Shown here: piece by piece, positions 1 to 64,000 of the stretch | How positions within the stretch are numbered: position 1 is the stretch's first letter | Layout of the letters: each line of letters starts with the position of its first letter | Source: Candidatus Obscuribacterales bacterium | GTDB lineage: Bacteria > Cyanobacteriota > Vampirovibrionia > Obscuribacterales > Obscuribacteraceae | Assembly (NCBI GenBank): GCA_965228855.1 | Contig: CBDDIJ010000002.1 | Span: forward strand, 992,001 to 1,056,000 | Length of the DNA: 64,000 nucleotides | Direction: 5' to 3' | Translations under genes and position numbers: made by a program | The notes under the pieces: generated by a model | The model's input: only the letters and a program-made list of their open reading frames with translations | Database searches by the model: none | Told to the model about the DNA's origin: nothing

Positions 1-1003
1 AGCCGCTCCTAAGGCAGCGCCGAAAGTAGCTCCCGCCAAATCGGCTCCGGTGAAAGCTGCTACCAAAGCCCCGGTTGCTAAAGTTGCCGCCAAAACGGAT
101 GAGAAATTGCCGGTATTTCTGGGATTGTCGCCGAAGTATTCATCGGCTGCCAGTGCTCGCGTTCATGTAATTCCGGTTCCCTATGAGCACACGACCAGTT
201 ACAAACAGGGCACTGCTCTGGGACCGCGGGCGGTTCTCGAAGCCAGTCAGGAAGTCGAGCTTTTCGACGATGAACTCTGGATTGAACCGTTCAAGATTGG
301 CGTTCACACAGCTGAGCCGGTTGATATGGCGAGAGTTCAAAGTGGCGAATCGAAACCGTTTCAGACCTTGTACGAAACAGTGAAGCCGCTCGTCGATAAC
401 GATAAATTTCCGCTAGTGATTGGCGGCGAACATTCCTTGACGCTTGGCGCGGTTCGCGCATGTGCCGAACGCTACAAAGATTTGTCGATTCTTCAGGTCG
501 ACGCCCATTGTGATTTGCGCCCGGCTTACGAAGGCGACCCGTATTCGCACGCTTCGATCAGTTACCGTCTCTACGAAAGTTTGCCGAATCCGCTCATCAC
601 CCAAGTCGGCATCCGGAATGTCAGCTGGCAGGAAGCGCGCTGGATGGAGACCGAAACGCCGAAGGTCAATATCTTCTGGGCGCGCATGCAGGACAAATGG
701 AATTTCAACGAAATCGTCAATACATTATCGGACAACGTCTATCTCACGATCGACGTGGACGGTTTAGATTCGAGCATAATGCCCTCGACCGGAACGCCGG
801 AACCGGGTGGAATGAATTGGTATCAGCTCATGGAGCTCATCAAGCATGTTTGCGTTCGCAAAAATGTCGTGGGTGCCGACATTGTGGAACTGTCGCCAAT
901 AGCCGGTCTTCATGCGCCGGACTTCCTGGTCGCGAAGTTGGCGTATAAGCTGATCGGCTATCGATTTGCGCTTGAGCTGGGCGTCACCAAGAAATATGTT
1001 TAG
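1..1003 (+). CDS. speB: Agmatinase (ureohydrolase family), 5'-partial, with Ala/Lys/Pro-rich N-terminal extension
   Basis: Motifs GGEHS, DAHCD, DVDGLD, TGTPEPGG; frame stays open from the window edge (AAPKAAPKVAPAKSAPVK...). Confidence 0.9.
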   Translation, partial: AAPKAAPKVAPAKSAPVKAATKAPVAKVAAKTDEKLPVFLGLSPKYSSAASARVHVIPVPYEHTTSYKQGTALGPRAVLEASQEVELFDDELWIEPFKIGVHTAEPVDMARVQSGESKPFQTLYETVKPLVDNDKFPLVIGGEHSLTLGAVRACAERYKDLSILQVDAHCDLRPAYEGDPYSHASISYRLYESLPNPLITQVGIRNVSWQEARWMETETPKVNIFWARMQDKWNFNEIVNTLSDNVYLTIDVDGLDSSIMPSTGTPEPGGMNWYQLMELIKHVCVRKNVVGADIVELSPIAGLHAPDFLVAKLAYKLIGYRFALELGVTKKYV

Positions 1004-1016
1004 TTGAAACGACTGC

Positions 1017-1050
1017 AAAAAAATGGAGAGACCTTTCGATCTCTCCTGTT
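1017..1050. terminator. Putative intrinsic terminator after speB
   Basis: ggagag..tctctcc stem with upstream A-tract. Confidence 0.45.
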
Positions 1051-1355
1051 AATGATTGCTAGCCGCTTTCTGTATGCTGACAGTTTTTTTGATTGCCCCG
1101 CCTGGGGATTACCTCGTTCTTGCCGTCGCCTTTTTTTAGAGAAACAACTCGACCACCCCTGACCGAGTTAGATAGCAACTTGAGCGACTTAGTAAACTCT
1201 CTTCGGAATCACCCTCATAATTCCTCAGGGTCCCTAGAACAATTCCTCAACAACACCCCTGCGTCTTGGAACTTCGCTCGTTCGTTGGTAAGTGAATCTA
1301 TGCGAGAACAAAAATTTCTGGACACGATTTTGGAAATTAATTGGATTTAATAATC

Positions 1356-1835
1356 GTGAGTGGCAAAACCTTCGATTTCCAATACTGGATGAAGCAGGCG
1401 CTGGCTGAAGCGGCGAGAGTGGCTAGCGGCTCAGTGCGAGACGTTCCAGTCGGCTGCTTGATTCTCAAAGACGATGAGATTCTCGCCAGCGGTCACAATG
1501 AGCGCGAAGAAAAACAGGACCCGACCGCTCATGCTGAATTGATTGCCATACGGTCTGCGGCTAAACAGCTTCAATCCTGGCGACTGACTGATTGCACGCT
1601 TATCGTCACGCTCGAACCCTGTGCGATGTGCGCCGAAGCGATTATTCAGTCCAGAATTTCCACGCTCGTCTTCGGTGCCTACGATCCTCGCTCTGGCGCC
1701 TGCGGATCGGCGTTCAATCTTTTTGTTTCCGGTCGCAGCTACCCCTTGCCTGAAATAATCGGGGGTATAAACGAAGATGAGTGCCAACGCATGCTAGCCG
1801 AATTCTTTAAGTCTGTGAGAAACAGCCGCGAGTGA
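1356..1835 (+). CDS. tadA: tRNA adenosine deaminase TadA
   Basis: HAE and PCxxC (PCAMC) zinc motifs, VPVGC, TLEPC, FGAYDP; start uncertain (TTG 1341 or GTG 1356). Confidence 0.88.
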   Translation: MSGKTFDFQYWMKQALAEAARVASGSVRDVPVGCLILKDDEILASGHNEREEKQDPTAHAELIAIRSAAKQLQSWRLTDCTLIVTLEPCAMCAEAIIQSRISTLVFGAYDPRSGACGSAFNLFVSGRSYPLPEIIGGINEDECQRMLAEFFKSVRNSRE

Positions 1836-3772
1836 TAGTAATGAAACGATTGAATGGTGCGATCATCGCCGTGTTGCTATCCAGTGTGGTGGCATCGAAC
1901 CTCCTTCCGCTCGCGCGTGCTTCGACGCCTTTGAAACCGACAGCTGGTTCGAGCACCGCCGGTGATGGCGATGGTTCTGAACGGTCTGGCGAGAAGAACA
2001 GCGATGCACCTCAAAATCCTCGTCTGCGCAAAATCTACGATGCTCTGGTCGAGTTTCGCTCCGATGATGCTTTGACAAATCTTGTGCCCATCATCAATCA
2101 ACAAGGCAAAAGAGGTTTTAAAACAGAAGCGAGTCGGTTGGCAATGGCTCGGCTTCTGGTTCTGGCTGGATATGCTTACTACATAGACGAAAATCTGGAT
2201 GCCGGCATTCAGATGTTTTCGCTCGCGAATAAGCTCTGTCCGGATGACTATGTCGCCAAATGTGGCTTGGCAAACGGATTGCGAGATGTGCCTGACTTCG
2301 AGGCGGAAAAGAAGTTGATAGCTGAGCTCGAAGAACTTCCGGACTCAGAGAAAAACGTAATTGTCCATATTACGCTGGCGCGGCATTATAAGCGGATTGG
2401 CGAGTACGATAAAGCTCTCGCGCATGTGAAAGAAGTAGAAAAACTTGATGTTGAAAAACGAGATGTTAATTCGCAGTCCCTGTATGCGCGTACGCTCGTC
2501 GTTGATGGATACGGTAAACCGGCGGCGCTGAAGTTCAAAGAGGCTGCTGCAAGAACCAGCAATTTATACATGCGCGAAATTTTTCTAGCGAACGCGGCGC
2601 TGATTGAACAGAACGAATCGGCTCAGGAAGAACACCTTCGTAAGGCTGGGAAGCTCTACCCGGGTGACCCGATTTGGCGAACGAAACTGGCTGAGTTTGA
2701 TTTCGGTCACGATCGAGAGGCGGAAGGTTTCGACCTGCTGCAGCAAGCTCTGCTGGGCAAGCGCGTTTCAGCGACCGCGTACATGAAGATGGCGAGACAT
2801 CTCTGGGTGAATAAGCGCTATGACGAAGCGGAAGAGTGCATGCGGCATTATCAAAAACGCGTTCGTGCATCGGTAGAGTCGCAGGCGTTAATAGCCGAGA
2901 TTTACGATGCGAGGGGAGCCGCAGAGAAATGCGAGAAGACGTTCGATAATGTGATTGCGCGCGATCGGTTTCAACCAGGCGCTTATGAAAACCTGGCCAA
3001 GCACTTTATGTTTAAAACGAAAACACCCGAGCGAGCACTGCCTGTGGCGGCTGAGTTCGTTAAGGCTATGCCGAATTGCTGGGCGTCGCACTTTCTGCAG
3101 GCAAAGGCTCTGAACGTGAATGATCAGTTGACGCGTGCCGCTGTTGCGGCGCAAGCGGGATTGAAACTGTTGTCTCAGCCCGCTTCGGAGTTGAATCTTT
3201 ATGCCTCTCACGAGGCGGCGCATGCGCATGCCATTATCGGAGCGAAGCTGTACGTTGATGGAAAACGTGATGAGGCGCTTGCCGAGGCGAAACTGTTTAA
3301 CAGCATGAAATTCAATCCGCAGCTGCCCGCCTACCTGCGAGTGATCGTAATGCGTCCAGGCAAGCTGGTTTTCGGAGATAAACCGGAGCAGGAAAATGTC
3401 GCACTCGCTGATATGTTGCTTGAGACCGGGCGAGTCGACGAGTGTGAAAAGGAGTATCGTGAGGCGTTAAAACTGAGCGCAGACGACCAGGACATTCGTG
3501 GATATCTGCTGCATGCTCTATCGAAGAAGGGCGACTGGGGCGCGGCGGCGAAGGAAAATTTTGTGTATTCGCAACAAGTGGTGAATAAAATTCCAGCGAC
3601 CGTGGACGAGTGGACCAAGGGGAAGAAGCCGGACGCGAAGCCTGTTTCCAAGGATCAGGATGTGGAACGCGATGCGAAGCCGGTTTCCACTGGGCTTGAT
3701 GTGAAACACGATGCGAAGCCTGTTTCCACTGAGCTTGATGTGAAACGAGAGGCGAAAGCGGTTTCCAAATAA
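1832..3772 (+). CDS. Secreted TPR-repeat protein
   Basis: Signal-peptide-like N-terminus, helical TPR-like periodicity, C-terminal 13-aa repeats. Confidence 0.75.
   Translation: MIVMKRLNGAIIAVLLSSVVASNLLPLARASTPLKPTAGSSTAGDGDGSERSGEKNSDAPQNPRLRKIYDALVEFRSDDALTNLVPIINQQGKRGFKTEASRLAMARLLVLAGYAYYIDENLDAGIQMFSLANKLCPDDYVAKCGLANGLRDVPDFEAEKKLIAELEELPDSEKNVIVHITLARHYKRIGEYDKALAHVKEVEKLDVEKRDVNSQSLYARTLVVDGYGKPAALKFKEAAARTSNLYMREIFLANAALIEQNESAQEEHLRKAGKLYPGDPIWRTKLAEFDFGHDREAEGFDLLQQALLGKRVSATAYMKMARHLWVNKRYDEAEECMRHYQKRVRASVESQALIAEIYDARGAAEKCEKTFDNVIARDRFQPGAYENLAKHFMFKTKTPERALPVAAEFVKAMPNCWASHFLQAKALNVNDQLTRAAVAAQAGLKLLSQPASELNLYASHEAAHAHAIIGAKLYVDGKRDEALAEAKLFNSMKFNPQLPAYLRVIVMRPGKLVFGDKPEQENVALADMLLETGRVDECEKEYREALKLSADDQDIRGYLLHALSKKGDWGAAAKENFVYSQQVVNKIPATVDEWTKGKKPDAKPVSKDQDVERDAKPVSTGLDVKHDAKPVSTELDVKREAKAVSK
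3632..3769 (+). repeat. 39-bp coding tandem repeat (about 3.5 copies, DAKPVSxxxDVxx)
   Basis: Units start at 3632, 3671, 3710, 3749. Confidence 0.9.
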
Positions 3773-3775
3773 AAG

Positions 3776-5092
3776 CTAATCGTCCAGGGAGACCTGACCC
3801 CAGCCGCTGGTCAGGCTTTCGCTTTGATTGATTTCGATAACCTTCCAGGTTCCCGTAATCAAACCGTCAGCGCACTCGTCAAGGTGACGTGCTTGTTCCT
3901 CTCTGTGAGTGCTTTTCAGCAGGTTGGCGTAACTCTTCAGAATCGATAGTGTCTCCGGATGATTCGGACCGAACAGGCGCTGCTTCATTGTCATGCCGCG
4001 CTGATAGTAAGTTTCGGCGTGGTCGTATTTTCGTTGAACGTGAAAAAGCGTCGCCAGATTGTGAAGTGCGCACGACAGATCCTTGCCTTCTTTCCCCTCG
4101 ACGCTCTCGAAGGTTTCTACCGCAGTGCGAGCCAGTTTCTCAGCTTTCGGATAGTCGCACATTGCGTAATAAAGCTTGGCTAGATTGCTTGCGGCGTGCC
4201 CGACGGCTGAGTGATTCTTGCCGAGCACACGCTGTTTGATGTCGAAAGATTTTTGGAAACAACGCTCGGCGTCTTTGTACTTCTCTGCGCGCAGTGACAT
4301 CTCGGCGATTGATTCGAGAGCGTAGCAATGGTCGGGGTTGTTTTCGTCAGTGCCTCGCGCCACTGGAAGTGCCATAATCCAAATTCGGAGCGCCTCCATC
4401 GTATCGCCTTTTTGCAACGCTCTTTCGGCTTCGGCTCTGTACTGAGCGAACGTTGCGTTTGCGCCAAGTGAGAATTCGTCTGTCGACTGGGGTGGTCGAG
4501 GCGTTGATGGACTGTCGAGCTTGCTCTCTGCTACGGATTTCTCAGGCTTTTGATACGCGGCGAATGTTCCGGTTTTTTTCCATTGCTTCTTAGTCGGCAT
4601 CGACGCGCTGGTGCGAAGTTGCACAGCTTCCTGCGGTCTGTCCATGGTTTGAAGAAGGTCTGCGAAGCTGCTCAAGAGCTGCTGTACGTCAGGGTTTTGC
4701 TGTCCCAGTGTGCTGGTTTTTATGCTAAGTGCGCGGCGATAGAGCTGTTCGGCATCCGGATAATTGCCCTGAAGATGGTAGATGCGGGCGACGTTTCCCG
4801 CTATGGCGCCGACGTCGTGATGGTCGGGACCGAGCACGCTCTCGTATATGCGCAGCGACCGCGCTCCATAGAACAAAGCCTCATCGAGTCTGTTGAGGAA
4901 CCACAGGCACTCGGACAGTTTTTCCAAAGTAAAAGCTAAACGTCTGTCGTTCTCGCCGAAGTCTTCAGCCTCTTCGAGCGCCAGCATCCAGGTGGCTTCA
5001 GCGAATTCGTACTTGCCTTCCAGGGTCGCCTTGTCGGCGCTGGCTACGTGCTTAGACCATTCCGCAGATTTTTTGTTTGACGCAATTGACAT
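3776..5092 (-). CDS. TPR protein (kinesin-light-chain-like long TPRs), two similar halves
   Basis: Repeats such as LGPDHHDVG..NVARIY..QGNY..AE.LY.RAL.I; both halves end in a W..TG/TG.W segment. Confidence 0.85.
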   Translation of the reverse strand: MSIASNKKSAEWSKHVASADKATLEGKYEFAEATWMLALEEAEDFGENDRRLAFTLEKLSECLWFLNRLDEALFYGARSLRIYESVLGPDHHDVGAIAGNVARIYHLQGNYPDAEQLYRRALSIKTSTLGQQNPDVQQLLSSFADLLQTMDRPQEAVQLRTSASMPTKKQWKKTGTFAAYQKPEKSVAESKLDSPSTPRPPQSTDEFSLGANATFAQYRAEAERALQKGDTMEALRIWIMALPVARGTDENNPDHCYALESIAEMSLRAEKYKDAERCFQKSFDIKQRVLGKNHSAVGHAASNLAKLYYAMCDYPKAEKLARTAVETFESVEGKEGKDLSCALHNLATLFHVQRKYDHAETYYQRGMTMKQRLFGPNHPETLSILKSYANLLKSTHREEQARHLDECADGLITGTWKVIEINQSESLTSGWGQVSLDD

Positions 5093-5328
5093 GAGGAGCC
5101 TGTCCTCGGGTGCGAGGCGATGAAGTCGAGACGGCGGAATCCAGGTAAGGTGGTCGGGAGGCGACCGGAAGCGAGTCCGCTGCCGGACTCGGGTTCGAGC
5201 AGGTCAGGGTTCGGATGGTAATAGGTTATTACCCTGATTCCCGCTCTTAATATCAGATCGTATCAACGTCGCCGCGAGCCGTCAAAGCAGCATTGAAACT
5301 ATTTGACCCTTGACTATGAGAGCATCTC

Positions 5329-5566
5329 TACTATATGGATTACTAGCTTTCCCGTGCTCGGAAAGTCACACAGCTTGGGCGATTAGCTAAACGGACCTGC
5401 TCGGGATAGGCGTCAAAAACGGCTCGTTGTCTACGGTACGTAGACGATTTTCGCTAATTCCGTCATCGGGTCATAGACAACGAGCCTCTGCTTCCGAAAC
5501 CACAATCGTATAAATCCAGACTATTGGGACGTCTCGGCTGTTTAGCGTATACGAAAAAATATAGTA
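5329..5566. repeat. Box-bounded element: box 5329-5345, 54-bp symmetric core 5427-5480, box 5550-5566
   Basis: TACTA-tatggat-TACTA ... ttgtctac-N6-tagacg-N14-cgtcat-N6-atagacaa ... TACGA-aaaaata-TAGTA; also shares cttgggcgatt with the 39-kb units. Confidence 0.7.
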
Positions 5567-5627
5567 GGCGGGTTTGGAGGAAGCGGACCCGAAGCCCTCG
5601 GTTCTGAGAGGTCTTTCGGGTCCGCTT
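5550..5627 (-). terminator. Terminal hairpin (5581-5627) plus TACTA-N7-TAGTA-type box (5550-5566)
   Basis: aagcggacccgaa/ttcgggtccgctt stem; box 14 nt downstream on the minus strand. Confidence 0.75.
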
Positions 5628-5706
5628 TGCTGGTCTACGAAGTCACTCTTCGTAATTCAGGCTCGTGTCTCGCTATCCGCAGACGCGACCGGTTCCACGT
5701 CTTAAC

Positions 5707-6108
5707 TCAATGCACGAGAACGTTTAGCGTGTAAAAACTGCGACCGTTTTTGTTTGCGGGCAAGCGCACTTGAATGACTCCCTGACCGGCGCGGCGAGCG
5801 CGGAAAGTGGCAACGGTTCCGATGGGACCGCCGGGCATTTTTATAAACAGCTCGCCGCGGCCGTCAGTCGCGAAGTGAGTAATTTGAATTCCCTGAGTGC
5901 TGCCCCCGCCTTGTTTCACAAAGGTGAGGGTGCCGCCGGTTGCCAGATTCACTGTCACCGGTGGGTGGTCGACGTCGACTGTGACGTTAAACATTCCGGA
6001 CTGTGGCGGTACTGCGACGGCGACAGAGTTGGGATTGTTGACGATCGCGTAGGACAGGCAGGAAACGGTCATGGCGATGAGGAAGCCGGTGATGATGTTG
6101 CGCTTCAT
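5707..6108 (-). CDS. Hypothetical exported protein
   Basis: MKRNIITGFLIAM signal-like start, GGAG upstream, beta-rich body. Confidence 0.6.
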   Translation of the reverse strand: MKRNIITGFLIAMTVSCLSYAIVNNPNSVAVAVPPQSGMFNVTVDVDHPPVTVNLATGGTLTFVKQGGGSTQGIQITHFATDGRGELFIKMPGGPIGTVATFRARRAGQGVIQVRLPANKNGRSFYTLNVLVH

Positions 6109-6327
6109 GAGAAGCTCCAAAAGCTGCGCCCGTGATTACGAGCGCAAGAACTGAGCAATCGCGTCTATGCGATTCGCTAAGCGACGGACGCAACGAGCGT
6201 CCGCCGCGAGATCTGGTGGCACAACACGACAGCCGCGTGTCGTGATGTTTATGCATATCCGAACGCTGTGCGCGTTCTGATGTTTGTTTGAATCAGGCAG
6301 TTCTGGAACGTAATGCTTATGCCTGAA

Positions 6328-7332
6328 TCATGCCGGCGACTGTGTCGCTTCGGTTTCGCAGATGGTATCGCTGGTGGTGTTGGTGCTGGGGGCTTCTTGT
6401 TGCAAGTCGTCCAGGAACCATTGCGCGTTCAACGCCGCCATGCATCCAGCGCCGGCTGCGGTAATCGCTTGCCGGTAGCGATCGTCTTGAACATCGCCAG
6501 CCGCGAAAACGCCCGGGATGTTCGTTTTGGTTTCGAGGGTCTTGATATAACCTCGTGAGGTCAGTTCAAGTTGCCCCTGGAACAGCGACGTGTTCGGTTC
6601 GTGGCCGATGGCTACGAACAGTCCGGCAATCTCCAAATCAGTGGTTGTCAGCGTCTTCAGGTTTTTGACGCGGACCGCAGTGACACTGCCGGTGCCACCA
6701 TCAAGGATGTCTTCGACGACCGAGTCGAGGACGAACTTGATTTTGGGATTCTCCTGAGCCCGGCTAACCATGATGGACGACGCGCGAAAACTGTCGCGAC
6801 GATGAATGAGAGTCACTGAGTTGGCGAAGCGGGTCAGAAAGATAGCCTCTTCGAAAGCCGCATCGCCACCGCCGACGACTGCAACGTCCTTTCCTCGAAA
6901 GAAGAACCCGTCACAGGTCGCGCAGACGGATACGCCCCGGCCCATCAATGTGCGCTCGGCTGGGATTCCGATCTTGCGGGCGGCGGCGCCGGTTGTGATG
7001 ATTAGTGCATCGCAGAGGATTTCCTGTTCCTCTGTGACGATAGCGATCGGACGCTGATTGAGACGGACGGAAACGGCATTCTCCGAGACAAACGTGGTGC
7101 CGAAGCGAAGCGCTTGCTTGCGCATTTCGTCCATCAGCACTGGTCCTTGAACGCCCTCAGAGAAACCGGGAAAGTTCTCGACTTCCGAAGTCGACATAAG
7201 TTGGCCGCCGGAAGGAATTCCTTCGATGACCACTGGATTGAGCTGACCGCGAGCCGCATAAATAGCTGCGGTTAAGCCGGCAGGTCCACCGCCGAGAATT
7301 GCGAGTTTAGTTTTCATGGACATAGGCTTCAT
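6328..7332 (-). CDS. trxB: Thioredoxin-disulfide reductase
   Basis: GGGPAG, CATCDG, GGGDAA, HRR, GVFAAGD, QAITAAG motifs. Confidence 0.95.
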   Translation of the reverse strand: MKPMSMKTKLAILGGGPAGLTAAIYAARGQLNPVVIEGIPSGGQLMSTSEVENFPGFSEGVQGPVLMDEMRKQALRFGTTFVSENAVSVRLNQRPIAIVTEEQEILCDALIITTGAAARKIGIPAERTLMGRGVSVCATCDGFFFRGKDVAVVGGGDAAFEEAIFLTRFANSVTLIHRRDSFRASSIMVSRAQENPKIKFVLDSVVEDILDGGTGSVTAVRVKNLKTLTTTDLEIAGLFVAIGHEPNTSLFQGQLELTSRGYIKTLETKTNIPGVFAAGDVQDDRYRQAITAAGAGCMAALNAQWFLDDLQQEAPSTNTTSDTICETEATQSPA

Positions 7333-8096
7333 CCTGTAGAATCAGGTTTGGTTTGGCCATTCGTGCAATCGTGCGCGCAGATCCGAGAACGAGGTTTGTC
7401 GTTCGTTTCGGCTTCGTTGCTTCGCAAGGCAGATGCAGCGTGGTTTTTGGTGTTGGCCTTGAGTTTGGAGTGAAAGAGGTGTAGTCAGACCAAGCTACCG
7501 CTGTCAGCCGGGTGAAACCTAGAGGCGTGACAACTGCTCCGGGTTTGTTTTTAGTTCATCTCGTTGCATGCATGCTCTTGTGAAATCGGTGGTGCGTTAG
7601 CTTGTTACTGGAGAGCCAGGCCTAGAGTGTGTTTAGCGGCGTGGAAAAAGCTAAAGGGAGAATAAATTGTTGTGCGAGCTGAGCAAGTTCGCTTGCCGGT
7701 TGAGGTCCGCTATCGGAACTTCGCTAGCGCGATGACGAATAAACTCCTGTTTAAGAACTAAGGCTTATTTGATTGGTAGAGCCATGCGAGATTTAGGTTT
7801 AGAAGTTTATACCTCCAGCCAATAGGTCATGTTGCGCGTTCTTATTGCTGTTTCGTGCACATGAGGCGCGGATAAGGTTTTGATCTCAAACTGCACACAA
7901 GCTATTTGAGTTTCGCTTCAGAAGGCTTAGGGTCGAGTAGTCATCCCCTGTCCCCAGCTTTGCCTGACTCGCTCGCCGCAACTTTAGTCTAGTCATCGCA
8001 AATAGTCGCTAAGCTGGTAGCAATGCCGGATGAAGAAGTTCGTTCACACGCAGCATTAGCTGCGGCTCTCACCAATGTTTGAGCAAAGGAGATAAC

Positions 8097-9707
8097 ATGA
8101 GGCTTTCACTCGAGTCCCTCGGACACATGAGAAGCCGATTCGCTTCGACCGTGATTGGCGCTGACCTGTCGCGGCTTTCGGAGGGCAATCGTCTTGCCGT
8201 CGCCAAACTCATCGAGGCGGCGCGGCTCATGGACGCTGTCTGCGACGAGCAGTATTGGAGCGGTTCTCGCGCCATGCGCTCATCGCTCGAAGCTGACGCC
8301 AGCGAGCTGGGTCAGTCGCGTCTGCAGTTTTTCCGCCTGAATGGCGGTCCCTGGTCGGCTCTCGACCACTACACACCTTTCGTTGAAGATGTTCCGGCGC
8401 GGCCGCCGCACGCCAACTTCTACCCGGAAGACATCACCGCAGCGGAGTTCGAAGCCTGGCTGAAGACCCTGGACGATGCCGAGCGCACCAGGGCAACCGG
8501 CTTTTTCCACGTCATTCGGCGCGACGAGAAGGGCAGTCTGAAGACCGTTCCGTTCTCGGAGGAGTATCGCGAGTTTCTGGAACCGGCGGCACAGCTTCTT
8601 CGCGAGGCTGCCGACCTGACCGATTCCGAGAGTCTGGCGAATTTCCTGCGCCTGCGCGCCGACGCTTTCCTCTCCAACGACTACGCTGCCAGCGACATCG
8701 CCTGGCTGCAGCTCGATTCGCCGATCGAGGTCTGCATTGGACCGTACGAGACCTATCTCGACGAGTTTCGTGGTGCCAAGGCGGCGTTCGAGGCGTACGT
8801 CGCGCTGCGCGATGACGAGAAGACCGACCTGCTCGCCAAGTTCAGCCGCTACATGCAGTTTATCGAAGACCGGCTGCCCATGCACAAGCGCTACCGGAAT
8901 CCGAATGTGGCTTCCGCTGCGCCGATTCGCGTGGTCAATCTGCTTCTCGGTGCCGGCAACGCCAATCACGGCGTGCAGACGGCTGCGTTCAACCTGCCCA
9001 ACGACGACGCTATCGTCGCCGTGCATGGTACGAAGCAGACGATGCTGCGCAATGTTCAGGAGGCGAAGTTCGCCCAGGTGCTGACGCCGATCGGCAAGGA
9101 GCTTCTGCATCCGAGCCATCAGGCGAATCTGTCGTTCGATGCGTTCTTCACCTTCATCCTCATGCACGAGCTGTGTCACGGCCTCGGCCCGCACGGTATC
9201 ACCGTGAAGGGGCGGAAAACGGCTGTGCGTCTCGAACTCAAGGAGACGTATTCCGCGATCGAGGAAGCGAAGGCGGACGTGTGCGGGCTGCTCGCGCTGC
9301 AGATGCTCATCGACGAAGGCGTCGTGGAGCCGAATCTGGCGGACGAGATGTATCACACGTTCGTCGCCGGCATTTTCCGTTCGATTCGCTTCGGCATCGG
9401 CGAGGCGCATGGCGCGAGCAATGTCATGCAGTTCAACTGGCTGCGTGACGCTCGTGCTGTCACCTTCGACACCAAGACGCAGACCTTCAAGGTCAACGTC
9501 AAGCGGGTCAAGGCGGCGCTCAAGGAATTCGCTGCCGTCATTCTGCGCATCGAAGCGCGTGGCGACTACAAGGGCGCGAAGGCGCTGCTGAAGCGCTACG
9601 CCGTCATGCGTCCCGCGACCAAGCGTGCTCTCGATCGGCTGGCTCACGTGCCGGTCGACATCGAGCCCGCGTACACCACGGCGGAGGAACTGACCGCCGC
9701 GAAGTAG
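8097..9707 (+). CDS. Peptidase M49 / dipeptidyl-peptidase III-like metallopeptidase (NUDT3-type HExxH)
   Basis: HELCHGLG, EEAKAD, AFNLPND, IGPYETY motifs; AAGGAG RBS. Confidence 0.88.
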   Translation: MRLSLESLGHMRSRFASTVIGADLSRLSEGNRLAVAKLIEAARLMDAVCDEQYWSGSRAMRSSLEADASELGQSRLQFFRLNGGPWSALDHYTPFVEDVPARPPHANFYPEDITAAEFEAWLKTLDDAERTRATGFFHVIRRDEKGSLKTVPFSEEYREFLEPAAQLLREAADLTDSESLANFLRLRADAFLSNDYAASDIAWLQLDSPIEVCIGPYETYLDEFRGAKAAFEAYVALRDDEKTDLLAKFSRYMQFIEDRLPMHKRYRNPNVASAAPIRVVNLLLGAGNANHGVQTAAFNLPNDDAIVAVHGTKQTMLRNVQEAKFAQVLTPIGKELLHPSHQANLSFDAFFTFILMHELCHGLGPHGITVKGRKTAVRLELKETYSAIEEAKADVCGLLALQMLIDEGVVEPNLADEMYHTFVAGIFRSIRFGIGEAHGASNVMQFNWLRDARAVTFDTKTQTFKVNVKRVKAALKEFAAVILRIEARGDYKGAKALLKRYAVMRPATKRALDRLAHVPVDIEPAYTTAEELTAAK

Positions 9708-9786
9708 CGTTCGGCGAACTAGCCTCGGCAAAGTGGAGTTGCTCCTCTCGGAGACCTCCACAGGGCTCGACTAGCTCTTCGCAAAG

Positions 9787-9859
9787 CTCGGCGCGATGGC
9801 ACCAGAAATGGTGTCATCGCTGCCGAGTCTTCAGAAGGAACCTACTATCGAAGACAGGA
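9787..9859 (+). terminator. Terminal hairpin (9787-9827) plus box (9843-9859)
   Basis: ctcggc-gcgatggcacca GAAA tggtgtcatcgc-t-gccgag; TACTA-tcgaaga-CAGGA 15 nt later. Confidence 0.72.
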
Positions 9860-9937
9860 AAAGTGAACTTTGCAGATGCCGCAACAACGCGGGCTTTTGG
9901 GGGCTCTGAGTCTCTCGGGTATAGGTTTTCGGCGGTT

Positions 9938-10272
9938 ATTCCTACTGCGGCATTGCAGCGGCGATTCTTTGATACCGCGTCAGGAATGTGGATAATAGTC
10001 ATTCTCGATGCCGTATCTGGAACCGAGAGATTTCATGTCCCGAGCCGCATGGATCCGAAAGGCATTTTTTTCGGCGTGAAGAGCAGGCTTTGCGGCTCAT
10101 TAGGCTGGCTGTATGCGGCTCATTCGGTTGGCGGCATAGGAGCTGCGACTCTTTGATGCCGCGTCGGGAATGTGGATTTTAGCCATTCTCGATGCGGTAT
10201 GGGGAACCGAGAGATTTCATGTCCCGAGCCGCATGGAGACAAAGGTATTTTCGGCGTGAAGTAACAGGTTTT
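9938..10272 (-). repeat. Left array of PLD-HTH-1: two ~184-bp direct repeats carrying four 44-bp CGGYAT-N18-ATRCCG-type sites
   Basis: Sites at 9938, 10001, 10122, 10185; ggaaccgagagatttcatgtcccgagccgcatgga is duplicated exactly. Confidence 0.75.
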
Positions 10273-10488
10273 GTTCGTCCCGAGGCGAATGGATGACAGG
10301 GTGTTTTCACGAATGGATTTGAGAACGTCGAGCGCTTAGAGGGGTTGACACTTTATCCGTTGAATTCCGCAGTGAAAAGTTTTCGGTCTGACCATATCCT
10401 GGGATAGTGGATGGGAGGCATGTGACCGAAGCGCTTTGAGGCGCTGTTTTTTCCGGAGATTGGAGCATCGAAGTGAAGTGAGGACCGT

Positions 10489-11349
10489 ATGTTTGCTTCC
10501 CAAATAAAACCACCGACTGATGGACGTACCTCCCACACGGAGGCAACAATGTGGGACCCGTTCCTCGCGGACATGGACTCGGCGAAATTTCACATAGTCA
10601 TACATGTGCCATTTATCGCATTGGGTCGGATGCAGTTCTTCTGGCAGCGCTTCGAGCGACTCAGGAAACGCGGTGTAATGATCTGCGTTTTTCTTCGGGA
10701 GCCGGAGGTGTGGGACGGGCGAGATTTCCAGAGTGATCAGGGTTTCGAGGCTATCATTGCGAAGTTGCGAGAGCTTGGAGTTCACGTAACTCCGAAAAAG
10801 CTGATTCACGAAAAATTGGCCATCATTGATGGGCGGATTCTCTGGGACGGCTCGCTCAACTATCTTAGTCACAGGAATACGAGAGAGCGAGCGAATCGGT
10901 TTGCAAGTCGACAAGTAGTGAGGGAAGCCATGAATTTGCATGATATGAATGGTTGTAATCAATGTGATGATAATCGGAAGGCTAGTTCTGCCGGCGGCAC
11001 TGCTGAAGCACTTCTTGGTGGTTTGAGTGTGCATCGCAAGTTGGCGGGCGTATCGCAAGGCACCTTCGCAAAGTCTATAAAAACTAGCCAAGGCTGGGTT
11101 TCGCGTGTTGAAAGCGGAAGGCATGAGAGTGTTTCTGTCCGCACGCTTTGCGAATATTCGCTGGCGCTCGGTGTCCGACCGGTCTTAGTTCCTGACATTT
11201 TGATACCTGCCGTAACCCAGATGCTCGAGGAATACATTCACTCGATGTCCACCGACTCGCAGATTATCGAAAAGTCGCGAACCTTGACCAAACCTAAAAA
11301 AGTGACGGTTAGTGGCAAGACCAATGGCAAGGTGCAAGTCAAGACGTGA
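10489..11349 (+). CDS. PLD-like (single HKD) nuclease domain - CxxC - XRE-type HTH fusion protein (paralogue 1)
   Basis: HEKLAIIDGRILWDGSLN = HxKx4Dx6GSxN; CNQC; RKLAGVSQGTFAKSIKTSQGWVSRVESG. Confidence 0.82.
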   Translation: MFASQIKPPTDGRTSHTEATMWDPFLADMDSAKFHIVIHVPFIALGRMQFFWQRFERLRKRGVMICVFLREPEVWDGRDFQSDQGFEAIIAKLRELGVHVTPKKLIHEKLAIIDGRILWDGSLNYLSHRNTRERANRFASRQVVREAMNLHDMNGCNQCDDNRKASSAGGTAEALLGGLSVHRKLAGVSQGTFAKSIKTSQGWVSRVESGRHESVSVRTLCEYSLALGVRPVLVPDILIPAVTQMLEEYIHSMSTDSQIIEKSRTLTKPKKVTVSGKTNGKVQVKT

Positions 11350-11462
11350 GACACCGAACGTCCGCAATTGCGGTCAAGATTGAGCTCGAGAGCGACAGGA
11401 AGAGATCGAAAACGAGTATCTCAGCTAGGTCGTGGTCTAGTTCGAATTCGTGAGAATTGCGG

Positions 11463-11729
11463 GTCGCGGTATCAAAAATTTCTTCTGTTCATACCGTTAT
11501 CGGAATCCCCGCATTTTCATTCCGCTGGCGGAATTTGAATCAGTTTTGGCTTATGTCGCTCGGAGAAAGTGCAAAGCTGCAGAGTTGAGCATGATGAGTT
11601 TTTGATTTCAAATCTACATGCAGGTCACGGTATCAAACACTTCGTCAGCTATGCCGCATGAGGAATGACCCGTATGGGCATTCTCTTGGCGGTATCGATA
11701 TCCAAGCCAATCTATGCCGTGAGAGGAAT
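11463..11729 (+). repeat. Right array of PLD-HTH-1: four 43-44-bp sites, inverted relative to the left array
   Basis: Copies at 11463, 11525 (degenerate), 11624, 11686; gtcgcggtatcaaa..ataccg..ggaat aligns ungapped with the reverse complement of 9938-9981. Confidence 0.7.
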
Positions 11730-11863
11730 TTTGTTGATTTTGGATTTCGTTGATTTGTTGATTTGTTGATCTCTGATTTCGGAAATCCAAGTTTTGAAGC
11801 GCACTAAGCTCGGGTGTGGTCCTGTAAAGGGTTGTCGATGCTTGATTTGCTCGATTTCGCGGA

Positions 11864-11943
11864 TACGCTGGAATATAGTAGGAAAAATTTGGGAAAGTGA
11901 TGGGTGGAGCGAGCCAGCTGGAGAGCCGGTCACACCACCCATC
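11864..11943 (-). terminator. Terminal hairpin (11899-11943) plus box (11864-11880)
   Basis: gatgggtgg/ccacccatc stem; TACGC-tggaata-TAGTA 18 nt downstream. Confidence 0.72.
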
Positions 11944-11962
11944 TAGTCCCTACTCAGGACTC

Positions 11963-12208
11963 CTACTTGCGCATATCCCGCACGTCCGGGTCGTGGAGAA
12001 ACTGCTTGCCGTCCTTGTCGAACGACCACCGGTTGCTGACCGCGCGGATAGTGGTGATTACGGAAGTATCGTCCTCACCCTGCATCACCAAGCCGAGCTG
12101 CTGACGAACCGTGCGACGATAGCAACGGTTGGCGAGCCGCTTGTCCTGCTTCTCGGACACGGCAGTGGTGTAGCCGCAGATAGGAGTCTTCTTGCGAGAA
12201 TTGCTCAT
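11963..12208 (-). CDS. Small basic hypothetical protein
   Basis: 81 aa, GAGG RBS, C/G-ending codons. Confidence 0.65.
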   Translation of the reverse strand: MSNSRKKTPICGYTTAVSEKQDKRLANRCYRRTVRQQLGLVMQGEDDTSVITTIRAVSNRWSFDKDGKQFLHDPDVRDMRK

Positions 12209-12374
12209 TCGTTCTTTACCTCTTTGATTTTGATTGCCGGAAATCGGTCAGCAACCGACTTCCGCAATAAGCAGGGACAGTGCCGCCATCAAGCGGTTTT
12301 GCGCGGGAAGAACAGCAAGCGTTCAACCGCGAGAACCGCCGGTGGAGGCACCGCGAATCGCAGAATTGCGATTC

Positions 12375-14042
12375 TTACTTGGTCTCGTCTTTCTTGTTCG
12401 CGTTCTGGAAACGCGCCAGAGAGCGGTGGCGCGAGTAGAACACGAAGAGCAGCGTTACCGCGCTCCAGACGACTGCCAGACGCGCGAAGGCTTCCCAGGG
12501 CAGCTCAATCATGAGCCGTCCGGAACCCAGGACGCCGAGCGCAGCGACGACGATCCAGAAGATGCCGCTTCGAAATTCGACGCGGTTTTTCCAGTTGGTT
12601 TCGCGCACGGTTTTGACCAGGACCGTGAGTGAGATGGTGATGAACGCGGTCATCGTTCCGATGTTCGTCAGGTGCATGAGTTCGCCGACCGCGAGCAGTC
12701 CGGTCAGCAGGGCAACGCCGCCGCCGACCATGAGCGTCGCGAGCACGGGGACCTGGCGCTTTTCGCTGACCTTCTCGAATGCCTCGGGAAGGAGCTTGTG
12801 CTGCGCCATGTTGTACACCAGGCGAGTAGTGGAATAGGCGCTGGCGAGCAGCACCGAGATGAGCGCAACGGTTGAGCCGAGCGCGACCCAGACGACCGCC
12901 GATTTGTAGCCCAGGATTTCGAGCGCCTGAGCCATGGGAGCCGCCTCTTCATGCCCTCCTACACCGATTTGCGTGTACGGCACGGCAGCGCTGAGAAAGT
13001 ATGCCGCCACGATGTACATGACGGTCACCGCGACGAGTCCGATGAGCATGCCGACGGGCACATTGCGGCGCGCGTTCTTGGTTTCGCCCGCGGTCATGGT
13101 CGCGAGATCGAGACCGACAAATGCGAAGAATGCGATCGAAGCTCCGGCGAGTGAGCCGGGAAGATGCGCGGGAACGGGTAACGCAAGGTTCGCGGGATCG
13201 TAGTGCTGGGCGAGCAGGAAGACGATGAACGTGATCACGATCAACTTCGTGATTGTGAAAACGTTCGTGAGGAAAGCCGTTTCCTTAATGCCGCGCATGA
13301 GGATGACGGTGATGAGACCGACAACGCCCATGGACAGAAGGTTGATGGACGGCAGTGCGGCCGCAAAACCGATTACGGAAATCAAACCGAAAACGCCGGC
13401 CGCACCGCCCGCGGTTAGGCTAGCGAAGGCAAACCGCTTCTTCTGCGGTTCGAAAGACGTGCGGTTTCTCAGACCGAAGCGGATGAGAAGAGTACTGGTG
13501 ATACCACCGATGATGGCAAGACCCAGTTGACCCCACTGAACTACTTCGGGCGTTTTCGTAATCACATCGGGCAGATGAAGACCGAACGCGATGCGCAGGA
13601 TCATCTTGATGTGGTCCGCCTGGGACACAGCTACAGCAGCTGTGCCGCCGAGGCACTCGAGCATGACGTCGAAGAACATGAGGAATCCGACGAACTGCCC
13701 GAGAACAAGACATGCATAGCTGCCGGTCGAGCCGCTGCGCGACGTGATGCTCGCCATCTTTGCGAGACAGAGAGCCGCCGGCGCACAGATGAGCCCCGCC
13801 CAGAGGAAGGAGACCCAACCGAAAGGACCGGCGTAGTCGCGCGCAATGATACCAGGGGTGGTGAGGATACCGGCGCCGACTGCCTGCGTGATCGTGAAGA
13901 GAACCACCGAAATGAGACCGAGCTGACGGTTGAGTTTGTCCTGCCCGTGCGCCTCTTCGATGTTTATGGTGAGCTTGGCGTCGTGTTTGACACCCGCCAA
14001 CCATTGCCGAACGGATGATAGATTCATCTTCGTTGTCTCCAA
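12375..14042 (-). CDS. APC-superfamily amino acid permease (paralogue 1)
   Basis: VGAGIL, FFAFVGLD, AGETKNARRNVP, many TM segments; start TTG 14042 or ATG 14027. Confidence 0.9.
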   Translation of the reverse strand: METTKMNLSSVRQWLAGVKHDAKLTINIEEAHGQDKLNRQLGLISVVLFTITQAVGAGILTTPGIIARDYAGPFGWVSFLWAGLICAPAALCLAKMASITSRSGSTGSYACLVLGQFVGFLMFFDVMLECLGGTAAVAVSQADHIKMILRIAFGLHLPDVITKTPEVVQWGQLGLAIIGGITSTLLIRFGLRNRTSFEPQKKRFAFASLTAGGAAGVFGLISVIGFAAALPSINLLSMGVVGLITVILMRGIKETAFLTNVFTITKLIVITFIVFLLAQHYDPANLALPVPAHLPGSLAGASIAFFAFVGLDLATMTAGETKNARRNVPVGMLIGLVAVTVMYIVAAYFLSAAVPYTQIGVGGHEEAAPMAQALEILGYKSAVVWVALGSTVALISVLLASAYSTTRLVYNMAQHKLLPEAFEKVSEKRQVPVLATLMVGGGVALLTGLLAVGELMHLTNIGTMTAFITISLTVLVKTVRETNWKNRVEFRSGIFWIVVAALGVLGSGRLMIELPWEAFARLAVVWSAVTLLFVFYSRHRSLARFQNANKKDETK

Positions 14043-14602
14043 AGTTTATTCTCCAGTCGAATGCGATTGCTCGACTGGTCCCCAATCGCTTCGCGATGGA
14101 GATGATTAAGAGCCGCGGCGAACCTTCGGGTTTGAAGCCGTTGAGCGCGAGCGGATTAAGCGAGGAGTTAACTTTCCACTGAATGGAATGACGCACTGAT
14201 ATTTCGTTGTGACAGAGACAAATTTTTCGCGAACGAAACACCTTGTGCGAAGAAAACAGCAGACGCGTAAAACTAGGAAAGAAATCCACTTTGAATCAAG
14301 AAATGTTCTTTGGATATTTCTTGGTTTTTATTCAGCTAAGGTCTCCCCGGTGGAAAGATCTTGTTTCGAGACAAACTGCGAGGGCGAACTGCGAGCTTTG
14401 TCAGAGCTTGCCCGGCTTAGGATTTGACCGGCCCGGGGACGGCTTACCTGGATGACAAGTGGTCGCGCTAGTCTAGCGGAAGGCGAGTTTGGCGGCGCTG
14501 GCTGTGTGCTTACGAGCTGCTGTTTTGGAGTTACGGGTGTGGCGTCGGGGTGCGACGGCGTGAGCTGAGGTGTGAGCTGGGGTGTGGAGGTGTGAGTCGT
14601 TC

Positions 14603-14671
14603 AACCATCGGATATAGTAAAAGTGCAATGAGGCAAGAACACCGGAAACCCTATGGTTCCCGGCGTTCTTG
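14603..14671 (-). terminator. Terminal hairpin (14634-14671) plus box (14603-14619)
   Basis: caagaacaccggaaacc/ggttcccggcgttcttg stem; AACCA-tcggata-TAGTA 14 nt downstream. Confidence 0.72.
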
Positions 14672-14712
14672 TTCAGCCCGTACTGACACCGCCTCGTTCA
14701 AGCTAGACCGGT

Positions 14713-14766
14713 CTGTCAATGAGACAGCGACGGAATTTGCTAAATCCGTCGCTCTGGGATTGACAG
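14713..14766. repeat. 54-bp symmetric core (variant)
   Basis: ctgtcaat-N6-gcgacg-gaatttgctaaatc-cgtcgc-N6-attgacag; closely similar to 57626-57679. Confidence 0.7.
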
Positions 14767-14831
14767 GGCGAAGTTTTGGACCGGTGACGGCTCGCAGTGG
14801 TTGCTCGGGTCGGAGCTCTGCTTGGGCTAGT

Positions 14832-16559
14832 TCACTGCTTGGGCTGTTCCTGCGTGGGTTGTTCCTCCTTGTGCAGCTTGCGGCGAGCGAGGCTGTGGTG
14901 CCGCGAGTAGGTAACGAAGAGAACGACGACGGCGGACCAGACGGCGACGAGCCGTGCGAATGACTCCCAGGGGAGCTCCATCATCAGGCGCGCCGGTCCG
15001 AGGATGCCGAGCGTCGCTACGACCACCCAGAACGAGCCCTTTAGTGCGTTTCGGCGCGTCTTCCAGTCGGTTTCCTTCACGGTCAAAACGAGCACCGTCA
15101 GGGAGATGGTGATAAACGCGGTCATGGTGCCGATGTTCGTCAGGTGCATCAACTCACCCACCGCCATCAAGCCGGTGAGCAGCGAGATGAAACCGCCCAC
15201 GACTAACGTCGCGAGAACTGGCACCTGGCGTTTGCTCGACACTTGCTCGAACGCGCTCGGCATGAGCCCGTGTTGGGCCATATTGAACAGCAGTCGGGTG
15301 GTCGCGTAGGCGCTGGCCAGCACCACGGAAACGAGCGCCACTGTCGACCCCAGCGCAACCCAGATAGCCGCCGATTTGTAGCCCAACAGCTCCAGTCCTT
15401 GAACCATGGGTGCCGCCTCGCCCCCGTGACCGTGCGCTGCGATCTTGGTGAACGGCACAGCTCCCGCGTACGCGAAGGCTGCGATGAAATACAGTGCCGT
15501 GACGCAGACCAGCCCGATCAGCATGCCGAGCGGAACGTTGCGTTTCGCGTTCTTCACTTCGCCTGCAGTTGTGGTTGCCAGGTCGAGTCCGACGAAGGCG
15601 AAGAACGCCACGGACGCGCCGGCAAGCGAACCCGGCAGTTTGTCCGGAACGGGAATCGCCAGGTTCGCCCAGTCGAAGTGGCGAGCGAAGAAGACGATGA
15701 TTACTGCCAGAACGCACAGCTTCGTGATGGTGAAGATGTTCGTCAGAATCGCTGTTTCCTTCACGCCACGAAGCAGAACGCCGGTGATGAGCAGCACTAC
15801 GCCCATTGAGAGCAGGTTGATGGATGGCAGATCGGCGGCGAACTTGAGCGCGAACAGGAAGCAAGCCACGCTCGTGAAGAGCACGAGAGATAGGGAGAGC
15901 ATCGGCAGGAGGCGAGCCTGAAAGTTGCGGGCCGGTAAGTTGCGGGCCGGTAAGTGGTGGACTTCCTTCAGTCGTCTCGAACCGTACGACCAGAAGAACC
16001 AGGCTGCGATGCCGGATGCCAGCGCGCAACTCAGTGCTTTCCAGTTCACCACCTCTGGTGTCGTGGTGAGGAATTCGTTGAGCTTCCAGCTCTGTCCGAA
16101 CCATTCCTCGCCGACGAGCCGGATGATCAGCTTGATGTGGTCCGCCTGGGAGACCGCCACGGCAGCGGTTCCACCGATGCATTCCATCATAACGTCGACG
16201 AACATCAGGAGTCCGGGCAGTTGTCCGAGTACGAGGCACGCGTAGCTGCCGGTGCTTCCGCTCTTCGCCGTTCTGCTTGCCATGAATGCGAGGCACAGAG
16301 CCGGACACAGGCAAATCATGCCGGCTTGAACGAAGCTGAGCCAGGCATTGGGTCCGGCATAGTCGCGGGCGATGATACCGGGGGTGGTGAGAATTCCGGA
16401 ACCAACCGCCGACGTGATGGTAAACAGGATCACCGAGAAGAGTCCCATCTGGCGCATGAGCTTGTCGCCGGCTGCGCCGTGGGCTTCCTCGATGTCGATT
16501 TTCTGAGTGGCGTCGTGAACCACGCCGCCCAGCCAATTGCGGATGTTTGAAAAACCCAT
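14832..16559 (-). CDS. APC-superfamily amino acid permease (paralogue 2)
   Basis: Long identical blocks with 12375..14042 (e.g. GELMHLTNIGTMTAFITISLTVLV). Confidence 0.9.
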   Translation of the reverse strand: MGFSNIRNWLGGVVHDATQKIDIEEAHGAAGDKLMRQMGLFSVILFTITSAVGSGILTTPGIIARDYAGPNAWLSFVQAGMICLCPALCLAFMASRTAKSGSTGSYACLVLGQLPGLLMFVDVMMECIGGTAAVAVSQADHIKLIIRLVGEEWFGQSWKLNEFLTTTPEVVNWKALSCALASGIAAWFFWSYGSRRLKEVHHLPARNLPARNFQARLLPMLSLSLVLFTSVACFLFALKFAADLPSINLLSMGVVLLITGVLLRGVKETAILTNIFTITKLCVLAVIIVFFARHFDWANLAIPVPDKLPGSLAGASVAFFAFVGLDLATTTAGEVKNAKRNVPLGMLIGLVCVTALYFIAAFAYAGAVPFTKIAAHGHGGEAAPMVQGLELLGYKSAAIWVALGSTVALVSVVLASAYATTRLLFNMAQHGLMPSAFEQVSSKRQVPVLATLVVGGFISLLTGLMAVGELMHLTNIGTMTAFITISLTVLVLTVKETDWKTRRNALKGSFWVVVATLGILGPARLMMELPWESFARLVAVWSAVVVLFVTYSRHHSLARRKLHKEEQPTQEQPKQ

Positions 16560-17427
16560 GCAGTGTTCCTTGTGTGAAAGTACTGTCGGTTCAGAAAAGA
16601 ACCGGCTTGGATTTGCTTGCGAGAACGTCTCCGCAAGCGGGTCTTTGCTTGGACTTGAAGCTGCGAGTGAGTGGACGCGTCGTTGTCGCGAACGGAACCA
16701 CTTCGCTTCGTGCGCGAGGAAAAACTGTTAACTGCCGGTGGGGATGCTGCTTTCGAGAGCTACAGGTGTTTCCTTTCTGAAAAGAAAATTGGGTATTAAG
16801 GCAACGTAGCTGAATGGTTTTTCACAAAGCAATAGTGCTAAAGGGCTAGAAATGCCATGTTTGTCAAGTGGTTGCGCAAACACCGCCATTCTTAGCAAAT
16901 TTGGTTCCTGCATTACTTTTCTCACAGCGTAGCCGTCGGTCACCTTCAATATCGCGACCAGTTTTGACAAGGTGCGTTCTGCAAAGCTCAGTACAGTCTA
17001 GGTTTTGGACACTTGAGTCTCGATTAATCTCAACATCTAACTTCCCGCAGTATCAATTCGCTAGTTACTTAGTTTTATTGCTCCTGCCAAGTCTTAAAGC
17101 TACGGTTAGGGCCTGTTTCATAACCAGTGTTTCGGAAAACCACTACCGCTTTTCCAAAATCTCTGTCTACACCTCTACGCCCGTCCTGCTCGTTTACTCG
17201 CGCGCCCGAAGTCGTCCGCGTGTGTGATGTTCGTGTGCTTTAGTTTTGAGTTCGGAGAGAGCTTGAGATGAAAGTCGCGCGCAATCTGCACTCGGTCTAT
17301 TCGTGTGCGGATTAAGTCACTTCGGTCAATTCGGATCGAGTTAACGAGCAGAGGGAAACCCAACTAAGTCGGGACCGGGTTTTCCAGTGTCTGTCTGTCC
17401 CGCGAAACTGCTAAGGAGCTAAGTTTT

Positions 17428-17877
17428 ATGAGCGATCAAAACGAGAAGGCTGTCAGCCTTTTCACCGCGTCCATCTCCGCGCTCGTCGACGTTGTTGTGA
17501 GCGGTCGCGCACGCAGTGCCCGCATTCGCTACACGGACCCGAACGGTCCGTCGCTTCGCAATTTCTGGTGGATTTCGGTCGACAAGATCGAAACTGCCCA
17601 GCACGAGGAGCCCAAGCTCTTCGCTGCCACCAACGACCTCGATCTGATGTGCGGCGCACCGCCGTCCTTCCACAAGAGCGTTGCGCTGTCGTCTGCCAGC
17701 GAGCTGGTCGACGCCGCGGTTGCGTTTCTGTCCGAGAAGCTCGGCACCGCCGCCAAGGTGGACATCCTTCTGCAGGCTGATGCCCCGCAGGGTCAGCCCG
17801 CGATTCCGGCCTACGTCGGCAACTCCGACGACGGCTTCGAAAACCTCATGGAGCAGTCGGTTCCCGACATCTTCTGA
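17428..17877 (+). CDS. Hypothetical protein
   Basis: AAGGAG RBS, strong C/G-ending codons. Confidence 0.7.
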   Translation: MSDQNEKAVSLFTASISALVDVVVSGRARSARIRYTDPNGPSLRNFWWISVDKIETAQHEEPKLFAATNDLDLMCGAPPSFHKSVALSSASELVDAAVAFLSEKLGTAAKVDILLQADAPQGQPAIPAYVGNSDDGFENLMEQSVPDIF

Positions 17878-18042
17878 ATCGAGCGAACGGTAATGTCGCG
17901 CTGAGCTTCGAGCCTGCGCGCTACTTCGCTCGGTTCCAAAAGAAATCCGGTGGCGTCACAAGCGCCACCGGATACGGTGTCATGCGCTGCTCCCATTCTC
18001 ACACCCTAACGCAGCTGAACAGCTGTTACGGAGAGCAAAACC

Positions 18043-19593
18043 ATGAATCTCGAAATCAATGTCTCGTCAGGCAAGTTGGCTTCGGTTCTTCCCGAGTTCG
18101 AGGAAGAGCGCGCCACACTCGTCCTGGTTCTCTTTTCCGGTGAGGGTCTCAAGGGCGCTCACCTCGAAGCTGTCGAGGCCACGACCTCGGGGCTTCTCTC
18201 TCGCAGGATCGACAACGATGGTTTCGATCCGAAGTACAAGCAGACCAAGGTGATCGATACCGACCTGACCGTTCCCGGTCTCGACAAGGTCATCCTGGTC
18301 GGGCTCGGGCAGCGCTCCAAGCTCACGCTCGGCGGACTGCGCAAGGCGCTCGCCGACGCGTTTGTCGAGGCTCGTGACACGGCTCGCACCGAGCACCTGA
18401 TTTTCCCGCTCATCGATGTGGACCTTCGCGGTTTCACCGTCGAGGAGTTCGCCAAGGTGGTCGCCGAGTACGCGACCCTGGCTGACTACGAGCCCAACCA
18501 CCGCAGGACTCGCGAGTGGCGCGACGAGGCTCCGGCGACGCACTTCAAGTCGCTGACTCTGCTTTCCACGCGCAGCACTCTGAGTGCCGCCAAGCGTGGT
18601 GCCGCCCTTGGTGGCGCCATGGGGGCAGCCACTCGACTGGCGCGCGACCTCGTCAACGAGCCCGGCGACACCAAGACGCCGACCTGGCTCGCCAAGCAGG
18701 CTTCGAAGATGGCGGCCGAAACCAACGGCGTCGTCACCTGCAGGGTGTTCAAGAAGGCGGACATCGTGAAGATGAAGATGGGCGGTCTGCTCGCGGTCAA
18801 TCGCGGTTCGGCCGAGCCCCCGACCTTCATCGAGCTCTCTTATGACCCGGCTTCCGGCGCCACCGAGGAGGTGGTCGGGCTGGTCGGCAAGGGCGTCACG
18901 TACGACACTGGTGGTCTCAACATGAAGGACTACACCAGCATGCGTGACATGAAGATGGACATGGGTGGCGCCGCTGCAGTGATCGCGGCGATGTCGCTCA
19001 TGCCGGTGATCAAGCCGCGTTACTCGATCCGCGCCGTCATCGCTGCAACCGACAATGCGGTCAGCAACAAGGCGATGCAGCCGGGTGACATCATCAAGTC
19101 GATGTCCGGTCTCACCATCGAAGTCGGTCACACCGATGCTGAAGGTCGCCTGACGCTGGCTGACGCTCTGCACTACATGCAGGAGAAGTGCGGCGCCAAG
19201 CGGATCATCGACCTCGCCACACTCACCGGCGATATCGAAACCGCGGTCGGCATCTACACGACCGGCATCTTCGGCAACGACGACCGCTTCACGCGCCTCT
19301 ATAAGCGCGCTGCGGAGGTCGCCGGCGAGCCTGTTCACGAGCTGCCTCTGGACGAGGCCTACCGTGACGAGAACAAGGGGCAGTTCGCCGACCTGACCAA
19401 CGACGGTTCCGGACCGGGGCACATCATCGCCGCCTGGTTCCTCCGCGAGTTCGTCAAGGACGGTGTTTCCTGGATCCATGCCGACATCGCCGGCACCGCG
19501 TTCCGCACCGCTGCCACCGCCTACGGTATCGAAGCGGCTGGTGGCACCGGCGTCGGCGTGCGCACGCTCGCGCATCTGCTGGCAGACCTGTAA
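18043..19593 (+). CDS. pepA: Leucyl aminopeptidase (M17)
   Basis: VGKGVTYDTGG, MKMDMGGAA, HTDAEGRL, DLATLTG, WIHADIAG. Confidence 0.92.
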   Translation: MNLEINVSSGKLASVLPEFEEERATLVLVLFSGEGLKGAHLEAVEATTSGLLSRRIDNDGFDPKYKQTKVIDTDLTVPGLDKVILVGLGQRSKLTLGGLRKALADAFVEARDTARTEHLIFPLIDVDLRGFTVEEFAKVVAEYATLADYEPNHRRTREWRDEAPATHFKSLTLLSTRSTLSAAKRGAALGGAMGAATRLARDLVNEPGDTKTPTWLAKQASKMAAETNGVVTCRVFKKADIVKMKMGGLLAVNRGSAEPPTFIELSYDPASGATEEVVGLVGKGVTYDTGGLNMKDYTSMRDMKMDMGGAAAVIAAMSLMPVIKPRYSIRAVIAATDNAVSNKAMQPGDIIKSMSGLTIEVGHTDAEGRLTLADALHYMQEKCGAKRIIDLATLTGDIETAVGIYTTGIFGNDDRFTRLYKRAAEVAGEPVHELPLDEAYRDENKGQFADLTNDGSGPGHIIAAWFLREFVKDGVSWIHADIAGTAFRTAATAYGIEAAGGTGVGVRTLAHLLADL

Positions 19594-19792
19594 GCGCTTC
19601 ATCGCGGCTGCGTTTGTTTCGATTTGTCAGTATCGGTTTCGACCGGTATCAGCGAACTGTTGGTGGCGAGGATTGGCTGACGAGGACGGGCGTTTCGTAT
19701 TAGAAGCGCCCGTCTCTCGTGGTCTGGCAACTCGCGGTTCAAAACAGCGTCAGGGCAGCGCTGACTACCTGCTCCTTCTCGAAAGGTCCGTT

Positions 19793-20233
19793 ATGAACGG
19801 AATATACGTCCTCATCGGCATGGGCTTGCTCGTGTTCGTGCTCTACACCTTCATGCACAGCCAGGCCAACTATGGCTCCGGTTCTGCTTCCGGCGGCTCG
19901 CCGCGCGGTTCTCGTCGCAACCAAGAGCGCGCCGATGCACGCATCGCCGAGTCCAATTCGCTTTTGATGCGCGGCAAGCTCATCGAAGCCGAAGCGGGCT
20001 TCCGCGAAGCGTTCCAGCTCGCTGTCGGGGCTCCGCTGCTGATGTCCGAAGCTTGCTGGGGTCTGAGCGAGGTCTGCAAGAAGCGCGGCGATTGGAAAAG
20101 CGCCCTGCAGCACATCGACATGGCTCTGTCCTTCGCGCCCGAATGGCGCGAGTACAAGCCCAACTACGAGTCGTATCTGAAGCGCGATCGCGAGGAAATC
20201 GCGGCGAAGCTCAAGGGCGACTTGCCGGAGTAA
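19793..20233 (+). CDS. Membrane-anchored short TPR protein
   Basis: N-terminal TM helix followed by two TPR-like units. Confidence 0.65.
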   Translation: MNGIYVLIGMGLLVFVLYTFMHSQANYGSGSASGGSPRGSRRNQERADARIAESNSLLMRGKLIEAEAGFREAFQLAVGAPLLMSEACWGLSEVCKKRGDWKSALQHIDMALSFAPEWREYKPNYESYLKRDREEIAAKLKGDLPE

Positions 20234-20381
20234 AGCTGGTTGCAAAACCGGCTGTAACAGTTTTGCGCAGCGGTTTCGACCTGTTAGTGAGACTGGCAGG
20301 CGAAAACCATTATTGCTGAACGAGGCCCGGGACTGGCGCCAGGCGCTAGTTCCGAGGCTCTATCAACAAGGAAACTCGCAC

Positions 20382-20630
20382 ATGAGCTATCTGTTTTTCC
20401 TCGTGGTCGGTCTTCTGTGGGGCGTGGGCTGCGGCATCTGCGATGCCCGCGGCATCCTCCGCAATGACCGTCCCATCATGCAGTTGCTGACCGGTCTGGT
20501 CGGCTACGGCATCACCTGGCTGCTCTTTCTGGGTCAGCCGGTTGGCGGGCACTGGTTTCTCCACCTGATTCTGGTGGTCACTGTCAGCCAGCTCGTTCAT
20601 TACCAGGTTCGGGCTCGTCTGTTGAAGTGA
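20382..20630 (+). CDS. Small membrane protein
   Basis: AAGGA RBS, three hydrophobic segments. Confidence 0.6.
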   Translation: MSYLFFLVVGLLWGVGCGICDARGILRNDRPIMQLLTGLVGYGITWLLFLGQPVGGHWFLHLILVVTVSQLVHYQVRARLLK

Positions 20631-20760
20631 GGCTTCAAGGAGTCGTTTCCAACAGCGACTCGTTGTGCAATCACCTCAGCGACTCGAATCTCGACCTGCC
20701 GATTGCAGGTCATCTCATTTTTCTCAATGAAACTCGTGCAACCCAAAATGGGAGATTCTC

Positions 20761-21276
20761 ATGAGTACTGAAAACAATCCTGCCCCGCCGCCGAAGATCG
20801 AAGAACCGGCGCGCGAGGACTCGTATTTCGAGAAGCTGATCCGGTACATCCCGCTCGACATCATCGCGGCGTATCAGGCGATCGATGGTATCATTCGCGA
20901 TCAGGGCAGCAATCCGCTCTGGCTTTACTGGGCTGCGTTCGGCGGTCTGCTCGTTCTGACTCCGTTGTACACGGTCTATCGCCCCAACGTCCCGCCGTCG
21001 CTGCTGCACGCCAAGACGCGTTTCTGCGCCTTTGTGAGCACGGTCGCCTTCACCGTGTGGGTTTTCGCGCTCGGCGGTCCTTTCGCGATCACCTGGCCGG
21101 AACTCTACCGTCCGGTCTACGGGTCCGTCCTGCTCATCCTGACGGCTCTCGCCCTGCCCGTTGTCGAGAAGATCGTCCTGCGCGGCGGCACCATCCCCGG
21201 TGTCGGCAAGCGGCCGGCCGGCTCGGAAGACGCGGGTAAGCCTGGTCCCGACCAGGACTCCGACTCCGGCAAGTAA
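20761..21276 (+). CDS. Hypothetical membrane protein (about 4 TM)
   Basis: GGAG RBS, YFEKLIRYIP..WVFALGGPF, codon bias. Confidence 0.7.
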   Translation: MSTENNPAPPPKIEEPAREDSYFEKLIRYIPLDIIAAYQAIDGIIRDQGSNPLWLYWAAFGGLLVLTPLYTVYRPNVPPSLLHAKTRFCAFVSTVAFTVWVFALGGPFAITWPELYRPVYGSVLLILTALALPVVEKIVLRGGTIPGVGKRPAGSEDAGKPGPDQDSDSGK

Positions 21277-21377
21277 ACGCGCCACTGCTTGTGGTGCTCT
21301 CGAAAAATTGATGCGGTTGTGCTTACGAGGGATGCAGCGGGATTACCCGCTGCGAGCCCCTCCAGAGGACTCAACCT

Positions 21378-22289
21378 ATGACTGCTAAAGAAAAGCAGAC
21401 CTCGGTGAAATACGAGGTCGTTCTTGGTGGAGGTGGAATCAAAGGCTACGGACACATCGGTGTTTTGAAAGCCCTTCATGAACGCTCCATCAAGATTGGG
21501 ATGGTTACTGGTGTTTCGATTGGCTCTGCGGTCGCTGCGATGTATCGCAACGGCTACTCTCCCGACGAAGCGCTCGAAATCCTCCTCAAGGAATTCACCA
21601 TCTTCAACAAGAAGGTGATCGGCAAAGGCAAGAAGCCATCGAGCATGACGACGATGCTGTCGTTGGTCAGTGGTATCGACTTGCTGCCGTTTTTCCAGGA
21701 CGTGTTGACGCGCTACGAGGTCAAACCTCGTCGCAATCTTCGCATCGTCGCCTTCGACGCTCTGCAGATGAAACCCGTCGTGTTCCAGGGGCTCAAATAC
21801 GACATCGCAACCGCTGTTGCCGCGTCGTGCTCCATACCTGTCGTCATGCGTCCTGTCTGGACCGGCGACTGGAAGAAGGGGAAAACTGGGCGCACGATCG
21901 TCGATCGCGTGCGTGGCAAAGTTGACGAAACCGTCCTCGTGGATGGTGGCGTCTACCATCCTGCGCCACACGAGTTCTGCAAGGGACCGGCTATCATCAG
22001 CCGCCTCGGCGTCGCTTCGCAGATGCCCCAAGAGACTTACGACGAATGCAGCACCTGGGCGGAATATGTTTTCCAGTCCATCGAGGTCGCAGCGGGTCGG
22101 TTTATCAAACGCAACTTCCCGGACGAAAATTCCGGACACGTTGTCGTCAACAGCGGAAAGCCCGACGTTGGAACTCTGACGTTCGGCATCTGTCACGAAC
22201 AGGCGCTCGGCATGGTGGACTACGCTTACGCGGAAACCCACCGCGTGCTCGATTTGAAGAAGATTGGCACGCCGCCCACGTCCAAGTAA
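21378..22289 (+). CDS. Patatin-like phospholipase
   Basis: GGGGIKG, GVSIG, DGG motifs. Confidence 0.88.
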   Translation: MTAKEKQTSVKYEVVLGGGGIKGYGHIGVLKALHERSIKIGMVTGVSIGSAVAAMYRNGYSPDEALEILLKEFTIFNKKVIGKGKKPSSMTTMLSLVSGIDLLPFFQDVLTRYEVKPRRNLRIVAFDALQMKPVVFQGLKYDIATAVAASCSIPVVMRPVWTGDWKKGKTGRTIVDRVRGKVDETVLVDGGVYHPAPHEFCKGPAIISRLGVASQMPQETYDECSTWAEYVFQSIEVAAGRFIKRNFPDENSGHVVVNSGKPDVGTLTFGICHEQALGMVDYAYAETHRVLDLKKIGTPPTSK

Positions 22290-22292
22290 TTG

Positions 22293-22357
22293 TGCCGTGG
22301 GTCAGACACCGTCTGACCCATTGGCATTCCGCCGTTTGTCTACTATAAAATATCGGA
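22293..22357 (+). terminator. Terminal hairpin (22293-22326) plus box (22341-22357)
   Basis: tgggtcagac/gtctgaccca stem; TACTA-taaaata-TCGGA 14 nt later. Confidence 0.72.
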
Positions 22358-22436
22358 AGTGTAAGATGCTCTAAACGTTGTCAGTGAAGGCATTTTGAGT
22401 ATCTTGTTTGGGCCGGATTCCTTGCAAATTGACGTT

Positions 22437-22490
22437 TTGTCTACGGTAGAGCGCCGGATCTCGCGAATTCCGGCATTGCTGGATAGACAG
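22437..22490. repeat. 54-bp symmetric core between boxes 22341 and 22580 (weak)
   Basis: ttgtctac-ggtaga-gcgccg-gatctcgcgaattc-cggcat-tgctgg-atagacag. Confidence 0.72.
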
Positions 22491-22606
22491 CGAGGTGCTT
22501 CCCGATCCCACATTTGGTGCGAAGAACTGAAAGTACTGAATGGCTGCCCCAGTTGATAGAGTCTCCGTCAAACGGCGGATGCTGACTATTCTAGTAAGAT
22601 CCGGTT

Positions 22607-24256
22607 TTAGAGGGCGAACAAGAAGACTTTGGAAACGTAGCTGTAGTTGGCAAATTCCTTGGGTGGGTCGTTGGCGCTAAAGTAATTTGATTCGCCGATG
22701 AATGCGTAATGATCCTCGATGAGCTTCACTGTGTCCATTCGCGTGAGTTGGTCGTATGTTGCTCCGTCTTGAATTGTGATGAGTTGAGGTGGGTTCTCTT
22801 TCAAATCTTCGCGAAGTACATTATCGTAGAATTTCTCCAGGCGCTCGCGTTCTTTGCTATTTACGCCAGGCACCCACTGCGAGCGGTCCAAAACCGGGAT
22901 GTGGAATCCCCAAAGTATTCGCGAGCCCGGTTTGCGCTCTTGTAATGTTATAGCCGGGAATGCCGGTGCCGGTCCGTTGTCGAAGACCATTACCGAATCA
23001 CCCTTTTGGGTCTTCTCTGCGATTAATTCTGCAATGTCCGGTATGTCGGTCAGTTCGAAACCGCGCAGGTCTCGGGATGCGTTTTTCGCCACCATCATTT
23101 GTTTCTCTTGAACCAGCAGTGTCGATAGAGTGCAGGTTGCTAGTACAAATGCGGCTAGCATTGCCGGTTTCAATCTACAGGCGATTTCCAAAAGTTGCGA
23201 ACGCCGATATCGTTTTTTAGCTCGCCGACATGCTCGATGGAGGTCGGAAATCAGAGCGATTGAAACAAGTGGTATGGTCAGCGAGCTTGTCCAGAATATT
23301 GGAAGCGCGTTGTGCAGGTAGCCTTTGCACTCGGTGACGAAGAAGGCGAAGGCGGCCCAGCCGAGCACCGTTAGTGGTGTCATCAGGGAGTTCCGGCATC
23401 TTAGAGCAAGTGCCAGAACGGTCGAAAGAACCAGTAGGTAAAGCGAGGGTCTGGCGTCCGGCGTCGATAAGTAGCCATACATGCGGATGTCAAAGCTGAT
23501 GCGGTCCCAATTGATAATCGGAAGAACATTGGAAATATAACCATGCATCATTTGCGGTGCGAGGGAGTTTAATCCTATTTGGACCGCGATGTATGTGATT
23601 ACTGTCAGCGGAAGGACTCCGACGATCTTAACGGAAAGTCTCATGAATTGTAGTAGCAACGCGACTTCCCATACGATTAGTGCTGCTGCAAAAAGTGGAT
23701 CTAGTGTCGCAGCGATACCGCCTGCAATACCGCAAATTATGTATTCCCGTGGGCGCAATGATCGCCCTGAGTACTCGAGCCAGCGCGCGATGGCGAAGGG
23801 GATAAAGCCGAGCATGAGGTAATGTTCCGGCTCTGCAAACTGGTATGTGGCGGCGACGTTTAAAAAGCCTAGTGTTAGTAAGAGCATCTGGAATGAGAGC
23901 GAATCTCGCAGAAAAGAACGACTCAAAATCAGAGACGTGGAGAGTGCAAGCATCGCAGTCGCTAGTGACCATTCAAAAACGAGGGCGCAGCGAGCTAGAT
24001 CGTAGCCGGCTAAATTGAACGCTTGCGCAAGTTTTGCTGGAGCAAGACTGACGATCAGCATCATCGGAGCGTCCGGTGTAAAGACGTCCACATAAGCGGT
24101 ACGTCCTGCCAGCATCAGCTTTGCCGCTTCCAGTCGCGCGCAGACTTCAGGTGGGATTCCATCGACGCGGGCAAGCAAACATACAAGCGACAGCAGGCTT
24201 AGACTTGCTAAACCGCATACAAGGAGCGCTCTTCCGCGCTCTGCTTTCGTCCATAT
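22607..24256 (-). CDS. Polytopic membrane protein, GT-C glycosyltransferase-like (paralogue A); start uncertain
   Basis: Many TM segments; similar to 24258..25862 (YVD, EH.L, P..TLQ.R.P.SR); first TM lies upstream of the first TTG (24178). Confidence 0.6.
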   Translation of the reverse strand: MWTKAERGRALLVCGLASLSLLSLVCLLARVDGIPPEVCARLEAAKLMLAGRTAYVDVFTPDAPMMLIVSLAPAKLAQAFNLAGYDLARCALVFEWSLATAMLALSTSLILSRSFLRDSLSFQMLLLTLGFLNVAATYQFAEPEHYLMLGFIPFAIARWLEYSGRSLRPREYIICGIAGGIAATLDPLFAAALIVWEVALLLQFMRLSVKIVGVLPLTVITYIAVQIGLNSLAPQMMHGYISNVLPIINWDRISFDIRMYGYLSTPDARPSLYLLVLSTVLALALRCRNSLMTPLTVLGWAAFAFFVTECKGYLHNALPIFWTSSLTIPLVSIALISDLHRACRRAKKRYRRSQLLEIACRLKPAMLAAFVLATCTLSTLLVQEKQMMVAKNASRDLRGFELTDIPDIAELIAEKTQKGDSVMVFDNGPAPAFPAITLQERKPGSRILWGFHIPVLDRSQWVPGVNSKERERLEKFYDNVLREDLKENPPQLITIQDGATYDQLTRMDTVKLIEDHYAFIGESNYFSANDPPKEFANYSYVSKVFLFAL

Positions 24257-24257
24257 C

Positions 24258-25862
24258 TTATTGTCGTTGATAGAATCGATGCTCCTCGAATGTTTCCACC
24301 AGTTTATATTTGTTCAAATGCACATCGAAGAAACCGCCCTTCTCAAGCGGTTCTATGATTCCTGACTCCCTGACGATAATCAATGGCGGTTTGTTCTTTT
24401 CAATGTCAAGGCGATACTGCTCGATAATTTCGTTATAGAAACCTTCGAATTTTTTCTTGTCTTTTACTCGTGTCTTTTCCCACGCCAGATACTTAGCCAT
24501 CATGAGCGGCATGCCGTGAAGATAGCGGGAAGCGGGTCGTCTCTCTGTCTGGAGAGTGACCGGGTAGCCTGGCGAAATTGCGTCGGAGATGCAGAGAATG
24601 TAGTCGCCTTTGTTCGAGTATTTGAGCACCTTCTCGGCCCACGGATCAACATCATCAGCGGGACATTGACCTTTATAACCGATTCTACTCATGTCGAAGT
24701 GGTTCGTTTCATTCGTCTCCTTAGGCAGGTCTAGCAATGTCATGTAGCCGAGTGCCATGGCACACATTGCTCCACTCATATAAAGATTGAGCTGTTTCGA
24801 TTGGGGGGCGCAACCGGATATGAAACGCACTACGACTGCCAGTATCAGCCAGTTCAGAGTTATAACACCGTACTGAACCGGCACCCAGTGGTGTGACCAA
24901 TCTTGTGATGCCGCGATGTAAATTCCAAAGGCTGCTACTGTGAATGCGGCAGTGGGGGCGATTAACGAGCAGTATCGATTCAATGGAAGCGCGATCAGTA
25001 AAGTGATGGTGAAGTAGTACGTAAGCGTTCTGTTGAAGTCAGATATGGTTTTGAGAAACGAAACCGTGTAATAGTCGTAGCCGGTTTTCACCAGCGGAAC
25101 TACGAATGAGAAGAAACGGTCCTTCACTTCAGGATGCATGAGGATGAGGTGCGCACCGTATGTGATGCCCAGCAACGCGCAAGAAATTGTTTCCGGAGCC
25201 ACCAATTCCTTCCATCGTCGCCTTTGCAGGACGTAAACCAATTCGGGCGCCGCGGCCATGAGGAGGAAATGAGGCTTTAGCGATAAGGTCGCTGCCGCGT
25301 AGAGCCCCGCAAAAATTGCAATTCCGCGATGAATGGCGACGCCTCGCCAGCGTAAGTAACGAACGACGAAAAACGGCAAATATGTGATAAGAAGCAGATG
25401 TTCGCGTTGACCGAAATCAAGGACCTCGAGTTTACTTATGAAGAGATATCCAAGCAAAAATGGTATGTAGCAGTAAGAGTCGACGCCTTTTCTGTCTTTA
25501 AACAGTAGATAGCCAGACACCACTAGCGATACCATAATCAGCGCCAGTAGAAACAGTTCGAAAGCGAGCGGGCTGGGGAGATGGAATGCGCGAGAGATCA
25601 GAATAGCTGGCACGTTCAAGTACGTAATCAATGGCGGGTTAAAATCGACCATGTCGACGTACAATTTCTTCCCGTCAAGCAAGAGACCTGCGGTGGCAAG
25701 GTACATGGATTGGTCGGGAAACTGGAGAAGCGGGTGATGAAGCCAGAAGGCTAATATTCCGAGATACACGGAGCCTAACGCCACAAGCGCAATGCCGATA
25801 ACGAAAGCGGGATGAATAGCCGCTTCCGCCGATTCGATTTCTACTTGACTGGTCTCGCTCAC
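24258..25862 (-). CDS. Polytopic membrane protein, GT-C glycosyltransferase-like (paralogue B)
   Basis: LYVDMVDFNPPL, FGQREH, LKPHF, multiple TM. Confidence 0.65.
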   Translation of the reverse strand: MSETSQVEIESAEAAIHPAFVIGIALVALGSVYLGILAFWLHHPLLQFPDQSMYLATAGLLLDGKKLYVDMVDFNPPLITYLNVPAILISRAFHLPSPLAFELFLLALIMVSLVVSGYLLFKDRKGVDSYCYIPFLLGYLFISKLEVLDFGQREHLLLITYLPFFVVRYLRWRGVAIHRGIAIFAGLYAAATLSLKPHFLLMAAAPELVYVLQRRRWKELVAPETISCALLGITYGAHLILMHPEVKDRFFSFVVPLVKTGYDYYTVSFLKTISDFNRTLTYYFTITLLIALPLNRYCSLIAPTAAFTVAAFGIYIAASQDWSHHWVPVQYGVITLNWLILAVVVRFISGCAPQSKQLNLYMSGAMCAMALGYMTLLDLPKETNETNHFDMSRIGYKGQCPADDVDPWAEKVLKYSNKGDYILCISDAISPGYPVTLQTERRPASRYLHGMPLMMAKYLAWEKTRVKDKKKFEGFYNEIIEQYRLDIEKNKPPLIIVRESGIIEPLEKGGFFDVHLNKYKLVETFEEHRFYQRQ

Positions 25863-25971
25863 TTAGTTTAATTGATTCGAGCCGACTGCTTTGCCTCTGC
25901 CATTATGCGGCTACCGGCGTCGGCCAGCAAGGTCCGATAAAAACTGGTGCGAGCGTTTTCTTCAGCCCATG

Positions 25972-26622
25972 CTAATAGTCGAGGAGCATCTCCTCTTCGT
26001 CTGAGGTTGTGTATTCTTCGGCAATTTCTTCACTGACACCGCGAATTCCGCGAGGGACCGTTGTGTTTCTATAGACTCGATCTATGTCGACGGATAGCTC
26101 ATCTCCCTTCTTGAATTTCAGATGGATGGTTTCTCCGGAGATGTATTCGCGGAGCTCCCATCCTCCCGTTTCCGAGCGTTGATAAGCCTCTACACGTTTT
26201 CGCTTCTGGTGTAAAATCAAATAAGTCCGCAATGAGTCGATGTTCAAATAGTTGATGAGTTTTTCTCTTCTATCTTGTACGGCTGTTGATGGAGAGAGAA
26301 CCTCCGCTATGAATACGGGCTCTTCGGTAAACTCGATATCGTCGTTGAGACCGCTGCAAGCGATGACGACGTCTGGATAATAGAAGCAGTTTGCGCTTTC
26401 TATGCGTACTTTAAATGACTCTATGAACGCCAGGCAGGGCGTTTCATCTAAGTGATCGCTCAGGGCGCGATACAGATTTCCGGCTATGACGTTATGTTTC
26501 TGATTGGCTCCACTCATGGTGAAAACCAAGCCGTCTACGAATTCTCGTCGGACGGTCGATTTCCGTTCACTCGCCAGATATCCCTCGGCGGTCAAGAATT
26601 CGATCTTCTTCACTTCGCTCAT
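25972..26622 (-). CDS. Uma2 family (DUF820) PD-(D/E)xK endonuclease-like protein
   Basis: EFVDG..MSG...HN.I, YYPDV, AEVLSPST...DRREK..Y. Confidence 0.88.
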   Translation of the reverse strand: MSEVKKIEFLTAEGYLASERKSTVRREFVDGLVFTMSGANQKHNVIAGNLYRALSDHLDETPCLAFIESFKVRIESANCFYYPDVVIACSGLNDDIEFTEEPVFIAEVLSPSTAVQDRREKLINYLNIDSLRTYLILHQKRKRVEAYQRSETGGWELREYISGETIHLKFKKGDELSVDIDRVYRNTTVPRGIRGVSEEIAEEYTTSDEEEMLLDY

Positions 26623-26833
26623 ATAAAGACCCTCCACTCCCTCAATTGTAGTGGCGCGAACTTATCTACGCCAGCTTGTGGTTTGGAGTTCGAAAAGGCC
26701 AAATGGGCGTTAACGGGGTAATCCGTCAAGACCATCGCGGGCTACCGGTTCCAGTGTCCGGGTAGCGGACCGACTATCAGTCTGCGCGAATGCGGGACGT
26801 CTGGTAGGTAAAAAATACTCCCGAGCTCCTCGG

Positions 26834-26887
26834 TTGGCTATCTGAGGATGACGAATTCCTGTAAATTCGGCATCGTCAGATAGACAA
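26834..26887. repeat. 54-bp symmetric core
   Basis: ttggctat-ctgagg-atgacg-aattcctgtaaatt-cggcat-cgtcag-atagacaa. Confidence 0.75.
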
Positions 26888-26954
26888 GGCCGGGTGTGGG
26901 ATTGTTCTGCGGTCTGGCGAAGCCCGAACCACAAGAGTTTTGACACTCTGGTCG

Positions 26955-27017
26955 TAGTATGGCATATAGTAGTAATTTCCTCCAAAAAAAAGAGAGGCAC
27001 CGTCCGTGGTGTCTCTC
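26955..27017 (-). terminator. Terminal hairpin with U-tract (26984-27017) plus box (26955-26971)
   Basis: agagaggcac/gtgtctctct stem, A-tract on + strand; TAGTA-tggcata-TAGTA. Confidence 0.78.
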
Positions 27018-27083
27018 TCTCGCCTGTGCTCAATCGGTTTTAAACTGCTGGCGCTGTCGGTTTCACCCTTGCCCCGCAGCTGC

Positions 27084-27725
27084 TCAGCTTGCGGCTCGGC
27101 GCTTTCGGCGAAGCGGGTTGTACGCCAGCGCTTTCTTGTTGCGCAGCTTGGTGCGAAGCGCCTCCAGCGCCAGGTCTTCTTCCTCCTCGAACTCCACGAA
27201 TCCAGCCTCCGGCTCGTCGTCGGAGTAGAGTCCGCAGCAGTACGCGCAACCGCACGAGTAGTCGTAGTCGAGTTCGTAGCCGAAGCCGATTGGCGGCAGC
27301 GCGTCCGCGTCGATCACCAGCCCGTCGGCGTATGCCTTACGCAACTCATAAAGGTTGCGACCGGCAGCGCGAGCTTCGTCACGAGCGCGCTCCAGCTGTT
27401 TCTCCGCCCAATACTCCGCGTCGATGGCGCGGTAGTAATGGCGCTGGTTGTGGCGTTCGCTTTCCTCTTCCAACCACGCGGCGTAGCTTTCGCGGAAGCT
27501 CAGGCTGACCTCGCAGCAGCACGGACGCTCGAGGTCCTTGCGGATGCTCGCCAGCACCTCCATGCGCTCACGGTAGAGCTCGTTCAGCTCGCCGACGACA
27601 GCCAGGTGTTCCTTCCTTGCTAACGTCAGGTCCAGGCGCGCTCTGGCCAGCGCCTCATCGGCGCTGCGCTTGTCCTCAATCGCCCAGCCGAGCTGGAGGG
27701 TGGTCGCAACGTACTCTTGATCCAT
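27084..27725 (-). CDS. Hypothetical coiled-coil protein with Cys cluster and acidic/basic tail
   Basis: AGGAG RBS, codon bias, CGCAYCC. Confidence 0.7.
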   Translation of the reverse strand: MDQEYVATTLQLGWAIEDKRSADEALARARLDLTLARKEHLAVVGELNELYRERMEVLASIRKDLERPCCCEVSLSFRESYAAWLEEESERHNQRHYYRAIDAEYWAEKQLERARDEARAAGRNLYELRKAYADGLVIDADALPPIGFGYELDYDYSCGCAYCCGLYSDDEPEAGFVEFEEEEDLALEALRTKLRNKKALAYNPLRRKRRAAS

Positions 27726-27801
27726 AAGTGAGCTCCTGGAGGAATCGAAGTCGTTTCAACTACTGAAGTCGAAACTGTGAAACGGAGAACGGGGCCGACT
27801 G

Positions 27802-28029
27802 CTAAGTCAGTTGGAAAGCTCGAACCGAGTAACAGTACTCACCGCCGCGGCGTCGGCTGCCGACCCAGACGACGGCGGATGCGCTGTTCTCGTCGTACTC
27901 TCGCCAATCGCGCAGCTTGCCCTGCTCGCGGATGTACTGCTCCGCGAGAGCCATCGACGACCGCACGGCGACGACGCTGAAACCTTCGTCGATGCCGCGT
28001 TCACACCTCGAGATTACAAAAACGTTCAT
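27802..28029 (-). CDS. Small hypothetical protein
   Basis: AAAGGA RBS before MNVFVISRCE; 75 aa. Confidence 0.6.
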   Translation of the reverse strand: MNVFVISRCERGIDEGFSVVAVRSSMALAEQYIREQGKLRDWREYDENSASAVVWVGSRRRGGEYCYSVRAFQLT

Positions 28030-28062
28030 GCTTATCCTTTCTGAATGTGCTGGAGAGAAGAG

Positions 28063-28134
28063 CACGGTCGGAGGGATTCGAACCCCCACTGCATGGTTTT
28101 GGAGACCAGCAGGCTACCGTTACAACACGACCGT
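28063..28134 (-). tRNA. tRNA-Trp(CCA), atypical D-stem, 3' CCA not encoded
   Basis: ACGGTCG/CGACCGT acceptor stem, CT-CCA-AA anticodon loop, GGGGG-TTCGAAT-CCCTC T-arm, discriminator G. Confidence 0.85.
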
Positions 28135-28261
28135 GTGAAACCGTTCATGCAAGACGCGGCGCGGAGTCGCCCGAGCAAAGCTCGTGGCCCATCATCGCTA
28201 TTTGACCTGTCTTGCATGAACGGTGGTTTGCCTGCCACTACCAACAGTGGCAGGCCGATTG

Positions 28262-29023
28262 TCAGACGTCCTTGCGGGTCAGGGTGACGCGCAGGTTCTC
28301 GTCGATTTCAAGCACCTTCGTCTTCAGCCCCTTGCCCTCCGAGATGGACCCGGCGTTGGTCTTGCCGAGTTCGCGGTCCGGGAGGAAGCCGGTGAAGTCG
28401 CCGAAGTTGACCACCCAGCCGTCCCCGCGGCGCGCCAGCACCGTGCCGGTGTGCTTCGTGCCGACCGCGAACGAGCTGGCGAGCTTCTGGCGGAGGGGCA
28501 CCAGGCGCTCGCTCAGCTTGATGCTCAGGTCGCCGCGGTCGTCGCGCCCGACGCTCAGCACCTCGAGCGTCAGCACGGCACCCTCCTTGACCGTCGCCAG
28601 GCGCTGGTCGCGCACCTTGCGCGTGGCGCCGACCAGCTCGCTGCCGTGCAGGAAGGCGTCGTAGCCCGCGGCCTGACCGTCCGCGATGGTGACGACCAGA
28701 CCGACTTCCAGCAGGCGCGCCACGGTCGCCTTGACCGTCGTGCCGGGCTGCAGACCGGCGATGACGTCGTCGTCGCGGTACAGCTCGGACAGCGTCACCT
28801 TGGCGCCCTGAACGTCGACGACGTCGACCTCCACCTTGGCGCCCGCCACGAGGCTCTGCAGGCGGCGGTCGCGGGAGCGGCGGGAGCCGCCGAAGAGGCG
28901 GCTGACGTGCAAGAGCCCGTTGCCGCCGCCCTCGAAATCGGCGATGACGCCGTAGTCGCGGACCTCGCGGATGCTGCCGGTCAGCCGGGCGCCCTTGACC
29001 ACGTTCGTGTTGATCGTCTTCAT
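28262..29023 (-). CDS. S1 RNA-binding protein (three S1 domains, bS1-like)
   Basis: GLLHVSRL, AFLHGSEL, GFLPDREL S1 signatures. Confidence 0.85.
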   Translation of the reverse strand: MKTINTNVVKGARLTGSIREVRDYGVIADFEGGGNGLLHVSRLFGGSRRSRDRRLQSLVAGAKVEVDVVDVQGAKVTLSELYRDDDVIAGLQPGTTVKATVARLLEVGLVVTIADGQAAGYDAFLHGSELVGATRKVRDQRLATVKEGAVLTLEVLSVGRDDRGDLSIKLSERLVPLRQKLASSFAVGTKHTGTVLARRGDGWVVNFGDFTGFLPDRELGKTNAGSISEGKGLKTKVLEIDENLRVTLTRKDV

Positions 29024-29438
29024 AAGCGTCTCCCGAAAAGAGGTGTTGACCGCTCGCAATCTGCGAGCAGCGAAGTTGGAACAGCGGACGATTTCAATAT
29101 CGAAAACGCCAGTCGCGCTGCTGCTCGACGCAGAAGTGCTTCCAGCGGTTGTTTTTCAGCTAATCGGAACGAAACAGCAGGGACTGTTAGCGCGTGGCTA
29201 AGTAGTTGGTATCGCAGGTGGTGAGAAGAGGTGCTCGCTGCTGTTTTGTTCGTCGCTCTTTGAAAAAAGGTTGATTGCAATGATGACGCCATCCTATGGA
29301 ACGGGCTTGGCTTTCCGCAATCGGGAATCTGCGAATTAATGCAAACTCAGTTGGTTTAAACCGCTTTCAACGTTCGCGAACTCTCGCTTGTGATCTTACA
29401 CAAGAGCATGACTCCGTATGCGGTGACATCGTTACCGA

Positions 29439-30536
29439 TTATGTCTTGTCGTCGAATTTGTTCAAAATTGCTTTTATAGAATGCGCGTGCGCCATGCCGG
29501 ACTCTCTGCCGTAGCCGCCTGCGAGAACCATCGCGACGGGAACGTTTTTCCCGCGTGCACATTCGACGACGAATAAATCGCGTTTGTTCATATCTGTAGA
29601 TGCAAGCTTGAAAGTGGACAGCGGGTCTGACTCCAGCACGTCGGAGCCGGCGTTGCATACAATCAAATCCGGTTTCACCTTGTCTATCGCAACTGGAAGT
29701 GTTTCTTCCAACGTAGATAGATAGACCTTTCCGCTCGTGTTTCGCGGGAATGGTACCGACCAGTCCTCTTCGACTTTCGGGTGGGGATAGATAGTTTCGT
29801 CATAAAAATCAAGCATGAATAGACCAGATCCGATCTTCTTAGCTTCGGTCGCGAAACCATTACCTTGATGCGCATCAGTATCGACAATCATGACGGTCTT
29901 TGCTAAACCCTCGTTCTGCAAGACTTTTGCGGCGATTGGAATATCCGAATATGCGCAAAAGCCACCGCCGTTGTTTTCACAAGCATGGTGATAGCCACCG
30001 CCAACATTAATCGCAAGTCCGTGTTTCAACGCCTTCCGCATAGTGAGAAGTGTGCCGCCTGCTGCAATGCGCATCGGTTTTAAAATTCTCCAGTCCAGCA
30101 AAATTGCAGGCACGAACATCGTCGGCGCAACTTCAAAGATTTTCGCGAGTTCGAAACTATCAGTGAGCGACTTGAGATAACGTTCCGAATGCACCAGCCT
30201 GAGCTGTTCTCTGGTGATGCTGTTTGGTCTCAAAAAGTCGCTGTCCGATCGCAGTCCGGATTTCGTCAGTTCCTTATGTATCTTTGCGTACTTGGTCGAG
30301 TCAAAGGGATGCAGTTTTTCAATTCCAAAAGCAGTGAAGTTATAGTGCGGGCTATAGATCAATGGGACTAAACCGTTTTCTATCGCCTCGGTTTTCTTCT
30401 CCGAAACTGCTTCTTCTATATCGTCGGCGAGCAAATAAGTGAGACCGCCCATGGAGGCCGCCCCCATTAGAAAAAGCAGTTGACGTCGCGACAACTTGCC
30501 GGCCAATCTGAATTGCTCCTGCCACAGTCTTTCCAT
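29439..30536 (-). CDS. Histone deacetylase family protein (HDAC11/class IV-like) with twin-Arg leader
   Basis: HPFD, GGGYHHA, GGFC, DTDAHQGNG, GGY; SRRQLL followed by a hydrophobic stretch. Confidence 0.85.
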   Translation of the reverse strand: MERLWQEQFRLAGKLSRRQLLFLMGAASMGGLTYLLADDIEEAVSEKKTEAIENGLVPLIYSPHYNFTAFGIEKLHPFDSTKYAKIHKELTKSGLRSDSDFLRPNSITREQLRLVHSERYLKSLTDSFELAKIFEVAPTMFVPAILLDWRILKPMRIAAGGTLLTMRKALKHGLAINVGGGYHHACENNGGGFCAYSDIPIAAKVLQNEGLAKTVMIVDTDAHQGNGFATEAKKIGSGLFMLDFYDETIYPHPKVEEDWSVPFPRNTSGKVYLSTLEETLPVAIDKVKPDLIVCNAGSDVLESDPLSTFKLASTDMNKRDLFVVECARGKNVPVAMVLAGGYGRESGMAHAHSIKAILNKFDDKT

Positions 30537-30929
30537 CCTAGCAAACGCGTTGTGATATTTCGGACGGCGGAGCCGAATTTATTGGAATGCGATGCGCTGA
30601 AAGCTGGAACCAAGAGGGTTTCGGGATGTGAAATTTTTGTCGCGTGTAAATACGAATTGTTCCTGAGGGCTTTTGTTTTTAGACTGCGATGACTGTTGTG
30701 GTTTCTTTGAGAGAAAAATACGGATGAGATCAAGGCGGCCAGGGCGTCGGCGAAAGCTGCTAAGACCGCGGATTCGAAAGTGTCGGAGTTGAAAGAACCG
30801 CCGCCACCTGGGTTTGATAAGTAATCATCGAAATCCTTGAGTGAGCGTTCATCCAGCGTTAATTTTTATCGAGTCTCCAAACAGTTGTAATGCGGGTACA
30901 TTACTGTAAGACCCAGATTCGTGGCTTGA

Positions 30930-32048
30930 ATGAGTAACATTGAAAAACCTGCCTATCCTCAAACTTACGAGGAATTGCTGGCGCTCGCGACACGGCAGGA
31001 GTCTGTCATCAAGACGCTTAAAAGTACTCTTACTTTTCAGCAGAACAAGACTCGTGAAATCTTATACAGCATTCCGCTGGGCCTTCTGGTCGTCAATGAC
31101 CAGCAGCGCATCGAGGCGCTCAATAAGCTGGTGGAGGAATTCTTTGGATATCAATCCGAGGAGCTGGTCAGTCAAAAAATTTCGGTGCTTTTCCCGGATG
31201 TGACCCGTCTGGAGGTTAATCCAAAACCCGTGCAGGTGCTTGGAAAACGGAAAAATGGTGAAACATTTCCCGCGGAAATTTTCGTCAATGAGTACGATTC
31301 GCAACTAAACTTCGTGCATGTGCAAGATATTACGGAACGCGCTCGCCTGGAGAAATTGCGGCAAGATTTCGTGGCAATGGTAAGTCATGACTTGCGCACT
31401 CCGCTGACGTCGTTGCGCGGATTTCTAACTATGGTAGACGAGGGGGCATATGGCGAGATCTCGAGCCAGGGGCATCGAGCGGTCGAGCGCGCTCAATCAA
31501 GCGCCGACCTCCTTATTTCGCTGGTCGTCGATTTGCTTGATGCCGAAAAGATCGAAAACGGCGATTTCGAGCCGGAGTATCAGGAAACTACATCGGGAAC
31601 GGTTGTGGATCGGGCGATGTACGCGATTCAGGGAGCGGCTAAGGCTGCGGATGTAACGGTGGAGAAGGACGTCACCAACGATGTCTTCTGGGCCGACGAG
31701 GATCGTATCGTGCAGGTGATTGTCAATCTGGCTGGAAACGCGCTCAAGTTTTCCCCCGCTGGTTCTGTAGTGACAATCTCTGCGGGTCTTGAAGGCGCGG
31801 GAGTTGTGTTTCGTGTGCGCGACCGCGGACCGGGCATTCCGAAACACTTGCAATCAGCTATTTTCGAACGGTACCGGCAACTGAATCAACCAAAGGAAAC
31901 CAAGAAACGCGGTTTCGGGCTCGGGCTTGCAATCTGCAAAGCTCTCGTTGAAAAACACAACGGGCGTTTGTGGGTGCAGAGCGAGGAGGGCAAAGGCAGT
32001 ACCTTTTGCTTCTCCATCCCGCTGCTCGACGAGAAATATCGTACCTGA
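30930..32048 (+). CDS. PAS sensor histidine kinase
   Basis: SHDLRTPL H-box, NALKF, DRGPGI, GLGLAI. Confidence 0.92.
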   Translation: MSNIEKPAYPQTYEELLALATRQESVIKTLKSTLTFQQNKTREILYSIPLGLLVVNDQQRIEALNKLVEEFFGYQSEELVSQKISVLFPDVTRLEVNPKPVQVLGKRKNGETFPAEIFVNEYDSQLNFVHVQDITERARLEKLRQDFVAMVSHDLRTPLTSLRGFLTMVDEGAYGEISSQGHRAVERAQSSADLLISLVVDLLDAEKIENGDFEPEYQETTSGTVVDRAMYAIQGAAKAADVTVEKDVTNDVFWADEDRIVQVIVNLAGNALKFSPAGSVVTISAGLEGAGVVFRVRDRGPGIPKHLQSAIFERYRQLNQPKETKKRGFGLGLAICKALVEKHNGRLWVQSEEGKGSTFCFSIPLLDEKYRT

Positions 32049-34267
32049 TGGCGGATGCTTCCGAAGAGCGATGCTTTCGATGTGGTGGCACCACTGGTGC
32101 CTCTTCGTCCGGCAGTATCACCCAGTGGATTGCCGTTTGTAGCTGCGTGAACTCGCCCTCTGTGTCAGAAAACGAGAGCGTCGCCAGTTTCAAGATATGC
32201 GCCAGCTGCGGTAAGCGAGTCAACGAGGGGCGTGTGGGATCGCTGACCCAGTGGGTGTTCAGGCAAGATCTGTGTGCGTGCGCCCGGCCGCAGCCGGTTG
32301 ATAGAAAAACTGAAAGTTTCAACACTCCGAATGCTCCCGGGGTGAAACCCTTCCGTCAAGGCGCTGCCAAAGCCGGCTTTGAGGCTCGTTCGATTCGACC
32401 CGACCAACCGGCGTTGGAAGTCGACAGTGCAAGGTTTCCCCTCGACCGTTACACTCCGTTGATGGAAGTAGGCAAAGGCGGCTCTGGGACTATCTATTAT
32501 TGCCGTGACAGAGTGCTTGATAAAGTGGTGGCGGTAAAAACGCTGCATCAATTAAGCGCCGAGGAACTTTTGGCCTTTCAAAATGAGGCTCGCGCACACA
32601 GCAAGCTTACACACCCGGCGATCGTGAGAGTGAGAGACTTCGGTGCCACCGCAGGCGGTGTGCCCTATATGTCAATGGATTATGTGAATGGTGTTAGTCT
32701 TTTGCAGCTGATCGCGGAGCACGGCACGCTGGCTACAGCTGATGCAGTCGAACTGTTTCATCAAGTCTGTATGGGGCTGGCGCATGCGCACGCCGTGGGA
32801 ATTTTTCATCGGGACATCAAGAGTTCCAACCTGCTCGTCTATCGAAACGACCAGGGTCGCCTGTCTGCCAGCATAATTGACTTCGGTGTTGCTGTCTCGA
32901 AGGGTCAGACGGAGAAGGGCGGAACGCTGGTTGGGACCCCGAGATATATGCCGCCTGACGTGCTCCGAGGTGAAATTTACGACGAGCGGTCTGAGATTTA
33001 CGAGCTTGGTTGCACGATGTTCGAAGCCCTGACAGGAGACACGCCTTTCATTGGTGAGGAGTCCGTCGAGCTTGTTCGCAGGCACGCGGATGAACCACCG
33101 CCTACGCTCTCATCGCGAAACGCTGATGGTGAGTTTAGTGACGAGTTGGAAGAGATAGTCAAACGCTGTTTGCAAAAGGAAAAATCCGAGCGTTATCAAT
33201 CGATGGAAGAACTCGGCGCGGCGCTTGCTGCTTTGCGCCGTGAGGATCCGGAGTTCGATGATAGCGCGAAACCGGTGACGAGCGCAGCGAGAAAAGGAGG
33301 TTACGCTTTAGCAACGGTCCTTCTGGTATCAGCTGTGGTATTAGTGGTAAAGCTCGGATTTGCGGTTTTTGAAGGAACGGAGAAACTGACGGAGGAGAAG
33401 GCCGTCGATGTGAAGGACCATCAGCTGTTCGGTGATGTAATGGTCGATGCCGCGACCGAATCGATCAAGCCACGATTCGAGTCTCGTGATCGGAACGGGA
33501 AAATGTGGACCTACTCGAAAGGAGCTGTCACAAACGATAGCTTGGTGGTATTGTCCAAGCGAAAAGATATCGAGCGGCTGTCGCTCATGGGTGACAGCGT
33601 GGACGGACGAGGTCTGGTGTTCTTGCTTGAGTTGCCGCTTGTTGAGCTGGATCTCGAGGCCACCCAGGTGTCGGATATGGATATGTCGCTGCTAACGCGT
33701 TTTAAAAAACTGGAGGTCTTGCGGCTGGCAAATTCTGAAGTTTCGGGCAAGAAATTGTCTGAGTTGAACCGTCTCAACCGTTTGCAAAGCCTGGGCATTG
33801 GCGGCCCTTTGATCGACGATGATGCGATGGCGGAAGTAGCGAAACTGAATTCAGTCGCTGAAGTTTATTTACGCAATGCTAAAAGAGTCACCGCAGGCGG
33901 TATCGCAAAGTTGTCCGCCATGCCTGGTCTGGAGCGTGTGGTGATTAAGGAAGTGCCAATCGAGGACGAGATGCTGACGGCGCTTAAGGGGGTGAAGAAA
34001 CTCACGGAGCTTGCCCTTTTCGAGTCGCGACTTGATTCACAGATATTGGCGCCTCTTCAAGGGCTGAGGCTGCAGCGCTTGTATTTCCATAATGACCGAA
34101 TCTCTGATGATGCGTTCGAACTCATGAGCGGGTTTAAGAAATTGAAATCCATCGAGTTCGAGGATTGTTTCGGCTTCTCCGATGCTGCCTTGACGCGGCT
34201 TCGGAAGGGTCTTCCAAAATGTCACATCGATGTGGTGGTGAAGAAAAAGGTGCGCCCCACTATTTAG
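32048..34267 (+). CDS. Ser/Thr protein kinase with Cys-rich N-terminus, TM and LRR ectodomain
   Basis: GKGGSG, VAVK, HRDIKSSN, DFG, GTPRYM; LxxLxL repeats; ATG overlaps upstream TGA. Confidence 0.92.
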   Translation: MADASEERCFRCGGTTGASSSGSITQWIAVCSCVNSPSVSENESVASFKICASCGKRVNEGRVGSLTQWVFRQDLCACARPQPVDRKTESFNTPNAPGVKPFRQGAAKAGFEARSIRPDQPALEVDSARFPLDRYTPLMEVGKGGSGTIYYCRDRVLDKVVAVKTLHQLSAEELLAFQNEARAHSKLTHPAIVRVRDFGATAGGVPYMSMDYVNGVSLLQLIAEHGTLATADAVELFHQVCMGLAHAHAVGIFHRDIKSSNLLVYRNDQGRLSASIIDFGVAVSKGQTEKGGTLVGTPRYMPPDVLRGEIYDERSEIYELGCTMFEALTGDTPFIGEESVELVRRHADEPPPTLSSRNADGEFSDELEEIVKRCLQKEKSERYQSMEELGAALAALRREDPEFDDSAKPVTSAARKGGYALATVLLVSAVVLVVKLGFAVFEGTEKLTEEKAVDVKDHQLFGDVMVDAATESIKPRFESRDRNGKMWTYSKGAVTNDSLVVLSKRKDIERLSLMGDSVDGRGLVFLLELPLVELDLEATQVSDMDMSLLTRFKKLEVLRLANSEVSGKKLSELNRLNRLQSLGIGGPLIDDDAMAEVAKLNSVAEVYLRNAKRVTAGGIAKLSAMPGLERVVIKEVPIEDEMLTALKGVKKLTELALFESRLDSQILAPLQGLRLQRLYFHNDRISDDAFELMSGFKKLKSIEFEDCFGFSDAALTRLRKGLPKCHIDVVVKKKVRPTI

Positions 34268-34318
34268 TTGAGAGCAATTCTCTATCCGCACCGCGAGTTG
34301 TCTTCGGTCGATCTCGAT

Positions 34319-35458
34319 CTAATTGAAGAAACCGTAGAGTGCCGGTGGAAGTTTCGACATGCCGAAACCTAAGAGAGTTCCTCCGGCCAAACCGCTCGCT
34401 AATCCCACGCTCGAGTTGAGAGCGGTGTTGCCCAGGTCAAACGGCCGCTGATAATAGGACGAATTTATCGTTTCGTGAATCCAGGGACTCGCGGCGCTGT
34501 AGGTGCTGTATGGTACGCCGAACCTTGCGAATGCGCTCAGGTACTTGATTCCAAGACCTTGTCCTTCCGTGGCGATTGCTGTACTCAAAGAGCCTGATGC
34601 TGTTTTCAAACTTAAACCGTAAACATTGGCCAGTCGAACGGAAGCCGCCGTACCAGCCAGTTCCGAGCCCAGAGCCAGCGCTCCCAAAGCCGCGCCTGTT
34701 CCAAAATCGTAAACCGGATCGGAGTACTGATAGTCGGTAAGCTTTAGTGTTGTTTTGACCGCGCCAGTGGAAACCGCGCTGAGTCCGGCTAATTCTAGAG
34801 CGGAACGTGCGGTGGCTCCAGGAATTTTCTTTGCCAGCATTAGACCGCCCACCATTGCGATACCATTGGCGGTGCTATCTATCCAATTGTGCTGAGAAGC
34901 TTTGTAGTTCGCCAGATCTGTGACCGAGCGCAGGGCATGCGACTCCTGGGGCTCATAACGGGCACCGGTGAGCTCGAAGTATGTTTTTTGAAACTGTGCA
35001 ACGTCCCCAAGCTCTGCTGACTGCCTGAGCACCGTTAGACGCGCGTTTTCAGTCTCCGCCTTCGATGCGAGACTACCTCTGGTTTCTTCCGGTTGGACGA
35101 ATGATTTTATGTAGTCGACGGTGTTGCCGATCCAGCCTTGAGAGTCTAACTCCGATTTGATGTTTTGTTTGACAATGTCTTGCTGTCGCTGCAGATCAGT
35201 GACTGTCTCCATGAGAACGTCGTGTGTCGTTTTGCTGCTGTCAGTGGAGACCGTTCCGTCGTCTGTTTTCGCGACCGCGGATGCACTGGTTTCTGTCGGT
35301 TTGAAACCGGGCGCGCCGACCGCGAGCAGTCCGGCACCATGGAAACTGTGCGCGCCACCTGCGAGCAGACCGCCACCATCAAGGATGGCAGCGGGTGAGA
35401 CAACTTGCGGCAGCTGTCCATCAGCCTTCGAAATAATTTCGCTGGATTTTGAACCCAT
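34319..35458 (-). CDS. Hypothetical protein with Gly/Ala-rich hydrophobic C-terminal half
   Basis: 379-aa ORF, no recognised motif. Confidence 0.65.
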   Translation of the reverse strand: MGSKSSEIISKADGQLPQVVSPAAILDGGGLLAGGAHSFHGAGLLAVGAPGFKPTETSASAVAKTDDGTVSTDSSKTTHDVLMETVTDLQRQQDIVKQNIKSELDSQGWIGNTVDYIKSFVQPEETRGSLASKAETENARLTVLRQSAELGDVAQFQKTYFELTGARYEPQESHALRSVTDLANYKASQHNWIDSTANGIAMVGGLMLAKKIPGATARSALELAGLSAVSTGAVKTTLKLTDYQYSDPVYDFGTGAALGALALGSELAGTAASVRLANVYGLSLKTASGSLSTAIATEGQGLGIKYLSAFARFGVPYSTYSAASPWIHETINSSYYQRPFDLGNTALNSSVGLASGLAGGTLLGFGMSKLPPALYGFFN

Positions 35459-35695
35459 TTGGTTCTCGACTTAATTGATGATCTTGATCATTAGGGTTAA
35501 ACGTGACTGCATCGTTACCGATATGGCTGCAAGCTTCGTACTCTTCCCAGGAGCGGGTTTTTGAAAGACCGGAAATTGGCATTGATTTTGCGCATGCCGG
35601 AAGAACGTTTTTTCAAACTGTTCCAGCAACGTGACGCTGTCGGCGTGGTCAGATACTCTGTATAATCAATTCGGTTGGAAGCTTGGGCGCGGAAG

Positions 35696-36385
35696 ATGGC
35701 AAAAATTTTGCTGATAGAAGACGATCTGACGATTGGCGAGTCGCTGAAGCTGCAGTTGCAGAAGCGCGGAAACGAAGTCGAGTGGGTTGAGGACGGCGTT
35801 GAAGGTTTAAGCCGCTTGCGTTTTTACCATTATGACCTTGCGTTGGTTGATTGGGTGTTGCCGGGCCTGGCAGGGCCCGAGATCGTGAAGCAATACAGGA
35901 GTCATGGTGGCTTATCGCCGGTGATGATGCTGACTTCGATGAATGAGGTCAATCAGAAAATCGAGGGGCTTGATTCCGGTGCGGATGATTACGTCACGAA
36001 GCCATTCAATGTCGACGAAGTCTGTGCGCGTATTCAAGCGCTGCTTCGGCGTCCGGTGAATCTCATGCCGGCAACGATTCGGGTCGGCAGTATTGAAATA
36101 GATGTAGGTCGGAAACTTGTTACGCGCGACGGTGTACCGATTAAACTCTTGCCTAAAGAATTTGCGTTGCTCGAGTTCCTTTTGCGGCATGCCGATCAGT
36201 TCTTTGAAGTGAACGCGCTGCTGGACCGGGTTTGGGGTTCTGAATCGGACGCGACGGATGCTGCTGTTTGGCAGGCCGTAAAACGATTGAGAAATAAACT
36301 TGATGATTCTACTGGTGAATCTATCATTGTCAATGTAAAAGGCATGGGTTACAAGATCGACAAAAGCCGCATCCAGAGCGGTTAA
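35696..36385 (+). CDS. OmpR-family response regulator
   Basis: LLIEDD, LVDW.LP, GADDYVTKPF, winged helix GMGYK; TATAAT at 35661-35666. Confidence 0.92.
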   Translation: MAKILLIEDDLTIGESLKLQLQKRGNEVEWVEDGVEGLSRLRFYHYDLALVDWVLPGLAGPEIVKQYRSHGGLSPVMMLTSMNEVNQKIEGLDSGADDYVTKPFNVDEVCARIQALLRRPVNLMPATIRVGSIEIDVGRKLVTRDGVPIKLLPKEFALLEFLLRHADQFFEVNALLDRVWGSESDATDAAVWQAVKRLRNKLDDSTGESIIVNVKGMGYKIDKSRIQSG

Positions 36386-36595
36386 AAAGGGCGTTTCGGA
36401 AACATTGCCTTTAGGTCAGCCAAATGTCAGGAAGCGATCGCATACTGTTGCTGTTCGATGAATTGCGAGTTGCCGATGCGTTTGAAGAACGTTTGCTTAA
36501 GCCAGTTCCGCGCGTCATTTACTAATTGCAACTGCTGAATGTTTCTACCGCTCCACTCATTTTTGTCCAACGCTGTTGGACAGGAGGATACTATC

Positions 36596-37213
36596 ATGTC
36601 TAATTTTCACGCTTTTGAGAATCAAACCGGTAAAACCGATACGGTTTCGTCCGCTGAGAATCCGCAGTTGAATCTACTTTCCGCTATTGGCGATGGAGAG
36701 TGGATGACTGGTGCGCGTGAGTGGATCTCGGAGGAGTTTCGTAAGTTGGCTAAGCCAGAGGCTTTGCGTGACGACCAGGCAAACAGCAAGGATCTCAAGT
36801 CGCTTTTAGAAGGGAATAAACTTCTGCCTCACGTTGAATTCGAGAACATGAAGGGGCTTCTGGAAGGCGACGTGGGCGGTTTTCTTGCAGGGAAACAAAA
36901 CGCAAAACGTGCCGCCGACATTATCTCTGATGATAGCGATCTTGGAAGTGATACGCAGAAAAAAGAAGTAGCGAAAATGTTCGAAGAAGCCTACAGAAAA
37001 GGGCCGGAGGCCGTTGCGAAGCTGGTGAAGGATATCAATGCTGAACTAGAGAAGCGTGGCTCCGATGTTCGAGTGGGCGTTGAACAGGATTTTAATCCCA
37101 AACCGACGTGGGGCGAGAAAAAATACGGCAATGTAGTGGTTCGCAAGGATGGAGTTGTGGAGGATAGCGTCGCTGTCTATGAAAACAACCCGATGAAGCG
37201 CAATCTGCTTTAG
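36596..37213 (+). CDS. Hypothetical protein
   Basis: AGGAGG RBS before ATG 36596. Confidence 0.65.
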   Translation: MSNFHAFENQTGKTDTVSSAENPQLNLLSAIGDGEWMTGAREWISEEFRKLAKPEALRDDQANSKDLKSLLEGNKLLPHVEFENMKGLLEGDVGGFLAGKQNAKRAADIISDDSDLGSDTQKKEVAKMFEEAYRKGPEAVAKLVKDINAELEKRGSDVRVGVEQDFNPKPTWGEKKYGNVVVRKDGVVEDSVAVYENNPMKRNLL

Positions 37214-37347
37214 GTTCCGGTTTGCACCAGCAGCGGTAAGGATTATGGGGACTGCATTTTGCGGTCTCCATTCCTTCACATCGTTAGAGTGGTGTGGTAG
37301 CGTATTGGAACTTACTACAGCGCCAGGTTTCGGGCTGCGAACTAAAG

Positions 37348-39159
37348 ATGCGTCTAAAGTCCTTAAATCCGATTCGCAATCTCAAGGCTTTCTATAAAGC
37401 TGCGACCATCGGCGTCGTACTGGTCGCATTTGTAACATTGTCCGGGTTTCAAATCCTTTCTATGCAGCGGGAGGTGGATGAAGCTTATCGAAAAGATCGT
37501 GACATCACAGATGGTGTCGTGCTTATTCACCGGGCAATGAAAGCCGCTTATGATGCGCTTCGCGAAATTGTTTATTATGAAACAGATCCTGCCAGTGCGG
37601 GCAAGAATTATGAGCAACGGTTTCAAAAAAGAATTGTGGAGCTTAGCGAACTTGAGGGTCAATTGGCACGCCAGAGAGCCACGAAGCAAACAAATTTGAA
37701 GACGTTCATCGACGATTTGAAAAAAGAGTTGGGAAAAGTAAATGAGCTAGCCAATGTTCCATACGAGTCGTTTACAAAGATAATGGCTGTTCAACGAGCT
37801 TCCTATTTAGGGCATGAGCTGACGCGTATTACTGAAAAGATGCTTGCGGAGCAGGAGCGCATGAGTGTTAAAACGCGGAAGGAACTCGATGAAAAGCGCG
37901 ATAAATTGCGGAATACAGTTATCTTTGAATTTGCCTCCGGTGTCAGTCTGGTGGTATTGCTGGTGGTGATATTCAGTTTTGATCAATTGATTCAACTCAA
38001 CATAATGATGGCGAACTCCAATCGGTTTGCGCGAGGTGAGGAGCTGCTTCCGCAGGTTCCCGGCTCCGATGAGTTTGCGCAGTTGGATGAAACGTTTCAC
38101 TCAATGGTTGCGTCGATCAATGCGCTCACGGAGCGCGAGAAAGCAGTGTTTCGCAACACGACCGATCTGATTTTTGTTCTGGATGGTACCTTCCGCGTGA
38201 CGTTTATCAACGACGCAAGCCGCTCTATGCTGGGGATTGCGCCCGAGGACTTGTTGCAGGTTTCGGTCGTCGAATGGAGTGGCACTATCGTTAAATCGCT
38301 TGAGAAGTGCGTCGAGCTGGAGAATTTTACGTTTGAAGAATTGTTGAAAGGCGCCGATGGGCAGGTTGCCGAAGTGGAGATTTCCGCGCACTGGTCTGAG
38401 CGGGATCGGTCGTTTTACTGCGTAGGGCATGATATCGGGTCGCGCAAAGAGCTCGAGCGCATGAAACAGGGTTTTCTGGCGATGGTGACTCATGATTTGC
38501 GCAGTCCGATTGCTGCCAATCAGTTGGCGCTGGAAATGTTGCTGGAAGAGCCAAAGATGGGCTCGTTGTCTGAGGATGGCGAACGATTGATTCATCGAAT
38601 TTTGTCGAGCGACAAGAAGTTGACGGCGCTGATTAATGACTTGCTCGATATTGAGAAATTGAACGCCGGGCAATTGAGTCTCGATATGGAGCTGGTTTCC
38701 TTCAACGACCTGATTGAAGAGTCGATTGGTTTGCTGGAGCCGCTCATCAAAGCTCAGAAGATTGAGTTGAAACGCGATGATGTGGATACGCTCATCTACT
38801 GCGACTCGGCACGGATCGTTCAGGTTGTTTCTAACATTTTTTCAAACGCGCTGAAGGTTTCAAAACCAGGTGATACCATCGAGCTGCGTTTCAGTGAAAC
38901 CCCCGAGGAGTCTATAGTTTCAGTAAAGGATAATGGTCCGGGAATTCCTATCGAGTTTCTTCCCATGCTGTTCGAGCAGTATACGCAAACTGGTGAGAAG
39001 TCGCTTATGAAGAAGGGAAGCGGCTTGGGGCTAGCGATAAGCAAAAAGCTTGTCGATTTGCACGACGGCGAAATCGTGGTGTCCACCGAAGTCGGCAAGG
39101 GAACCTGTTTCGAAATCCGCCTCCCCAAGCGACTTTCGCCCTCCAAGAACTACCACTAA
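37348..39159 (+). CDS. Membrane sensor histidine kinase (HAMP-PAS-HisKA-HATPase)
   Basis: Two TM segments, DEFAQL HAMP, THDLRSP, DNGPGI, GLGLAI. Confidence 0.9.
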   Translation: MRLKSLNPIRNLKAFYKAATIGVVLVAFVTLSGFQILSMQREVDEAYRKDRDITDGVVLIHRAMKAAYDALREIVYYETDPASAGKNYEQRFQKRIVELSELEGQLARQRATKQTNLKTFIDDLKKELGKVNELANVPYESFTKIMAVQRASYLGHELTRITEKMLAEQERMSVKTRKELDEKRDKLRNTVIFEFASGVSLVVLLVVIFSFDQLIQLNIMMANSNRFARGEELLPQVPGSDEFAQLDETFHSMVASINALTEREKAVFRNTTDLIFVLDGTFRVTFINDASRSMLGIAPEDLLQVSVVEWSGTIVKSLEKCVELENFTFEELLKGADGQVAEVEISAHWSERDRSFYCVGHDIGSRKELERMKQGFLAMVTHDLRSPIAANQLALEMLLEEPKMGSLSEDGERLIHRILSSDKKLTALINDLLDIEKLNAGQLSLDMELVSFNDLIEESIGLLEPLIKAQKIELKRDDVDTLIYCDSARIVQVVSNIFSNALKVSKPGDTIELRFSETPEESIVSVKDNGPGIPIEFLPMLFEQYTQTGEKSLMKKGSGLGLAISKKLVDLHDGEIVVSTEVGKGTCFEIRLPKRLSPSKNYH

Positions 39160-39796
39160 AGAAGGTAGTAAAAAGATTTGGGGCGAGATGGAGTCGGCGA
39201 GGCATTCTTGGGCGATTGCGTTCGTTGGCTGAGTCTGTCTTGTCTATGGGAGAGCGCCGATTTTTTGCAATTGCGTCATAGCCAGATAGCCAAAGGTCTG
39301 GGCGCTAGGTAACCTGAATTCAGGTATTGTCCTCTCCATGAGGGTTTTGACCCCAGAAATAGCACTAGAGAAGATAGTAGGCAAATTTGGGGCGAGATGG
39401 CGTTGGCGAGGCATTCTTGGGCGATTGTGTTCGTTGGCTGAGTCTGTCTTGTCTACTGGAGAGCGCCGATTTTTTGCAATTGCGTCATAGCCAGATAGCC
39501 AAAGGTCTGGGCTCTAGGTGGGGTGAATTCAGGTATTGTCCTTTCCATACGGGTTTTGACTCCAGAAATAGCACTAGAGAAGATAGTAGGCAAATTTGGG
39601 GCGAGATGGCGTTGGCGAGCCATTCTTGGGCGATTGCGTTCGTTGGCGAGTCTGTGTTGTCTACGGGAGAGCGCCGAATTTTTGCAATTGCGTCATAGCC
39701 AGATAGCCAAAGGTCTGTACGTTTGGTAGGGTGAATTCAGGTATTGTCCTCTCCATGAGGGTTTTGGGACGCTCGTCGAAGCTAGATCATATAGTA
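39154..39796. repeat. Tandem array: three ~209-bp units delimited by four TACTA-N7-TAGTA-type boxes, each with a central 54-bp core
   Basis: Boxes at 39154, 39363, 39572, 39780; cores at 39240, 39449, 39657. Confidence 0.9.
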
Positions 39797-39850
39797 GCGA
39801 GGTTTTGAAAAGGGAGGAGGCGCAAACCCGGGTGGGGTCTGCGTCTCCTC
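39780..39850 (-). terminator. Terminal hairpin (39814-39850) plus box (39780-39796)
   Basis: gaggaggcgcaaaccc/gggtctgcgtctcctc stem with short U-tract; AGCTA-gatcata-TAGTA. Confidence 0.75.
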
Positions 39851-39863
39851 TTGTTGCGCGCTC

Positions 39864-40763
39864 TTACTTGGCGCGTTTCCACTTGGACAGCACGGATTCC
39901 GCCTGTTTCCAGAGTGCGGCGCGTTCATCGTCCGACAGAGGTTGGTCGGAGTAGATCGCGGGCTCGTTGCCTGCCAGGAAGCGGGTCACGAGTATGTCGT
40001 AGAGCTTGTCGTTCTTCAGCTGCCCGGCCGGAATGGGGCCGATGCTGAATCGTGCGCGCACGATTCCGTCGAGCTCGAGGTGTTCCGCTTTCGAGCAGTT
40101 GCCATTCCGGATGAGACCGGTGATTGCGACTGCGCGCTCGTAGTCACGATCGACGACCGGACCTTTGACGCGGGTCTTGAGCCAGTGACGGAATGCCACC
40201 ACTGTCAGTGCCAGGAAGATGATGCTCGAGAGCGCGAGCGGGATGGCGTGACGAAGGGTGTACCAGAGAACCGGCACGCGCGGGTCCGCGCCTTCCATCA
40301 GCTCCTTGCGACCATCCCAGGTGTTGGAGGTGTAGAGCGAGAGCGGTTTGATCGTCAGATCTTGCCGCTTGTTGTCGACTCGATAGCTGACCGAGCCCTC
40401 CATCACCTGTTCAGGCTTGACGCGGAAGCTCTGCATGGCGAGAGCGAAGCGATAAACAGTCGAACCATCCTTCAGGTCCTTCTGCGAAACCGCCGGCTTG
40501 TCTGCCAGTTCGAAATCACCGCCGATGGACAGAGTCTTTGGGTCGACCACCGTTCCAGGAGCACTGCGCACGAACAGCTCGACCTCGATCAAGTCGCCGA
40601 GGTGGTGAGCATAGTCGCGCTCGACCCTGACGACGACCTGCGGTTCGTTCGATGCTGCCGCGGGAAAGTCCGGCCAGCTCGGTCTGGTGAAGAACCAGAA
40701 CGCGACGCCGACCGCGACGACGATTGCGAAAACCGCCGCCAGGGAAATCAGACGTTTCTTCAT
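39864..40763 (-). CDS. Membrane protein of the MoxR/vWA operon (BatD-like position)
   Basis: N-terminal anchor and second TM; translationally coupled to the vWA gene. Confidence 0.65.
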   Translation of the reverse strand: MKKRLISLAAVFAIVVAVGVAFWFFTRPSWPDFPAAASNEPQVVVRVERDYAHHLGDLIEVELFVRSAPGTVVDPKTLSIGGDFELADKPAVSQKDLKDGSTVYRFALAMQSFRVKPEQVMEGSVSYRVDNKRQDLTIKPLSLYTSNTWDGRKELMEGADPRVPVLWYTLRHAIPLALSSIIFLALTVVAFRHWLKTRVKGPVVDRDYERAVAITGLIRNGNCSKAEHLELDGIVRARFSIGPIPAGQLKNDKLYDILVTRFLAGNEPAIYSDQPLSDDERAALWKQAESVLSKWKRAK

Positions 40764-41926
40764 GTCTTGTTCCTCCGTCCGAAGCTGCCGAGCTGCCACT
40801 GGTTGGTGACGGCGATGGACAGCGCAAGAGAGATGAACGCTGCGATCAGCGCCCATGGGAAGAGTTCGACGGTGCCGCCCACGGTGGCAGTCGACTTTTT
40901 GCCGACGTACTTGAGCAGGTCGACGTCGGTGTCGTTCTGGAGGTGAATGAACTCACCGCCCGAGATGTTCGCCAGGTTCTGGAGCAGGGCGGCGTTCATG
41001 CCTGACTTCTCGATCTGCCCGTCGGTTTCGAGCCAGCGCTTGCCGTTGTCCTTGAGGGCGATGGCAGTGGCGTCGTCGGCGGCGAGCTTGCTGACCGGGA
41101 TCTTCGAGGGCATGACGTTGCCCATCGCGACCACGATTACCTTCACTCCGCGCTCCTTGGCTTTCTGGGCGAAGTCGACGAGCTTTTCTTGCTTGTCGTC
41201 ATTGCCTCCGTCGGAGAACAGGATGAGAACCCGTTCGTGCGTTGCCGGTGAGTCGGCATCGAACATGGCGAGCGCCAGCTCGAGTGCTTTGCCCATACCC
41301 GAACCTTCGCCCGGGGCGCTGGAAATCGTCAGACCGCGGTCGACGACCCACCTGAGGGCGGAGGCGTCCTTGGTCAGGAAGGCTTGCGGAAAGGCTTCGC
41401 CTGCGTAGCTCACCAGTCCGAGATAGTTTCCGTCGAGCTGCGCGATGAGCTTGTCGAGGAGGATGTGGCGGACCATCTCCAGACGCGTTCCCGCGTCCTT
41501 GTCCTCTTTTTCCTCCTTGCGCGCGATCGGGCGCCCGAAGTTGTCGAACTCACGGGTAGGCTCGATCAGGCGCTTCGCCACTGCCGACGGTGGCACCTTG
41601 CCGTCGTAATCGAGCGCCGCCATGCTGCGACTCACGTCGGCGACCGTGATCACGTCGACGGTGCCTTCTGCGATGGTCTTGGTCCCGTTGGGGATGACCG
41701 GACGGGCCAGCGCAACGAAGAGCAGACCCGTGGCGAGGGCGGCGAAAGCGGCGCGCGCCAGGTAGCGAGCAGACGAGAGCGGTTTCGACGTCTGGGAAAT
41801 CAAATCCCGGTCGCCGAACTGTGCCTGCATCGCTTTGCGCCGCCGCCAGTTTGCGAACACCAGAACACCCGCCAGAATGGCGGCGACCGGTGCTTGAAAC
41901 AGCAATTCTTGGTTCAGGAAAAACAT
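40760..41926 (-). CDS. vWA domain membrane protein (BatB-like)
   Basis: ALARP, DVSRSM MIDAS, FSDG. Confidence 0.85.
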   Translation of the reverse strand: MFFLNQELLFQAPVAAILAGVLVFANWRRRKAMQAQFGDRDLISQTSKPLSSARYLARAAFAALATGLLFVALARPVIPNGTKTIAEGTVDVITVADVSRSMAALDYDGKVPPSAVAKRLIEPTREFDNFGRPIARKEEKEDKDAGTRLEMVRHILLDKLIAQLDGNYLGLVSYAGEAFPQAFLTKDASALRWVVDRGLTISSAPGEGSGMGKALELALAMFDADSPATHERVLILFSDGGNDDKQEKLVDFAQKAKERGVKVIVVAMGNVMPSKIPVSKLAADDATAIALKDNGKRWLETDGQIEKSGMNAALLQNLANISGGEFIHLQNDTDVDLLKYVGKKSTATVGGTVELFPWALIAAFISLALSIAVTNQWQLGSFGRRNKT

Positions 41927-41935
41927 ATGGCGCTC

Positions 41936-42421
41936 CTAAATCTTGTGCTGGATTTTGCCCTTATCGGGCTGTCCACCACCTTTGCCGCCCTGCGCCTGGA
42001 TCATCTCCAGGTTGTACTTGGCGGGAAGGTGATCGGGGTTCATCCGCAGCGTGTCTTCGTAGTTCTGGATAGCCTTGTCGAATTTCTCCTGCTTGTGGTA
42101 GATCTTGCCGAGCAGGAAGTAGGTGCGTTCGAGCTTCCAGCGGTCGAGACGGTTGTATCGGCCGCTTTTGTCGATCAGCTTCTCGAGCTGGAGTTCCAGC
42201 ACCCGAGCGGCTTCGTCGAGCTTGCCCTCGTCGTACGCTTTGGCGGCGCCGTTGAGGAGGATTTCGGTTTGGTCGGCGACCAGGCTGGTGCGCGCCTCTC
42301 GGAAGTTGTCCTGCGAGAGGGGGAGCGCGTAGGTGAAGAACCCGTAGAAGCCGTAACCGAATGCTAAAGCGATTGCCAGGGATAGAACGAGCCTCCCCAG
42401 CGGTTTTGCTTTGTTGAGCAT
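41936..42421 (-). CDS. TPR protein (BatC-like)
   Basis: TM, then AIQNYEDTLRMNPD..AKYNLE. Confidence 0.75.
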   Translation of the reverse strand: MLNKAKPLGRLVLSLAIALAFGYGFYGFFTYALPLSQDNFREARTSLVADQTEILLNGAAKAYDEGKLDEAARVLELQLEKLIDKSGRYNRLDRWKLERTYFLLGKIYHKQEKFDKAIQNYEDTLRMNPDHLPAKYNLEMIQAQGGKGGGQPDKGKIQHKI

Positions 42422-42425
42422 GTTG

Positions 42426-43460
42426 TTACCTCGTGAGTACAAACACCTCCGAGAGCAGGAACAGCCCGAGGAAACCCAGGGCAGCCCACGCGAAGATGAA
42501 GAACACATCGTTGCGTGTTTCCTGTTCGGAGATAGTTACGGCAGACTTTTCCAGCCTGTCGATTGTGGCGAAACAGTCGTTGAGCGCCTCGGTGTTCTCC
42601 ACGCGGAAGACGCTGCCGCCGACGCGGTTGGCGAGTTTGACGATGCCGACTTCCTTCTGCGCAAGCGTCTCGCCGATGCCGACCAGGTACAACTTGATGT
42701 TGTTCTCCTGGAGGACCTGGATGAGGCGGCGCTCCGTCTGCGAATCGATGTCATCTTCGCCGTCGGTGACCAGAATCAGAACGCGCGACTTCGCTTGACC
42801 GGACTCCTTGAAGTGCTCGGCGGCCAGGTCGATTGGACCGGGCGGCACTTTGCCGAAGTTGGTGCCGGTGCCGAGGTTGTTCTGGATGAACTGCGCCTTG
42901 CGGTACAGCATCCGGAGGTCGTCGGTGATCGGCCAGCCGTAGCGCGGGTTGACGTCGAACAGGATGAGTCCGATGCGGTCGCCGGTCTGCTTCTTCCAGC
43001 GGTTCTCGATGAAGTTGAGGAGCGCGACTTGCGTTGCATGGATGCGCTGCAGGCGGCCGTCGGTCGGCGGCTTGAACTGCAAACCCTTCCATTCGCGGCG
43101 CCGGTCATTGAAGTCCGACTTGAACGCGAGTTCGGGCGGCGTCTCTTGCGGTGCCAGCTTGCCCTTCCAGGGGAAGCTCATCGAGTACGAGATGTCGACC
43201 GCGAGGATGATGTCGCGGCCGGGGATGGTCTTGTGGACCGGATCGCCGGGAACTTGCGGGCGAGCCAGTGCCACCACGAGCAGTGTCAGGGCGATGGCCG
43301 CGAACGCAGTCGGCGTCCGTGCCAGCATGCGCAGAAACCGCGAGTTCGTCGCGGTCAGCAAACGATGGTCCGAGTATCCGAGATACCCTCGCTTCTTCAG
43401 GACGAAGAGGAAGGGCACAAGCAGGATAGCCGCGAACCAGAGAGGTTGCGCGAATGTCAT
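42426..43460 (-). CDS. vWA domain protein (BatA-like)
   Basis: MTFAQP, ALARPQ, DISYSM, DRIGLI, VTDGED. Confidence 0.88.
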   Translation of the reverse strand: MTFAQPLWFAAILLVPFLFVLKKRGYLGYSDHRLLTATNSRFLRMLARTPTAFAAIALTLLVVALARPQVPGDPVHKTIPGRDIILAVDISYSMSFPWKGKLAPQETPPELAFKSDFNDRRREWKGLQFKPPTDGRLQRIHATQVALLNFIENRWKKQTGDRIGLILFDVNPRYGWPITDDLRMLYRKAQFIQNNLGTGTNFGKVPPGPIDLAAEHFKESGQAKSRVLILVTDGEDDIDSQTERRLIQVLQENNIKLYLVGIGETLAQKEVGIVKLANRVGGSVFRVENTEALNDCFATIDRLEKSAVTISEQETRNDVFFIFAWAALGFLGLFLLSEVFVLTR

Positions 43461-44521
43461 TGTTTCCTTCCCTTCTCGACTCTGTTGAGAAGACCGACCT
43501 CGTCCAGGAACACGTCCTGGTCGATGGTTTCTGGCGTGCCGCCGGTCTGCTCCGAGACGATGGTTGTGCCCGCGGCGTCGTAAGTCGTGGTTTTCACGAC
43601 CTTGTCGCCCACATCGAGCTGTTTCACGGTTGCGAGGGTGCCGTCCGCGCGGAACTGTTGAACTGCGCTGACGATGCCGCGGTCGTCATCGATGAGATAG
43701 ATGCGAGTGATCCGACCGGTGTCGAGCGAGTACTCTTCCACCTTCACCATGCCCCAGCCCTTGTAGTACTGGCGCAGGCGGAGCTTGCCGGAATCGGGTT
43801 CGTAGACTTCACGCACCTTTGCCTGCAAGTTGCCGGTGAGCTTGAACAGGAGCTTGCCGGAAGGCGTGAAGCCCTCGCTCTCCTGTTCGCCGTCGAGGCG
43901 GGTGGTCTTGGAACGATACTTGAGCGAGCCGTCGTCCCAGAGCATCTCTTCCCAGCTGTCGCCGTTCGCCTTGAATATGCTGCGGCTGGTGACCTTACCG
44001 TTGCTGTACATGCTTGTGACCGCGTCGGCATTGTCGAGGATCTTGCGCTCCATCTGGAGATTACCCTCGCGGTCGTACTGGCGCACTTCCGCCGGCACCA
44101 GTCCATCTTCGGTGTTGATGGTTTCGGTGCTGATTTTGCCGTTGTTCGGCCAGAAGGTCCGCTCCGCCCGGAACGTGAGTTCATCACCGTTCCAGAGCTT
44201 GTGAAGCACGAGGATTTTGCCGTCATAGGTGAACTGCTTCTCCTCGACGGTTCCGTCTTCGATGCTGCGCTGCTTCGAATGAATCAGCGCACCGCGCTCG
44301 TTCCACTCGTTGAGGGAGATGACGGTGGTGCCGTCGTCGCCGAATTCGACTCGCGAGGCGAGCTTGCCGTTGGGGTAGCGCACCTCTTTGGACGCTACTG
44401 TGCCGTCCCACCAGCGCGTTTCCACGCCCCGAGGGTCAGCTGTCACACCCTTGTGGATGAGGGTGGCGAAAACAAATGCTAGCATCAGAGCGCCCGTGAA
44501 GGCGCACCATTTCAGCGTCAT
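43457..44521 (-). CDS. Exported MORN-variant/YwqK-like beta-repeat protein
   Basis: GAGGAG RBS, signal peptide, repeated Y/F/W-x-x-[ND]G-K-L units. Confidence 0.7.
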   Translation of the reverse strand: MTLKWCAFTGALMLAFVFATLIHKGVTADPRGVETRWWDGTVASKEVRYPNGKLASRVEFGDDGTTVISLNEWNERGALIHSKQRSIEDGTVEEKQFTYDGKILVLHKLWNGDELTFRAERTFWPNNGKISTETINTEDGLVPAEVRQYDREGNLQMERKILDNADAVTSMYSNGKVTSRSIFKANGDSWEEMLWDDGSLKYRSKTTRLDGEQESEGFTPSGKLLFKLTGNLQAKVREVYEPDSGKLRLRQYYKGWGMVKVEEYSLDTGRITRIYLIDDDRGIVSAVQQFRADGTLATVKQLDVGDKVVKTTTYDAAGTTIVSEQTGGTPETIDQDVFLDEVGLLNRVEKGRKQ

Positions 44522-44532
44522 GATATGCCTCC

Positions 44533-45456
44533 TCATCGGGTGGGAGCCTGAAGTTGTGTGAGTACGCGGGTTGAGGCGGTGTCGCCCTCCTCGGTGCTCA
44601 CGTTGATGGCAGTGGCGCGGCAGTCTTTCAGCCGCTCCATCACCTGGATCTGGCGTGCCTCCGCGGCGGCCTTGTGGCGCGCAGCGGTTTTCTTCGTGAC
44701 CCAGAGGTCGCGAACGACGCCGCCGGCATCCTGCACCGTGTAGAGAACGGGCAGCCAGCCGACCTTGGGCAGCTCGCGTTCGAGCTTGTCCTGCACGAAC
44801 ATCGCGATCACCCGGTGTCTGCGCCCAGCGCGCTTGAGCGCCTCCCAGTCGGCTTCGGTCGTGTTGATGAAATCGCTCACGATGAAGACGATGGACGGGC
44901 TGCGCGGCAGGAGCGCGAGCCCCTTCGCCAGACCGCTGTGATTGTCCGGGCGGACCGTGTGTTGCGACTTGAGCGTGTGCAGGATGACGGGCAGCATCAT
45001 CGAGGCGGGTGAGCTGCTCTTGACGCGCCGCTCCACACCCCATTGCGAGTACGTCACCAGTGCGATCGGATCGTGCGTCGTGGCGAGCGAGCGAACGCCG
45101 CACGCCGCCAGTTCAGCTGCCAGAACGCGTTTGGTCACGCGGCTGCTTCCGAAGTTCATGGTGGGCGAAACGTCGCAGAGAATCGTGCTCTTCACATGCG
45201 ATTCTTCTTTGAACAGCGCCACCAGTATCTGCTGACCGCCCGTCAGAGCGGTCGCATTCCAATCGATCGTGCGCGGATCGTCGCCGGGCACGTAGAGTTC
45301 GTGACCGTCGAAGTCGTCGCCTTCACCGCGGTGGATAGAACGCCTGTCGCCAGGAAGCCGCTGATGCGACTTCATTCTGCCGACGGGAATCTCCACTGCA
45401 GCTACTCGGCGCGCGATCTCGCGAACGATCCCCATTGTTTGAGGGTCGGTTTGCAT
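44533..45456 (-). CDS. DUF58 family protein
   Basis: YVPGDDPRTIDWNATA, DVSPTM.FGS, VSDF. Confidence 0.88.
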   Translation of the reverse strand: MQTDPQTMGIVREIARRVAAVEIPVGRMKSHQRLPGDRRSIHRGEGDDFDGHELYVPGDDPRTIDWNATALTGGQQILVALFKEESHVKSTILCDVSPTMNFGSSRVTKRVLAAELAACGVRSLATTHDPIALVTYSQWGVERRVKSSSPASMMLPVILHTLKSQHTVRPDNHSGLAKGLALLPRSPSIVFIVSDFINTTEADWEALKRAGRRHRVIAMFVQDKLERELPKVGWLPVLYTVQDAGGVVRDLWVTKKTAARHKAAAEARQIQVMERLKDCRATAINVSTEEGDTASTRVLTQLQAPTR

Positions 45457-45501
45457 GAGCACATCTCCGTTTAGCTAATAAGAAAACACCCGAAGGCGCT
45501 C

Positions 45502-46533
45502 TCAGGCAGCCTTGGGAGCGTACTGGTCGGTGTCCTTCGAGAACTTGACGTTCTCGACGATCTTCTCGATCACCGAGTCCGACTTGGTACCGTTGGCGGT
45601 GGCTTCGAAGGTGAGGGCGACACGGTGGCGCAGGGTCGGCAGCACGACCTCCTGGATGTCCTCCGGCGTGACGAACGCGCGGCCCTTGATGGCGGCGAGA
45701 ACGCGAGCCAGACCGCGGATGGAGAGCTGGCCGCGCACGGAGCTGCCGACTTCGATCAGGTTGTTGAACTTGGAGTCCGCCTTCACGATAGCCGCGTGCT
45801 CTTCGAGACCCGGACGGGTCGCGCGCACCAGGGCGACGATGTACTGCATGGCGGCGGGCGAGACGTAGACGCCCTTCTTGATGAGCTGGCGCAGCTCGAT
45901 GACTTCCTCGATCGAAATCACCTGCTTCACCACGTCCTGCGGATCGCGGCTGTCCAGCGCCTCGTTGGAGAGGATGAGTTCTTCGTCCTCGGCCGTCGCA
46001 TAGGGTACGACCAGTTTCATGGCGAAACGGTCGACGGCGGCTTCCGGAAGCGGATAGACGCCTTCCTGCTCGACCGGGTTCTGCGTCGCCATGACGAAGT
46101 ACGGATCGGGCAGGACGATCTCCTGGCCGGAGATGTAGATGCGCCGCTCCTGCATCGAGGAGAGCACGGACGAGAGGGTCTTGCCGGGGGCGCGGTTGAT
46201 CTCGTCGATCAGGACGAAGTTCTTGCCGCTGAGCGGACCTTCTTCGGTGACGAAGGCGGCCATTCCCGGGTTCCAGACCTTGACGCCGACGAGATCCATC
46301 GGCTTGACGTCGGCGGTCATCTGAACGCGAACACTCTTCGAGTTCTTGACGGACCGCTGGAACACCTCGACGAACAGCGACTTGGCCGTGCCGGGGAGAC
46401 CTTCGAGGAGGACGTGCTGATCGGCGAGCATGGAAGCGATCGAAAGCCGCTTGACGCCGGCGTATCCGATGACGACCTTGTCCATTTCGGCGGTCAGGCG
46501 AGAAAACGAGTCACAGACATTCTGAGTAATCAT
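45502..46533 (-). CDS. moxR: MoxR family AAA+ ATPase
   Basis: EGLPGTAKS, DEINRA, ATQNPVEQEG.YPLPEA..DRF, LRHR. Confidence 0.92.
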   Translation of the reverse strand: MITQNVCDSFSRLTAEMDKVVIGYAGVKRLSIASMLADQHVLLEGLPGTAKSLFVEVFQRSVKNSKSVRVQMTADVKPMDLVGVKVWNPGMAAFVTEEGPLSGKNFVLIDEINRAPGKTLSSVLSSMQERRIYISGQEIVLPDPYFVMATQNPVEQEGVYPLPEAAVDRFAMKLVVPYATAEDEELILSNEALDSRDPQDVVKQVISIEEVIELRQLIKKGVYVSPAAMQYIVALVRATRPGLEEHAAIVKADSKFNNLIEVGSSVRGQLSIRGLARVLAAIKGRAFVTPEDIQEVVLPTLRHRVALTFEATANGTKSDSVIEKIVENVKFSKDTDQYAPKAA

Positions 46534-47818
46534 TGCTAAGCCTCGGTTTTGGGTGCGTTGCGCTACCCGGTTAACGATGTGGAGGTCTTGCGACCTCGTG
46601 CGATGAGAACGAGATTTGAGAACCTCGTGATGCGACGAGGTCTGGTGACCTCGGGACGTGCAAGGTTGTGGGCCTTGTGCGATGAGCGTGTCGAAAACCG
46701 ACGCGCGGCCGGAGGTGTAGAACCGTTCGGCTGAGCGTGTCGAAACCGCTTGCTGCGCGGAGTTTGGACCTGACGCGGAGCATTCGGGCTGCGAGAATAA
46801 AACTCGGCCGTCTGAACAGCCGGAAGCTTCGTTGTCCTTTTGCAATGCTCTCCAGGCTGGTGCTCAGCCCAAATGCGCGCCGTATAGCGTGCTTTAGACC
46901 AATCACCATGTTCGAAACCTCTAGCCTTGTTCAAAAGCTTCAGCCGAGCTGCACCGCCATACTTGCGTACTGGTGTCGCGGAGGGCTGGAGGTTGGAACT
47001 ATTCTTGGTTTCGGAGAACGTACGCGGAAAGGAGAGACGGAAGAGACAAAATGAAAGTAGTTGCAAAGAGGTGAGATCTGCAATGAAGTGGTTAATAAGA
47101 TTTTGCGAGCGGTTGCGAGCTCTCAAAACTCATAACGCCTTACTGGTCTTGACTACCGGGTTTTTGGCAAACGTGTTGGCTTAAGAGTGGTTGTCAATAT
47201 GATCTAAAACTTAGGATCTTGTCGGGTAATAAGGCTCGCGCTAGTCCTGCCCATAACTTTTGGATTTATCTGCTGAAACAGGCTAGTGTAAACAGTTTTC
47301 ACTTCTGGAAACCGATGAGAACCGCATTTTTCGATTTGCGGTTTGATTCGCAAACTCCGCTCTAATTTCAACTCAAAAAGTTTTGTCTGGTGAATCTGGT
47401 ACTGAACTAACTGCGCGAGTGTTGTCTAACGAGTTGAAACGTATTTGAAGTGCACAGCTGGTGGGGGGTTGTGGTGCTGTAACGGAATTTTGCGGGCTGT
47501 GCTTTGCAAAACTTTGTCTCCGTTCTGTCCCTAAACCCATAAGAAACTCTGCTAGTAATATTCATCAGCCAAATCGTTCTCTTGATTTAAATTCTCGGAA
47601 ACCTACCAAACAGTCAGACTTTAGAAAACCTCCGCCCGAGCTTTCGTGCTCTTGAGGGAATCGGTCTGCACTATTGGTGGTGGCATCGACGCTAGGATTT
47701 GATGAGCTGGGGAACGTTCTGCGTTCGCTCGTAGCTCGTCGTTTTCCGCGATGTCTCCGTGATGACGAGTCTGGACGAGTGGTTGACCCCGTAAACCTGT
47801 GAAACTAGGAGACACACC

Positions 47819-48025
47819 ATGTCGAAGAATCCGCTCGAAGGCCGTGGTCGCGCCGAAGAGGAGCGTTGGGCTCGTGAGCAGGACGCTCGTGCGATCGAGG
47901 AGATGAAGAAGAAGGACGCCGCCAAGAATGGCGGTGCCGAGCCGGACAAGAAGAAGGGCTGCGGCTGCGGCGGCAAGCGCAAGCAGGCCGACGGCAAATG
48001 CCCCTGCGGTTCGTGCGGCAGCTGA
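47819..48025 (+). CDS. Small protein: charged helix plus Cys/Gly-rich tail
   Basis: AGGAG RBS; AEEERWARE helix; CGCGG..CPCGSCGS. Confidence 0.72.
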   Translation: MSKNPLEGRGRAEEERWAREQDARAIEEMKKKDAAKNGGAEPDKKKGCGCGGKRKQADGKCPCGSCGS

Positions 48026-48138
48026 TTTGCTGCTGACTGAGTGAGTGCTCGAGCGCCTGGAGCTGGTTGCGACAAAGTCGTGATTGGTTTCAGGCGCAGA
48101 GCTTCGCTCCGAGAAAGTGAAAAGTAGGAATTAGGACA

Positions 48139-48612
48139 ATGTCCGCCAAGAATGTGCATGCCAGCAAGGCGTTTCAGGCGAGCCTGGAGCGCGTCAATGG
48201 CGTGCTAGAGAATCCGAGCAAGCGTTTTCGTGCGGCGGGTCCTCGCAGTAAGTTAGCGTTCATCGGCATGCAGCTGGTTGCTTCGCAGCTTGCCTTGTTT
48301 GCCGCCGAACTTTCCTTGCTGACTGACGAAGTCGAAATCCAGCTGGTCAACGAGCACAAGGCGACCATTCGCCGTGAGCTGGTTGTGCCCGAAGTTGCAT
48401 TCGAGGCGTTTGCCACGATGTTGCTGAAGGCAGACGGCGCGCTCAAGACGTCCACGGGCAGCAAAGACAAGAATCTCATCGGCACTTATCGCGTCCCCGT
48501 CGTCCTCGATGTCGCCGCGCTCAAGAATGCCGAAGCCTTCATGCAAGAGATGCGCGCGCTTGTCGACGCTCTCTACGGTGAAGGCATCGAGACGTTGGAT
48601 AAAATCAGCTGA
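48139..48612 (+). CDS. Hypothetical protein
   Basis: AGGA RBS, 157 aa, followed by a terminator. Confidence 0.65.
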   Translation: MSAKNVHASKAFQASLERVNGVLENPSKRFRAAGPRSKLAFIGMQLVASQLALFAAELSLLTDEVEIQLVNEHKATIRRELVVPEVAFEAFATMLLKADGALKTSTGSKDKNLIGTYRVPVVLDVAALKNAEAFMQEMRALVDALYGEGIETLDKIS

Positions 48613-48637
48613 CCAAGCGTCGGTTGATTGATGATTC

Positions 48638-48720
48638 GCGGTGAGGATGCGCGTGCAAACGGCGTCTTCACCGCCTTTTCTTTATTGGGCTTGGGCGAGG
48701 TTCAACTATCGAAAGTAGCG
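48638..48720 (+). terminator. Terminator (48638-48683) plus box (48704-48720)
   Basis: gcggtgaggatgc/gcgtcttcaccgc stem with T-rich tail; AACTA-tcgaaag-TAGCG. Confidence 0.72.
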
Positions 48721-48769
48721 GAGCGCTCCGACCTCTGTTGATCGGGGTGTGATTGGAGGACCCAAGCGG

Positions 48770-48948
48770 GATTCAAGTGTCCAAGCGGGTCGCTGCAAAT
48801 TAGATTGCGGGATTAGCGGCAAAAGCTGCAAACCAATTTGCAAGCGCCTGATTTAGAACCCAAACTAGCCCGATTCAAGTATCCAAGCCGGTCGCTGCAA
48901 ATTTGATTGCAGGATTAGCGGCAAAAGCTGCAAACCAATTTGCAGGCG
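48770..48948 (-). repeat. Two copies (period 102 bp) of the reverse complement of the 51.7-52.1 kb unit
   Basis: ttagcggcaaaagctgcaaaccaatttgca present in both copies and in the reverse complement of the 51742 units. Confidence 0.88.
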
Positions 48949-49429
48949 CTCGATAGCGGAAGAGAAGTGCGATATCGAAAGGCATTAAGTCGACCAGATT
49001 TGTCGATAATGGTCGGCTGGCCGAGCTCCCGCTAATTGTCAAGAATTTGAGTTTCGCCATATTATCCAAAGCACCAGAGCCCACGACATGAGCTCTGACG
49101 CCGTTCGTTTCATGGGGCTAACGTTCAAGGGCGGGTGGAATGAGCTTTTCCAGCCCTGGAAAGGGTGGTGTTTTGCGGTCGGCGCTGGTAGGTTCGAATC
49201 AACTCTATTATTCGTTGCCTAATGAACCCAGGTTTTCTTTAAACGAATATCGCTGCGCTGCACAATTCGGATTAGATTTTTCGCTGAGACGCGAGGAGAA
49301 ACAACCCGTTTTGCGATACCGAATTTTGGTATTACTGGCGGTGCCGGTCGCGGCAAGAGTTGGATTGCGGGTTCGCTATTGTTTCACGGACAGCGGCATG
49401 GTGCCGCTGTGGTAGTTCGGAGATTTGTT

Positions 49430-50485
49430 ATGACTAAGAAGAACAACATCGCTGTTTCCGCCACCATCGCCCGTCTCGGCGTGGTGCTCGAGCCCGATGG
49501 CAGCATCGAGGAAGCGGAAGGGATTCTGAATCCCGCTTGCTGTCGCAGTCGCGACGGCGAACTCATCATTTACTCTCGCAGCGTCGAGAAGGGTAACATC
49601 TCGCGCGTCGGTCTCATCACCGCCTCCGAGGAAAACGGCAAGCTGTCGGTCAATCGTCGCGGTTACGCGCTTGTGCCGGAAGCTGACTACGAGCTGCGCT
49701 CGAAGCCAGGCGGTCAGGGTGTCGAAGATTGTCGCGTCACTTTCGTGCCTGCGCTCGACCTGTATCTCATGGCTTACACCGCCTTTGGAAATGACGGACC
49801 GCGCGTCGCGGCTGCCATTTCCAAAGATGGTTTCAACTGGGAGCGGCTCGGCCCGATGCACTTCCCGCGCCTGCGCAATTGCGCGCTCGACGATAAAGAC
49901 GCGGCGTTCTTCCCGGAACCTGTTCTTTCGCCGTCCGGCGAGCTCTGCATCGCGATGTATCACCGTCCGATGGTGTTCCTGCCTGACGTCAGTGACAGCG
50001 TGACTGCGGCTCTGAGCCTGCCGTTCAGCAAGCGTCAGTGCATGCGCATCGCGTATATCCCGTTCGATGCGGTGAAGGGCGACATCAAAAACCTGACCAG
50101 GGTCAAGTCGTCGCGTCTGTTGCTGCCGCCGAACCGCAAGTGGGGCTCGCTGAAGAACGGCGCCGGCACTCCGCCTGTGCGGACTTCGCTGGGTTGGCTG
50201 TCCGTCATGCACGGCGTCGACGCTGTGCCCAAGGGCGACGGCAAGTGGTCGATGCGTTACAGCGCCGGTCTCGTGATTCACGACATCGAGCGCCCTGACC
50301 GCATCATCTACGAATCGCCGGAGCCTCTGTTCTTCCCGGAAACTCCGGAAGAGCTGACCGGTGTCGTCAACAACGTCGTCTTCCCGACCGGCATCGACCC
50401 GCTGAGTGACAGCGAATTCGATGTTTATTACGGGATGGCTGACTTCCGTATCGGACGCGTTCGGCTGACCGTGAAGGCTGGCTGA
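49430..50485 (+). CDS. GH130-like glycoside hydrolase/phosphorylase
   Basis: NPA, GVEDCRVT, YTA, DKDA.FFPE, HRP, GAG.PP, NVVFPTG, YYG.AD. Confidence 0.85.
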   Translation: MTKKNNIAVSATIARLGVVLEPDGSIEEAEGILNPACCRSRDGELIIYSRSVEKGNISRVGLITASEENGKLSVNRRGYALVPEADYELRSKPGGQGVEDCRVTFVPALDLYLMAYTAFGNDGPRVAAAISKDGFNWERLGPMHFPRLRNCALDDKDAAFFPEPVLSPSGELCIAMYHRPMVFLPDVSDSVTAALSLPFSKRQCMRIAYIPFDAVKGDIKNLTRVKSSRLLLPPNRKWGSLKNGAGTPPVRTSLGWLSVMHGVDAVPKGDGKWSMRYSAGLVIHDIERPDRIIYESPEPLFFPETPEELTGVVNNVVFPTGIDPLSDSEFDVYYGMADFRIGRVRLTVKAG

Positions 50486-50500
50486 GTAGGCGCGTTAACT

Positions 50501-50594
50501 AAGAAACACCGGGTAAGGGAGTCGGGCTTGAGGGCTCGATTTGCTTACCCGGTGCTTCTTTCTCTTGTGCGCAAGGCAACGAGTCGATGTAGTA
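50501..50594 (+). terminator. Terminal hairpin (50501-50560) plus box (50578-50594)
   Basis: caccgggtaag/cttacccggtg stem; AACGA-gtcgatg-TAGTA 17 nt later. Confidence 0.72.
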
Positions 50595-50617
50595 GCGCTA
50601 AAGGTTCGAGATTCGCG

Positions 50618-51481
50618 TTATTTGACTATCGTTGGATTTGAGATCGGCGCGATGATTATGCTAGAAGTTTCCCGCCCAGATTTCTTTGAACGGCTCGGCG
50701 TCCTCTTTTGCGGAAGAGGGTTCAGTGTCGGAACCTCATCCCAGTAGCTTCGCGTGATGTTTAGAACTGCTGCAGCCGTGTCCTCAGGAACTACTGCAAG
50801 CTTTAGATCGAGAGCTTTGAAGACACTCAAGAATGCGTCCATGTGACAGTTTTTTCCTCTCTCCATAGCTCCAATGGTTTGATGCGGCACTCCGGAAAGC
50901 CGTTCTAGGTCGACTTGCGAGAGATTGAGGCGAACGCGCTGCTTCCTAAGCAGCACGCCAAATTGTGTCATGGGAGCATTGACGCTGCTGTTGCCCCAGA
51001 GTTCGTTGTTTTGTTTCATACATTCCTCACAGTAATCTAGATCGAATTTTTCACAAGCTTCCTCGATTTCAGCAGGGTCTTCGGTTCGTCGCATGCACTC
51101 AGAAGTGTTGAAATGGCTAAAAACGTTCATGCTCCCGAAGTACATGACGCGTTTGTCGATGAGCACGAACTTGTGGTGAAACTTACGTGCATTGAGGTGA
51201 AACCTCCATGACCTCAGAATGTCCAGGGACGTTGTGCGGTTTTGTGCGTAGTCGGACTTCAAATCGTCTGGGAGCGCTTCTTCCATTGCGCCAACGGATT
51301 GTGTCGTTAGGCACGATGCCACCCCTCTGTCTTTGAGAGAACTGAATAGTCGAGAACCATCGGCGAGCCGCCTCGGATGCAGAAATGGGCTGTGGATAAT
51401 CAATCGAGATCTAACGCCAGGTAGGTCTGCTTTGAACGCGGACCAGAATTCTGCCGAGTTTAGAAGTTCGGCTGTGCGCAT
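50618..51481 (-). CDS. PLD-like (single HKD) nuclease domain - CxxC - XRE-type HTH fusion protein (paralogue 2)
   Basis: HHKFVLIDKRVMYFGSMN; CEEC; RVRLNLSQVDLERLSGVPHQTIGAMERG. Confidence 0.82.
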   Translation of the reverse strand: MRTAELLNSAEFWSAFKADLPGVRSRLIIHSPFLHPRRLADGSRLFSSLKDRGVASCLTTQSVGAMEEALPDDLKSDYAQNRTTSLDILRSWRFHLNARKFHHKFVLIDKRVMYFGSMNVFSHFNTSECMRRTEDPAEIEEACEKFDLDYCEECMKQNNELWGNSSVNAPMTQFGVLLRKQRVRLNLSQVDLERLSGVPHQTIGAMERGKNCHMDAFLSVFKALDLKLAVVPEDTAAAVLNITRSYWDEVPTLNPLPQKRTPSRSKKSGRETSSIIIAPISNPTIVK

Positions 51482-51741
51482 AGAAGCAATACCTCGGTTA
51501 TGGATAATAGACGCCAGAAACGAGGACTGCGCCTCATTGCTCGGAAGTATGAGGTAGGGTACGAAAAATTTTGCGGTCGCGGAATCAAGAAGTATTGCCG
51601 GAGATGATGATGGGACGCGAGGTTAGAGGCTCGCGCAGTCGTTTTTTTGATGGGCTTGCAGGAATCTACCGAAAATGCCCATTAATAAATTTGGGCGGTA
51701 CAGTGGTTTTCGATACTTAGAAACAAGGATAAGTGTGTGTC

Positions 51742-52100
51742 CCTGCAAATTGGTTTGCAGCTTTTGCCGCTAAACCTGCAATCAAAATTGCAGCAAGCCG
51801 CCGGGTCACTCGAATCAGGCTGATTTGAGGCGCAAATGAAGAACCTGCAAATTGGTTTGCAGCTTTTGCCGCTAAACCTGCAATCAAAATTGCAGCAAGC
51901 CGCCGGGTCACTCGAATCAGGCTGATTTGAGGCGCAGATGAAGAACCTGCAAATTGGTTTGCAGCTTTTGCCGCTAAACCTGCAATCAAAATTGCAGCAA
52001 GCCGCCGGGTCACTCGAATCAGGCTGATTTGAGGCGCAAATGAAGAACCTGCAAATTGGTTTGCAGCTTTTGCCGCTGAACCTGCAATCAAAATTGCAGC
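51742..52100 (+). repeat. 102-bp tandem repeat, 3.5 near-identical copies, each with two TGCAA-N6-TTGCA palindromes
   Basis: Units start at 51742, 51844, 51946, 52048. Confidence 0.95.
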
Positions 52101-52210
52101 GACCGTTCGGATAGCCTATCGGCGAGTCATTGACGCCGCTTTTGAACCAGGTTAGAAGCAGTGGCATCCTCAAAATAGCGTGCCAGCCGTTGTTTGCGGT
52201 AAATGGATGG

Positions 52211-52288
52211 TACTAAAGAATTTAGTAGGCAGGCCGCGGAAGCGAAAGGGACAAGAACATCAGGCTTGCGCGCCTAAAATCTTGCCCT
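52211..52288 (-). terminator. Terminal hairpin (52247-52288) plus perfect box (52211-52227)
   Basis: TACTAAA-GAA-TTTAGTA; agggacaaga/tcttgccct stem. Confidence 0.7.
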
Positions 52289-52392
52289 CCCGCCCGGTCG
52301 AGCGCAGGTGTCTGGTTTGAACAGACACCTGGCTTTGAACCGTTGTCGTCGTCGGAGTTTTTCTTTTGTTCGCATCAACGCACTTCTCCCGC

Positions 52393-52995
52393 TTAGGCCG
52401 CCGGAGCGACGGACGCGGGAGCAGGCTGCGTTGCGAACGGCGCGATGGGCTCGATTTCGTCGATCAAGCCCTCGGCGAGAGCCTGCTCGGCGGTGAGCCA
52501 CCAGTCGACGCCGCCGGCGACGTTGGTGTTGATCTTCTCCAGCGTCAGACCGTTGGCGACGTTGCCCGTGCGGCTGCACAGGATGGCGCTGGTCTGGGCT
52601 TGGAGCTGCTCGCAGCGGCGGAGTTCCGCGCGCATCTGGGACAGGGTGCCCTTCATCTCGGAGCTGACTTCGTGAATCAGCAGCCAAGCGTGGGCGCCCA
52701 TGACGCGCACGTCGCCCGCCTGCAGCAGCCAGCCGGCGCAGGACGCGGAGCGACCGTGGACGACGACGGTCACATGGTGACCGGCAGCGCGCAGCATGTT
52801 GATCTGGTCATACATGTACAACGCGTCCAGGATGTTGCCACCCTGACTGTTGAGGACGATCTTGACCTTCCGGTTCGGGTTGTCCCGGCACCAGTTGATG
52901 ATCATGATCATGAAATCCACCGCCGACGTCTGGTTGATGCCGGTGGCGAACACGAAAACACCCTTCAGAGGGTCAGTTTGGATTGCGTTTTCCAT
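52393..52995 (-). CDS. Divergent ClpP-like (S14) protease
   Basis: LNSQGG, SASCAG (Ser), LIHE (His), DWWLTAEQAL..GLIDEI (Asp). Confidence 0.85.
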   Translation of the reverse strand: MENAIQTDPLKGVFVFATGINQTSAVDFMIMIINWCRDNPNRKVKIVLNSQGGNILDALYMYDQINMLRAAGHHVTVVVHGRSASCAGWLLQAGDVRVMGAHAWLLIHEVSSEMKGTLSQMRAELRRCEQLQAQTSAILCSRTGNVANGLTLEKINTNVAGGVDWWLTAEQALAEGLIDEIEPIAPFATQPAPASVAPAA

Positions 52996-53152
52996 AGCTT
53001 TCTACTTTCGTCCGGCAGGTCATGCGGCTGCGACGCGCCTCTTGTTGGGCGCTGCAGCGGCTAAACCCTTGGGATGTTTGGGTTGAAGCTCGGAAAGAAA
53101 GTCTCCGAGCCGGTTAAGAAAACAAGTTATGCGCGCGCTGCGTTGAAGACAG

Positions 53153-53980
53153 CTACTGCGCCGTCCAGCCGCCATCGACTGTTATCGAGGAGCCGGTGAT
53201 GTTCGAAGCGGCTTTGCTGGCGAGGAAGACGACTGTGTCTCCCAATTCGTCGACTTCGACGAACCGCTTGCTGGGCTGCTTCGCCGACAACAACTCTTCG
53301 GCGGCAATCTCTTGCGAGACGCCTTTCCGCTGAGCCAGGTCGGTTATCTGCTTCTCCACGAGCGGGGTTCGCACCCAGCCGGGGCAGACTGCGTTGACCG
53401 TAATTCCGGTCTCCGCATTTTCGAGCGCTGCGACTTTCGTGAGCCCGATGAGCCCATGCTTGGCAGCGACGTACGCGGCTTTCTGGGCTGACGCCACGAG
53501 ACCGTGTACGGATGCGATGTTGACGATGCGCCCGAAGCCGTTGCGTTTCATATGCGGCAGTGCTGCGCGCATGGTGTGAAACGCAGAGCTCAGATTTATC
53601 GCCAGAACGGCGTCCCACTTTTCGACTGGAAAGTCCTCGACAGAGGCTGTGTGCTGGATACCGGCGTTGTTGACGAGGATGTCGACGCTGCCCAGCTCGT
53701 TCACGGCGAATTCGACCAGTTCCGCGATTTCTTGCGGCTTGGTCATGTCGGCACCGTGGTAAACGATTGTGCGTTGCGAGCTTTCGGCGAGTTCGGTCTT
53801 TACCCGCTCCACCTCAGCTGTGTCCGCCAAACCGTTCAGCACAATGTGGCAGCCGTTTGCAGCTAGACGTCTTGCGATACCTAAACCGATACCGCTTGTC
53901 GAGCCGGTCACGACTGCCACTTTGTTATCGAGAATTTTTGAGTGCTGTTCTTTTGTTGCACTCGCTTCCAGTTGAGACAT
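53153..53980 (-). CDS. bdhA: D-3-hydroxybutyrate dehydrogenase (SDR)
   Basis: TGSTSGIG, NNAGIQH, SVHGLVAS..KAAYVAAKHG, CPGWVRTPLV. Confidence 0.92.
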   Translation of the reverse strand: MSQLEASATKEQHSKILDNKVAVVTGSTSGIGLGIARRLAANGCHIVLNGLADTAEVERVKTELAESSQRTIVYHGADMTKPQEIAELVEFAVNELGSVDILVNNAGIQHTASVEDFPVEKWDAVLAINLSSAFHTMRAALPHMKRNGFGRIVNIASVHGLVASAQKAAYVAAKHGLIGLTKVAALENAETGITVNAVCPGWVRTPLVEKQITDLAQRKGVSQEIAAEELLSAKQPSKRFVEVDELGDTVVFLASKAASNITGSSITVDGGWTAQ

Positions 53981-54006
53981 CCGTTCTCCTCTTCCTCCGC
54001 GCCAGT

Positions 54007-54879
54007 TCAGGCGCTACACAGGCGTCCTTCGGCCTTCGCGTGAGCGATGACTTGCTTCGCGGTATTGTAGCCGTTTTCCACCATCCGCATGCAGGTTGCT
54101 TCGGAGATTCCGAAGTTGAGACCAGCCACTTCCGGCAGACCCGTCTCGATGACGAGGTGACGCTTGGTGTCGACGTAACGCGAGTTGCCGGCGACAGGGA
54201 AGAAGAGTTCGCGGCAGTGGAAGTACAGGTCGATCGGGTACTTCCACTCCTTGGGCATCGCCGACGCCGGGCGGAACTTGCTGACGAACGCCGGCCGGTC
54301 GAAGAACTCGGTCGGGTTGTAGTGGTAGTAGGCGCCATCGACGAGCAGGCGCGGACGCCCGTTGTCCATGAACCACTCCGGCTGGAACACGCCCGGTGGC
54401 GAGCCCGAAGCCGTCAGCGCCGTCGCCAGGTCGTAGTCCTCGCCCTCGAACAGCACCGGGTCACGCGTGAAGTAGTCGCACGCGAGAATCTTCAGGCGCT
54501 TGTTCGGCTTGAGACCGTACTGGGCGATGAGCTTGGTGATGAACGGCTTGAGCGAGAACGTGCCGCCGACCGACATGGCGATGGGGTCAGCGAGGCGAGT
54601 GCCCTCGAGAACAGCCGCAAGGTCATCCCGCATCCCGCGCATGGCGAGGAACACCGGAATCATGTCCTTGGGCTTGTAGCCGTTGGTGAAGAAGGCAGCG
54701 GTCATGCTGCCGGCCGAGACGCCGAGAACATCACCGACTTCGATGCCCTCTTCCATGAACGCCTCGATAACGCCGAAGTGGTGGAAGATGTTCCAGCCAC
54801 CGGCACCGAAAACCATCGGGGAGCCGTTATGCAGGCATTGGTCCTGACGGTTGTCGGCAACTTGGAGAGTTTTGGTCAT
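54007..54879 (-). CDS. Patatin-like phospholipase (paralogue of 21378..22289)
   Basis: GAGG, GVSAG, LVDGAYYH; GAGGAGG RBS. Confidence 0.85.
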   Translation of the reverse strand: MTKTLQVADNRQDQCLHNGSPMVFGAGGWNIFHHFGVIEAFMEEGIEVGDVLGVSAGSMTAAFFTNGYKPKDMIPVFLAMRGMRDDLAAVLEGTRLADPIAMSVGGTFSLKPFITKLIAQYGLKPNKRLKILACDYFTRDPVLFEGEDYDLATALTASGSPPGVFQPEWFMDNGRPRLLVDGAYYHYNPTEFFDRPAFVSKFRPASAMPKEWKYPIDLYFHCRELFFPVAGNSRYVDTKRHLVIETGLPEVAGLNFGISEATCMRMVENGYNTAKQVIAHAKAEGRLCSA

Positions 54880-55416
54880 GATGACCTCCTCTAGTTGCAG
54901 GTTGATCAATAGTCGCCTGGTGTGAGCCTCGGAGAGTACCCAGCAGTTCAGCGACAGCGTAAAGAACAAACCCCGTGACCGTCCGAATGTCCATCGACAA
55001 GGCTATTTGAGCGCATGTTGGTGATTCGGGATGGCTTTTGGCTTTTGATCCAAATTTCTTTATGAGGGATTGCAACATCACCGTACACAAAGCACTTGCA
55101 AGAACGAATAGTATTTCCAAGCGCTTCGAGTGTTTGTCTTCCTTGAGTGAAATCATGAAACGTAGAAGGCGTCAACGTTTCAGACTTCTCATAGACCTCT
55201 TACTTAAAGCTGTTCTAGAACTCTTTGAACATTGCATAGTTCGCATAGCATCAGAAGCTCATAGATCTTTCAAACGGCAAGAGACTGAACCTGCGGCAAT
55301 TTGGCCGATCCGTTAGTGACTTGATGAGCTGCGCTAGGATTTTCGGAGCGAGGTGTTTTGGTTCAGTCGTGGCAGGGATGGCATCTCACTCGCCTTTCTG
55401 GCTTTTCGAACTGCAA

Positions 55417-56727
55417 CTAACGTGATTGTCCTCGGAAAAACTGCCAGATCTCCTCGCCCGTGTTTATGTCCTGGCAACAGGTGCTCTGACGCTTCCCGGC
55501 TAGTAATATGCAGCCCGGCCAGGTGTGTCCGCCGCCCTCGATCGTGTACAGGATGACTTCGCGGCCCCGTGTTCCCCAGACATCTTTCTTGACGCGCATG
55601 CCGTCGCGCGGATCGAGGTCTGGAAGATAATTCGAGCTGGGAGACCCCTGGCAGTGGTTGTGTGTGGTCCAAAACCGAATCACGTCAGGAACACTAAACC
55701 ACCCGCCGTACTGCACTAGGCTCAAAAACGAAGGGTCGATTTCGGAGATGCCCAGCTTCGAGGCGTATTTGCCAAGTTGCTTTGATTTGCCGTCTCCCCA
55801 GTTTATAAGCGGGTCTTGCGAGCCGATGAAAAAGACAATGGGGATTGGTTTGTCTCCGCTACTCCGCGTGACGGCGCCCTCCATGCCTGTCGACGCAACG
55901 ACAGCCACCGCTGCGATCTTTTCAGGACGGCTGGCGGCTAGTAGCTGAACGAAGTATCCGCCGTTGCTCAAGCCAACCGCGTACACTCGATGAGTGTCGA
56001 TGTTGGTTGTCTGGCCAAGTTTTTGCAAAACAGCGTCGACGTACCCGACGTCGTTGTGCCGCTGGTTTTTCATGCCGTCTTCCCACTCTCCGCCAAGGGC
56101 TTGGCAGTAGACCGCGATGAAGTCATTTCGGTTGGCTGTTCCGCTTAGGCCAGTTACGCCAATCATTGACTCGCCGGACATGTTCAAACCGGGAAAAACA
56201 AGAACTACTGGTGTTGCACGCGATTTGTTGTGGTTGCTGGGAAGGTGTACCCAGAAGGGTCGCGAACCTCCGTCAACCTTTACGAAGTCGCAGTAGTCCT
56301 TTGATGATCCAGTCTTCTGGCGTGTGTCTTGAGTGGAACCGGCACTGTTTTGGCGCGATGACGTGGACGTGCTATAAGTGGCGGCTGGAGCCTGTCTCCA
56401 ATTGGCAGGGGCTTGTCTGGAAGGATATGGCTGAGATGAAGATGCGCTCTGCTGGCGACTATACGCGGGGGGCTGCTGATATGCTTGCGTTCCGCTGCGT
56501 CCTCCCATGCCGCCGGAGGTCCTGTAATAGCCCCGCTGCTGCGTAGCTTGCTGTGCCTGGGGGGAATCGGCTCTAACAGCCTGGCGGCTTCCTGGAACGA
56601 AGACATACTGCTGCGAGCGAACTGGTGCAATGGTGAATGCGACCGCCATTAGCACCGTGGGTAGTACCAAACTTCTTTTTGCTGGTGTTGTGACTTTCAC
56701 GATGTTCGGGTGAGCGGAACGGCGCAC
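55417..56727 (-). CDS. Secreted PHB-depolymerase-family (LpqC-like) alpha/beta esterase
   Basis: GLSNGG nucleophile, GSQDP, GGGHTWPG; signal-like segment and Gln/Ser-rich linker. Confidence 0.82.
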   Translation of the reverse strand: MRRSAHPNIVKVTTPAKRSLVLPTVLMAVAFTIAPVRSQQYVFVPGSRQAVRADSPQAQQATQQRGYYRTSGGMGGRSGTQAYQQPPAYSRQQSASSSQPYPSRQAPANWRQAPAATYSTSTSSRQNSAGSTQDTRQKTGSSKDYCDFVKVDGGSRPFWVHLPSNHNKSRATPVVLVFPGLNMSGESMIGVTGLSGTANRNDFIAVYCQALGGEWEDGMKNQRHNDVGYVDAVLQKLGQTTNIDTHRVYAVGLSNGGYFVQLLAASRPEKIAAVAVVASTGMEGAVTRSSGDKPIPIVFFIGSQDPLINWGDGKSKQLGKYASKLGISEIDPSFLSLVQYGGWFSVPDVIRFWTTHNHCQGSPSSNYLPDLDPRDGMRVKKDVWGTRGREVILYTIEGGGHTWPGCILLAGKRQSTCCQDINTGEEIWQFFRGQSR

Positions 56728-56801
56728 ATGGTTTTGCTACTGTAATGGGCGAAAGATTTGCTAAACGTTCGCAGTGGTGAGTCAACGTCCGCAGTATTAC
56801 G

Positions 56802-57449
56802 TCAACGTCCACCCTGGTAACGTTTCATCAGCTCCTTCGCCTGGTCGCTGTTGAGCATGCTGGGGTCAAAGTTTGCTGGAATTTTCTTCTTGATGGAGTC
56901 CGGTATTTCACCACCGAACCACTTCTCTTTCACCTTTTCGATCAGATTGTCAGCGTTGCCGCCCTGAAGAGCGTTTTTAAATCCCGATGGAATCTGCATC
57001 GAGCTTGGTGGCGGCGAAGACTCGGCGATTGGGGGAGCTGGCTTTTGAATCTTCAGCTGCTGGCTGCGCTTCAATTGCTCTGTGAGACCGGAAACAATCG
57101 AGTTAAGCCTGTTCTGGACGTCTTTTTCGCTCGCTCCTGCCTTCACGCTATCTTCAAGAGAGTTGAAAGCCGACATGTATGCCGTGATTCCGAAGCCGTA
57201 ACCCTTGGCGGTCATGATCGTTTCGTAAAGCTTCTTGCGTTGATCGAGGAGCGGTCCTGGTGCGAGTTCCGGCGTATCGGCTGACGCGGTGGCTGCCGCC
57301 TTGGGTGCTTCAGTGTCCGGTGCCGGTGCATCTTCCGTTGCAGTCGGCGTGGGTGGCAGGTCCTGACTAAATGCAGGAAGTTGGTTGGTTATTATCAGCG
57401 CGATGGACAAAAAATATGCAGCTGTGCGTGCGGAAGGAAAGTTGGACAT
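56802..57449 (-). CDS. Hypothetical exported protein
   Basis: GGAGG RBS, signal peptide ending AFS, Pro/Ala linker. Confidence 0.7.
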   Translation of the reverse strand: MSNFPSARTAAYFLSIALIITNQLPAFSQDLPPTPTATEDAPAPDTEAPKAAATASADTPELAPGPLLDQRKKLYETIMTAKGYGFGITAYMSAFNSLEDSVKAGASEKDVQNRLNSIVSGLTEQLKRSQQLKIQKPAPPIAESSPPPSSMQIPSGFKNALQGGNADNLIEKVKEKWFGGEIPDSIKKKIPANFDPSMLNSDQAKELMKRYQGGR

Positions 57450-57520
57450 CTGAAGCACCTCCGTTTGTACTATTCCCAGGATTCGTGATTTGTAGCCTCA
57501 TCTTCCATCCTTTAATGTTT

Positions 57521-57594
57521 TACTATATGGCATCAGAGAGGCGCGACAGGAACGAAGACTGCACCGCCCTGATATAGAGGTGTGCAGCTTCGTT
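57521..57594 (-). terminator. Terminal hairpin (57551-57594) plus half-degenerate box (57521-57537)
   Basis: aacgaag-ctgcac/gtgcag-cttcgtt stem; TACTA-tatggca-TCAGA. Confidence 0.55.
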
Positions 57595-57625
57595 ACGAGG
57601 AAGGCTCTCGCTTATTGCCCGAGTC

Positions 57626-57679
57626 CTGTCAATCCTGGAGCGACGGTTTTAGCGAATTCCGTCGCTCTCTCGTTAATGG
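57626..57679. repeat. 54-bp symmetric core (variant)
   Basis: ctgtcaat-cctgga-gcgacg-gttttagcgaattc-cgtcgc-tctctc-gttaatgg. Confidence 0.68.
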
Positions 57680-57751
57680 GTGGATTGTTCCGAGGATTCA
57701 TTGGCGGATGGACTTCAGGAGGACTGGCAAGCTAGCTACTCGTCGGACCTG

Positions 57752-58438
57752 CTAGTCATCCGGCGTGCTGCGGGGCGGCGTGCGCGGCTGTTTGTCTTCA
57801 AGGCGTTTGCGCAAGAACTTGGCGAGGAGCACGGTGAAGAGCAGTCCGCCGATGAATCCGCCGAGGTGGGCGAAATAGGCGATGCCGTTTCGCGTTCCGC
57901 TGTCCAGGTAGATGCTGATCAGCTGGTCCGTCACCCAGTAAAGGACGAACAGGGAGCCGAGCATGCGTGGCATGGTGAGGCGCTGTCCGAGGCAGAACGT
58001 CACGACCAGGAACGCCCCCATTACGCCGGAGATAGCACCGGAAGCGCCAACCAGCGGTGTGTAATCGAAAGCGTGAAACAGGTAATGACCGAACGAGCTC
58101 GCAAAGCCGCTTACCAGGTAAATGGCGAGAAAGCGCGCTGAGCCTAGCTCGCGTTCGACCAGTATGCCCATGACGAGGAGGAGCGCCATGTTGTTGAAGT
58201 AGTGGTCGAAGCCCGCATGCAGGAAGGTAGAGGTCAGCATGGTAAGCAGGTTGTAACCGATGTCCGGCAGGCTGCCCGACATAATCGCCTCGGTCAGGCG
58301 ACGCGGAATCAGTCCCCATTCGATTGTCATCCAGGGAATCCGAGTGGCGATTTCCTGGAAGATCGAGAGGAAGAGTACGGCGAGGTTCGCAAGGACCAAG
58401 CCTGGCAAAACAAACAGGTCAGATCTGCGAGTGTTCAC
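57752..58438 (-). CDS. Rhomboid intramembrane serine protease
   Basis: FLHAG..H..NM, GASGAI, AHLGG. Confidence 0.92.
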   Translation of the reverse strand: MNTRRSDLFVLPGLVLANLAVLFLSIFQEIATRIPWMTIEWGLIPRRLTEAIMSGSLPDIGYNLLTMLTSTFLHAGFDHYFNNMALLLVMGILVERELGSARFLAIYLVSGFASSFGHYLFHAFDYTPLVGASGAISGVMGAFLVVTFCLGQRLTMPRMLGSLFVLYWVTDQLISIYLDSGTRNGIAYFAHLGGFIGGLLFTVLLAKFLRKRLEDKQPRTPPRSTPDD

Positions 58439-58613
58439 TGCGGATACTCTCTTTGCGAGTTCAGTTATTGTGAGAAAGGCGAGCCGACCGTGTTCCGCTG
58501 CTGAGCCGGTTTCGGCTCGTGAGCAAGTTACGGTTTTGACCGGGTTCCGGCTCTTAGCAGGTTCCGGCTACTGACCGGGATTTCGGCGGCTCGCCCCTCA
58601 CGTGGAAAAGCAG

Positions 58614-59393
58614 TTACTTCGTGTCGTCCTGGTCGGCCAGGGAAGTCGTGTCGCAGGCAGGACCGGTGATGCCGTCCTTCAAGCGTTCGATCAGAGCTTC
58701 CGGCGTGACAGGTTCGAGTTCGTGCACAAAAATGGGCTTGCCGAACGTGATGGTCACGCCATGACGCCAGGTAAGCTTCATCTTCAGGAAGTCGGTCGCA
58801 GACTCTGGATCGCGTGTCCCGTAGCAGATTTGAATCGGGACGATACCGACGGTTTCCTTGTGCTCAAGCGCATCGCAGGCGCCAATCGCAATCCAGGCGG
58901 CGCCCTTCTTGAACTCGAGATACTGGCCGGTCGGGCTGATCTTGCCCTCGGGGAAGAGCGTTACCGGCGCTCCTTTCACGACCAGGTTGATGGATGCCGG
59001 AATCACTGAGCGTCCGCGGGAGCGGTCCACAGGATAGGAGCCGGCAGCTCCCATCAGGATAGCCTTCAAGCCGCCCATGCCGCGCATCTCTTCGACGGCG
59101 CTCATGAAGCGGGTTCCAAGAGGCATAAACGGGTATAGAACAATCGCATCCAGCATGGCGCTGTGATTCGGGCAGTAGATGATTCGTCCGGCGGCTTTGA
59201 GATTCTCGCGACCGACGATTGTCACTTTGCCGACCTGAATCCAGGTCCACAAGCGCGACAAACCTTTCACGAATCTCTGGAAACCGCGATGTTCGGTCGG
59301 AATAAAGCCACTGGTCGTACAATTCGCCGCATATTCGCGGTAGCGCGCCAGCCATGATTTTCGTGGCTTGGCGTTTCGGTTGAAGATACCCAT
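58614..59393 (-). CDS. plsC: Lysophospholipid/1-acyl-G3P acyltransferase (PlsC family)
   Basis: NHSAMLD, PVDR, FPEG, FKKG. Confidence 0.85.
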   Translation of the reverse strand: MGIFNRNAKPRKSWLARYREYAANCTTSGFIPTEHRGFQRFVKGLSRLWTWIQVGKVTIVGRENLKAAGRIIYCPNHSAMLDAIVLYPFMPLGTRFMSAVEEMRGMGGLKAILMGAAGSYPVDRSRGRSVIPASINLVVKGAPVTLFPEGKISPTGQYLEFKKGAAWIAIGACDALEHKETVGIVPIQICYGTRDPESATDFLKMKLTWRHGVTITFGKPIFVHELEPVTPEALIERLKDGITGPACDTTSLADQDDTK

Positions 59394-60099
59394 GAGTTAA
59401 CTCCCGCCCGGGGTGGGGCATGGTTGTGCGCGTGCCTGACGGCAGCGCGAATGACTCGGCTGTTGTTGAGCGCTCGCCGTGTTGATACGGATGCAGGCGC
59501 CGGCGTGAATTGGATGCTCGCCGGTGGCGGATTCCGGTTCTACGTCAGCGGTTTGGGGCGCGGCACGAGTCGAAACTGGGTTACGGTTGGGACCATAACG
59601 CAGGGCTTTCAAGTAAATTTGCTGAATGAATTAGCTGAGGTGCTTCTGCTTGAGTTTCTATTTGAATAAAAGGCGATAAACACTAGCAAAGGTCGGCCAG
59701 GGGTTTAAACGCTTCGTGCGAGGTGAACTATTTATGTTTTCTTTAGTATTCAAGGGTGCTGAAGGTAAAATCGGCGGCGAAAGGCAGTGAATTCGGGCTG
59801 TTTACGGCAGGGCGTTCAAGTGAACTGAACGCTTGGAAACCGCGCCCCGTGGGCGGCTTTGGATATTTCACACTTAGCGCAAGGTTGCTGAATCAGCCGC
59901 CGTCAGGCTGCCAGTAGGAGTCTCGGGTCTGTTTGTGCCTGACTCCGCTTTGTGTATGGTGGATATATATCTGCACTCGCTTTGCACTCAAGTAAAAAAC
60001 CGAGCAAAACTCTAACCACGCTGCCTCACAACGGAATAAGATCTAGACGCTACACGGCGACTAGTGACTCACTCCGTGCCAGCGAAAGGGAGATAGCCT

Positions 60100-60786
60100 A
60101 TGGGCGTGATTATCAAAATGCTGCAATGGCTGTTTCTGCCCTGGCTGAATCGCAAGTTCAAAGGACTTGCAGCAGCGTATGGACAGGAACAAGCGAAGCC
60201 TCACTTCGAGGTCGAAAGAAAGTACCCCGTTTCGCCAGAAGAATTCCACAAGTTGTCCGGACGTCTCAGAGACCTCGGCTTCTCGAAGAAATCGAAGGCG
60301 ACCATCGTTGACACTTTCTTGCCGGCCGAAAAGGACGGCGACATGGTTCGTCTTCGTGAAGAAACCGTGGACGGGCTCACCGTGACTGTCATCACACTCA
60401 AGGAGTGGGTGGACGTCGACGGCGAGCGCGAACGCAAAGAACGCGAAAGCGACCCGATCGACTCTGTCACCAAGGACACCCTCATGTCCCTCGGGCGCCG
60501 TCTTGCGACGGAACCGCTCATGTCCTTCAGCAAAGACCGCACCACATTCGTCGGCCGCCGCGACAAGCGAGCAGTCACAGTGGCGCTGGACGTTGCTTCC
60601 GGACTTGGTGATTACTCCGGCAATTACCTCGAAGTCGAGTTGATTGTCGAGCGTCAGGAAGACGTCGCCGAAGCCAGAGCCTTCGTCGAAAGTTTCGTCA
60701 CGGAACTGCTCGACTCACATCGCGAGTGCGCCATCTCCTACATGGAGATGCTCAAGCGCTCTCGGAAGCCGTCGAGCAAGAACTAA
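60100..60786 (+). CDS. CYTH domain protein (class IV adenylate cyclase/triphosphate tunnel family)
   Basis: EVERKY (ExExK), VRLR, YLEVE, SY.EML. Confidence 0.8.
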   Translation: MGVIIKMLQWLFLPWLNRKFKGLAAAYGQEQAKPHFEVERKYPVSPEEFHKLSGRLRDLGFSKKSKATIVDTFLPAEKDGDMVRLREETVDGLTVTVITLKEWVDVDGERERKERESDPIDSVTKDTLMSLGRRLATEPLMSFSKDRTTFVGRRDKRAVTVALDVASGLGDYSGNYLEVELIVERQEDVAEARAFVESFVTELLDSHRECAISYMEMLKRSRKPSSKN

Positions 60787-61188
60787 ACGAAACGAAGTCG
60801 GACAGGAGCCAAAAGCTCTTGTTTGGCGAAACCGAAAACAGCTAAGCGCAGTCTGAAGCGAGTTCCGAAAGGAGCTCGTTTTTTGTTGTGCTGAAACTGT
60901 TTCACAACACAGGTTTGTTCACGACCTGCAACCAAACTGAGGAAAGTCCTCGTGCGGAGTGGATAGGCGTGGGCAACCGCGCTTGTAACCAGGGTATGTC
61001 ATTGCGCCGAATTCGACGCCGTAGCGATACGGTGTCGCGTTCTACGCTGACTGTTACCCGTTTTCATTAACCCGGGTGTGTCTGGGGCGAGACGACGATC
61101 GCGTGTGCGGTCGAGCTGTTCGCGCCCTAATTGCCCCACAAAGACTTGGACCGGGGCTTTTGCACGGTCCGCCAAAAAGGAAATAGTT

Positions 61189-62676
61189 ATGAATACGAGA
61201 ACTAACAACGCAGCACCGGAGCGCGAACTTCCGTTCGTCGTCGTCAACCTCGACACAATGACTCCGGCAGAAGAGCAGTACGCCGAACGCTTCGACAGCC
61301 GTCTCATCGGACAGCCCGAAGCCCGGCAGATCGCACTCGACGTGCGAGCCAAGTATCGCAACCCGCTTCGCAACAAGGAATACCCGCTGGGCGTTTACTA
61401 CTGCGTCGGCAAGTCCCGCCGCGGTAAGTCGCTCCTGGCACAGGTCCTGGCGGAGCTGTTCCACGGCAACAAGAAGGCTCTGACTCGCATCACCGCCGAG
61501 GATTACCTCGACGACAGTCAGATGTCTGATCTCACCGGTGCGACGCCGAAGTATGTCGGCTACCGCGCTCCGGTCGACGTGAGCAAGATGTCCAGCGAGG
61601 AACTCGCGAAGACTGACGGCTACAGCAAGGTGTCGCAGTGGAACCGCACCCGTGTGCGCCTGGGCTCGAAAGAGTTCATCGACGTGGTCGTCATCGAAGA
61701 GTTCGAGAAGTCGGGCTACGACTTCTTCAAGTTCTGGATGGAGATCTTCGACAAGGGCGCCAAGACCCTGGGTAACGGCGAGGAATGCGACTTCAGCAAC
61801 ACCGTGTTCATCCTCACCTCCAACATCGGCATGGAACGTGTCGAGCGCGAAGAGAAGGGTGGCATCGGTTTCACCAGCACGCAGAAGACGCTGACCCACA
61901 AGGAAATCGTCAACATCGTCTCCCAGGAGATGAAGCGTGCGTACAAGCCCGAGTTCCGCAACCGTCTCGACGGCGTGGTGGTCTTCCGTGAGCTCTCCAA
62001 CGAAGATGTTGCGAAGATCGTCGATGTCGAAGTCGACAAGATCGAGCAGCGCATCGTTGACCAGATGCCCCGCGGTCAGGACTTCACGCTCGATGTGCAG
62101 GCTTCGGCCCGCGAATTCCTGCTCGCCAAAACGGGTGGTGAAGTCGCGGAACTGAAGCGCGTCATCGAAGCGCACGTGATGAACTCGCTGGGTCGTATGC
62201 TCGACCCGGACAACGAGGAGCGCATCCTGGGCGGTGATCTCGTGCGCGTCAGCTGGGACGGGAAGTCGGACAAGCTCACCTTCGCCATCGCGCGTGGGCA
62301 CGGCGACGTCGACGGCAACCTGGAAGGTCTCAAGCTGTACGGTGGCGACACGGCTGGTTCGCTTCGCGGACTGTCGCTCCAGCGCCGTGTGGCAAGAGCC
62401 CGCATGCAGGCTCGTCGCGAGGCTGACAAGGAATGGAACCTGGTTCTGACCTTCGCCAGCAAGGACGAGTTCGAAGAGGAGGCTCCCGCTCTGATCCATG
62501 ACGTGAAGAGCGTCTTCGAGATCCGGGTGAAGGGCTATGCGATCATGGAAGAGGCGCCGTATTCGGTGACTCTGATGGTGGTCGCCTCCGACGACCAGAT
62601 CAAGCTGGCCAAGGAGCTCTATCCGGAGCTGGAGGCCAAGCCGATCACGCGTGCGCTCGTGCCCGTGAAACAGTAA
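61189..62676 (+). CDS. ClpA/B-like single (D2-type) AAA+ protein with C-terminal extension
   Basis: LIGQPEA, GKSRRGKS, KYVGY, DFSNTVFILTSNIG, KPEFRNRLD. Confidence 0.8.
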   Translation: MNTRTNNAAPERELPFVVVNLDTMTPAEEQYAERFDSRLIGQPEARQIALDVRAKYRNPLRNKEYPLGVYYCVGKSRRGKSLLAQVLAELFHGNKKALTRITAEDYLDDSQMSDLTGATPKYVGYRAPVDVSKMSSEELAKTDGYSKVSQWNRTRVRLGSKEFIDVVVIEEFEKSGYDFFKFWMEIFDKGAKTLGNGEECDFSNTVFILTSNIGMERVEREEKGGIGFTSTQKTLTHKEIVNIVSQEMKRAYKPEFRNRLDGVVVFRELSNEDVAKIVDVEVDKIEQRIVDQMPRGQDFTLDVQASAREFLLAKTGGEVAELKRVIEAHVMNSLGRMLDPDNEERILGGDLVRVSWDGKSDKLTFAIARGHGDVDGNLEGLKLYGGDTAGSLRGLSLQRRVARARMQARREADKEWNLVLTFASKDEFEEEAPALIHDVKSVFEIRVKGYAIMEEAPYSVTLMVVASDDQIKLAKELYPELEAKPITRALVPVKQ

Positions 62677-62717
62677 CAACTGCAGCGGAGGTTGCTATTG
62701 CAAAACGGACCTATTCG

Positions 62718-62859
62718 ACTTCGCGCCAGTCCGGTGAAAACGCCGATGACGACTGGCGCGAAGTGCGGAGGCGAGCCTTCGACCGCAAACCGAACACGCT
62801 GATAGCCCCCGGCTCTCAGCGTGTTCTCCTTTCGAAATACAGCACTATATAAGATAGTA
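62718..62859 (+). terminator. Two hairpins (62718-62764, 62792-62826) plus box (62843-62859)
   Basis: 14-bp perfect stem; gaacacgctga/tcagcgtgttc stem; CACTA-tataaga-TAGTA 16 nt later. Confidence 0.78.
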
Positions 62860-63332
62860 TGCATGATTCAGACAGGGCGGGAGTTTCGAGTGTTTTGTCA
62901 GAATAGAAAAGACTAGCACTATAGAAGATAGTAGTAATGATCGAGACAGAGTAGTAGTTTTCGAGTGTTTTGTCAGAATGGAATGCTCCGGTGCCTACGC
63001 CACGATGCCGGAATTTTCGAATTCCGTCATAGCCACATAGCCAAGACAGGAAATTCCGGTGTCCTGTTTAGTCGCGGAGGGGGCCGGGTACTGACACCAC
63101 AACGATTCTCGGACTTCTGAAGATATGAAGGCATATAGTAGCGAGATTCCTGTCTACGCCACGATGCCGGAATTTTCGAATTCCGTCATAGCCAGATAGC
63201 CAAGACGGGAAATTTCGGCGTTCTGTCTAGTTCGGGAGGGCTCCAGGTGCTGACACCACAACGATTCTCTGACTTTTGGAGATATGAAGGCATATAGTAG
63301 CGGGATGGGTGAAGATATGGAGGCATATAGTA
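62843..63332. repeat. Nested array with five boxes and two 54-bp cores
   Basis: Boxes at 62843, 62917, 63124, 63283, 63316; cores at 62991 and 63150; repeat periods 74, 159 and 33 bp. Confidence 0.88.
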
Positions 63333-63515
63333 GCGAGGTTTTTGGGGACTACGTAGTTTCCCCACTGACTTTTTGATTGGGGTTGTGTATAAACGGTAAA
63401 AGCGCCCTGTTAGACCACTTACTACTTACTAAACGCAAGCTGCACTCAGACCTCTGAGCCGAAGGCGTGCTGCAAATCCGTACTCGTGTTTAGCTGCGCG
63501 AGTTTAGGAGCTATT

Positions 63516-64000
63516 ATGGACAATTTGAAAGTTGATTTGAGCGCAAGCGATTTCGCGTCCGACGGTAAGCTCGGTTCCGGAGAATCGGGCACTGGGATGT
63601 GGACCGAGGCGATGATGCGCGAGCTGCTTGCGGAAGTACCGAGAGGCTCATTCGAAGACCTTCTTCGGGAGGCGAATCAGAAGGAGAGCGAGCGTTCTAT
63701 CAAGTTGGAAGCGGCGACCGAACGTTTGTATCAGGCGATTCTGAGCCGGCGGACGGAGGAGTTGATTGACTTGCTCTGCGATCTGCCTTCGAAGGATTTG
63801 CGCGCGGTGGTTTCCGACGTGGCAAACACCTTCCAGCAAAACGGTCTTCGTTCCGTTGACGTTCGAGTCGATGATTTCGATCGGATTGTGCTGTTCGACC
63901 AGGACAAAAACCGCGGATTTGCGGTCGCTGCGAGTGGAAGCTACCAGCGTGTCTCGAGGTTTTACGACTCGTCTTATCGCTATGGTCTGGAAGTTTGGCT
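63516..64000 (+). CDS. Hypothetical protein, 3'-partial
   Basis: AGGAG RBS; frame MDNLKVDLSASD... is open to the window end. Confidence 0.65.
   Translation, partial: MDNLKVDLSASDFASDGKLGSGESGTGMWTEAMMRELLAEVPRGSFEDLLREANQKESERSIKLEAATERLYQAILSRRTEELIDLLCDLPSKDLRAVVSDVANTFQQNGLRSVDVRVDDFDRIVLFDQDKNRGFAVAASGSYQRVSRFYDSSYRYGLEVW

Follow-up and report, generated by a model that had tools for sequence, protein, structure and literature searches.

The window analysed here, a 64,000 nt stretch of a Candidatus Obscuribacterales genome (contig CBDDIJ010000002.1, positions 992,001 to 1,056,000), contains 21 copies of a TACTA-N7-TAGTA box interspersed with GC3-rich transcription units and with two further repeats, D3 in 10 copies and D1 in 6. 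The box at 5329–5345 (+ strand, exact half on the left) is the outer end of a box-D3-box unit, in which D3 (5428–5479) is a 52 bp partner repeat with two inverted pairs of TG[GT]C/CG[GT]C half-sites, followed by box 5550–5566 (− strand), located 14 nt beyond the hairpin of the thioredoxin reductase unit. The divergent units at 5707–9707 encode a hypothetical protein and thioredoxin reductase (−), which are only borderline GC3-rich (0.64–0.67), and peptidase M49 (+, GC3 0.79), with a promoter motif of the GC3-rich class starting near 7767 (+), and are followed by box 9843–9859 (+), 14 nt beyond its hairpin. Next is a low-GC3 PLD-like/HTH gene (10489–11349, +), while genome G007 has D3 alone between the same two boxes, and then box 11864–11880 (−), 18 nt beyond the hairpin of a GC3-rich unit with an amino-acid permease and a small gene (11963–14042, −). 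The box at 14603–14619 is also 14 nt beyond a hairpin, with D3 on the gene side, where a D3 variant (14714–14765), present in six tandem copies in G007, is located between stop codon and terminator. The adjoining divergent GC3-rich pair (14832–22289) consists of a permease (−) and an operon running from leucyl aminopeptidase to patatin (+), with a class promoter motif near 16834 (−), and is followed by a gene-less box-D3-box unit (22341–22596; box 22341 on +, D3 22438–22489, box 22580 on −). Another D3 (26835–26886) and box 26955, 11 nt beyond the hairpin (together 26835–26971, −), accompany a GC3-rich unit (27084–29023, −) encoding an S1-domain protein (GC3 0.96), tRNA-Trp (28063–28134) and two hypothetical genes.

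Tandem box-D3 units of 209 bp occupy 39154–39796 (boxes 39154, 39363, 39572 and 39780; D3 39241, 39450 and 39658), next to a divergent GC3-rich pair (39864–48612) of a MoxR-DUF58-vWA operon (−) and two small genes (+). The weak box 48704 (+), 29 nt beyond its hairpin, is followed by two D1 repeats (48793 and 48895; region 48704–48944), each D1 comprising two CTGCA-N8-TGCAG dyads. A GC3-rich GH130 gene ends in box 50578, 23 nt beyond the hairpin (49430–50594, +), and a second low-GC3 PLD-like/HTH gene (50618–52098, −) is accompanied by four D1 with a 102 bp period (51743–52098). The perfect box at 52211–52227 corresponds in genome G002 to a single box between the terminators of the 52393 and 48139 orthologues, and in the window adjoins a GC3-rich unit encoding patatin, an SDR and a ClpP-like protease (52393–54969, −). 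Box 57521, a hairpin and a D3 variant (57627–57678; region 57521–57678) precede the divergent GC3-rich pair at 57752–62676, with acyltransferase and rhomboid genes (−), CYTH and Clp-type AAA ATPase genes (+) and a class promoter motif near 59711 (−). The last region (62843–63332) has five boxes (62843, 62917, 63124, 63283 and 63316) and two D3 (62992 and 63151) in 159 bp and 33 bp tandem units.

An earlier sequence-only reading had described 12 of these boxes, all of which are present, with 52211 the sole perfect TACTAAA-GAA-TTTAGTA among them and 48704 and 57521 the weakest, at 3 mismatches each. Its account of the surroundings also agreed with our gene map, where a box closes each GC3-rich unit in the window and four divergent pairs have boxes on either side, and folding gave a hairpin ahead of each of the 12 (-19 to -36 kcal/mol). 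The proposed hairpin-to-box gap of 13–19 nt, with 29 nt at 48704, was close for 10/12 boxes (11–18 nt) and right for 48704, but not for 50578 (23 nt). That account lacked D3 and D1, and nine more boxes were identified here (5329, 22580, 39154, 39363, 39572, 62917, 63124, 63283 and 63316). Searching the window with ≤1 mismatch gave 9 matches and with ≤2 mismatches 24 matches, whereas 30 approximate dinucleotide shuffles averaged 0.0 and 3.1.

Box structure and placement behind terminators

About 295 copies of the box were found in the host genome (G000), within a 1.1 Mb zone around oriC. The sequence logo of the host box is asymmetric (C-TACTA-TA-N5-N-M-G-T-A), and in most relatives the box is a more even palindrome. 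With ≤1 mismatch genome-wide there were 173 host matches at the 7 bp spacing, versus 37–94 for 14 other spacings (0 to 14), and order-wide 984 half-site pairs had a 7 bp spacer versus 130 with 8 bp; with indels being rare within the box, the inverted half-sites are thus separated by a spacer of fixed length. The hairpin region of the host logo lacked conserved sequence, and Rfam at gathering score recognised only a tRNA in the window, with no known structured RNA at the box.

Boxes were located at 83/91 of the 3′ ends of GC3-rich units (73/91 by matrix alone), compared to 18/96 of their 5′ ends, 23/181 of their operon-internal gaps and 23/185 low-GC3 gaps in the same zone, with 3′ ends being those of folded hairpins rather than of mapped transcripts. 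The gap between hairpin and box had a median of 15 nt in the host, with 75% of 114 at 11–24 nt, and was in the tight range for 68% of 37 in genome G041, versus 13/90 in a random control. Terminators of low-GC3 genes in the zone were mostly without a box; approximately 35 low-GC3 genes of the host zone also have a box behind them, with the tight distance in only 31% of 29. Among 25 convergent GC3-rich junctions, 15 had a box 10–26 nt from both terminators, as separate boxes in 13 of these, and 10 lacked a well-spaced box for each terminator. The U-tracts ahead of boxes were not weaker than those of other terminators (3.8 vs 3.5 T in 8 nt, p 0.38), and therefore do not suggest that the box makes up for weakness of the terminators. 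The exact half points towards the terminator in the host, and away from it at one operon in three related loci.

Location at a short, constant distance past the hairpin-predicted 3′ end is as expected of a roadblock terminator. Roadblock termination is also the mode of the Pol I factor TTF-I, on the Sal box. PMC10310618 covers Reb1p, Rap1p and several bacterial proteins that act as roadblocks, and roadblock termination of the yeast Reb1p/Rap1p and bacterial repressor type, as described there, shares with the box a sequence-specific site a short fixed distance behind the transcript 3′ end. The bacterial examples given there are repressors or nucleoid proteins acting at single loci, whereas the box has hundreds of sites in one gene class and one zone, behind intrinsic terminators, and is a candidate roadblock only. 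The FapR operator (TTAGTA-N5-TACTAA) is likewise a 17 bp dyad from the same two pentamers, but according to PMC5028935 it has the halves in opposite order and another spacing, and is located at promoters of fatty-acid operons in Bacillales.

Origin zone and GC3-rich gene class

The GC3-rich genes are, like the box, confined to the origin zone, which the sequence-only reading had missed. They encode proteases, lipases and glycosidases, have their own promoter motif and codon bias, and are an ancient class distinct from the housekeeping core, a distinction also absent from the sequence-only reading. The class promoter TTGA-N20-TAGG(T/G)T was present in 32–37% of held-out leaders versus 2–7% of controls, TA[CGT]AAT in 0.5% of class leaders (vs 17–21%), and ribosome-binding sites in 69% of class genes (vs 39–40%). 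Codon use is unlike that of host ribosomal-protein genes, with AAG, CAG and GAG preferred, and 44/48 of the G041 class genes with a match map to class genes of the host.

Exact boxes clustered at the origin in six further genomes, G041 (43/43), G012 (10/10), G016 (2/2), G065 (11/11), G091 (9/9) and G115 (17/19), with confinement to 0.65–1.4 Mb around dnaA; this origin-centred clustering recurs in other genera. Boxes were found at orthologous operon ends in G001, G002, G004 and G005 despite changed neighbours, and relatives have single boxes, without an element, at orthologous places.

Such confinement is what would be seen for an origin anchor, in which the boxes form a dispersed centromere-like array whose protein keeps the origin region compact or tethered in a lineage that lacks ParB, an explanation that we consider unlikely, but that is compatible with the boundary reading preferred below. 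ParB_N was not found in G002, G012, G041 and G065, and in the host only on a foreign-looking contig (C4). The host genome has one parS-like match, with 2 mismatches, and the boxes do not conform to a ParB-parS system. Precedents are RacA-ram of Bacillus subtilis (25 sites over ~600 kb) and RicO-ricS of Staphylococcus aureus (9 intergenic sites over ~700 kb), both with short sites over 0.6–0.7 Mb around oriC according to bioRxiv 10.64898/2026.03.06.710092 and PMC6593407; in the former, ram sites fall within coding sequence and ricS is no palindrome. The box has at least 10 times as many sites, which are tied to the terminators of one class and are fork-polar. Spacer polarity relative to the fork would suit an anchor, and placement at terminators could be accounted for if the bound protein is safe from transcription there. 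Box density is flat, however, at 20–37 per 100 kb, and tracks GC3-rich units and not distance from oriC, while the low-GC3 terminators of the same zone are mostly unused and each terminator of a convergent pair often keeps its own box.

Evolution of the box and its partner repeats

Spacers are purine-rich on the leading strand, with polarity flipping at oriC (purine excess 0.34 vs 0.016 +/- 0.07 in the flanks, 215 thinned boxes), and this polarity is set by the replichore, not by the gene or the exact half. Between the host and G007 (133 boxes), the exact half had 0.00–0.07 substitutions per site, whereas positions 2–4 bp outside either box edge reached 0.26–0.31, compared to baselines of 0.055 in intergenic DNA and 0.09–0.15 at fourfold sites, indicating that the core is under purifying selection. 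Changes were independent left and right and peaked outside the spacer, and small indels on the terminator side occurred at 0.05–0.12 per site versus 0.01. Of 150 boxes, 133 aligned straight through, 78/78 large blocks were collinear, and the compared 800 kb contained no inversions. The replichore-flipping spacers, the substitution peaks outside the box and the absence of inversions and of spacer homology favour a site under tight protein binding that has evolved in place, as a terminator-coupled boundary, over cassette recombination.

Tyrosine-recombinase cores, such as lambda att, Xer cer/pdif, CTnDOT and integron attC, have inverted half-sites, a spacer of fixed length (6–8 bp) and arm or accessory sites. 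The box resembles them in its inverted halves around 7 bp (5+7+5), its phased accessory site and, as for attC, one site per unit 3′ end, and it could be a crossover site delimiting cassettes, for which D3 would be the arm-type or accessory site and overlaps would tolerate mismatches. D3 accompanies the box in the lineage of the host and G007 and is helically phased with it, starting 56–58, 67–70, 78–82 or 89–92 bp from the box, with no copies at 59–65, 71–75 and 83–86. It has four half-sites and, different from attC, is not a covarying hairpin, with positions 8/64 and 22/42 assorting independently in 225 copies. A crossover role is also suggested by the inward-facing box pairs, 62/74 of which are gene-less box-D3-box units where relatives hold one box, by the gain of a box-D3 unit at a site empty in 5/5 other congeners, by gene gains and losses adjoining boxes between the host and G007 with shuffling of blocks between genera, and by IS110 targeting D3. 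Same-orientation distant neighbours share 3.36 of 7 spacer bases versus 2.71 when shuffled (n=64), part of which is explained by replichore-set polarity, but inverted neighbouring boxes showed no spacer homology (2.12 vs 2.09, n=56; 2.26 vs 2.28, n=73, shuffled). In the two Xer-like proteins encoded in the zone, the first catalytic R is replaced by K and the H by Q, and the loop K is missing; their family was present in 54/107 genomes and not found in the box-rich G041; no intact cognate recombinase was identified, with XerC/D-like and prophage-type integrases being encoded elsewhere in the host genome. Taken with the collinearity, the changes outside the spacer and the mostly boxless 5′ ends, this leaves the cassette recombination suggested by the sequence-only reading mostly unsupported, and we regard it as quite improbable.

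The same footprint may reflect a processing site, where a nuclease or relaxase cuts beside the box in a special life stage, D3 acts as position-flexible enhancer and the GC3-rich units would be cut out, amplified or exported, for instance into prey. The symmetric peaks outside both half-sites and the terminator-side indels are consistent with this, as are alignment breaks between the host and G007, which often end 1–25 bp before a box, the digestive cargo and its codon use distinct from host ribosomal-protein genes. The flank mutations are, however, accounted for equally well by poorer repair beneath a bound protein, 5′ ends have no matching site, and the units lack σ70 -10 elements, so that a foreign polymerase would read them poorly. 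Contigs assembled from three runs gave flat depth and no box-to-box joint over window positions 4001–23900 (19.9 kb), which is a weak counterargument since contigs drop rare forms, and we rate processing as quite improbable too, if anything slightly more so than recombination.

Very unlikely in our view is an origin of the boxes as non-autonomous mobile-element ends without host function, either of an IS630-type MITE duplicating TA in CTAG or REP/BIME-like, inserted past terminators where this is safe. Flanks in the host read C-TA-CTATA...TATAG-TA-G, and there are inverted units of 180–330 bp, tandem expansions and copies at new sites, with box-D3 units also found outside the origin zone. REP/BIME repeats have hundreds of intergenic copies, often between convergent genes, and protein-binding mosaic clusters (PMC3184786), and IS110-family elements target such repeats (PMC12288879). 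The box, in contrast, is a conserved 17 bp gapped dyad without a conserved stem-loop, next to hairpins which are unrelated terminators, and D3 halves do not covary. REPs are not known to be origin-confined. The single boxes without an element in relatives, the lack of a DDE_3 transposase in the host, the absence of an empty CTAG site at 16 inspected host/G007 junctions and the selected core all argue against mobile ends, a reading that can fit the lineage-specific D3 layer, not the box. Less probable still is that the TACTAT half is a σ70 -10 element, sense or antisense, as although TACTATA of the host holds TAnnnT both ways and D3 phasing would suit an activator site, relatives have a dyad in which the sixth base is not a conserved T, the logo has no -35 signal, and on the degenerate side the neighbouring gene is oriented away from the box in only 95/295 cases.

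A proposed terminator-coupled boundary of a second gene programme

The explanation we prefer as a whole, with confidence a little short of an even chance, is that the box is the binding site of a putative dimeric chromosomal protein, conserved across Obscuribacterales, and the 3′ boundary of a second gene programme. The site with its spacing, its position at 3′ ends, its origin confinement and its conservation, as well as the separate gene class, are shown by the data above. Proteases, lipases and glycosidases together with salvage and stress functions are encoded by the several hundred GC3-rich genes of this programme, which share a separate promoter motif, have strong ribosome-binding sites and strong hairpins and are located in the origin-proximal 0.65–1.1 Mb, and a box is kept ~15 nt behind the intrinsic terminator of each of its units. 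We infer from the mutation footprint and the fork-direction bias at free positions that the protein is bound most of the time; it would halt RNA polymerase at the hairpin, and so keep read-through out of the housekeeping genes in between and of convergent units during strong transcription of the programme, which probably falls in a stage of feeding or starvation. In the lineage of the host and G007, a second protein may bind D3, the 52 bp repeat in helical phase with the box; D3 relaxes the box half-site facing it and, together with the box, would have multiplied into tandem and inverted composites, which IS110 elements target. The roadblock or boundary role proposed in the sequence-only reading is thus supported indirectly, by placement at 3′ and not 5′ ends, the tight hairpin distance, conservation across genera and a protein-type mutation footprint. 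A pure roadblock leaves unexplained the origin confinement of the programme, the fork-polar spacers and the gene gains and losses adjoining boxes.

Somewhat more tentatively, Obscuribacterales chromosomes may be read as two interleaved programmes, the second of which would serve digestion and starvation. Its several hundred genes would have a separate promoter class, codon regime and set of translation signals and lie in the origin zone, with each unit closed by a dedicated protein-bound 3′ boundary whose binder may also organise or anchor the origin. The same protein, in place of ParB-parS, may confine, amplify or expose the zone in a distinct life stage.

In Obscuribacterales, uncultured and non-photosynthetic sisters of cyanobacteria, these features amount to an order-wide chromosome design: within the origin zone, digestive genes that evolve fast and have distinct promoters and codon use alternate with housekeeping genes, and one conserved site punctuates the zone. 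Being native, the GC-rich blocks ought to be retained in binning and not be taken for recent transfers. If the box is a terminator-coupled boundary, it would form an insulator or termination-factor system that serves one programme genome-wide, of a kind not described in bacteria, and would match, on the scale of a whole programme, the roadblock terminators or insulators of eukaryotes; if it is an origin anchor, it would be a ParB-independent centromere. Either way, the box provides a 17 bp bait for its binder, a sequence marker for the units of the programme and a clue to an unobserved life stage.

A gapped dyad behind terminators near the origin

All 12 boxes (17 bp gapped dyads, TACTA-N7-TAGTA) that the sequence-only reading had placed behind the terminators of GC3-rich transcription units in the window were confirmed at their coordinates, with a strong hairpin ahead of each, located 11–18 nt away in 10/12 and 23 and 29 nt away in the other two. 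The window contained 9 matches at ≤1 mismatch and 24 at ≤2 mismatches, compared to 0.0 and 3.1 in 30 approximate shuffles, and nine further boxes brought its total to 21. A matrix built from the 12 sites only gave 17–41 matches per 100 kb across the origin-proximal part of the 8.2 Mb source genome (G000; C2:0–1.1 Mb, the zone) and 0–12 elsewhere, with the GC skew switching at C2:789 kb and dnaA located at 793 kb. The window corresponds to C2:992001–1056000. Refinement on the zone resulted in 295 sites with the consensus C-TACTA-TA-N5-N-M-G-T-A, of which the left half is almost invariant.

With gene classes and 3′ ends assigned by our own simple gene caller and our own folding, a box (matrix match or ≤2 mismatches) was present at 83/91 3′ ends of GC3-rich units in the zone versus 18/96 5′ ends, and in 23/181 operon-internal gaps and 23/185 gaps between low-GC3 genes, while outside the zone the matrix matched a box at 44/3378. 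The gap between hairpin and box peaked at 12–17 nt (median 15 nt); it was 11–24 nt for 75% of 114 cases in G000 and 68% of 37 in G041, a genome from another genus, versus 13/90 in the control. Hairpins of ≤ -15 kcal/mol preceded the box at 77/77 boxed ends of this gene class, versus 74/144 other convergent ends. U-tracts at the boxed ends were no weaker, and compensation for weak U-tracts was not seen. At 15/25 convergent junctions both terminators had a box 10–26 nt away. The bracketing of four divergent operon pairs by boxes was also confirmed, and is explained by the boxes marking the 3′ ends of units.

Among 107 genomes of the order, the exact box had 984 occurrences versus 130 for the N8 variant (N7 exceeded N8 in 94 genomes, fell below it in 4 and equalled it in 9), with the related genomes being non-independent samples. 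A 340 kb part of the G041 zone contained 57 matches (≤1 mismatch) at 7 bp spacing versus 2–5 at spacings of 5, 6, 8 and 9 bp, with spacings of 4 and 10 bp giving 22 and 15. On long contigs, exact boxes surrounded dnaA in G041 (43/43, within 2.41–3.06 Mb of 5.04 Mb), G012 (10/10), G016 (2/2), G065 (11/11), G091 (9/9) and G115 (17/19), with weaker clustering in G067 (3/5) and the fragmented G088 (3/9 on the dnaA contig). In fetched stretches of the congeners G001, G002, G004 and G005, the operon ends that are boxed in G000 have single boxes of greater symmetry, and in G002 one box lies between terminators of which the G000 counterparts are parted by 3.5 kb of extra DNA (window 48704–52227). In a class-level search outside the order, counts were mostly at or below those of the reversed pattern, which was the sole control. 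The nearest relatives of the MoxR protein in the window were Candidatus Obscuribacterales records (61–91% identity), followed by unrelated phyla (≤39%). Two tandem amino-acid permease paralogues (window 12375–14042 and 14832–16559, ~70% alike) each have their own box, with only one such gene in the congeners, and a reverse transcriptase gene (C2:944459–945628) terminates at a box, its last 386 bp being absent in G007, a congener from the same lineage.

The GC3-rich gene class

Genes with a GC3 >0.7 were limited to the zone with its extension at the end of C5, and to the foreign-looking C4 and C1. The second half of C4 and C2:1–62000 (GC 0.63–0.64, conjugative-element integrases, genes for arsenic and mercury, and a codon use that departs from the host's) are probably foreign DNA in the assembly and were excluded from later counts; collinearity with G007 begins at C2:61.5 kb. 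The class does not represent the core genome, as rpoB and the genes for ribosomal proteins, XerC/D, dnaN and yidC are all low-GC3. The ribosomal-protein cluster (C3:2592618–2607730) and the single 16S gene (C5:632289–633803) are distant from oriC, with the digestive class beside it, and tRNA gene arrays are also far from the zone (C3:724518–727973, 21 calls; C3:1529761–1530653, 5 calls).

Our Pfam scan covered 285 of ~450 class genes of the zone from fetched loci (~48 of these from the first 62 kb, which look foreign), together with the class genes of the window; outside it were 149 low-GC3 genes of the zone, ~52 class genes of C2:270–380 kb and 78 of C2:845–1120 kb and C5, and a zone-encoded binder may hence have been missed. 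The class encodes many peptidases (FtsH, S41, M1, M3, M4, M17, M48, M49, M50, TldD/E and ClpP-like), patatins, phospholipase D, glycosidases, MoxR-vWA operons, PrkA-YeaH-SpoVR, NAD salvage, thioredoxins, an S1 protein and a sigma factor. A GC3-rich NAD salvage cluster (C2:225708–232414) consists of cytidylyltransferase-like, NAMPT-like, PRPP-synthetase-like and NAD synthetase genes.

Judged by sequence comparison, the class is old and native. Homologues of its aminopeptidase numbered 74 at 51–97% identity before a drop to ~40%, and the taxon-named members were Obscuribacterales or cyanobacterial MAGs. A recent foreign or phage origin was rejected on the basis of this clade and of a single PHROGs match among 36 proteins, mostly class members without a Pfam match, and searching plasmids with the aminopeptidase returned distant matches only. 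In G041 (background GC3 ~0.42), 44/48 class genes with a match mapped to G000 class genes at a median identity of 40%, 55 had no match, and the GC3 of orthologues was correlated between both genomes (Spearman 0.65, n=104).

Codon use differed from that of the ribosomal-protein genes of the host (AAG 0.82 versus 0.43, CAG 0.85 versus 0.39), and spacers inside class operons were GC-richer (0.57 versus 0.47–0.49). The σ70 -10 word TA[CGT]AAT was present in 0.5% of 190 class leaders versus 17–21%, and strong ribosome-binding sites in 69% of 320 versus 39–40%. A TTGA-N20-TAGG(T/G)T motif was detected in 32–37% of held-out class leaders versus 2–7% of controls, and in G041 in 43% of 42 versus 16% of 51. 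We infer that the class constitutes a second transcriptional programme. The RpoH/RpoD-like sigma factor it encodes (C2:706806) was rejected as universal driver, as close orthologues were only found in G002, G005, G006 and G007, with the genomes beyond these yielding 42–47% matches.

Partner repeats and IS110 insertions

D3, a 52 bp repeat near boxes with two inverted half-site pairs, is present in 225 copies in G000, distributed like the box. Its strict pattern was found 117 times in G000, 80 times in G007 and twice in G006, with none in the 38 other genomes covered, and the fetched stretches of G001, G002, G004 and G005 had no D3 match. A D3 is located 55–95 bp from 203/295 boxes, on the side of the degenerate half, and 149/173 zone D3 copies have such a box, with the distances stepped by one helical turn. 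Since its halves lack covariation, D3 is predicted to be a double-stranded protein site, and an attC-like hairpin was rejected. Of 74 inward-facing box pairs, 62 are box-D3-box units without genes. The tandem copy number of box-D3 units differs between G000 and G007, and ~30 units are located beyond the zone, several of them 10–27 nt past a stop codon; the one checked is shared by G000 and G007 and missing from 5/5 other congeners. This variation and these extra-zone units indicate that the composite spreads, and it resembles REP/BIME mosaics (PMC3184786). Paired boxes surround a different internal repeat in G041 (C1:2442400–2442560, 2539197–2539484, 2603628–2603828 and 2660922–2661142), and such composites thus also arose in another genus.

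IS110 elements use D3 as target, and IS110-family elements are reported to target REP-type repeats (PMC12288879). Two types, 52% identical, are present at C2:774714, 858575 and 1120784 (type one) and C2:197250, 987926 and C5:861234, 1461455 (type two). All seven copies adjoin a D3, and the four insertions inspected each split a G[AC]C half-site of D3, with the site being empty in G007. The second partner repeat, D1 (window 48793–48944, 51743–52098), has a similar layout (two dyads 33–34 bp apart) with a different sequence, and forms arrays with a 102–103 bp period (C2:145600, 318180, 572600, 907850, 1488770–1490045; C5:885500, 1605000). Five divergent PLD-like/HTH genes (25–30% identical; window 10489–11349, 50618–51481; C2:67368, 103101, 917915) are all in the zone, four near boxes and one in place of a D3, and are possibly selfish nucleases.

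Possible functions of the box

The best, still tentative, reading of these sequences is that a predicted conserved dimeric protein would bind the box, and that the bound box would close the units of the second programme with a 3′ boundary coupled to the terminator. The roadblock or insulator proposed in the sequence-only reading agrees with the 3′-end placement, and in placement the box is most like roadblock terminators (PMC10310618). Its two pentamers also make up the FapR operator, in reverse order (PMC5028935), and the box does not fit the descriptions of att or attC sites, IS630 MITEs, REPs or parS.

Over 800 kb of G000 and G007, 78/78 large blocks were collinear and 133/150 boxes aligned straight through. 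Substitutions per site were 0.00–0.07 in the exact half and 0.09–0.17 in the spacer, with reference rates of 0.055 (intergenic) and 0.09–0.15 (fourfold sites). The most variable positions were 2–4 bp beyond either box edge (up to 0.26–0.31), declining over ~12 bp. The left and right peaks were mutually independent, no fork-side asymmetry was seen between these genomes, and whole-box swaps were rejected as source of the divergence, as none were seen. The simplest reading is a selected site inside a ~40 bp footprint where repair may be hindered, with repeated cutting next to the box as alternative.

A role as origin anchor is unlikely but would be compatible with the 3′-boundary reading. The chromosomal range of the boxes is similar to that of RacA-ram and RicO-ricS (bioRxiv 10.64898/2026.03.06.710092; PMC6593407). 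Chromosomal ParB_N was not found in G000, G002, G012, G041 and G065, the sole ParB_N match being within the foreign-looking G000 DNA; G000 had no good parS. Canonical dif patterns gave no convincing match near the terminus.

The recombination cassette, the other proposal of the sequence-only reading, was mostly not supported, and a tyrosine-recombinase site is rather improbable. Its half-site geometry and phased partner D3, the gain and loss of genes next to boxes, alignment breaks between G000 and G007 just ahead of boxes, and excess spacer likeness among same-orientation neighbours are in its favour. However, 5′ sites are missing, inverted pairs lack spacer homology, the mutation peaks lie outside the spacer, G000 and G007 are collinear, and polarity is set by the replichore: the free positions of the box (7–11, -2, 17, 18) carry a purine excess on the leading strand, reversing at oriC independent of gene or exact-half direction (difference 0.34 versus 0.016 ± 0.07 in flanks). 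Together with the mutation pattern, this polarity also suggests a protein resident on the site. Furthermore, the Xer-like genes of the zone (C2:369775–370713, 923144–924055) have degenerate catalytic residues and were not found in G041; rejected as universal box binder, they are candidates in the G000 lineage alone. The first of these is 89–92% identical in several congeners, an identity far beyond that of typical genes and suggestive of DNA binding without catalysis.

Slightly less probable again is a site where DNA is processed so as to be excised, amplified or exported; in a weak test, contigs from three sequencing runs matched the window over long pieces without differences or box-to-box joints. 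Mobile-element ends are very unlikely, with neither a DDE_3 match nor an empty site for the IS630/MITE type, and a promoter is the least probable of all.

We met no description of the box or of a two-class origin zone in a literature search with incomplete coverage, especially of subscription papers. The sequence evidence, which we consider strong, points to the box being a genuine cis-element that spans the order and has apparently not been described, and that exposes an unexpected chromosome design.

Follow-up and report, generated by a model that had tools for sequence, protein, structure and literature searches.

What is a lone nuclease-like gene doing between two convergent gene ends, enclosed by inverted repeat arrays and, outside these, by a pair of boxes? 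A preliminary description of this locus, which lies in a 64,000-nucleotide stretch of DNA (the window), had read box, array, gene, inverted array and box as one symmetric unit, either a regulatory module or an autonomous, possibly PLD-based mobile element. We analysed the gene (u1), its four paralogues in the same genome (u2 to u5; genome G000) and the same locus in close relatives, namely the sister genome G007, which is 91% complete and 97% identical to the window in the flanks of the locus, and assembled contigs from the sequencing runs X5, X9, X12 and X15, the last two coming from two studies.

The u1 protein and its operators

The intact HxKx4Dx6GSxN motif, the CxxC and the XRE HTH ascribed to this gene were all confirmed in an ORF at 10489-11349, and it does lie alone between convergent ends, those of an M49-peptidase gene (ending at 9707) and of an 81-aa gene (ending at 11963).

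10489..11349, plus strand: u1 gene, 286 aa, with a single-HKD PLD domain, a likely zinc site and an XRE/HipB-like HTH with dimerisation tail
10807..10860, plus strand: HxKx4Dx6GSxN catalytic motif (H107-N124)
11032..11187, plus strand: XRE HTH (residues 182-233, Pfam)

Pfam matches above cut-off cover residues 27-125 (PLDc_2) and 182-233 (HTH_31), and an alternative start at M21 (10549) is possible. The predicted structure (pLDDT 90.8) has Zucchini, FAM83 and Nuc as its nearest folds, and u1 combines the two marks of a single-HKD PLD protein, the catalytic motif and the PLD fold. No HUH/Y1 transposase was found in u1, either among its Pfam domains or by fold comparison, and a promoter scan gave a signal at chance level. 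The HxKx4D motif is conserved in 150 of 152 relatives, as are C66 (150), H99 (152) and the two cysteines of the CxxC, C156 (147) and C159 (144); judging from this conservation, C66, H99, C156 and C159 are likely to form a four-ligand zinc site, which is more than the CxxC alone. A predicted u1 homodimer scored 0.61 against 0.00 for the best control (runs agreeing to 96%, pLDDT 79), a mark reached by 20 of 30 solved pairs and by 1 of 23 single chains, although the score may reflect resemblance to solved HTH dimers and the residues not named are uncertain. The confident contacts lie mainly in residues 166-182 and 210-252, in the HTH and C-terminal part, and the model, built without DNA, names no confident HKD-HKD contact. 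Hence, u1 is predicted to dimerise through its HTH.

The repeats that accompany u1 (family B, 16-bp operators in rows of four) were defined by an iterated profile, which led to a 50-bp palindrome, ATTCC-N4-GCGGYAT-N18-ATRCCGC-N4-GGAAT. There are 29 such sites in the genome, 28 of them intergenic, and none in the reversed genome, whereas profiles of other lengths (44 to 57) gave at most seven matches each. Each half of the site is again a palindrome, of 16 bp, and the 50-bp sites have twins 62-63 bp away, so that a row comprises four operators at 0, 34, 62/63 and 96/97 bp. All eight sites noted previously were recovered where they had been placed, with the 62-63 bp pairing, the right-hand ones beginning 6 bp earlier as full 50-bp palindromes; the length of 44 bp had to be abandoned in favour of 50 bp and two 16-bp operators, and the proposed CGGYAT-N18-ATRCCG core is perfect in only four of the eight.

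9938..10050, plus strand: left row 1, operators at 9938, 9972, 10001 and 10035, starting 96 bp from the left box
10122..10234, plus strand: left row 2, which repeats row 1 in tandem (184 bp, 85-89% identity)
11457..11568, minus strand: right row 1, operators at 11457, 11491, 11519 and 11553
11618..11729, minus strand: right row 2, operators at 11618, 11651, 11680 and 11714

The 50-bp operator-pair pattern has seven matches in the window, all within 9938-11729, against 0.01 expected from 100 shuffles. Left and right rows have only operator bases in common, and the variant outer half-site faces the gene in the three distinct rows tested and in the left duplicate, which agrees with the inversion of the right arrays described before. 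Besides the four rows flanking u1, 12 lie elsewhere in all intergenic orientations, and a 13th dispersed row is degraded in G000 and intact in G007; such an arrangement, with rows to the left and right of the gene and in every orientation, suits a purely regulatory module poorly. Because seven tests detected no hairpin covariation at free positions, the B sites look like protein-binding operators on duplex DNA rather than copied hairpins, and their interpretation as RNA or ssDNA hairpins was ruled out, there being no Rfam match either. The sites appear to resemble the HipB operator. Recent copying among rows was likewise rejected, as the free positions of 15 B rows bear no trace of common descent, the best pair agreeing at 32/69 against a null maximum of 33. 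A search of the B arms for a private phased motif found none, the best 5-mer occurring in 5 of 24 arms where the null gave 3-5. Among 101 genomes searched for the twin pattern with three mismatches, G000 had 10 matches and G007 six, 95 had none, and the remaining four had one or two each, with the outer half-sites missing.

A cassette nested in a family A element

The boxes belong with a second set of repeats, family A, which consists of 210 palindromes of 54 bp with CTACTAT boxes mostly 85 or 95-98 bp away. CTACTAT occurs 623 times in the genome (361 intergenic), and 239 of the 420 A arms exceed the threshold of 12 bits, compared to one of 600 control arms.

9842..9889, plus strand: left A box and arm (core 9842-9848, 13.3 bits), kept in the cassette-less allele
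9876..9882, plus strand: perfect B half-site standing alone in the retained arm, 62 bp ahead of the first operator and 7 bp short of the junction
9890..11782, no strand: cassette of 1,893 bp, in whose place other haplotypes have 99 bp with an A palindrome
11730..11782, no strand: T-rich microrepeat, filling the slot that the A palindrome has in the empty allele
11783..11881, minus strand: right A arm and box (core 11875-11881, 37.2 bits), kept in the cassette-less allele

Both boxes of the symmetric arrangement are present (9842, and 11881 on the minus strand), but as ends of a u1 unit they were rejected. The empty allele of G007 retains both boxes, along with 48 bp of the arm on the left and 99 bp of that on the right, where a single box had been expected, and around the dispersed B rows a box reaches 12 bits in just one of 24 arms, next to which lies an A palindrome. 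The boxes are part of family A and not of the u1 cassette, which is nested in an A element. The box was also considered as a -10 promoter element and dismissed, since no -35 signal precedes it, conservation is found downstream and the boxes come after gene ends.

In G007, about 99 bp with one A palindrome replace 9890-11782. The X12 and X15 contigs have the same joint (9889-11783, with 99 letters between), X9 yielded both alleles, and X5 carries a cassette with one left row. Filled and empty alleles therefore occur at one site, as for a homing endonuclease, and the presence or absence of gene and arrays among close relatives upholds the mobility suggested earlier, with one u1 insertion locus known. 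The cassette reaches 48 and 53 bp past its outermost operators, no target duplication was seen at its junctions, and the distance from box to first operator is 96 bp in both alleles. The A allele looks the older one, because 5 of 30 bases are different between its interiors in X9 and G007. The microrepeat at 11730-11782 might conceivably be a remnant of the A palindrome, as two short A-centre words recur in it, with an A score far below threshold. The half-site at 9876-9882 is a candidate target, picked post hoc; a perfect half-site of this kind is found in 10 of the 420 A arms, with about 0.015 expected within 60 bp, X5 has an altered one, with a change at 9881, and the empty allele contains one B half-site only and no full operator pair.

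We then compared the X5 locus with the window. Since 39 of the 51 flank differences listed carry the G007 allele, the X5 background is sister-type, whereas its cassette is about 99% identical to that of the window (some 19-21 differences per 1,700 bases, with five silent changes among the seven listed in the u1 gene), a closeness reached by only 3 of 223 G000/G007 blocks of 1.7 kb. The arms differ at 12/147 positions compared to 12/838 in cassette non-coding DNA (p=4e-5), which may itself be constrained, and coding DNA at 17/708 compared to 8/815 (p=0.04), local flank divergence in coding DNA being only 2-4%. Hypermutable arms as the source of this contrast were rejected, because A arms are neutral (11.6% divergence, fourfold sites 12.6%, A cores 4.2%), and no raised mutation was seen at the A palindrome centre. 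Because X5, the one cassette-bearing comparator (assembled contigs), has sister-type flanks yet a near-identical cassette, the cassette is likely to have moved laterally between strains. On the left, the last of the listed X5 differences lies 5 bp before the junction; beyond the right junction, a change private to X5 comes at 7 bp and G007-type alleles resume at 32 bp. Read from these positions, flank exchange is very short, whichever the direction of movement.

Further observations concern the surroundings and family A at large. The window holds ten A palindromes (5427, 14713, 22437, 26834, 39240, 39449, 39657, 57626, 62991 and 63150), two tandem amino-acid-permease-like paralogues, so labelled from sequence (12375-16559, minus strand), and a tRNA-Trp gene (28062-28134, minus strand). 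Over the same 400 kb, G007 has 77 A palindromes and G000 has 55. A 321-aa transposase-like gene, presumably IS110-like, occupies the centre of an A palindrome at G000:C2:987643-988908, where G007 is empty, and similar genes lie at box pairs C2:774560, C2:858399 and C5:1461298. Units of box, A palindrome, ordinary genes, A palindrome and box, possibly composite carriers, were found at G000:C2:157475, 641316, 731817 and 945810. In more distant genus members (L035, L037), a box-like word directly follows the terminator of the 81-aa gene, with different upstream neighbours.

Dispersed rows and the u1 family

No u1 match was found in the 91% complete genome of G007, and the dispersed B rows have fared unevenly there: seven are intact, two absent, three partial and one, row 360840, had no orthologue that we could find. 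Of 12 orthologous loci in G007, 5 have lost their B row in full or in part, compared to 1 of 49 A sites (those passing the flank filter; 55 in the main range; p=7e-4). Two of the partial alleles break inside the N18 spacer and one at the linker, with microhomology. A clean empty site with target duplication was seen at no B row, these three G007 alleles being partial deletions, and row 948810 was rejected as such a site because its G007 allele is a deletion that takes away a gene end present in outgroups. Next to 5 of 12 rows there are tandem microrepeats, compared to 19 of 1316 control regions and, for family A, 6 of 210 sites. Another B row is present in G007 and missing from G000 (L143:9787-9898, G007:C5; 187 bp against 11 bp). 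In one orthologous B row (G000:C2:2348451 and L152:12260-12372), whose flanks are 95-96% identical, stretches of the free positions have been replaced and the operator geometry is kept. Because no young row copies exist, the rows may stem either from an old burst followed by selection or from rewriting of their spacers, the latter being suggested by one locus.

The five paralogues lie on one contig at 25-31% identity, each in its own island with different repeats, and besides u1 one more lies within the window.

50618..51454, minus strand: paralogue u5, accompanied by distinct operator pairs of its own with a spacing of 33 bp

No B operators were found near u2, u3 or u4, and one weak operator near u5. 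As a check, it had been suggested to see whether paralogues are flanked by arrays and boxes; the paralogues do have arrays of their own, while boxes are wanting at the dispersed B rows. The HTH had been proposed to bind the arrays or boxes; the paralogues' own arrays, and the presence or absence of gene and arrays together, support the arrays, the boxes being those of family A. u2 (G000:C2:917915-918772) has lost the HKD motif and has a recognition helix almost as in u1, with no adjoining B operators; like u1, it is absent from the orthologous G007 site, where two A palindromes surround another gene. u4 is present in both genomes and bracketed by family A. An HTH-only relative of the C-terminal half (98 aa) lies at G000:C5:1613629-1613847.

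The wider family is patchy, occurring in 29 of 103 family genomes at E 1e-30, and comprises 401 clusters at 50% identity (E 1e-30). Of 20 loci with a match, 4 encode full-length relatives with a named record, all from Ca. Obscuribacterales, to which the host presumably belongs as well; at the remaining 16 only the PLD part is matched. The closest homologues are P0002-P0004. Recognition helices show 141 different signatures among 152 proteins, and in a hand-made table of 20 loci related helices adjoin related operators, the pairing for u1 itself coming from one genome. In a blind scan, operator pairs 32-34 bp apart gave 23 locus-counts in 43 family loci, which are kin and not independent, compared to two in shuffles; the best matches for u1 itself were its 28-bp inner pair. 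Two further members (L027, L112) have arrays with the same 62-bp period (33+29) and different sequences. Of the 152 relatives, 13 (P0005, P0007, P0008, P0010 and nine more) have a second match to the HTH part, a fused HTH pair, and none has two PLD domains. Metagenome scans yielded no close homologues of u1, or only relatives at 27-38%, no u1-type matches appeared on the viral contigs and plasmids scanned, and an ESM Atlas search gave only HTH leads scoring below 0.9. A methyltransferase motif scan of long ORFs at 42 loci found none apart from one unrelated match.

Candidate mechanisms and known systems

We proposed u1 as a site-specific nuclease because single-HKD nucleases need two chains to form one site (PMC2853115; PMC2094064) and an engineered BmrI-C.BclI PLD-XRE fusion cuts next to its operator (PMC2094064). 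The account towards which we lean, with some reserve, is that a nuclease cassette replaced an A palindrome and spread between strains, with spacing-gated, site-specific cutting by u1. The HTH would read the B operators and bind the 16-bp sites as dimers. Given a stable dimer via the HTH, the active site would form between two dimers, so that two DNA-bound dimers 34 bp apart would join their single-HKD domains into one site, which would explain the conserved spacing across unrelated operators and the breaks in spacers. Cutting in or beside rows may then lead to the deletions and microduplications at the dispersed rows, which would be old non-autonomous sites of u1. The cassette would enter empty alleles by break-driven conversion or by cut-and-join with very short flank exchange, the recipient being cut most likely by u1 near the lone B half-site of the left arm, or else by the A-specific u4. 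It is also possible, if doubtful, that this is a PLD-based mobile element, in which HTH dimers on the rows assemble the active site, a phosphohistidine intermediate cuts and rejoins about 50 bp outside, and the element swaps into the repeats of rival paralogues, so that specificities compete for intergenic sites.

Four other explanations were weighed. The protein could have been domesticated, serving the host by binding the rows, be it in chromosome organisation, DNA repair or regulation, while its gene moves by homologous recombination only. Operators and geometry have been preserved although the free positions are randomised, which implies long selection; G007 still has 7 of the 12 orthologous rows, plasmids and viral contigs gave no match, and RAYTs offer a precedent (PMC5581495). 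We nevertheless consider domestication unlikely, since the gene is missing from several close haplotypes, the family is as patchy as described, specificity is extremely diverse, the rows are unstable and the exchange is tight to the junctions. Somewhat more improbable is that u1 and its operators are passengers, cargo of the A element spread by u4 breaks at A palindromes (trans homing, known in T4; PMC2790892), with u1 binding rows without driving movement. In favour, the cassette fits exactly into A arms, its first operator has the 96-bp distance to the box that is seen in the A allele, and its right junction coincides with the A palindrome's end; A boxes enclose other genes too, and u4 is in both genomes. 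However, in 13 of 15 long box pairs one A palindrome or more has survived beside other cargo, whereas none has at u1, and the 13 dispersed rows and their instability would be left without explanation.

A fused toxin-antitoxin, addiction or defence module, with a toxic PLD nuclease curbed by autoregulation or operator titration, appears very unlikely to us. The HTH resembles HipB, HigA and C-protein, and the PLD domain resembles Mokosh MkoC/MkoB and DrmC, but these matches are single-domain and, where scores are given, far below cut-offs; moreover, rows are found on the downstream side of the gene too and throughout the genome, and no methyltransferase motif turned up in the long ORFs of the 42 loci apart from the unrelated match. 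The box-ended autonomous element of the preliminary description, to which the symmetry from box to box had pointed, can hardly be maintained with an empty allele that keeps both boxes and arms and with B rows elsewhere without boxes, although the layout does fit u4 and family A.

If the spacing-gated mechanism is true, the u1 family would be a library of compact nucleases in which the HTH sets specificity and operator spacing gates activity. Its matched filled and empty alleles with base-exact junctions make the mechanism of spread directly testable, and the locus bears on the long-standing question of how dispersed extragenic palindromes arise and persist. We know of no PLD-family enzyme serving as the engine of a mobile element or as a homing nuclease, and our literature search for either found none, though other papers could describe the family.

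Among known systems, REPtrons (RAYT/TnpA-REP with REP, BIME, REPIN) come close, as they also consist of a single gene with its own inverted palindromes, which are dispersed as well (PMC8266576; PMC5581495); enzyme and repeat appear to co-vary in REPtrons and in the u1 family alike. Cognate palindromes, both flanking and dispersed, are thus common to both, whereas u1 is an HKD nuclease with an XRE HTH and not a HUH/Y1 enzyme, its operators behave as dsDNA sites without GTAG and not as near-identical ssDNA hairpins, B copies are not look-alikes, and one genome holds five specificities. Furthermore, the u1 gene itself appears mobile, unlike tnpA-REP, for which PMC8266576 reports no evidence of mobility. 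With free-standing homing endonucleases, u1 shares a gene present or absent at one site and an empty allele that was apparently converted (PMC2790892; PMC6083498), but PLD is not among the families listed for them, and flank exchange is under about 32 bp compared to up to 2 kb in T4 (PMC2790892), with the cassette's own rows around the gene and genome-wide. Insertion sequences differ in that here the boxes stay in the empty allele, there is no duplication and paralogues are only 25-31% identical. BfiI/BmrI, Nuc and Zucchini have one HKD per chain, like u1, which differs from them in being a natural fusion with a likely CHCC zinc site, a stable dimer predicted via the HTH, no methyltransferase and many sites in its own genome. 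Type IIS restriction-modification has an adjacent methyltransferase, of which the motif scan found none at u1. HipB/HigA/MqsA antitoxins and C proteins also place XRE HTH dimers on short paired palindromes, whereas u1 carries a fused intact nuclease, has no toxin or R-M partner, and has operators on both sides and dispersed; neither the separate toxin gene nor the above-cut-off model of a type II toxin-antitoxin system was found. In summary, the u1 system is like a REPtron crossed with a homing nuclease, yet it belongs to neither class, nor to insertion sequences, restriction-modification or toxin-antitoxin systems.

Follow-up and report, generated by a model that had tools for sequence, protein, structure and literature searches.

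The window, a stretch of 64,000 nt from a Candidatus Obscuribacterales genome (G000), contains at 48.7-52.2 kb a gene for a PLD(HKD)-CxxC-XRE-HTH protein (PLD-HTH) with arrays of a 102-bp unit in opposite orientation on its two sides (Table 1). For comparison, G007 denotes the genome of a sister strain and L054 a close relative. The order of boxes, arrays, GH130 gene, hairpin and PLD-HTH gene described in an earlier note was confirmed, but the three boxes differ in quality. By TRF the right array comprises 3.5 units, and it starts 260 nt upstream of the PLD-HTH gene. Open reading frames running through the 102-bp units had noise-level coding scores and were taken as by-products of the 34-codon period. 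The -35 region of the GH130 promoter is retained in L054. The PLD-HTH gene does lie between convergent operon ends, as had been noted, but this does not hold generally (it is so for 15 of the 55 homologues whose two neighbours were called). The degenerate copy of a paralogue-1 site reported upstream of the gene was also found; the two closest relatives show 1 and 3 changes in it, and it lacks a clear second sub-site and is one of 4 genome matches to a pattern that was fitted post hoc. Because of these changes and the unclear second sub-site, we read it as a relic or chance.

Table 1. Features of the locus and of paralogue 1, in window coordinates (residue numbers for the protein domains).
Feature	Position	Strand	Basis or remark
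PLD(HKD)-CxxC-XRE-HTH gene, predicted site-specific nuclease, 287 aa	50618..51481	-	domain search, motifs, fold model
Domains of its product	PLD about 1-135; HTH about 178-225		H102/K104/D109, S117/N119, E128; C151/C154
Family-A right array, 4 cores of 53 bp, period 102	51742..52100	+	cores start at 51742, 51844, 51946, 52048
Family-A left array, 2 reverse cores (48792-48844, 48894-48946)	48792..48946	-	inverted relative to right array
GH130 beta-mannoside phosphorylase-family gene, ATG 49430	49430..50485	+	PF04041, E 2e-23
Sigma-70-like promoter of GH130	49036..49065	+	consensus match alone, 10/12
Hairpin terminator between GH130 and convergent PLD-HTH gene	about 50503..50565	+	sequence, palindrome scan
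Box CTACTAWA-N6-MGTA downstream of ClpP-like gene	52211..52228	-	matrix score 20.8
Degenerate box	50578..50595	-	matrix score 5.6
Very degenerate box	48703..48720	+	matrix score -0.8; usual distance behind terminator of 157-aa gene
Half-site resembling paralogue-1 repeats	51575..51589	+	relic or chance
Left flank, 157-aa hypothetical gene	48139..48612	+	adjoins ClpP-like gene in G002 and G006 (empty site)
Right flank, ClpP-like gene	52393..52995	-	domain search, synteny
Paralogue 1 with local family-E repeats	10489..11349	+	gene and repeats missing at syntenic site of G007

In domain searches the PLD-HTH product matched PLDc_2 and HTH_3, and its HxK(x)4D(x)6GSxN motif is intact. The predicted structure (pLDDT 83) gave Foldseek matches to Zucchini (E 2e-6), NucT and Nuc, indicating a PLD fold, with TrmBL2 and TrmB also among the top matches; the HTH is similar to restriction-modification control proteins and HipB. 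By motif and modelled fold, the protein has the marks of a PLD-superfamily nuclease of the Nuc/Zucchini/BfiI type. Homologues align without variation at HKD, SxN and the Nuc-type Glu, the catalytic motif is intact in 137 of 149, and the gene has a dN/dS of 0.11-0.14. The difference in the recognition helix from paralogue 1 (SQGWVSRVE vs. PHQTIGAME) is as the earlier note had it. Genomes carry 1-8 highly diverged, patchily distributed copies, which fall into 389 or more clusters at 50% identity; matches in the ESM Atlas, all <0.9, serve as leads only, and a metagenome scan gave one locus. Among 71 loci, no neighbour recurs (the largest shared neighbour family occurs at 4), including any antitoxin, methylase, helicase or defence-operon partner, and membership in a defence, restriction-modification or toxin-antitoxin system was rejected for lack of such a conserved partner gene. 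The best PADLOC matches of the two domains were MkoC (29/29), MkoB (27/29) and control protein (up to 16/29); the PLD domains of Mokosh MkoB/MkoC and DISARM DrmC, together with control (C) proteins, are the likely sources of the domain fusion.

The family-A core of 53 bp consists of two 18-bp dyads, CTGCAA-N6-TTGCAG, placed 33 bp apart. Of 104 family genomes, 2 contained this family, both with an orthologue of the PLD-HTH gene; there was one further match of 30 nt. The arrays lie upstream of the orthologue too, with 5 cores in G007 and at least 2 in L054, where the contig ends; the left array has 4 cores in G007 and is replaced by a family-B palindrome in L054. Unit length is fixed at 102 bp for family A and 73 bp for family D, and in both the half-sites are fixed while the spacers are free and do not covary. 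Cores diverge less than their flanks between strains (3.6 vs. 9.4%, family B). Covariation of left and right arms was absent from A (11 loci) and D (22 loci) and mild in B (0.51 vs. 0.39, 136 loci), which disfavours hairpin recognition. This pattern of conservation points to reading as a double-stranded operator, not as a single-stranded hairpin. We saw no asymmetric half-swap of arms, a sign of central cleavage, among 27 orthologous B cores (p 0.42), in a set where both flanks had to align, which works against detection. A CRISPR array was rejected, as the spacers within an array are near-identical and not unique; Rfam gave one chance-level match.

The proposal that each paralogue has its own cognate array was borne out. 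Five intact paralogues, four in G000 and one in G007, adjoin five different families: C beside the 67k gene, B beside 103k, E beside 1002k, A beside 1043k and D beside the G007-only gene. From locus frequencies, the chance of four genes lying in four different families is 0.0026, a post hoc value with E left out. Related proteins have related repeats in the case of 103k and L028 (families B and D) and of L026 and L027. Within 700 nt, the palindrome architecture occurred at 10 of the 25 loci of the discovery set, against 3 of 237 far blocks, and in the held-out set at 13 of 37 loci (13/71 near vs. 2/173 far blocks). With non-coding DNA as control, palindromes were found in 10/40 held-out gaps touching a homologue vs. 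2/104 other gaps (p 5e-5). The strict palindrome score was passed by just 23 of 62 non-redundant loci, and in the held-out set enrichment was not confined to a spacing of 33 but extended to 29-33 and 38. A RAYT gene classically has inverted cognate repeats on both sides. Here 103k and L028 have repeats on both sides, as does the locus studied, where they are inverted with GH130 in between; most other loci have them on one side of the gene.

The earlier note had named genome-wide occurrence of the 102-bp family, independent of PLD-HTH genes, as a finding against its reading. Genome-wide dispersal is what we found, with 11 family-A arrays in the genome, but it does not refute protein-repeat specificity, since REPs cognate to RAYTs are also described as dispersed (Nunvar 2010, PMC2817692); judged by this analogy, dispersal was mis-set as a refutation, being what RAYT/REP-type pairs show. 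All 7 flanking palindromes tested in other genomes recur at 1 to about 16 further loci of their own genome and are almost absent from the other genomes searched. Comparing recognition helices with flanking repeats across paralogues, as had been suggested, revealed covariation: similarity of helix residues and of half-sites correlated with rho 0.27 (p 0.0005, 31 pairs), a modest effect obtained with 31 palindromes hand-picked as best scorers. Given PLD similarity the partial correlation was 0.23, and among distant pairs the value was 0.22 vs. 0.06 for PLD. Dispersal is not universal: family E adjoins an intact gene, paralogue 1, and shows none, and neither do the repeats beside the HKD-less 918k paralogue. 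Among held-out genes with degenerate HKD, two have no palindrome and one (L119) has.

These results bear on an account by coincidence, in which a plastic region near the origin offers repeat-rich intergenic gaps where the genes happen to land, and the repeats are spread by a different enzyme, be it an IS110 recombinase, a tyrosine recombinase or an unassembled RAYT. Such palindromes do occupy 8% of the gaps of a 1.13-Mb region vs. 0.6% elsewhere, there are 17 tyrosine-recombinase matches, and some B cores are interrupted by insertions of about 1.25 kb. Yet the rare families differ by paralogue, and the helix code, the own-genome dispersal and the held-out non-coding control all speak against coincidence, as does the lack of any Y1_Tnp match in G000; we regard this account as very improbable.

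A somewhat stronger, though still unlikely, alternative is that the palindromes serve as operators for a protein that regulates itself or organises the chromosome, resembling C proteins or TrmBL2. Such a protein would bind the palindromes but not spread them; their spread and the growth of arrays would be due to recombination and gene conversion in the host and to selection for binding. The HTH and fold matches given above fit it, as do the conserved cores and the many single palindromes within 300 nt of a homologue gene. Against this, the catalytic residues are invariant in the alignment, many palindromes lie 8-80 nt downstream of the homologue's stop codon, where an operator would be of little use, families turn over completely between congeners, and the repeats of the HKD-less paralogue are not dispersed.

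Copy number of family D differs between the two sister strains. In 420 kb of syntenic DNA there are 24 copies in G007 vs. 4 in G000, and all 4 shared sites are expanded in G007. Away from the gene, D arrays average 3.3 units in the gene-bearing G007 vs. 1.2 in G000 (p 0.0005), with array sizes entered by hand; counted by HMM, G000 has 31 copies at 23 loci (1.35). The D-type gene was not found in G000, which still has these 23 D loci. G007 is also slightly richer in A (16 vs. 11) and B (65 vs. 53), and the contrast is that of one strain pair.

The patchy and highly diverged copies would also suit a selfish homing-like or addiction-like nuclease whose spread relies on cleavage and allele conversion at intergenic sites, leaving the arrays as by-products of break repair. 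Presence of the gene differs between sister strains at three sites, and replacement tracts often reach the 3' ends of flanking genes. But the gene does not interrupt its cognate site, which lies beside it, at empty alleles there is another family or a box alone, and no antitoxin or methylase recurs, so that we hold this explanation to be improbable.

Whether 48704-52227 is one mobile element, bounded by boxes, that captured GH130 can be judged from synteny. The interval is indeed absent from two congeners, G002 and G006, where the flanking genes lie about 260 bp apart with one symmetrical box-like motif between the two terminators, and G005 has different DNA at the site; the block is not, however, one box-bounded element. 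None of 4 sequencing runs had a contig joint skipping it; one contig spans 48925-51767 with the same layout, and absence is not thereby shown. Empty sites had suggested attB/attL/attR or dif-like boxes, and with them a site-specific integrative element; both were rejected, as the strain-level breakpoints are not at boxes. In 23 large differences between G000 and G007, viewed by eye, they fall inside gaps or flanking gene ends. Of the three boxes, scored with a matrix trained on the genome-wide motif, only that at 52211 exceeds the working cut-off of 11-13. It belongs to about 275 terminator-linked boxes tied to family B, a strict box lies within 300 nt of 116 of 119 B loci, and in six congeners the strict box is at control level. 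The box is thus part of a different repeat family (B). Read as a possible promoter, it shows no conserved -35 among 275 aligned sites. GH130 occurs near the gene in just 2 of 66 homologue loci, from near-identical strains, and is located elsewhere in G006, whereas L054 keeps both genes with its left array exchanged. GH130 is a passenger, an independent transcription unit in the same repeat-rich gap, and we give the captured-element explanation almost no credence.

We therefore favour, at a probability of about 0.62, the reading that the predicted site-specific PLD nuclease drives copying and tandem amplification of the adjacent 53-bp palindromes across the chromosome, one family per paralogue. 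The XRE helix-turn-helix would likely bind the adjacent palindrome. The families share a geometry in which the two dyad sub-sites are separated by about 33 bp, or three turns, and each sub-site could accommodate one protein dimer on double-stranded DNA. Single-HKD PLD domains may then pair into active sites, as is established for Nuc and BfiI. The dimer pair might nick or cut in or beside the core via a phosphohistidine intermediate, and rejoining or recombinational repair would locally duplicate a unit of constant length, 102 bp in A and 73 bp in D, occasionally seeding a new intergenic site.

The origin and spread of bacterial extragenic repeats have been explained mainly for REPs, via HUH transposases. 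There is an even chance, in our estimate, that the non-photosynthetic cyanobacterial relatives Obscuribacterales harbour a mobile-DNA system of a new class, domesticated or selfish. In it, an evolvable XRE helix would direct a phosphohistidine (PLD) nuclease or strand-transferase to its own bipartite palindromes of 50-56 bp, which the enzyme would copy and amplify. If so, it would be a convergent counterpart of RAYT/REPIN with unrelated chemistry: the gene-repeat arrangement would have evolved twice, and PLD chemistry would join the DNA-moving mechanisms. Hundreds of natural protein-target pairs would then offer a readable HTH code and a paired-dimer nuclease scaffold of about 260 aa. As gene and target adjoin in dozens of genomes, binding, cutting and amplification are directly testable with matched and mismatched pairs. 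Titles and abstracts on such a pairing or on the host, largely outside subscription journals, contained no description of a PLD-HTH/repeat pairing.

Among known systems, homing endonucleases are selfish site-specific nuclease genes; here the target is retained beside the gene, and we know of no PLD homing family. Integron attC sites are imperfect palindromes of 55-60 bp with paired sub-sites, but our repeats have neither the attC core consensus nor a cassette order. Mokosh MkoB/MkoC, DISARM DrmC and C proteins match single domains in part, and here there is no helicase or defence operon. BfiI, Nuc, NucT and Zucchini resemble our protein in having a single HKD per chain. BfiI is described as forming one active site where its two subunits meet and a covalent intermediate with DNA that is capable of transesterification (PMC2853115, PMC2475615), and specificity comes from a separate DNA-binding domain. 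The protein studied here differs from BfiI in that it has no methylase partner, an HTH replaces the recognition domain, a CxxC linker is present and its own target repeats adjoin the gene.

RAYT enzymes with their REP/REPIN/BIME repeats differ in that they are HUH/Y1 proteins and not PLDc_2 plus HTH_3; G000 gave 0 Y1_Tnp matches and no RAYT was found, with the control positive in 6 of 14 genomes. The repeats here, of 50-56 bp with four hexamer half-sites in fixed geometry, have no GTAG head, and the REP-like GT(A/G)G head and short hairpin are absent from the cores of A, B, D and others. The likeness lies in a nuclease gene that is low in copy number, evolves fast and has cognate extragenic palindromes, often arrayed, on its flanks, with several gene-repeat pairs per genome, and in repeats that are dispersed, strain-specific, commoner with the cognate gene and sometimes clustered in its region. 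RAYT-type dispersal, abundance with the cognate gene and protein/repeat co-evolution were all observed for the families described here, and by this analogy the best reading is a RAYT/REPIN-like system driven by an unrelated, predicted PLD nuclease.

The 287-AA product of the gene under study combines PLDc_2 and HTH_3 domains with an intact HKD motif. Residues H102, K104, D109, S117, N119, E128, C151 and C154 are invariant among 29 aligned members, the full motif is retained by 137 of 149 further homologues, and dN/dS amounts to 0.11-0.14. The predicted structure (pLDDT 83) matches the folds of Zucchini, NucT and Nuc, plus TrmBL2; the closest domain relatives are Mokosh PLD domains and the HTHs of control proteins. 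Homologues occur in 36 of 103 same-family genomes, with 1-8 in each (in 7 of the 36 as a PLD domain match only, within long frames), and at least 389 clusters formed at 50% identity reach E 1e-30 or better. The most frequent neighbour gene recurs at 4 of 71 loci. In six genomes (G051, G058, G059, G060, G062, G065) the same PLD domain lies in open frames of ~930 AA in which the HTH match is absent, possibly an ancestral helicase-type context. Six homologues (P0007, P0012, P0019, P0023, P0030, P0150) are longer, 363-402 AA, with two matched stretches, the second perhaps being another HTH.

The described repeat layout was borne out: family A flanks the gene with 53-bp cores at a period of 102, two of them reverse and four forward. 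The source genome holds 46 copies in 11 arrays, with spacers of 49-50 nt at all 11 loci, so that the period is fixed while spacer sequences have diverged to faint relatedness. Two arrays lie <2 kb from any of the five paralogues, both at this locus; one is 9.7 kb from a paralogue, six are at 42-445 kb and two are on a paralogue-free contig. The earlier note had set genome-wide dispersal of the 102-bp family against its proposal. Such dispersal is literally what we found, yet it does not disprove a gene-family pairing: as REPs cognate to RAYT are likewise dispersed (PMC2817692), the real question is whether a gene is paired with a family. A degenerate paralogue-1 site, also reported upstream, is present but conserved neither in the sister strain (G007) nor in a close relative (L054). 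Other dispersed families of 53-58 bp in the source genome are B (145 loci), D (23) and C (4); E is local. In A and D the spacers vary, with no left-right covariation, around four invariant half-sites, a pattern that fits double-strand binding better than a hairpin.

Each paralogue with an intact HKD motif adjoins its own family, as shown in the table. The chance of four genes falling in four different families is 0.0026, calculated post hoc from locus frequencies with E omitted. The genes for the related repeats B and D encode sister proteins. Searches of 104 family genomes turned up family A in 2, besides one 30-nt match; the same two, close kin representing about one event, are the sole holders of this orthologue.

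Paralogues, repeats and other features of the region (window positions unless a contig, C, is named)
Feature	Position	Observation
67k gene		adjoins family C
103k gene		between family-B copies
1002k gene (paralogue 1)		among family-E repeats
1043k gene	50618-51481 (-)	adjoins family A
Sister-strain-only gene		enclosed by 6 + 4 units of family D
918k paralogue		HKD lost; without such family; neighbouring repeats not dispersed
Paralogue-1-like site	51575	
GH130 gene	49430-50485	next relatives: Eremiobacteraeota/Vulcanimicrobiota and Rhodospirillales, 50-56%
68-AA gene	47819-48025	Cys/Gly-rich metallothionein-like tail, no Pfam match
Tandem units, 209 bp	39143-39768	one box + one B core each
Tandem units, 159 bp	62840-63340	one box + one B core each
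Related ~1.25-kb insertions into B cores	C2:858557-859811; C2:987643-988908	absent in sister strain
Palindromes of 71-bp period in G013 (six paralogues)	C9:154858-155455; C25:300043-300357; C13:621886-622059	further family, seen via partial matches

The two strains differ in their repeats. A array length varies between them, and the sister strain has one A array where the source genome has none. Over 420 kb of syntenic DNA it carries 24 copies of D, 10 of which lie at the gene, vs. 4, and all four shared D sites are larger in it, with 3, 2, 6 and 2 units against one each. Genome-wide, with the gene locus excluded, D arrays average 3.3 units (14 loci) vs. 1.2 (20 loci; p 0.0005), in a single strain pair whose sister member is also slightly richer in A and B copies. 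No D-type gene was found in the source genome (best match 54%), where D relics persist. Since a 13-unit A array is assembled there, assembly collapse does not explain the contrast.

Across the bacterial family, otherwise unrelated flanking palindromes share a geometry of two mutually inverted 17-21-bp dyads ~33 bp apart. It occurs within 700 nt of the gene at 10 of the 25 discovery loci left after removal of 9 near-duplicates, vs. 3 of 237 far blocks. Among loci fetched later it was present in 13 of 37 (13/71 near vs. 2/173 far blocks), spacings of 29-33 and 38 all being enriched, and for non-coding gaps alone in 10 of 40 touching the gene vs. 2 of 104 others. Seven palindromes, picked among the best scorers, all recur in their own genomes (~16, 9, 7, 7, 4, 2 and 1 further loci), with at most weak or partial matches in other genomes, of which 4 to 103 were searched. 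In the single-contig genome G041 all copies fall in 2.28-2.99 Mb, the sector containing both genes. The proposed correlation of recognition helix with repeat also appeared: for six helix positions fixed in advance and 31 hand-picked gene-palindrome pairs, rho with half-site similarity was 0.27 (permutation p 0.0005), or 0.23 as a partial on PLD similarity. In 418 more distant pairs it was 0.22 vs. 0.06 for PLD. The covariation is modest in size.

The GH130 gene beside the paralogue has its own promoter and terminator. In the synteny comparison that the earlier note had proposed, the whole interval 48704-52227 is missing in two congeners (G002, G006), where ~260 bp separate the flanking genes and a single symmetrical box-like motif stands between the terminators; a third (G005) has different DNA there, and the interval is thus variable. 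The notion of a single box-bounded element with captured GH130 was not supported, as the interval is composed of separable parts and breakpoints between strains lie off the boxes, which were for that reason rejected as element ends. The close relative keeps the gene, right array and GH130 with a B palindrome on the left, G006 carries GH130 (84%) at another place, and GH130 is present at 2 of 66 homologue loci. The taxa of its next relatives, and the fact that it was found in no more than 3 of the 8 genomes of the genus, suggest horizontal gain. With a matrix trained on the genome, the three boxes reach 20.8, 5.6 and -0.8.

About 275 boxes, placed after terminators, lie in C2:1-1.13 Mb, which includes the window (C2:992001-1056000). 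Of the 119 B loci, 116 have a box no more than 300 nt away; two distances, differing by one turn, are favoured. Boxes elsewhere in the region also duplicate alone, with periods of 26-78 bp. C2:1-1,130,000 and the C5 tail form ~1.1 Mb around dnaA (C2:793 kb), skew minimum included, which holds nearly all boxes and palindromes; GC3 is ≥0.7 in about half of its genes, vs. ~0.55 elsewhere. C4 (182 kb) also has high GC3, yet is almost box-free. Between C2 and the sister strain's C3, intergenic replacements often start in the flanking gene's last codons, with the terminator swapped too (events 1, 7, 13, 20), a pattern that resembles allele exchange by homologous recombination.

Taken from these sequence comparisons, protein-repeat pairing is well supported. 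The most likely mechanism (probability about 0.62) would be a system resembling RAYT but driven by an unrelated PLD-HTH nuclease, its biochemical steps being ones we infer throughout. In BfiI, according to PMC2853115 and PMC2475615, a dimer of PLD domains has a single active site and makes a covalent intermediate that can rejoin DNA. Judged from its listings, our literature search found no paper describing a PLD-HTH/repeat system. The locus does not belong to REPIN-RAYT systems themselves, from which it differs in both enzyme type and repeat type.
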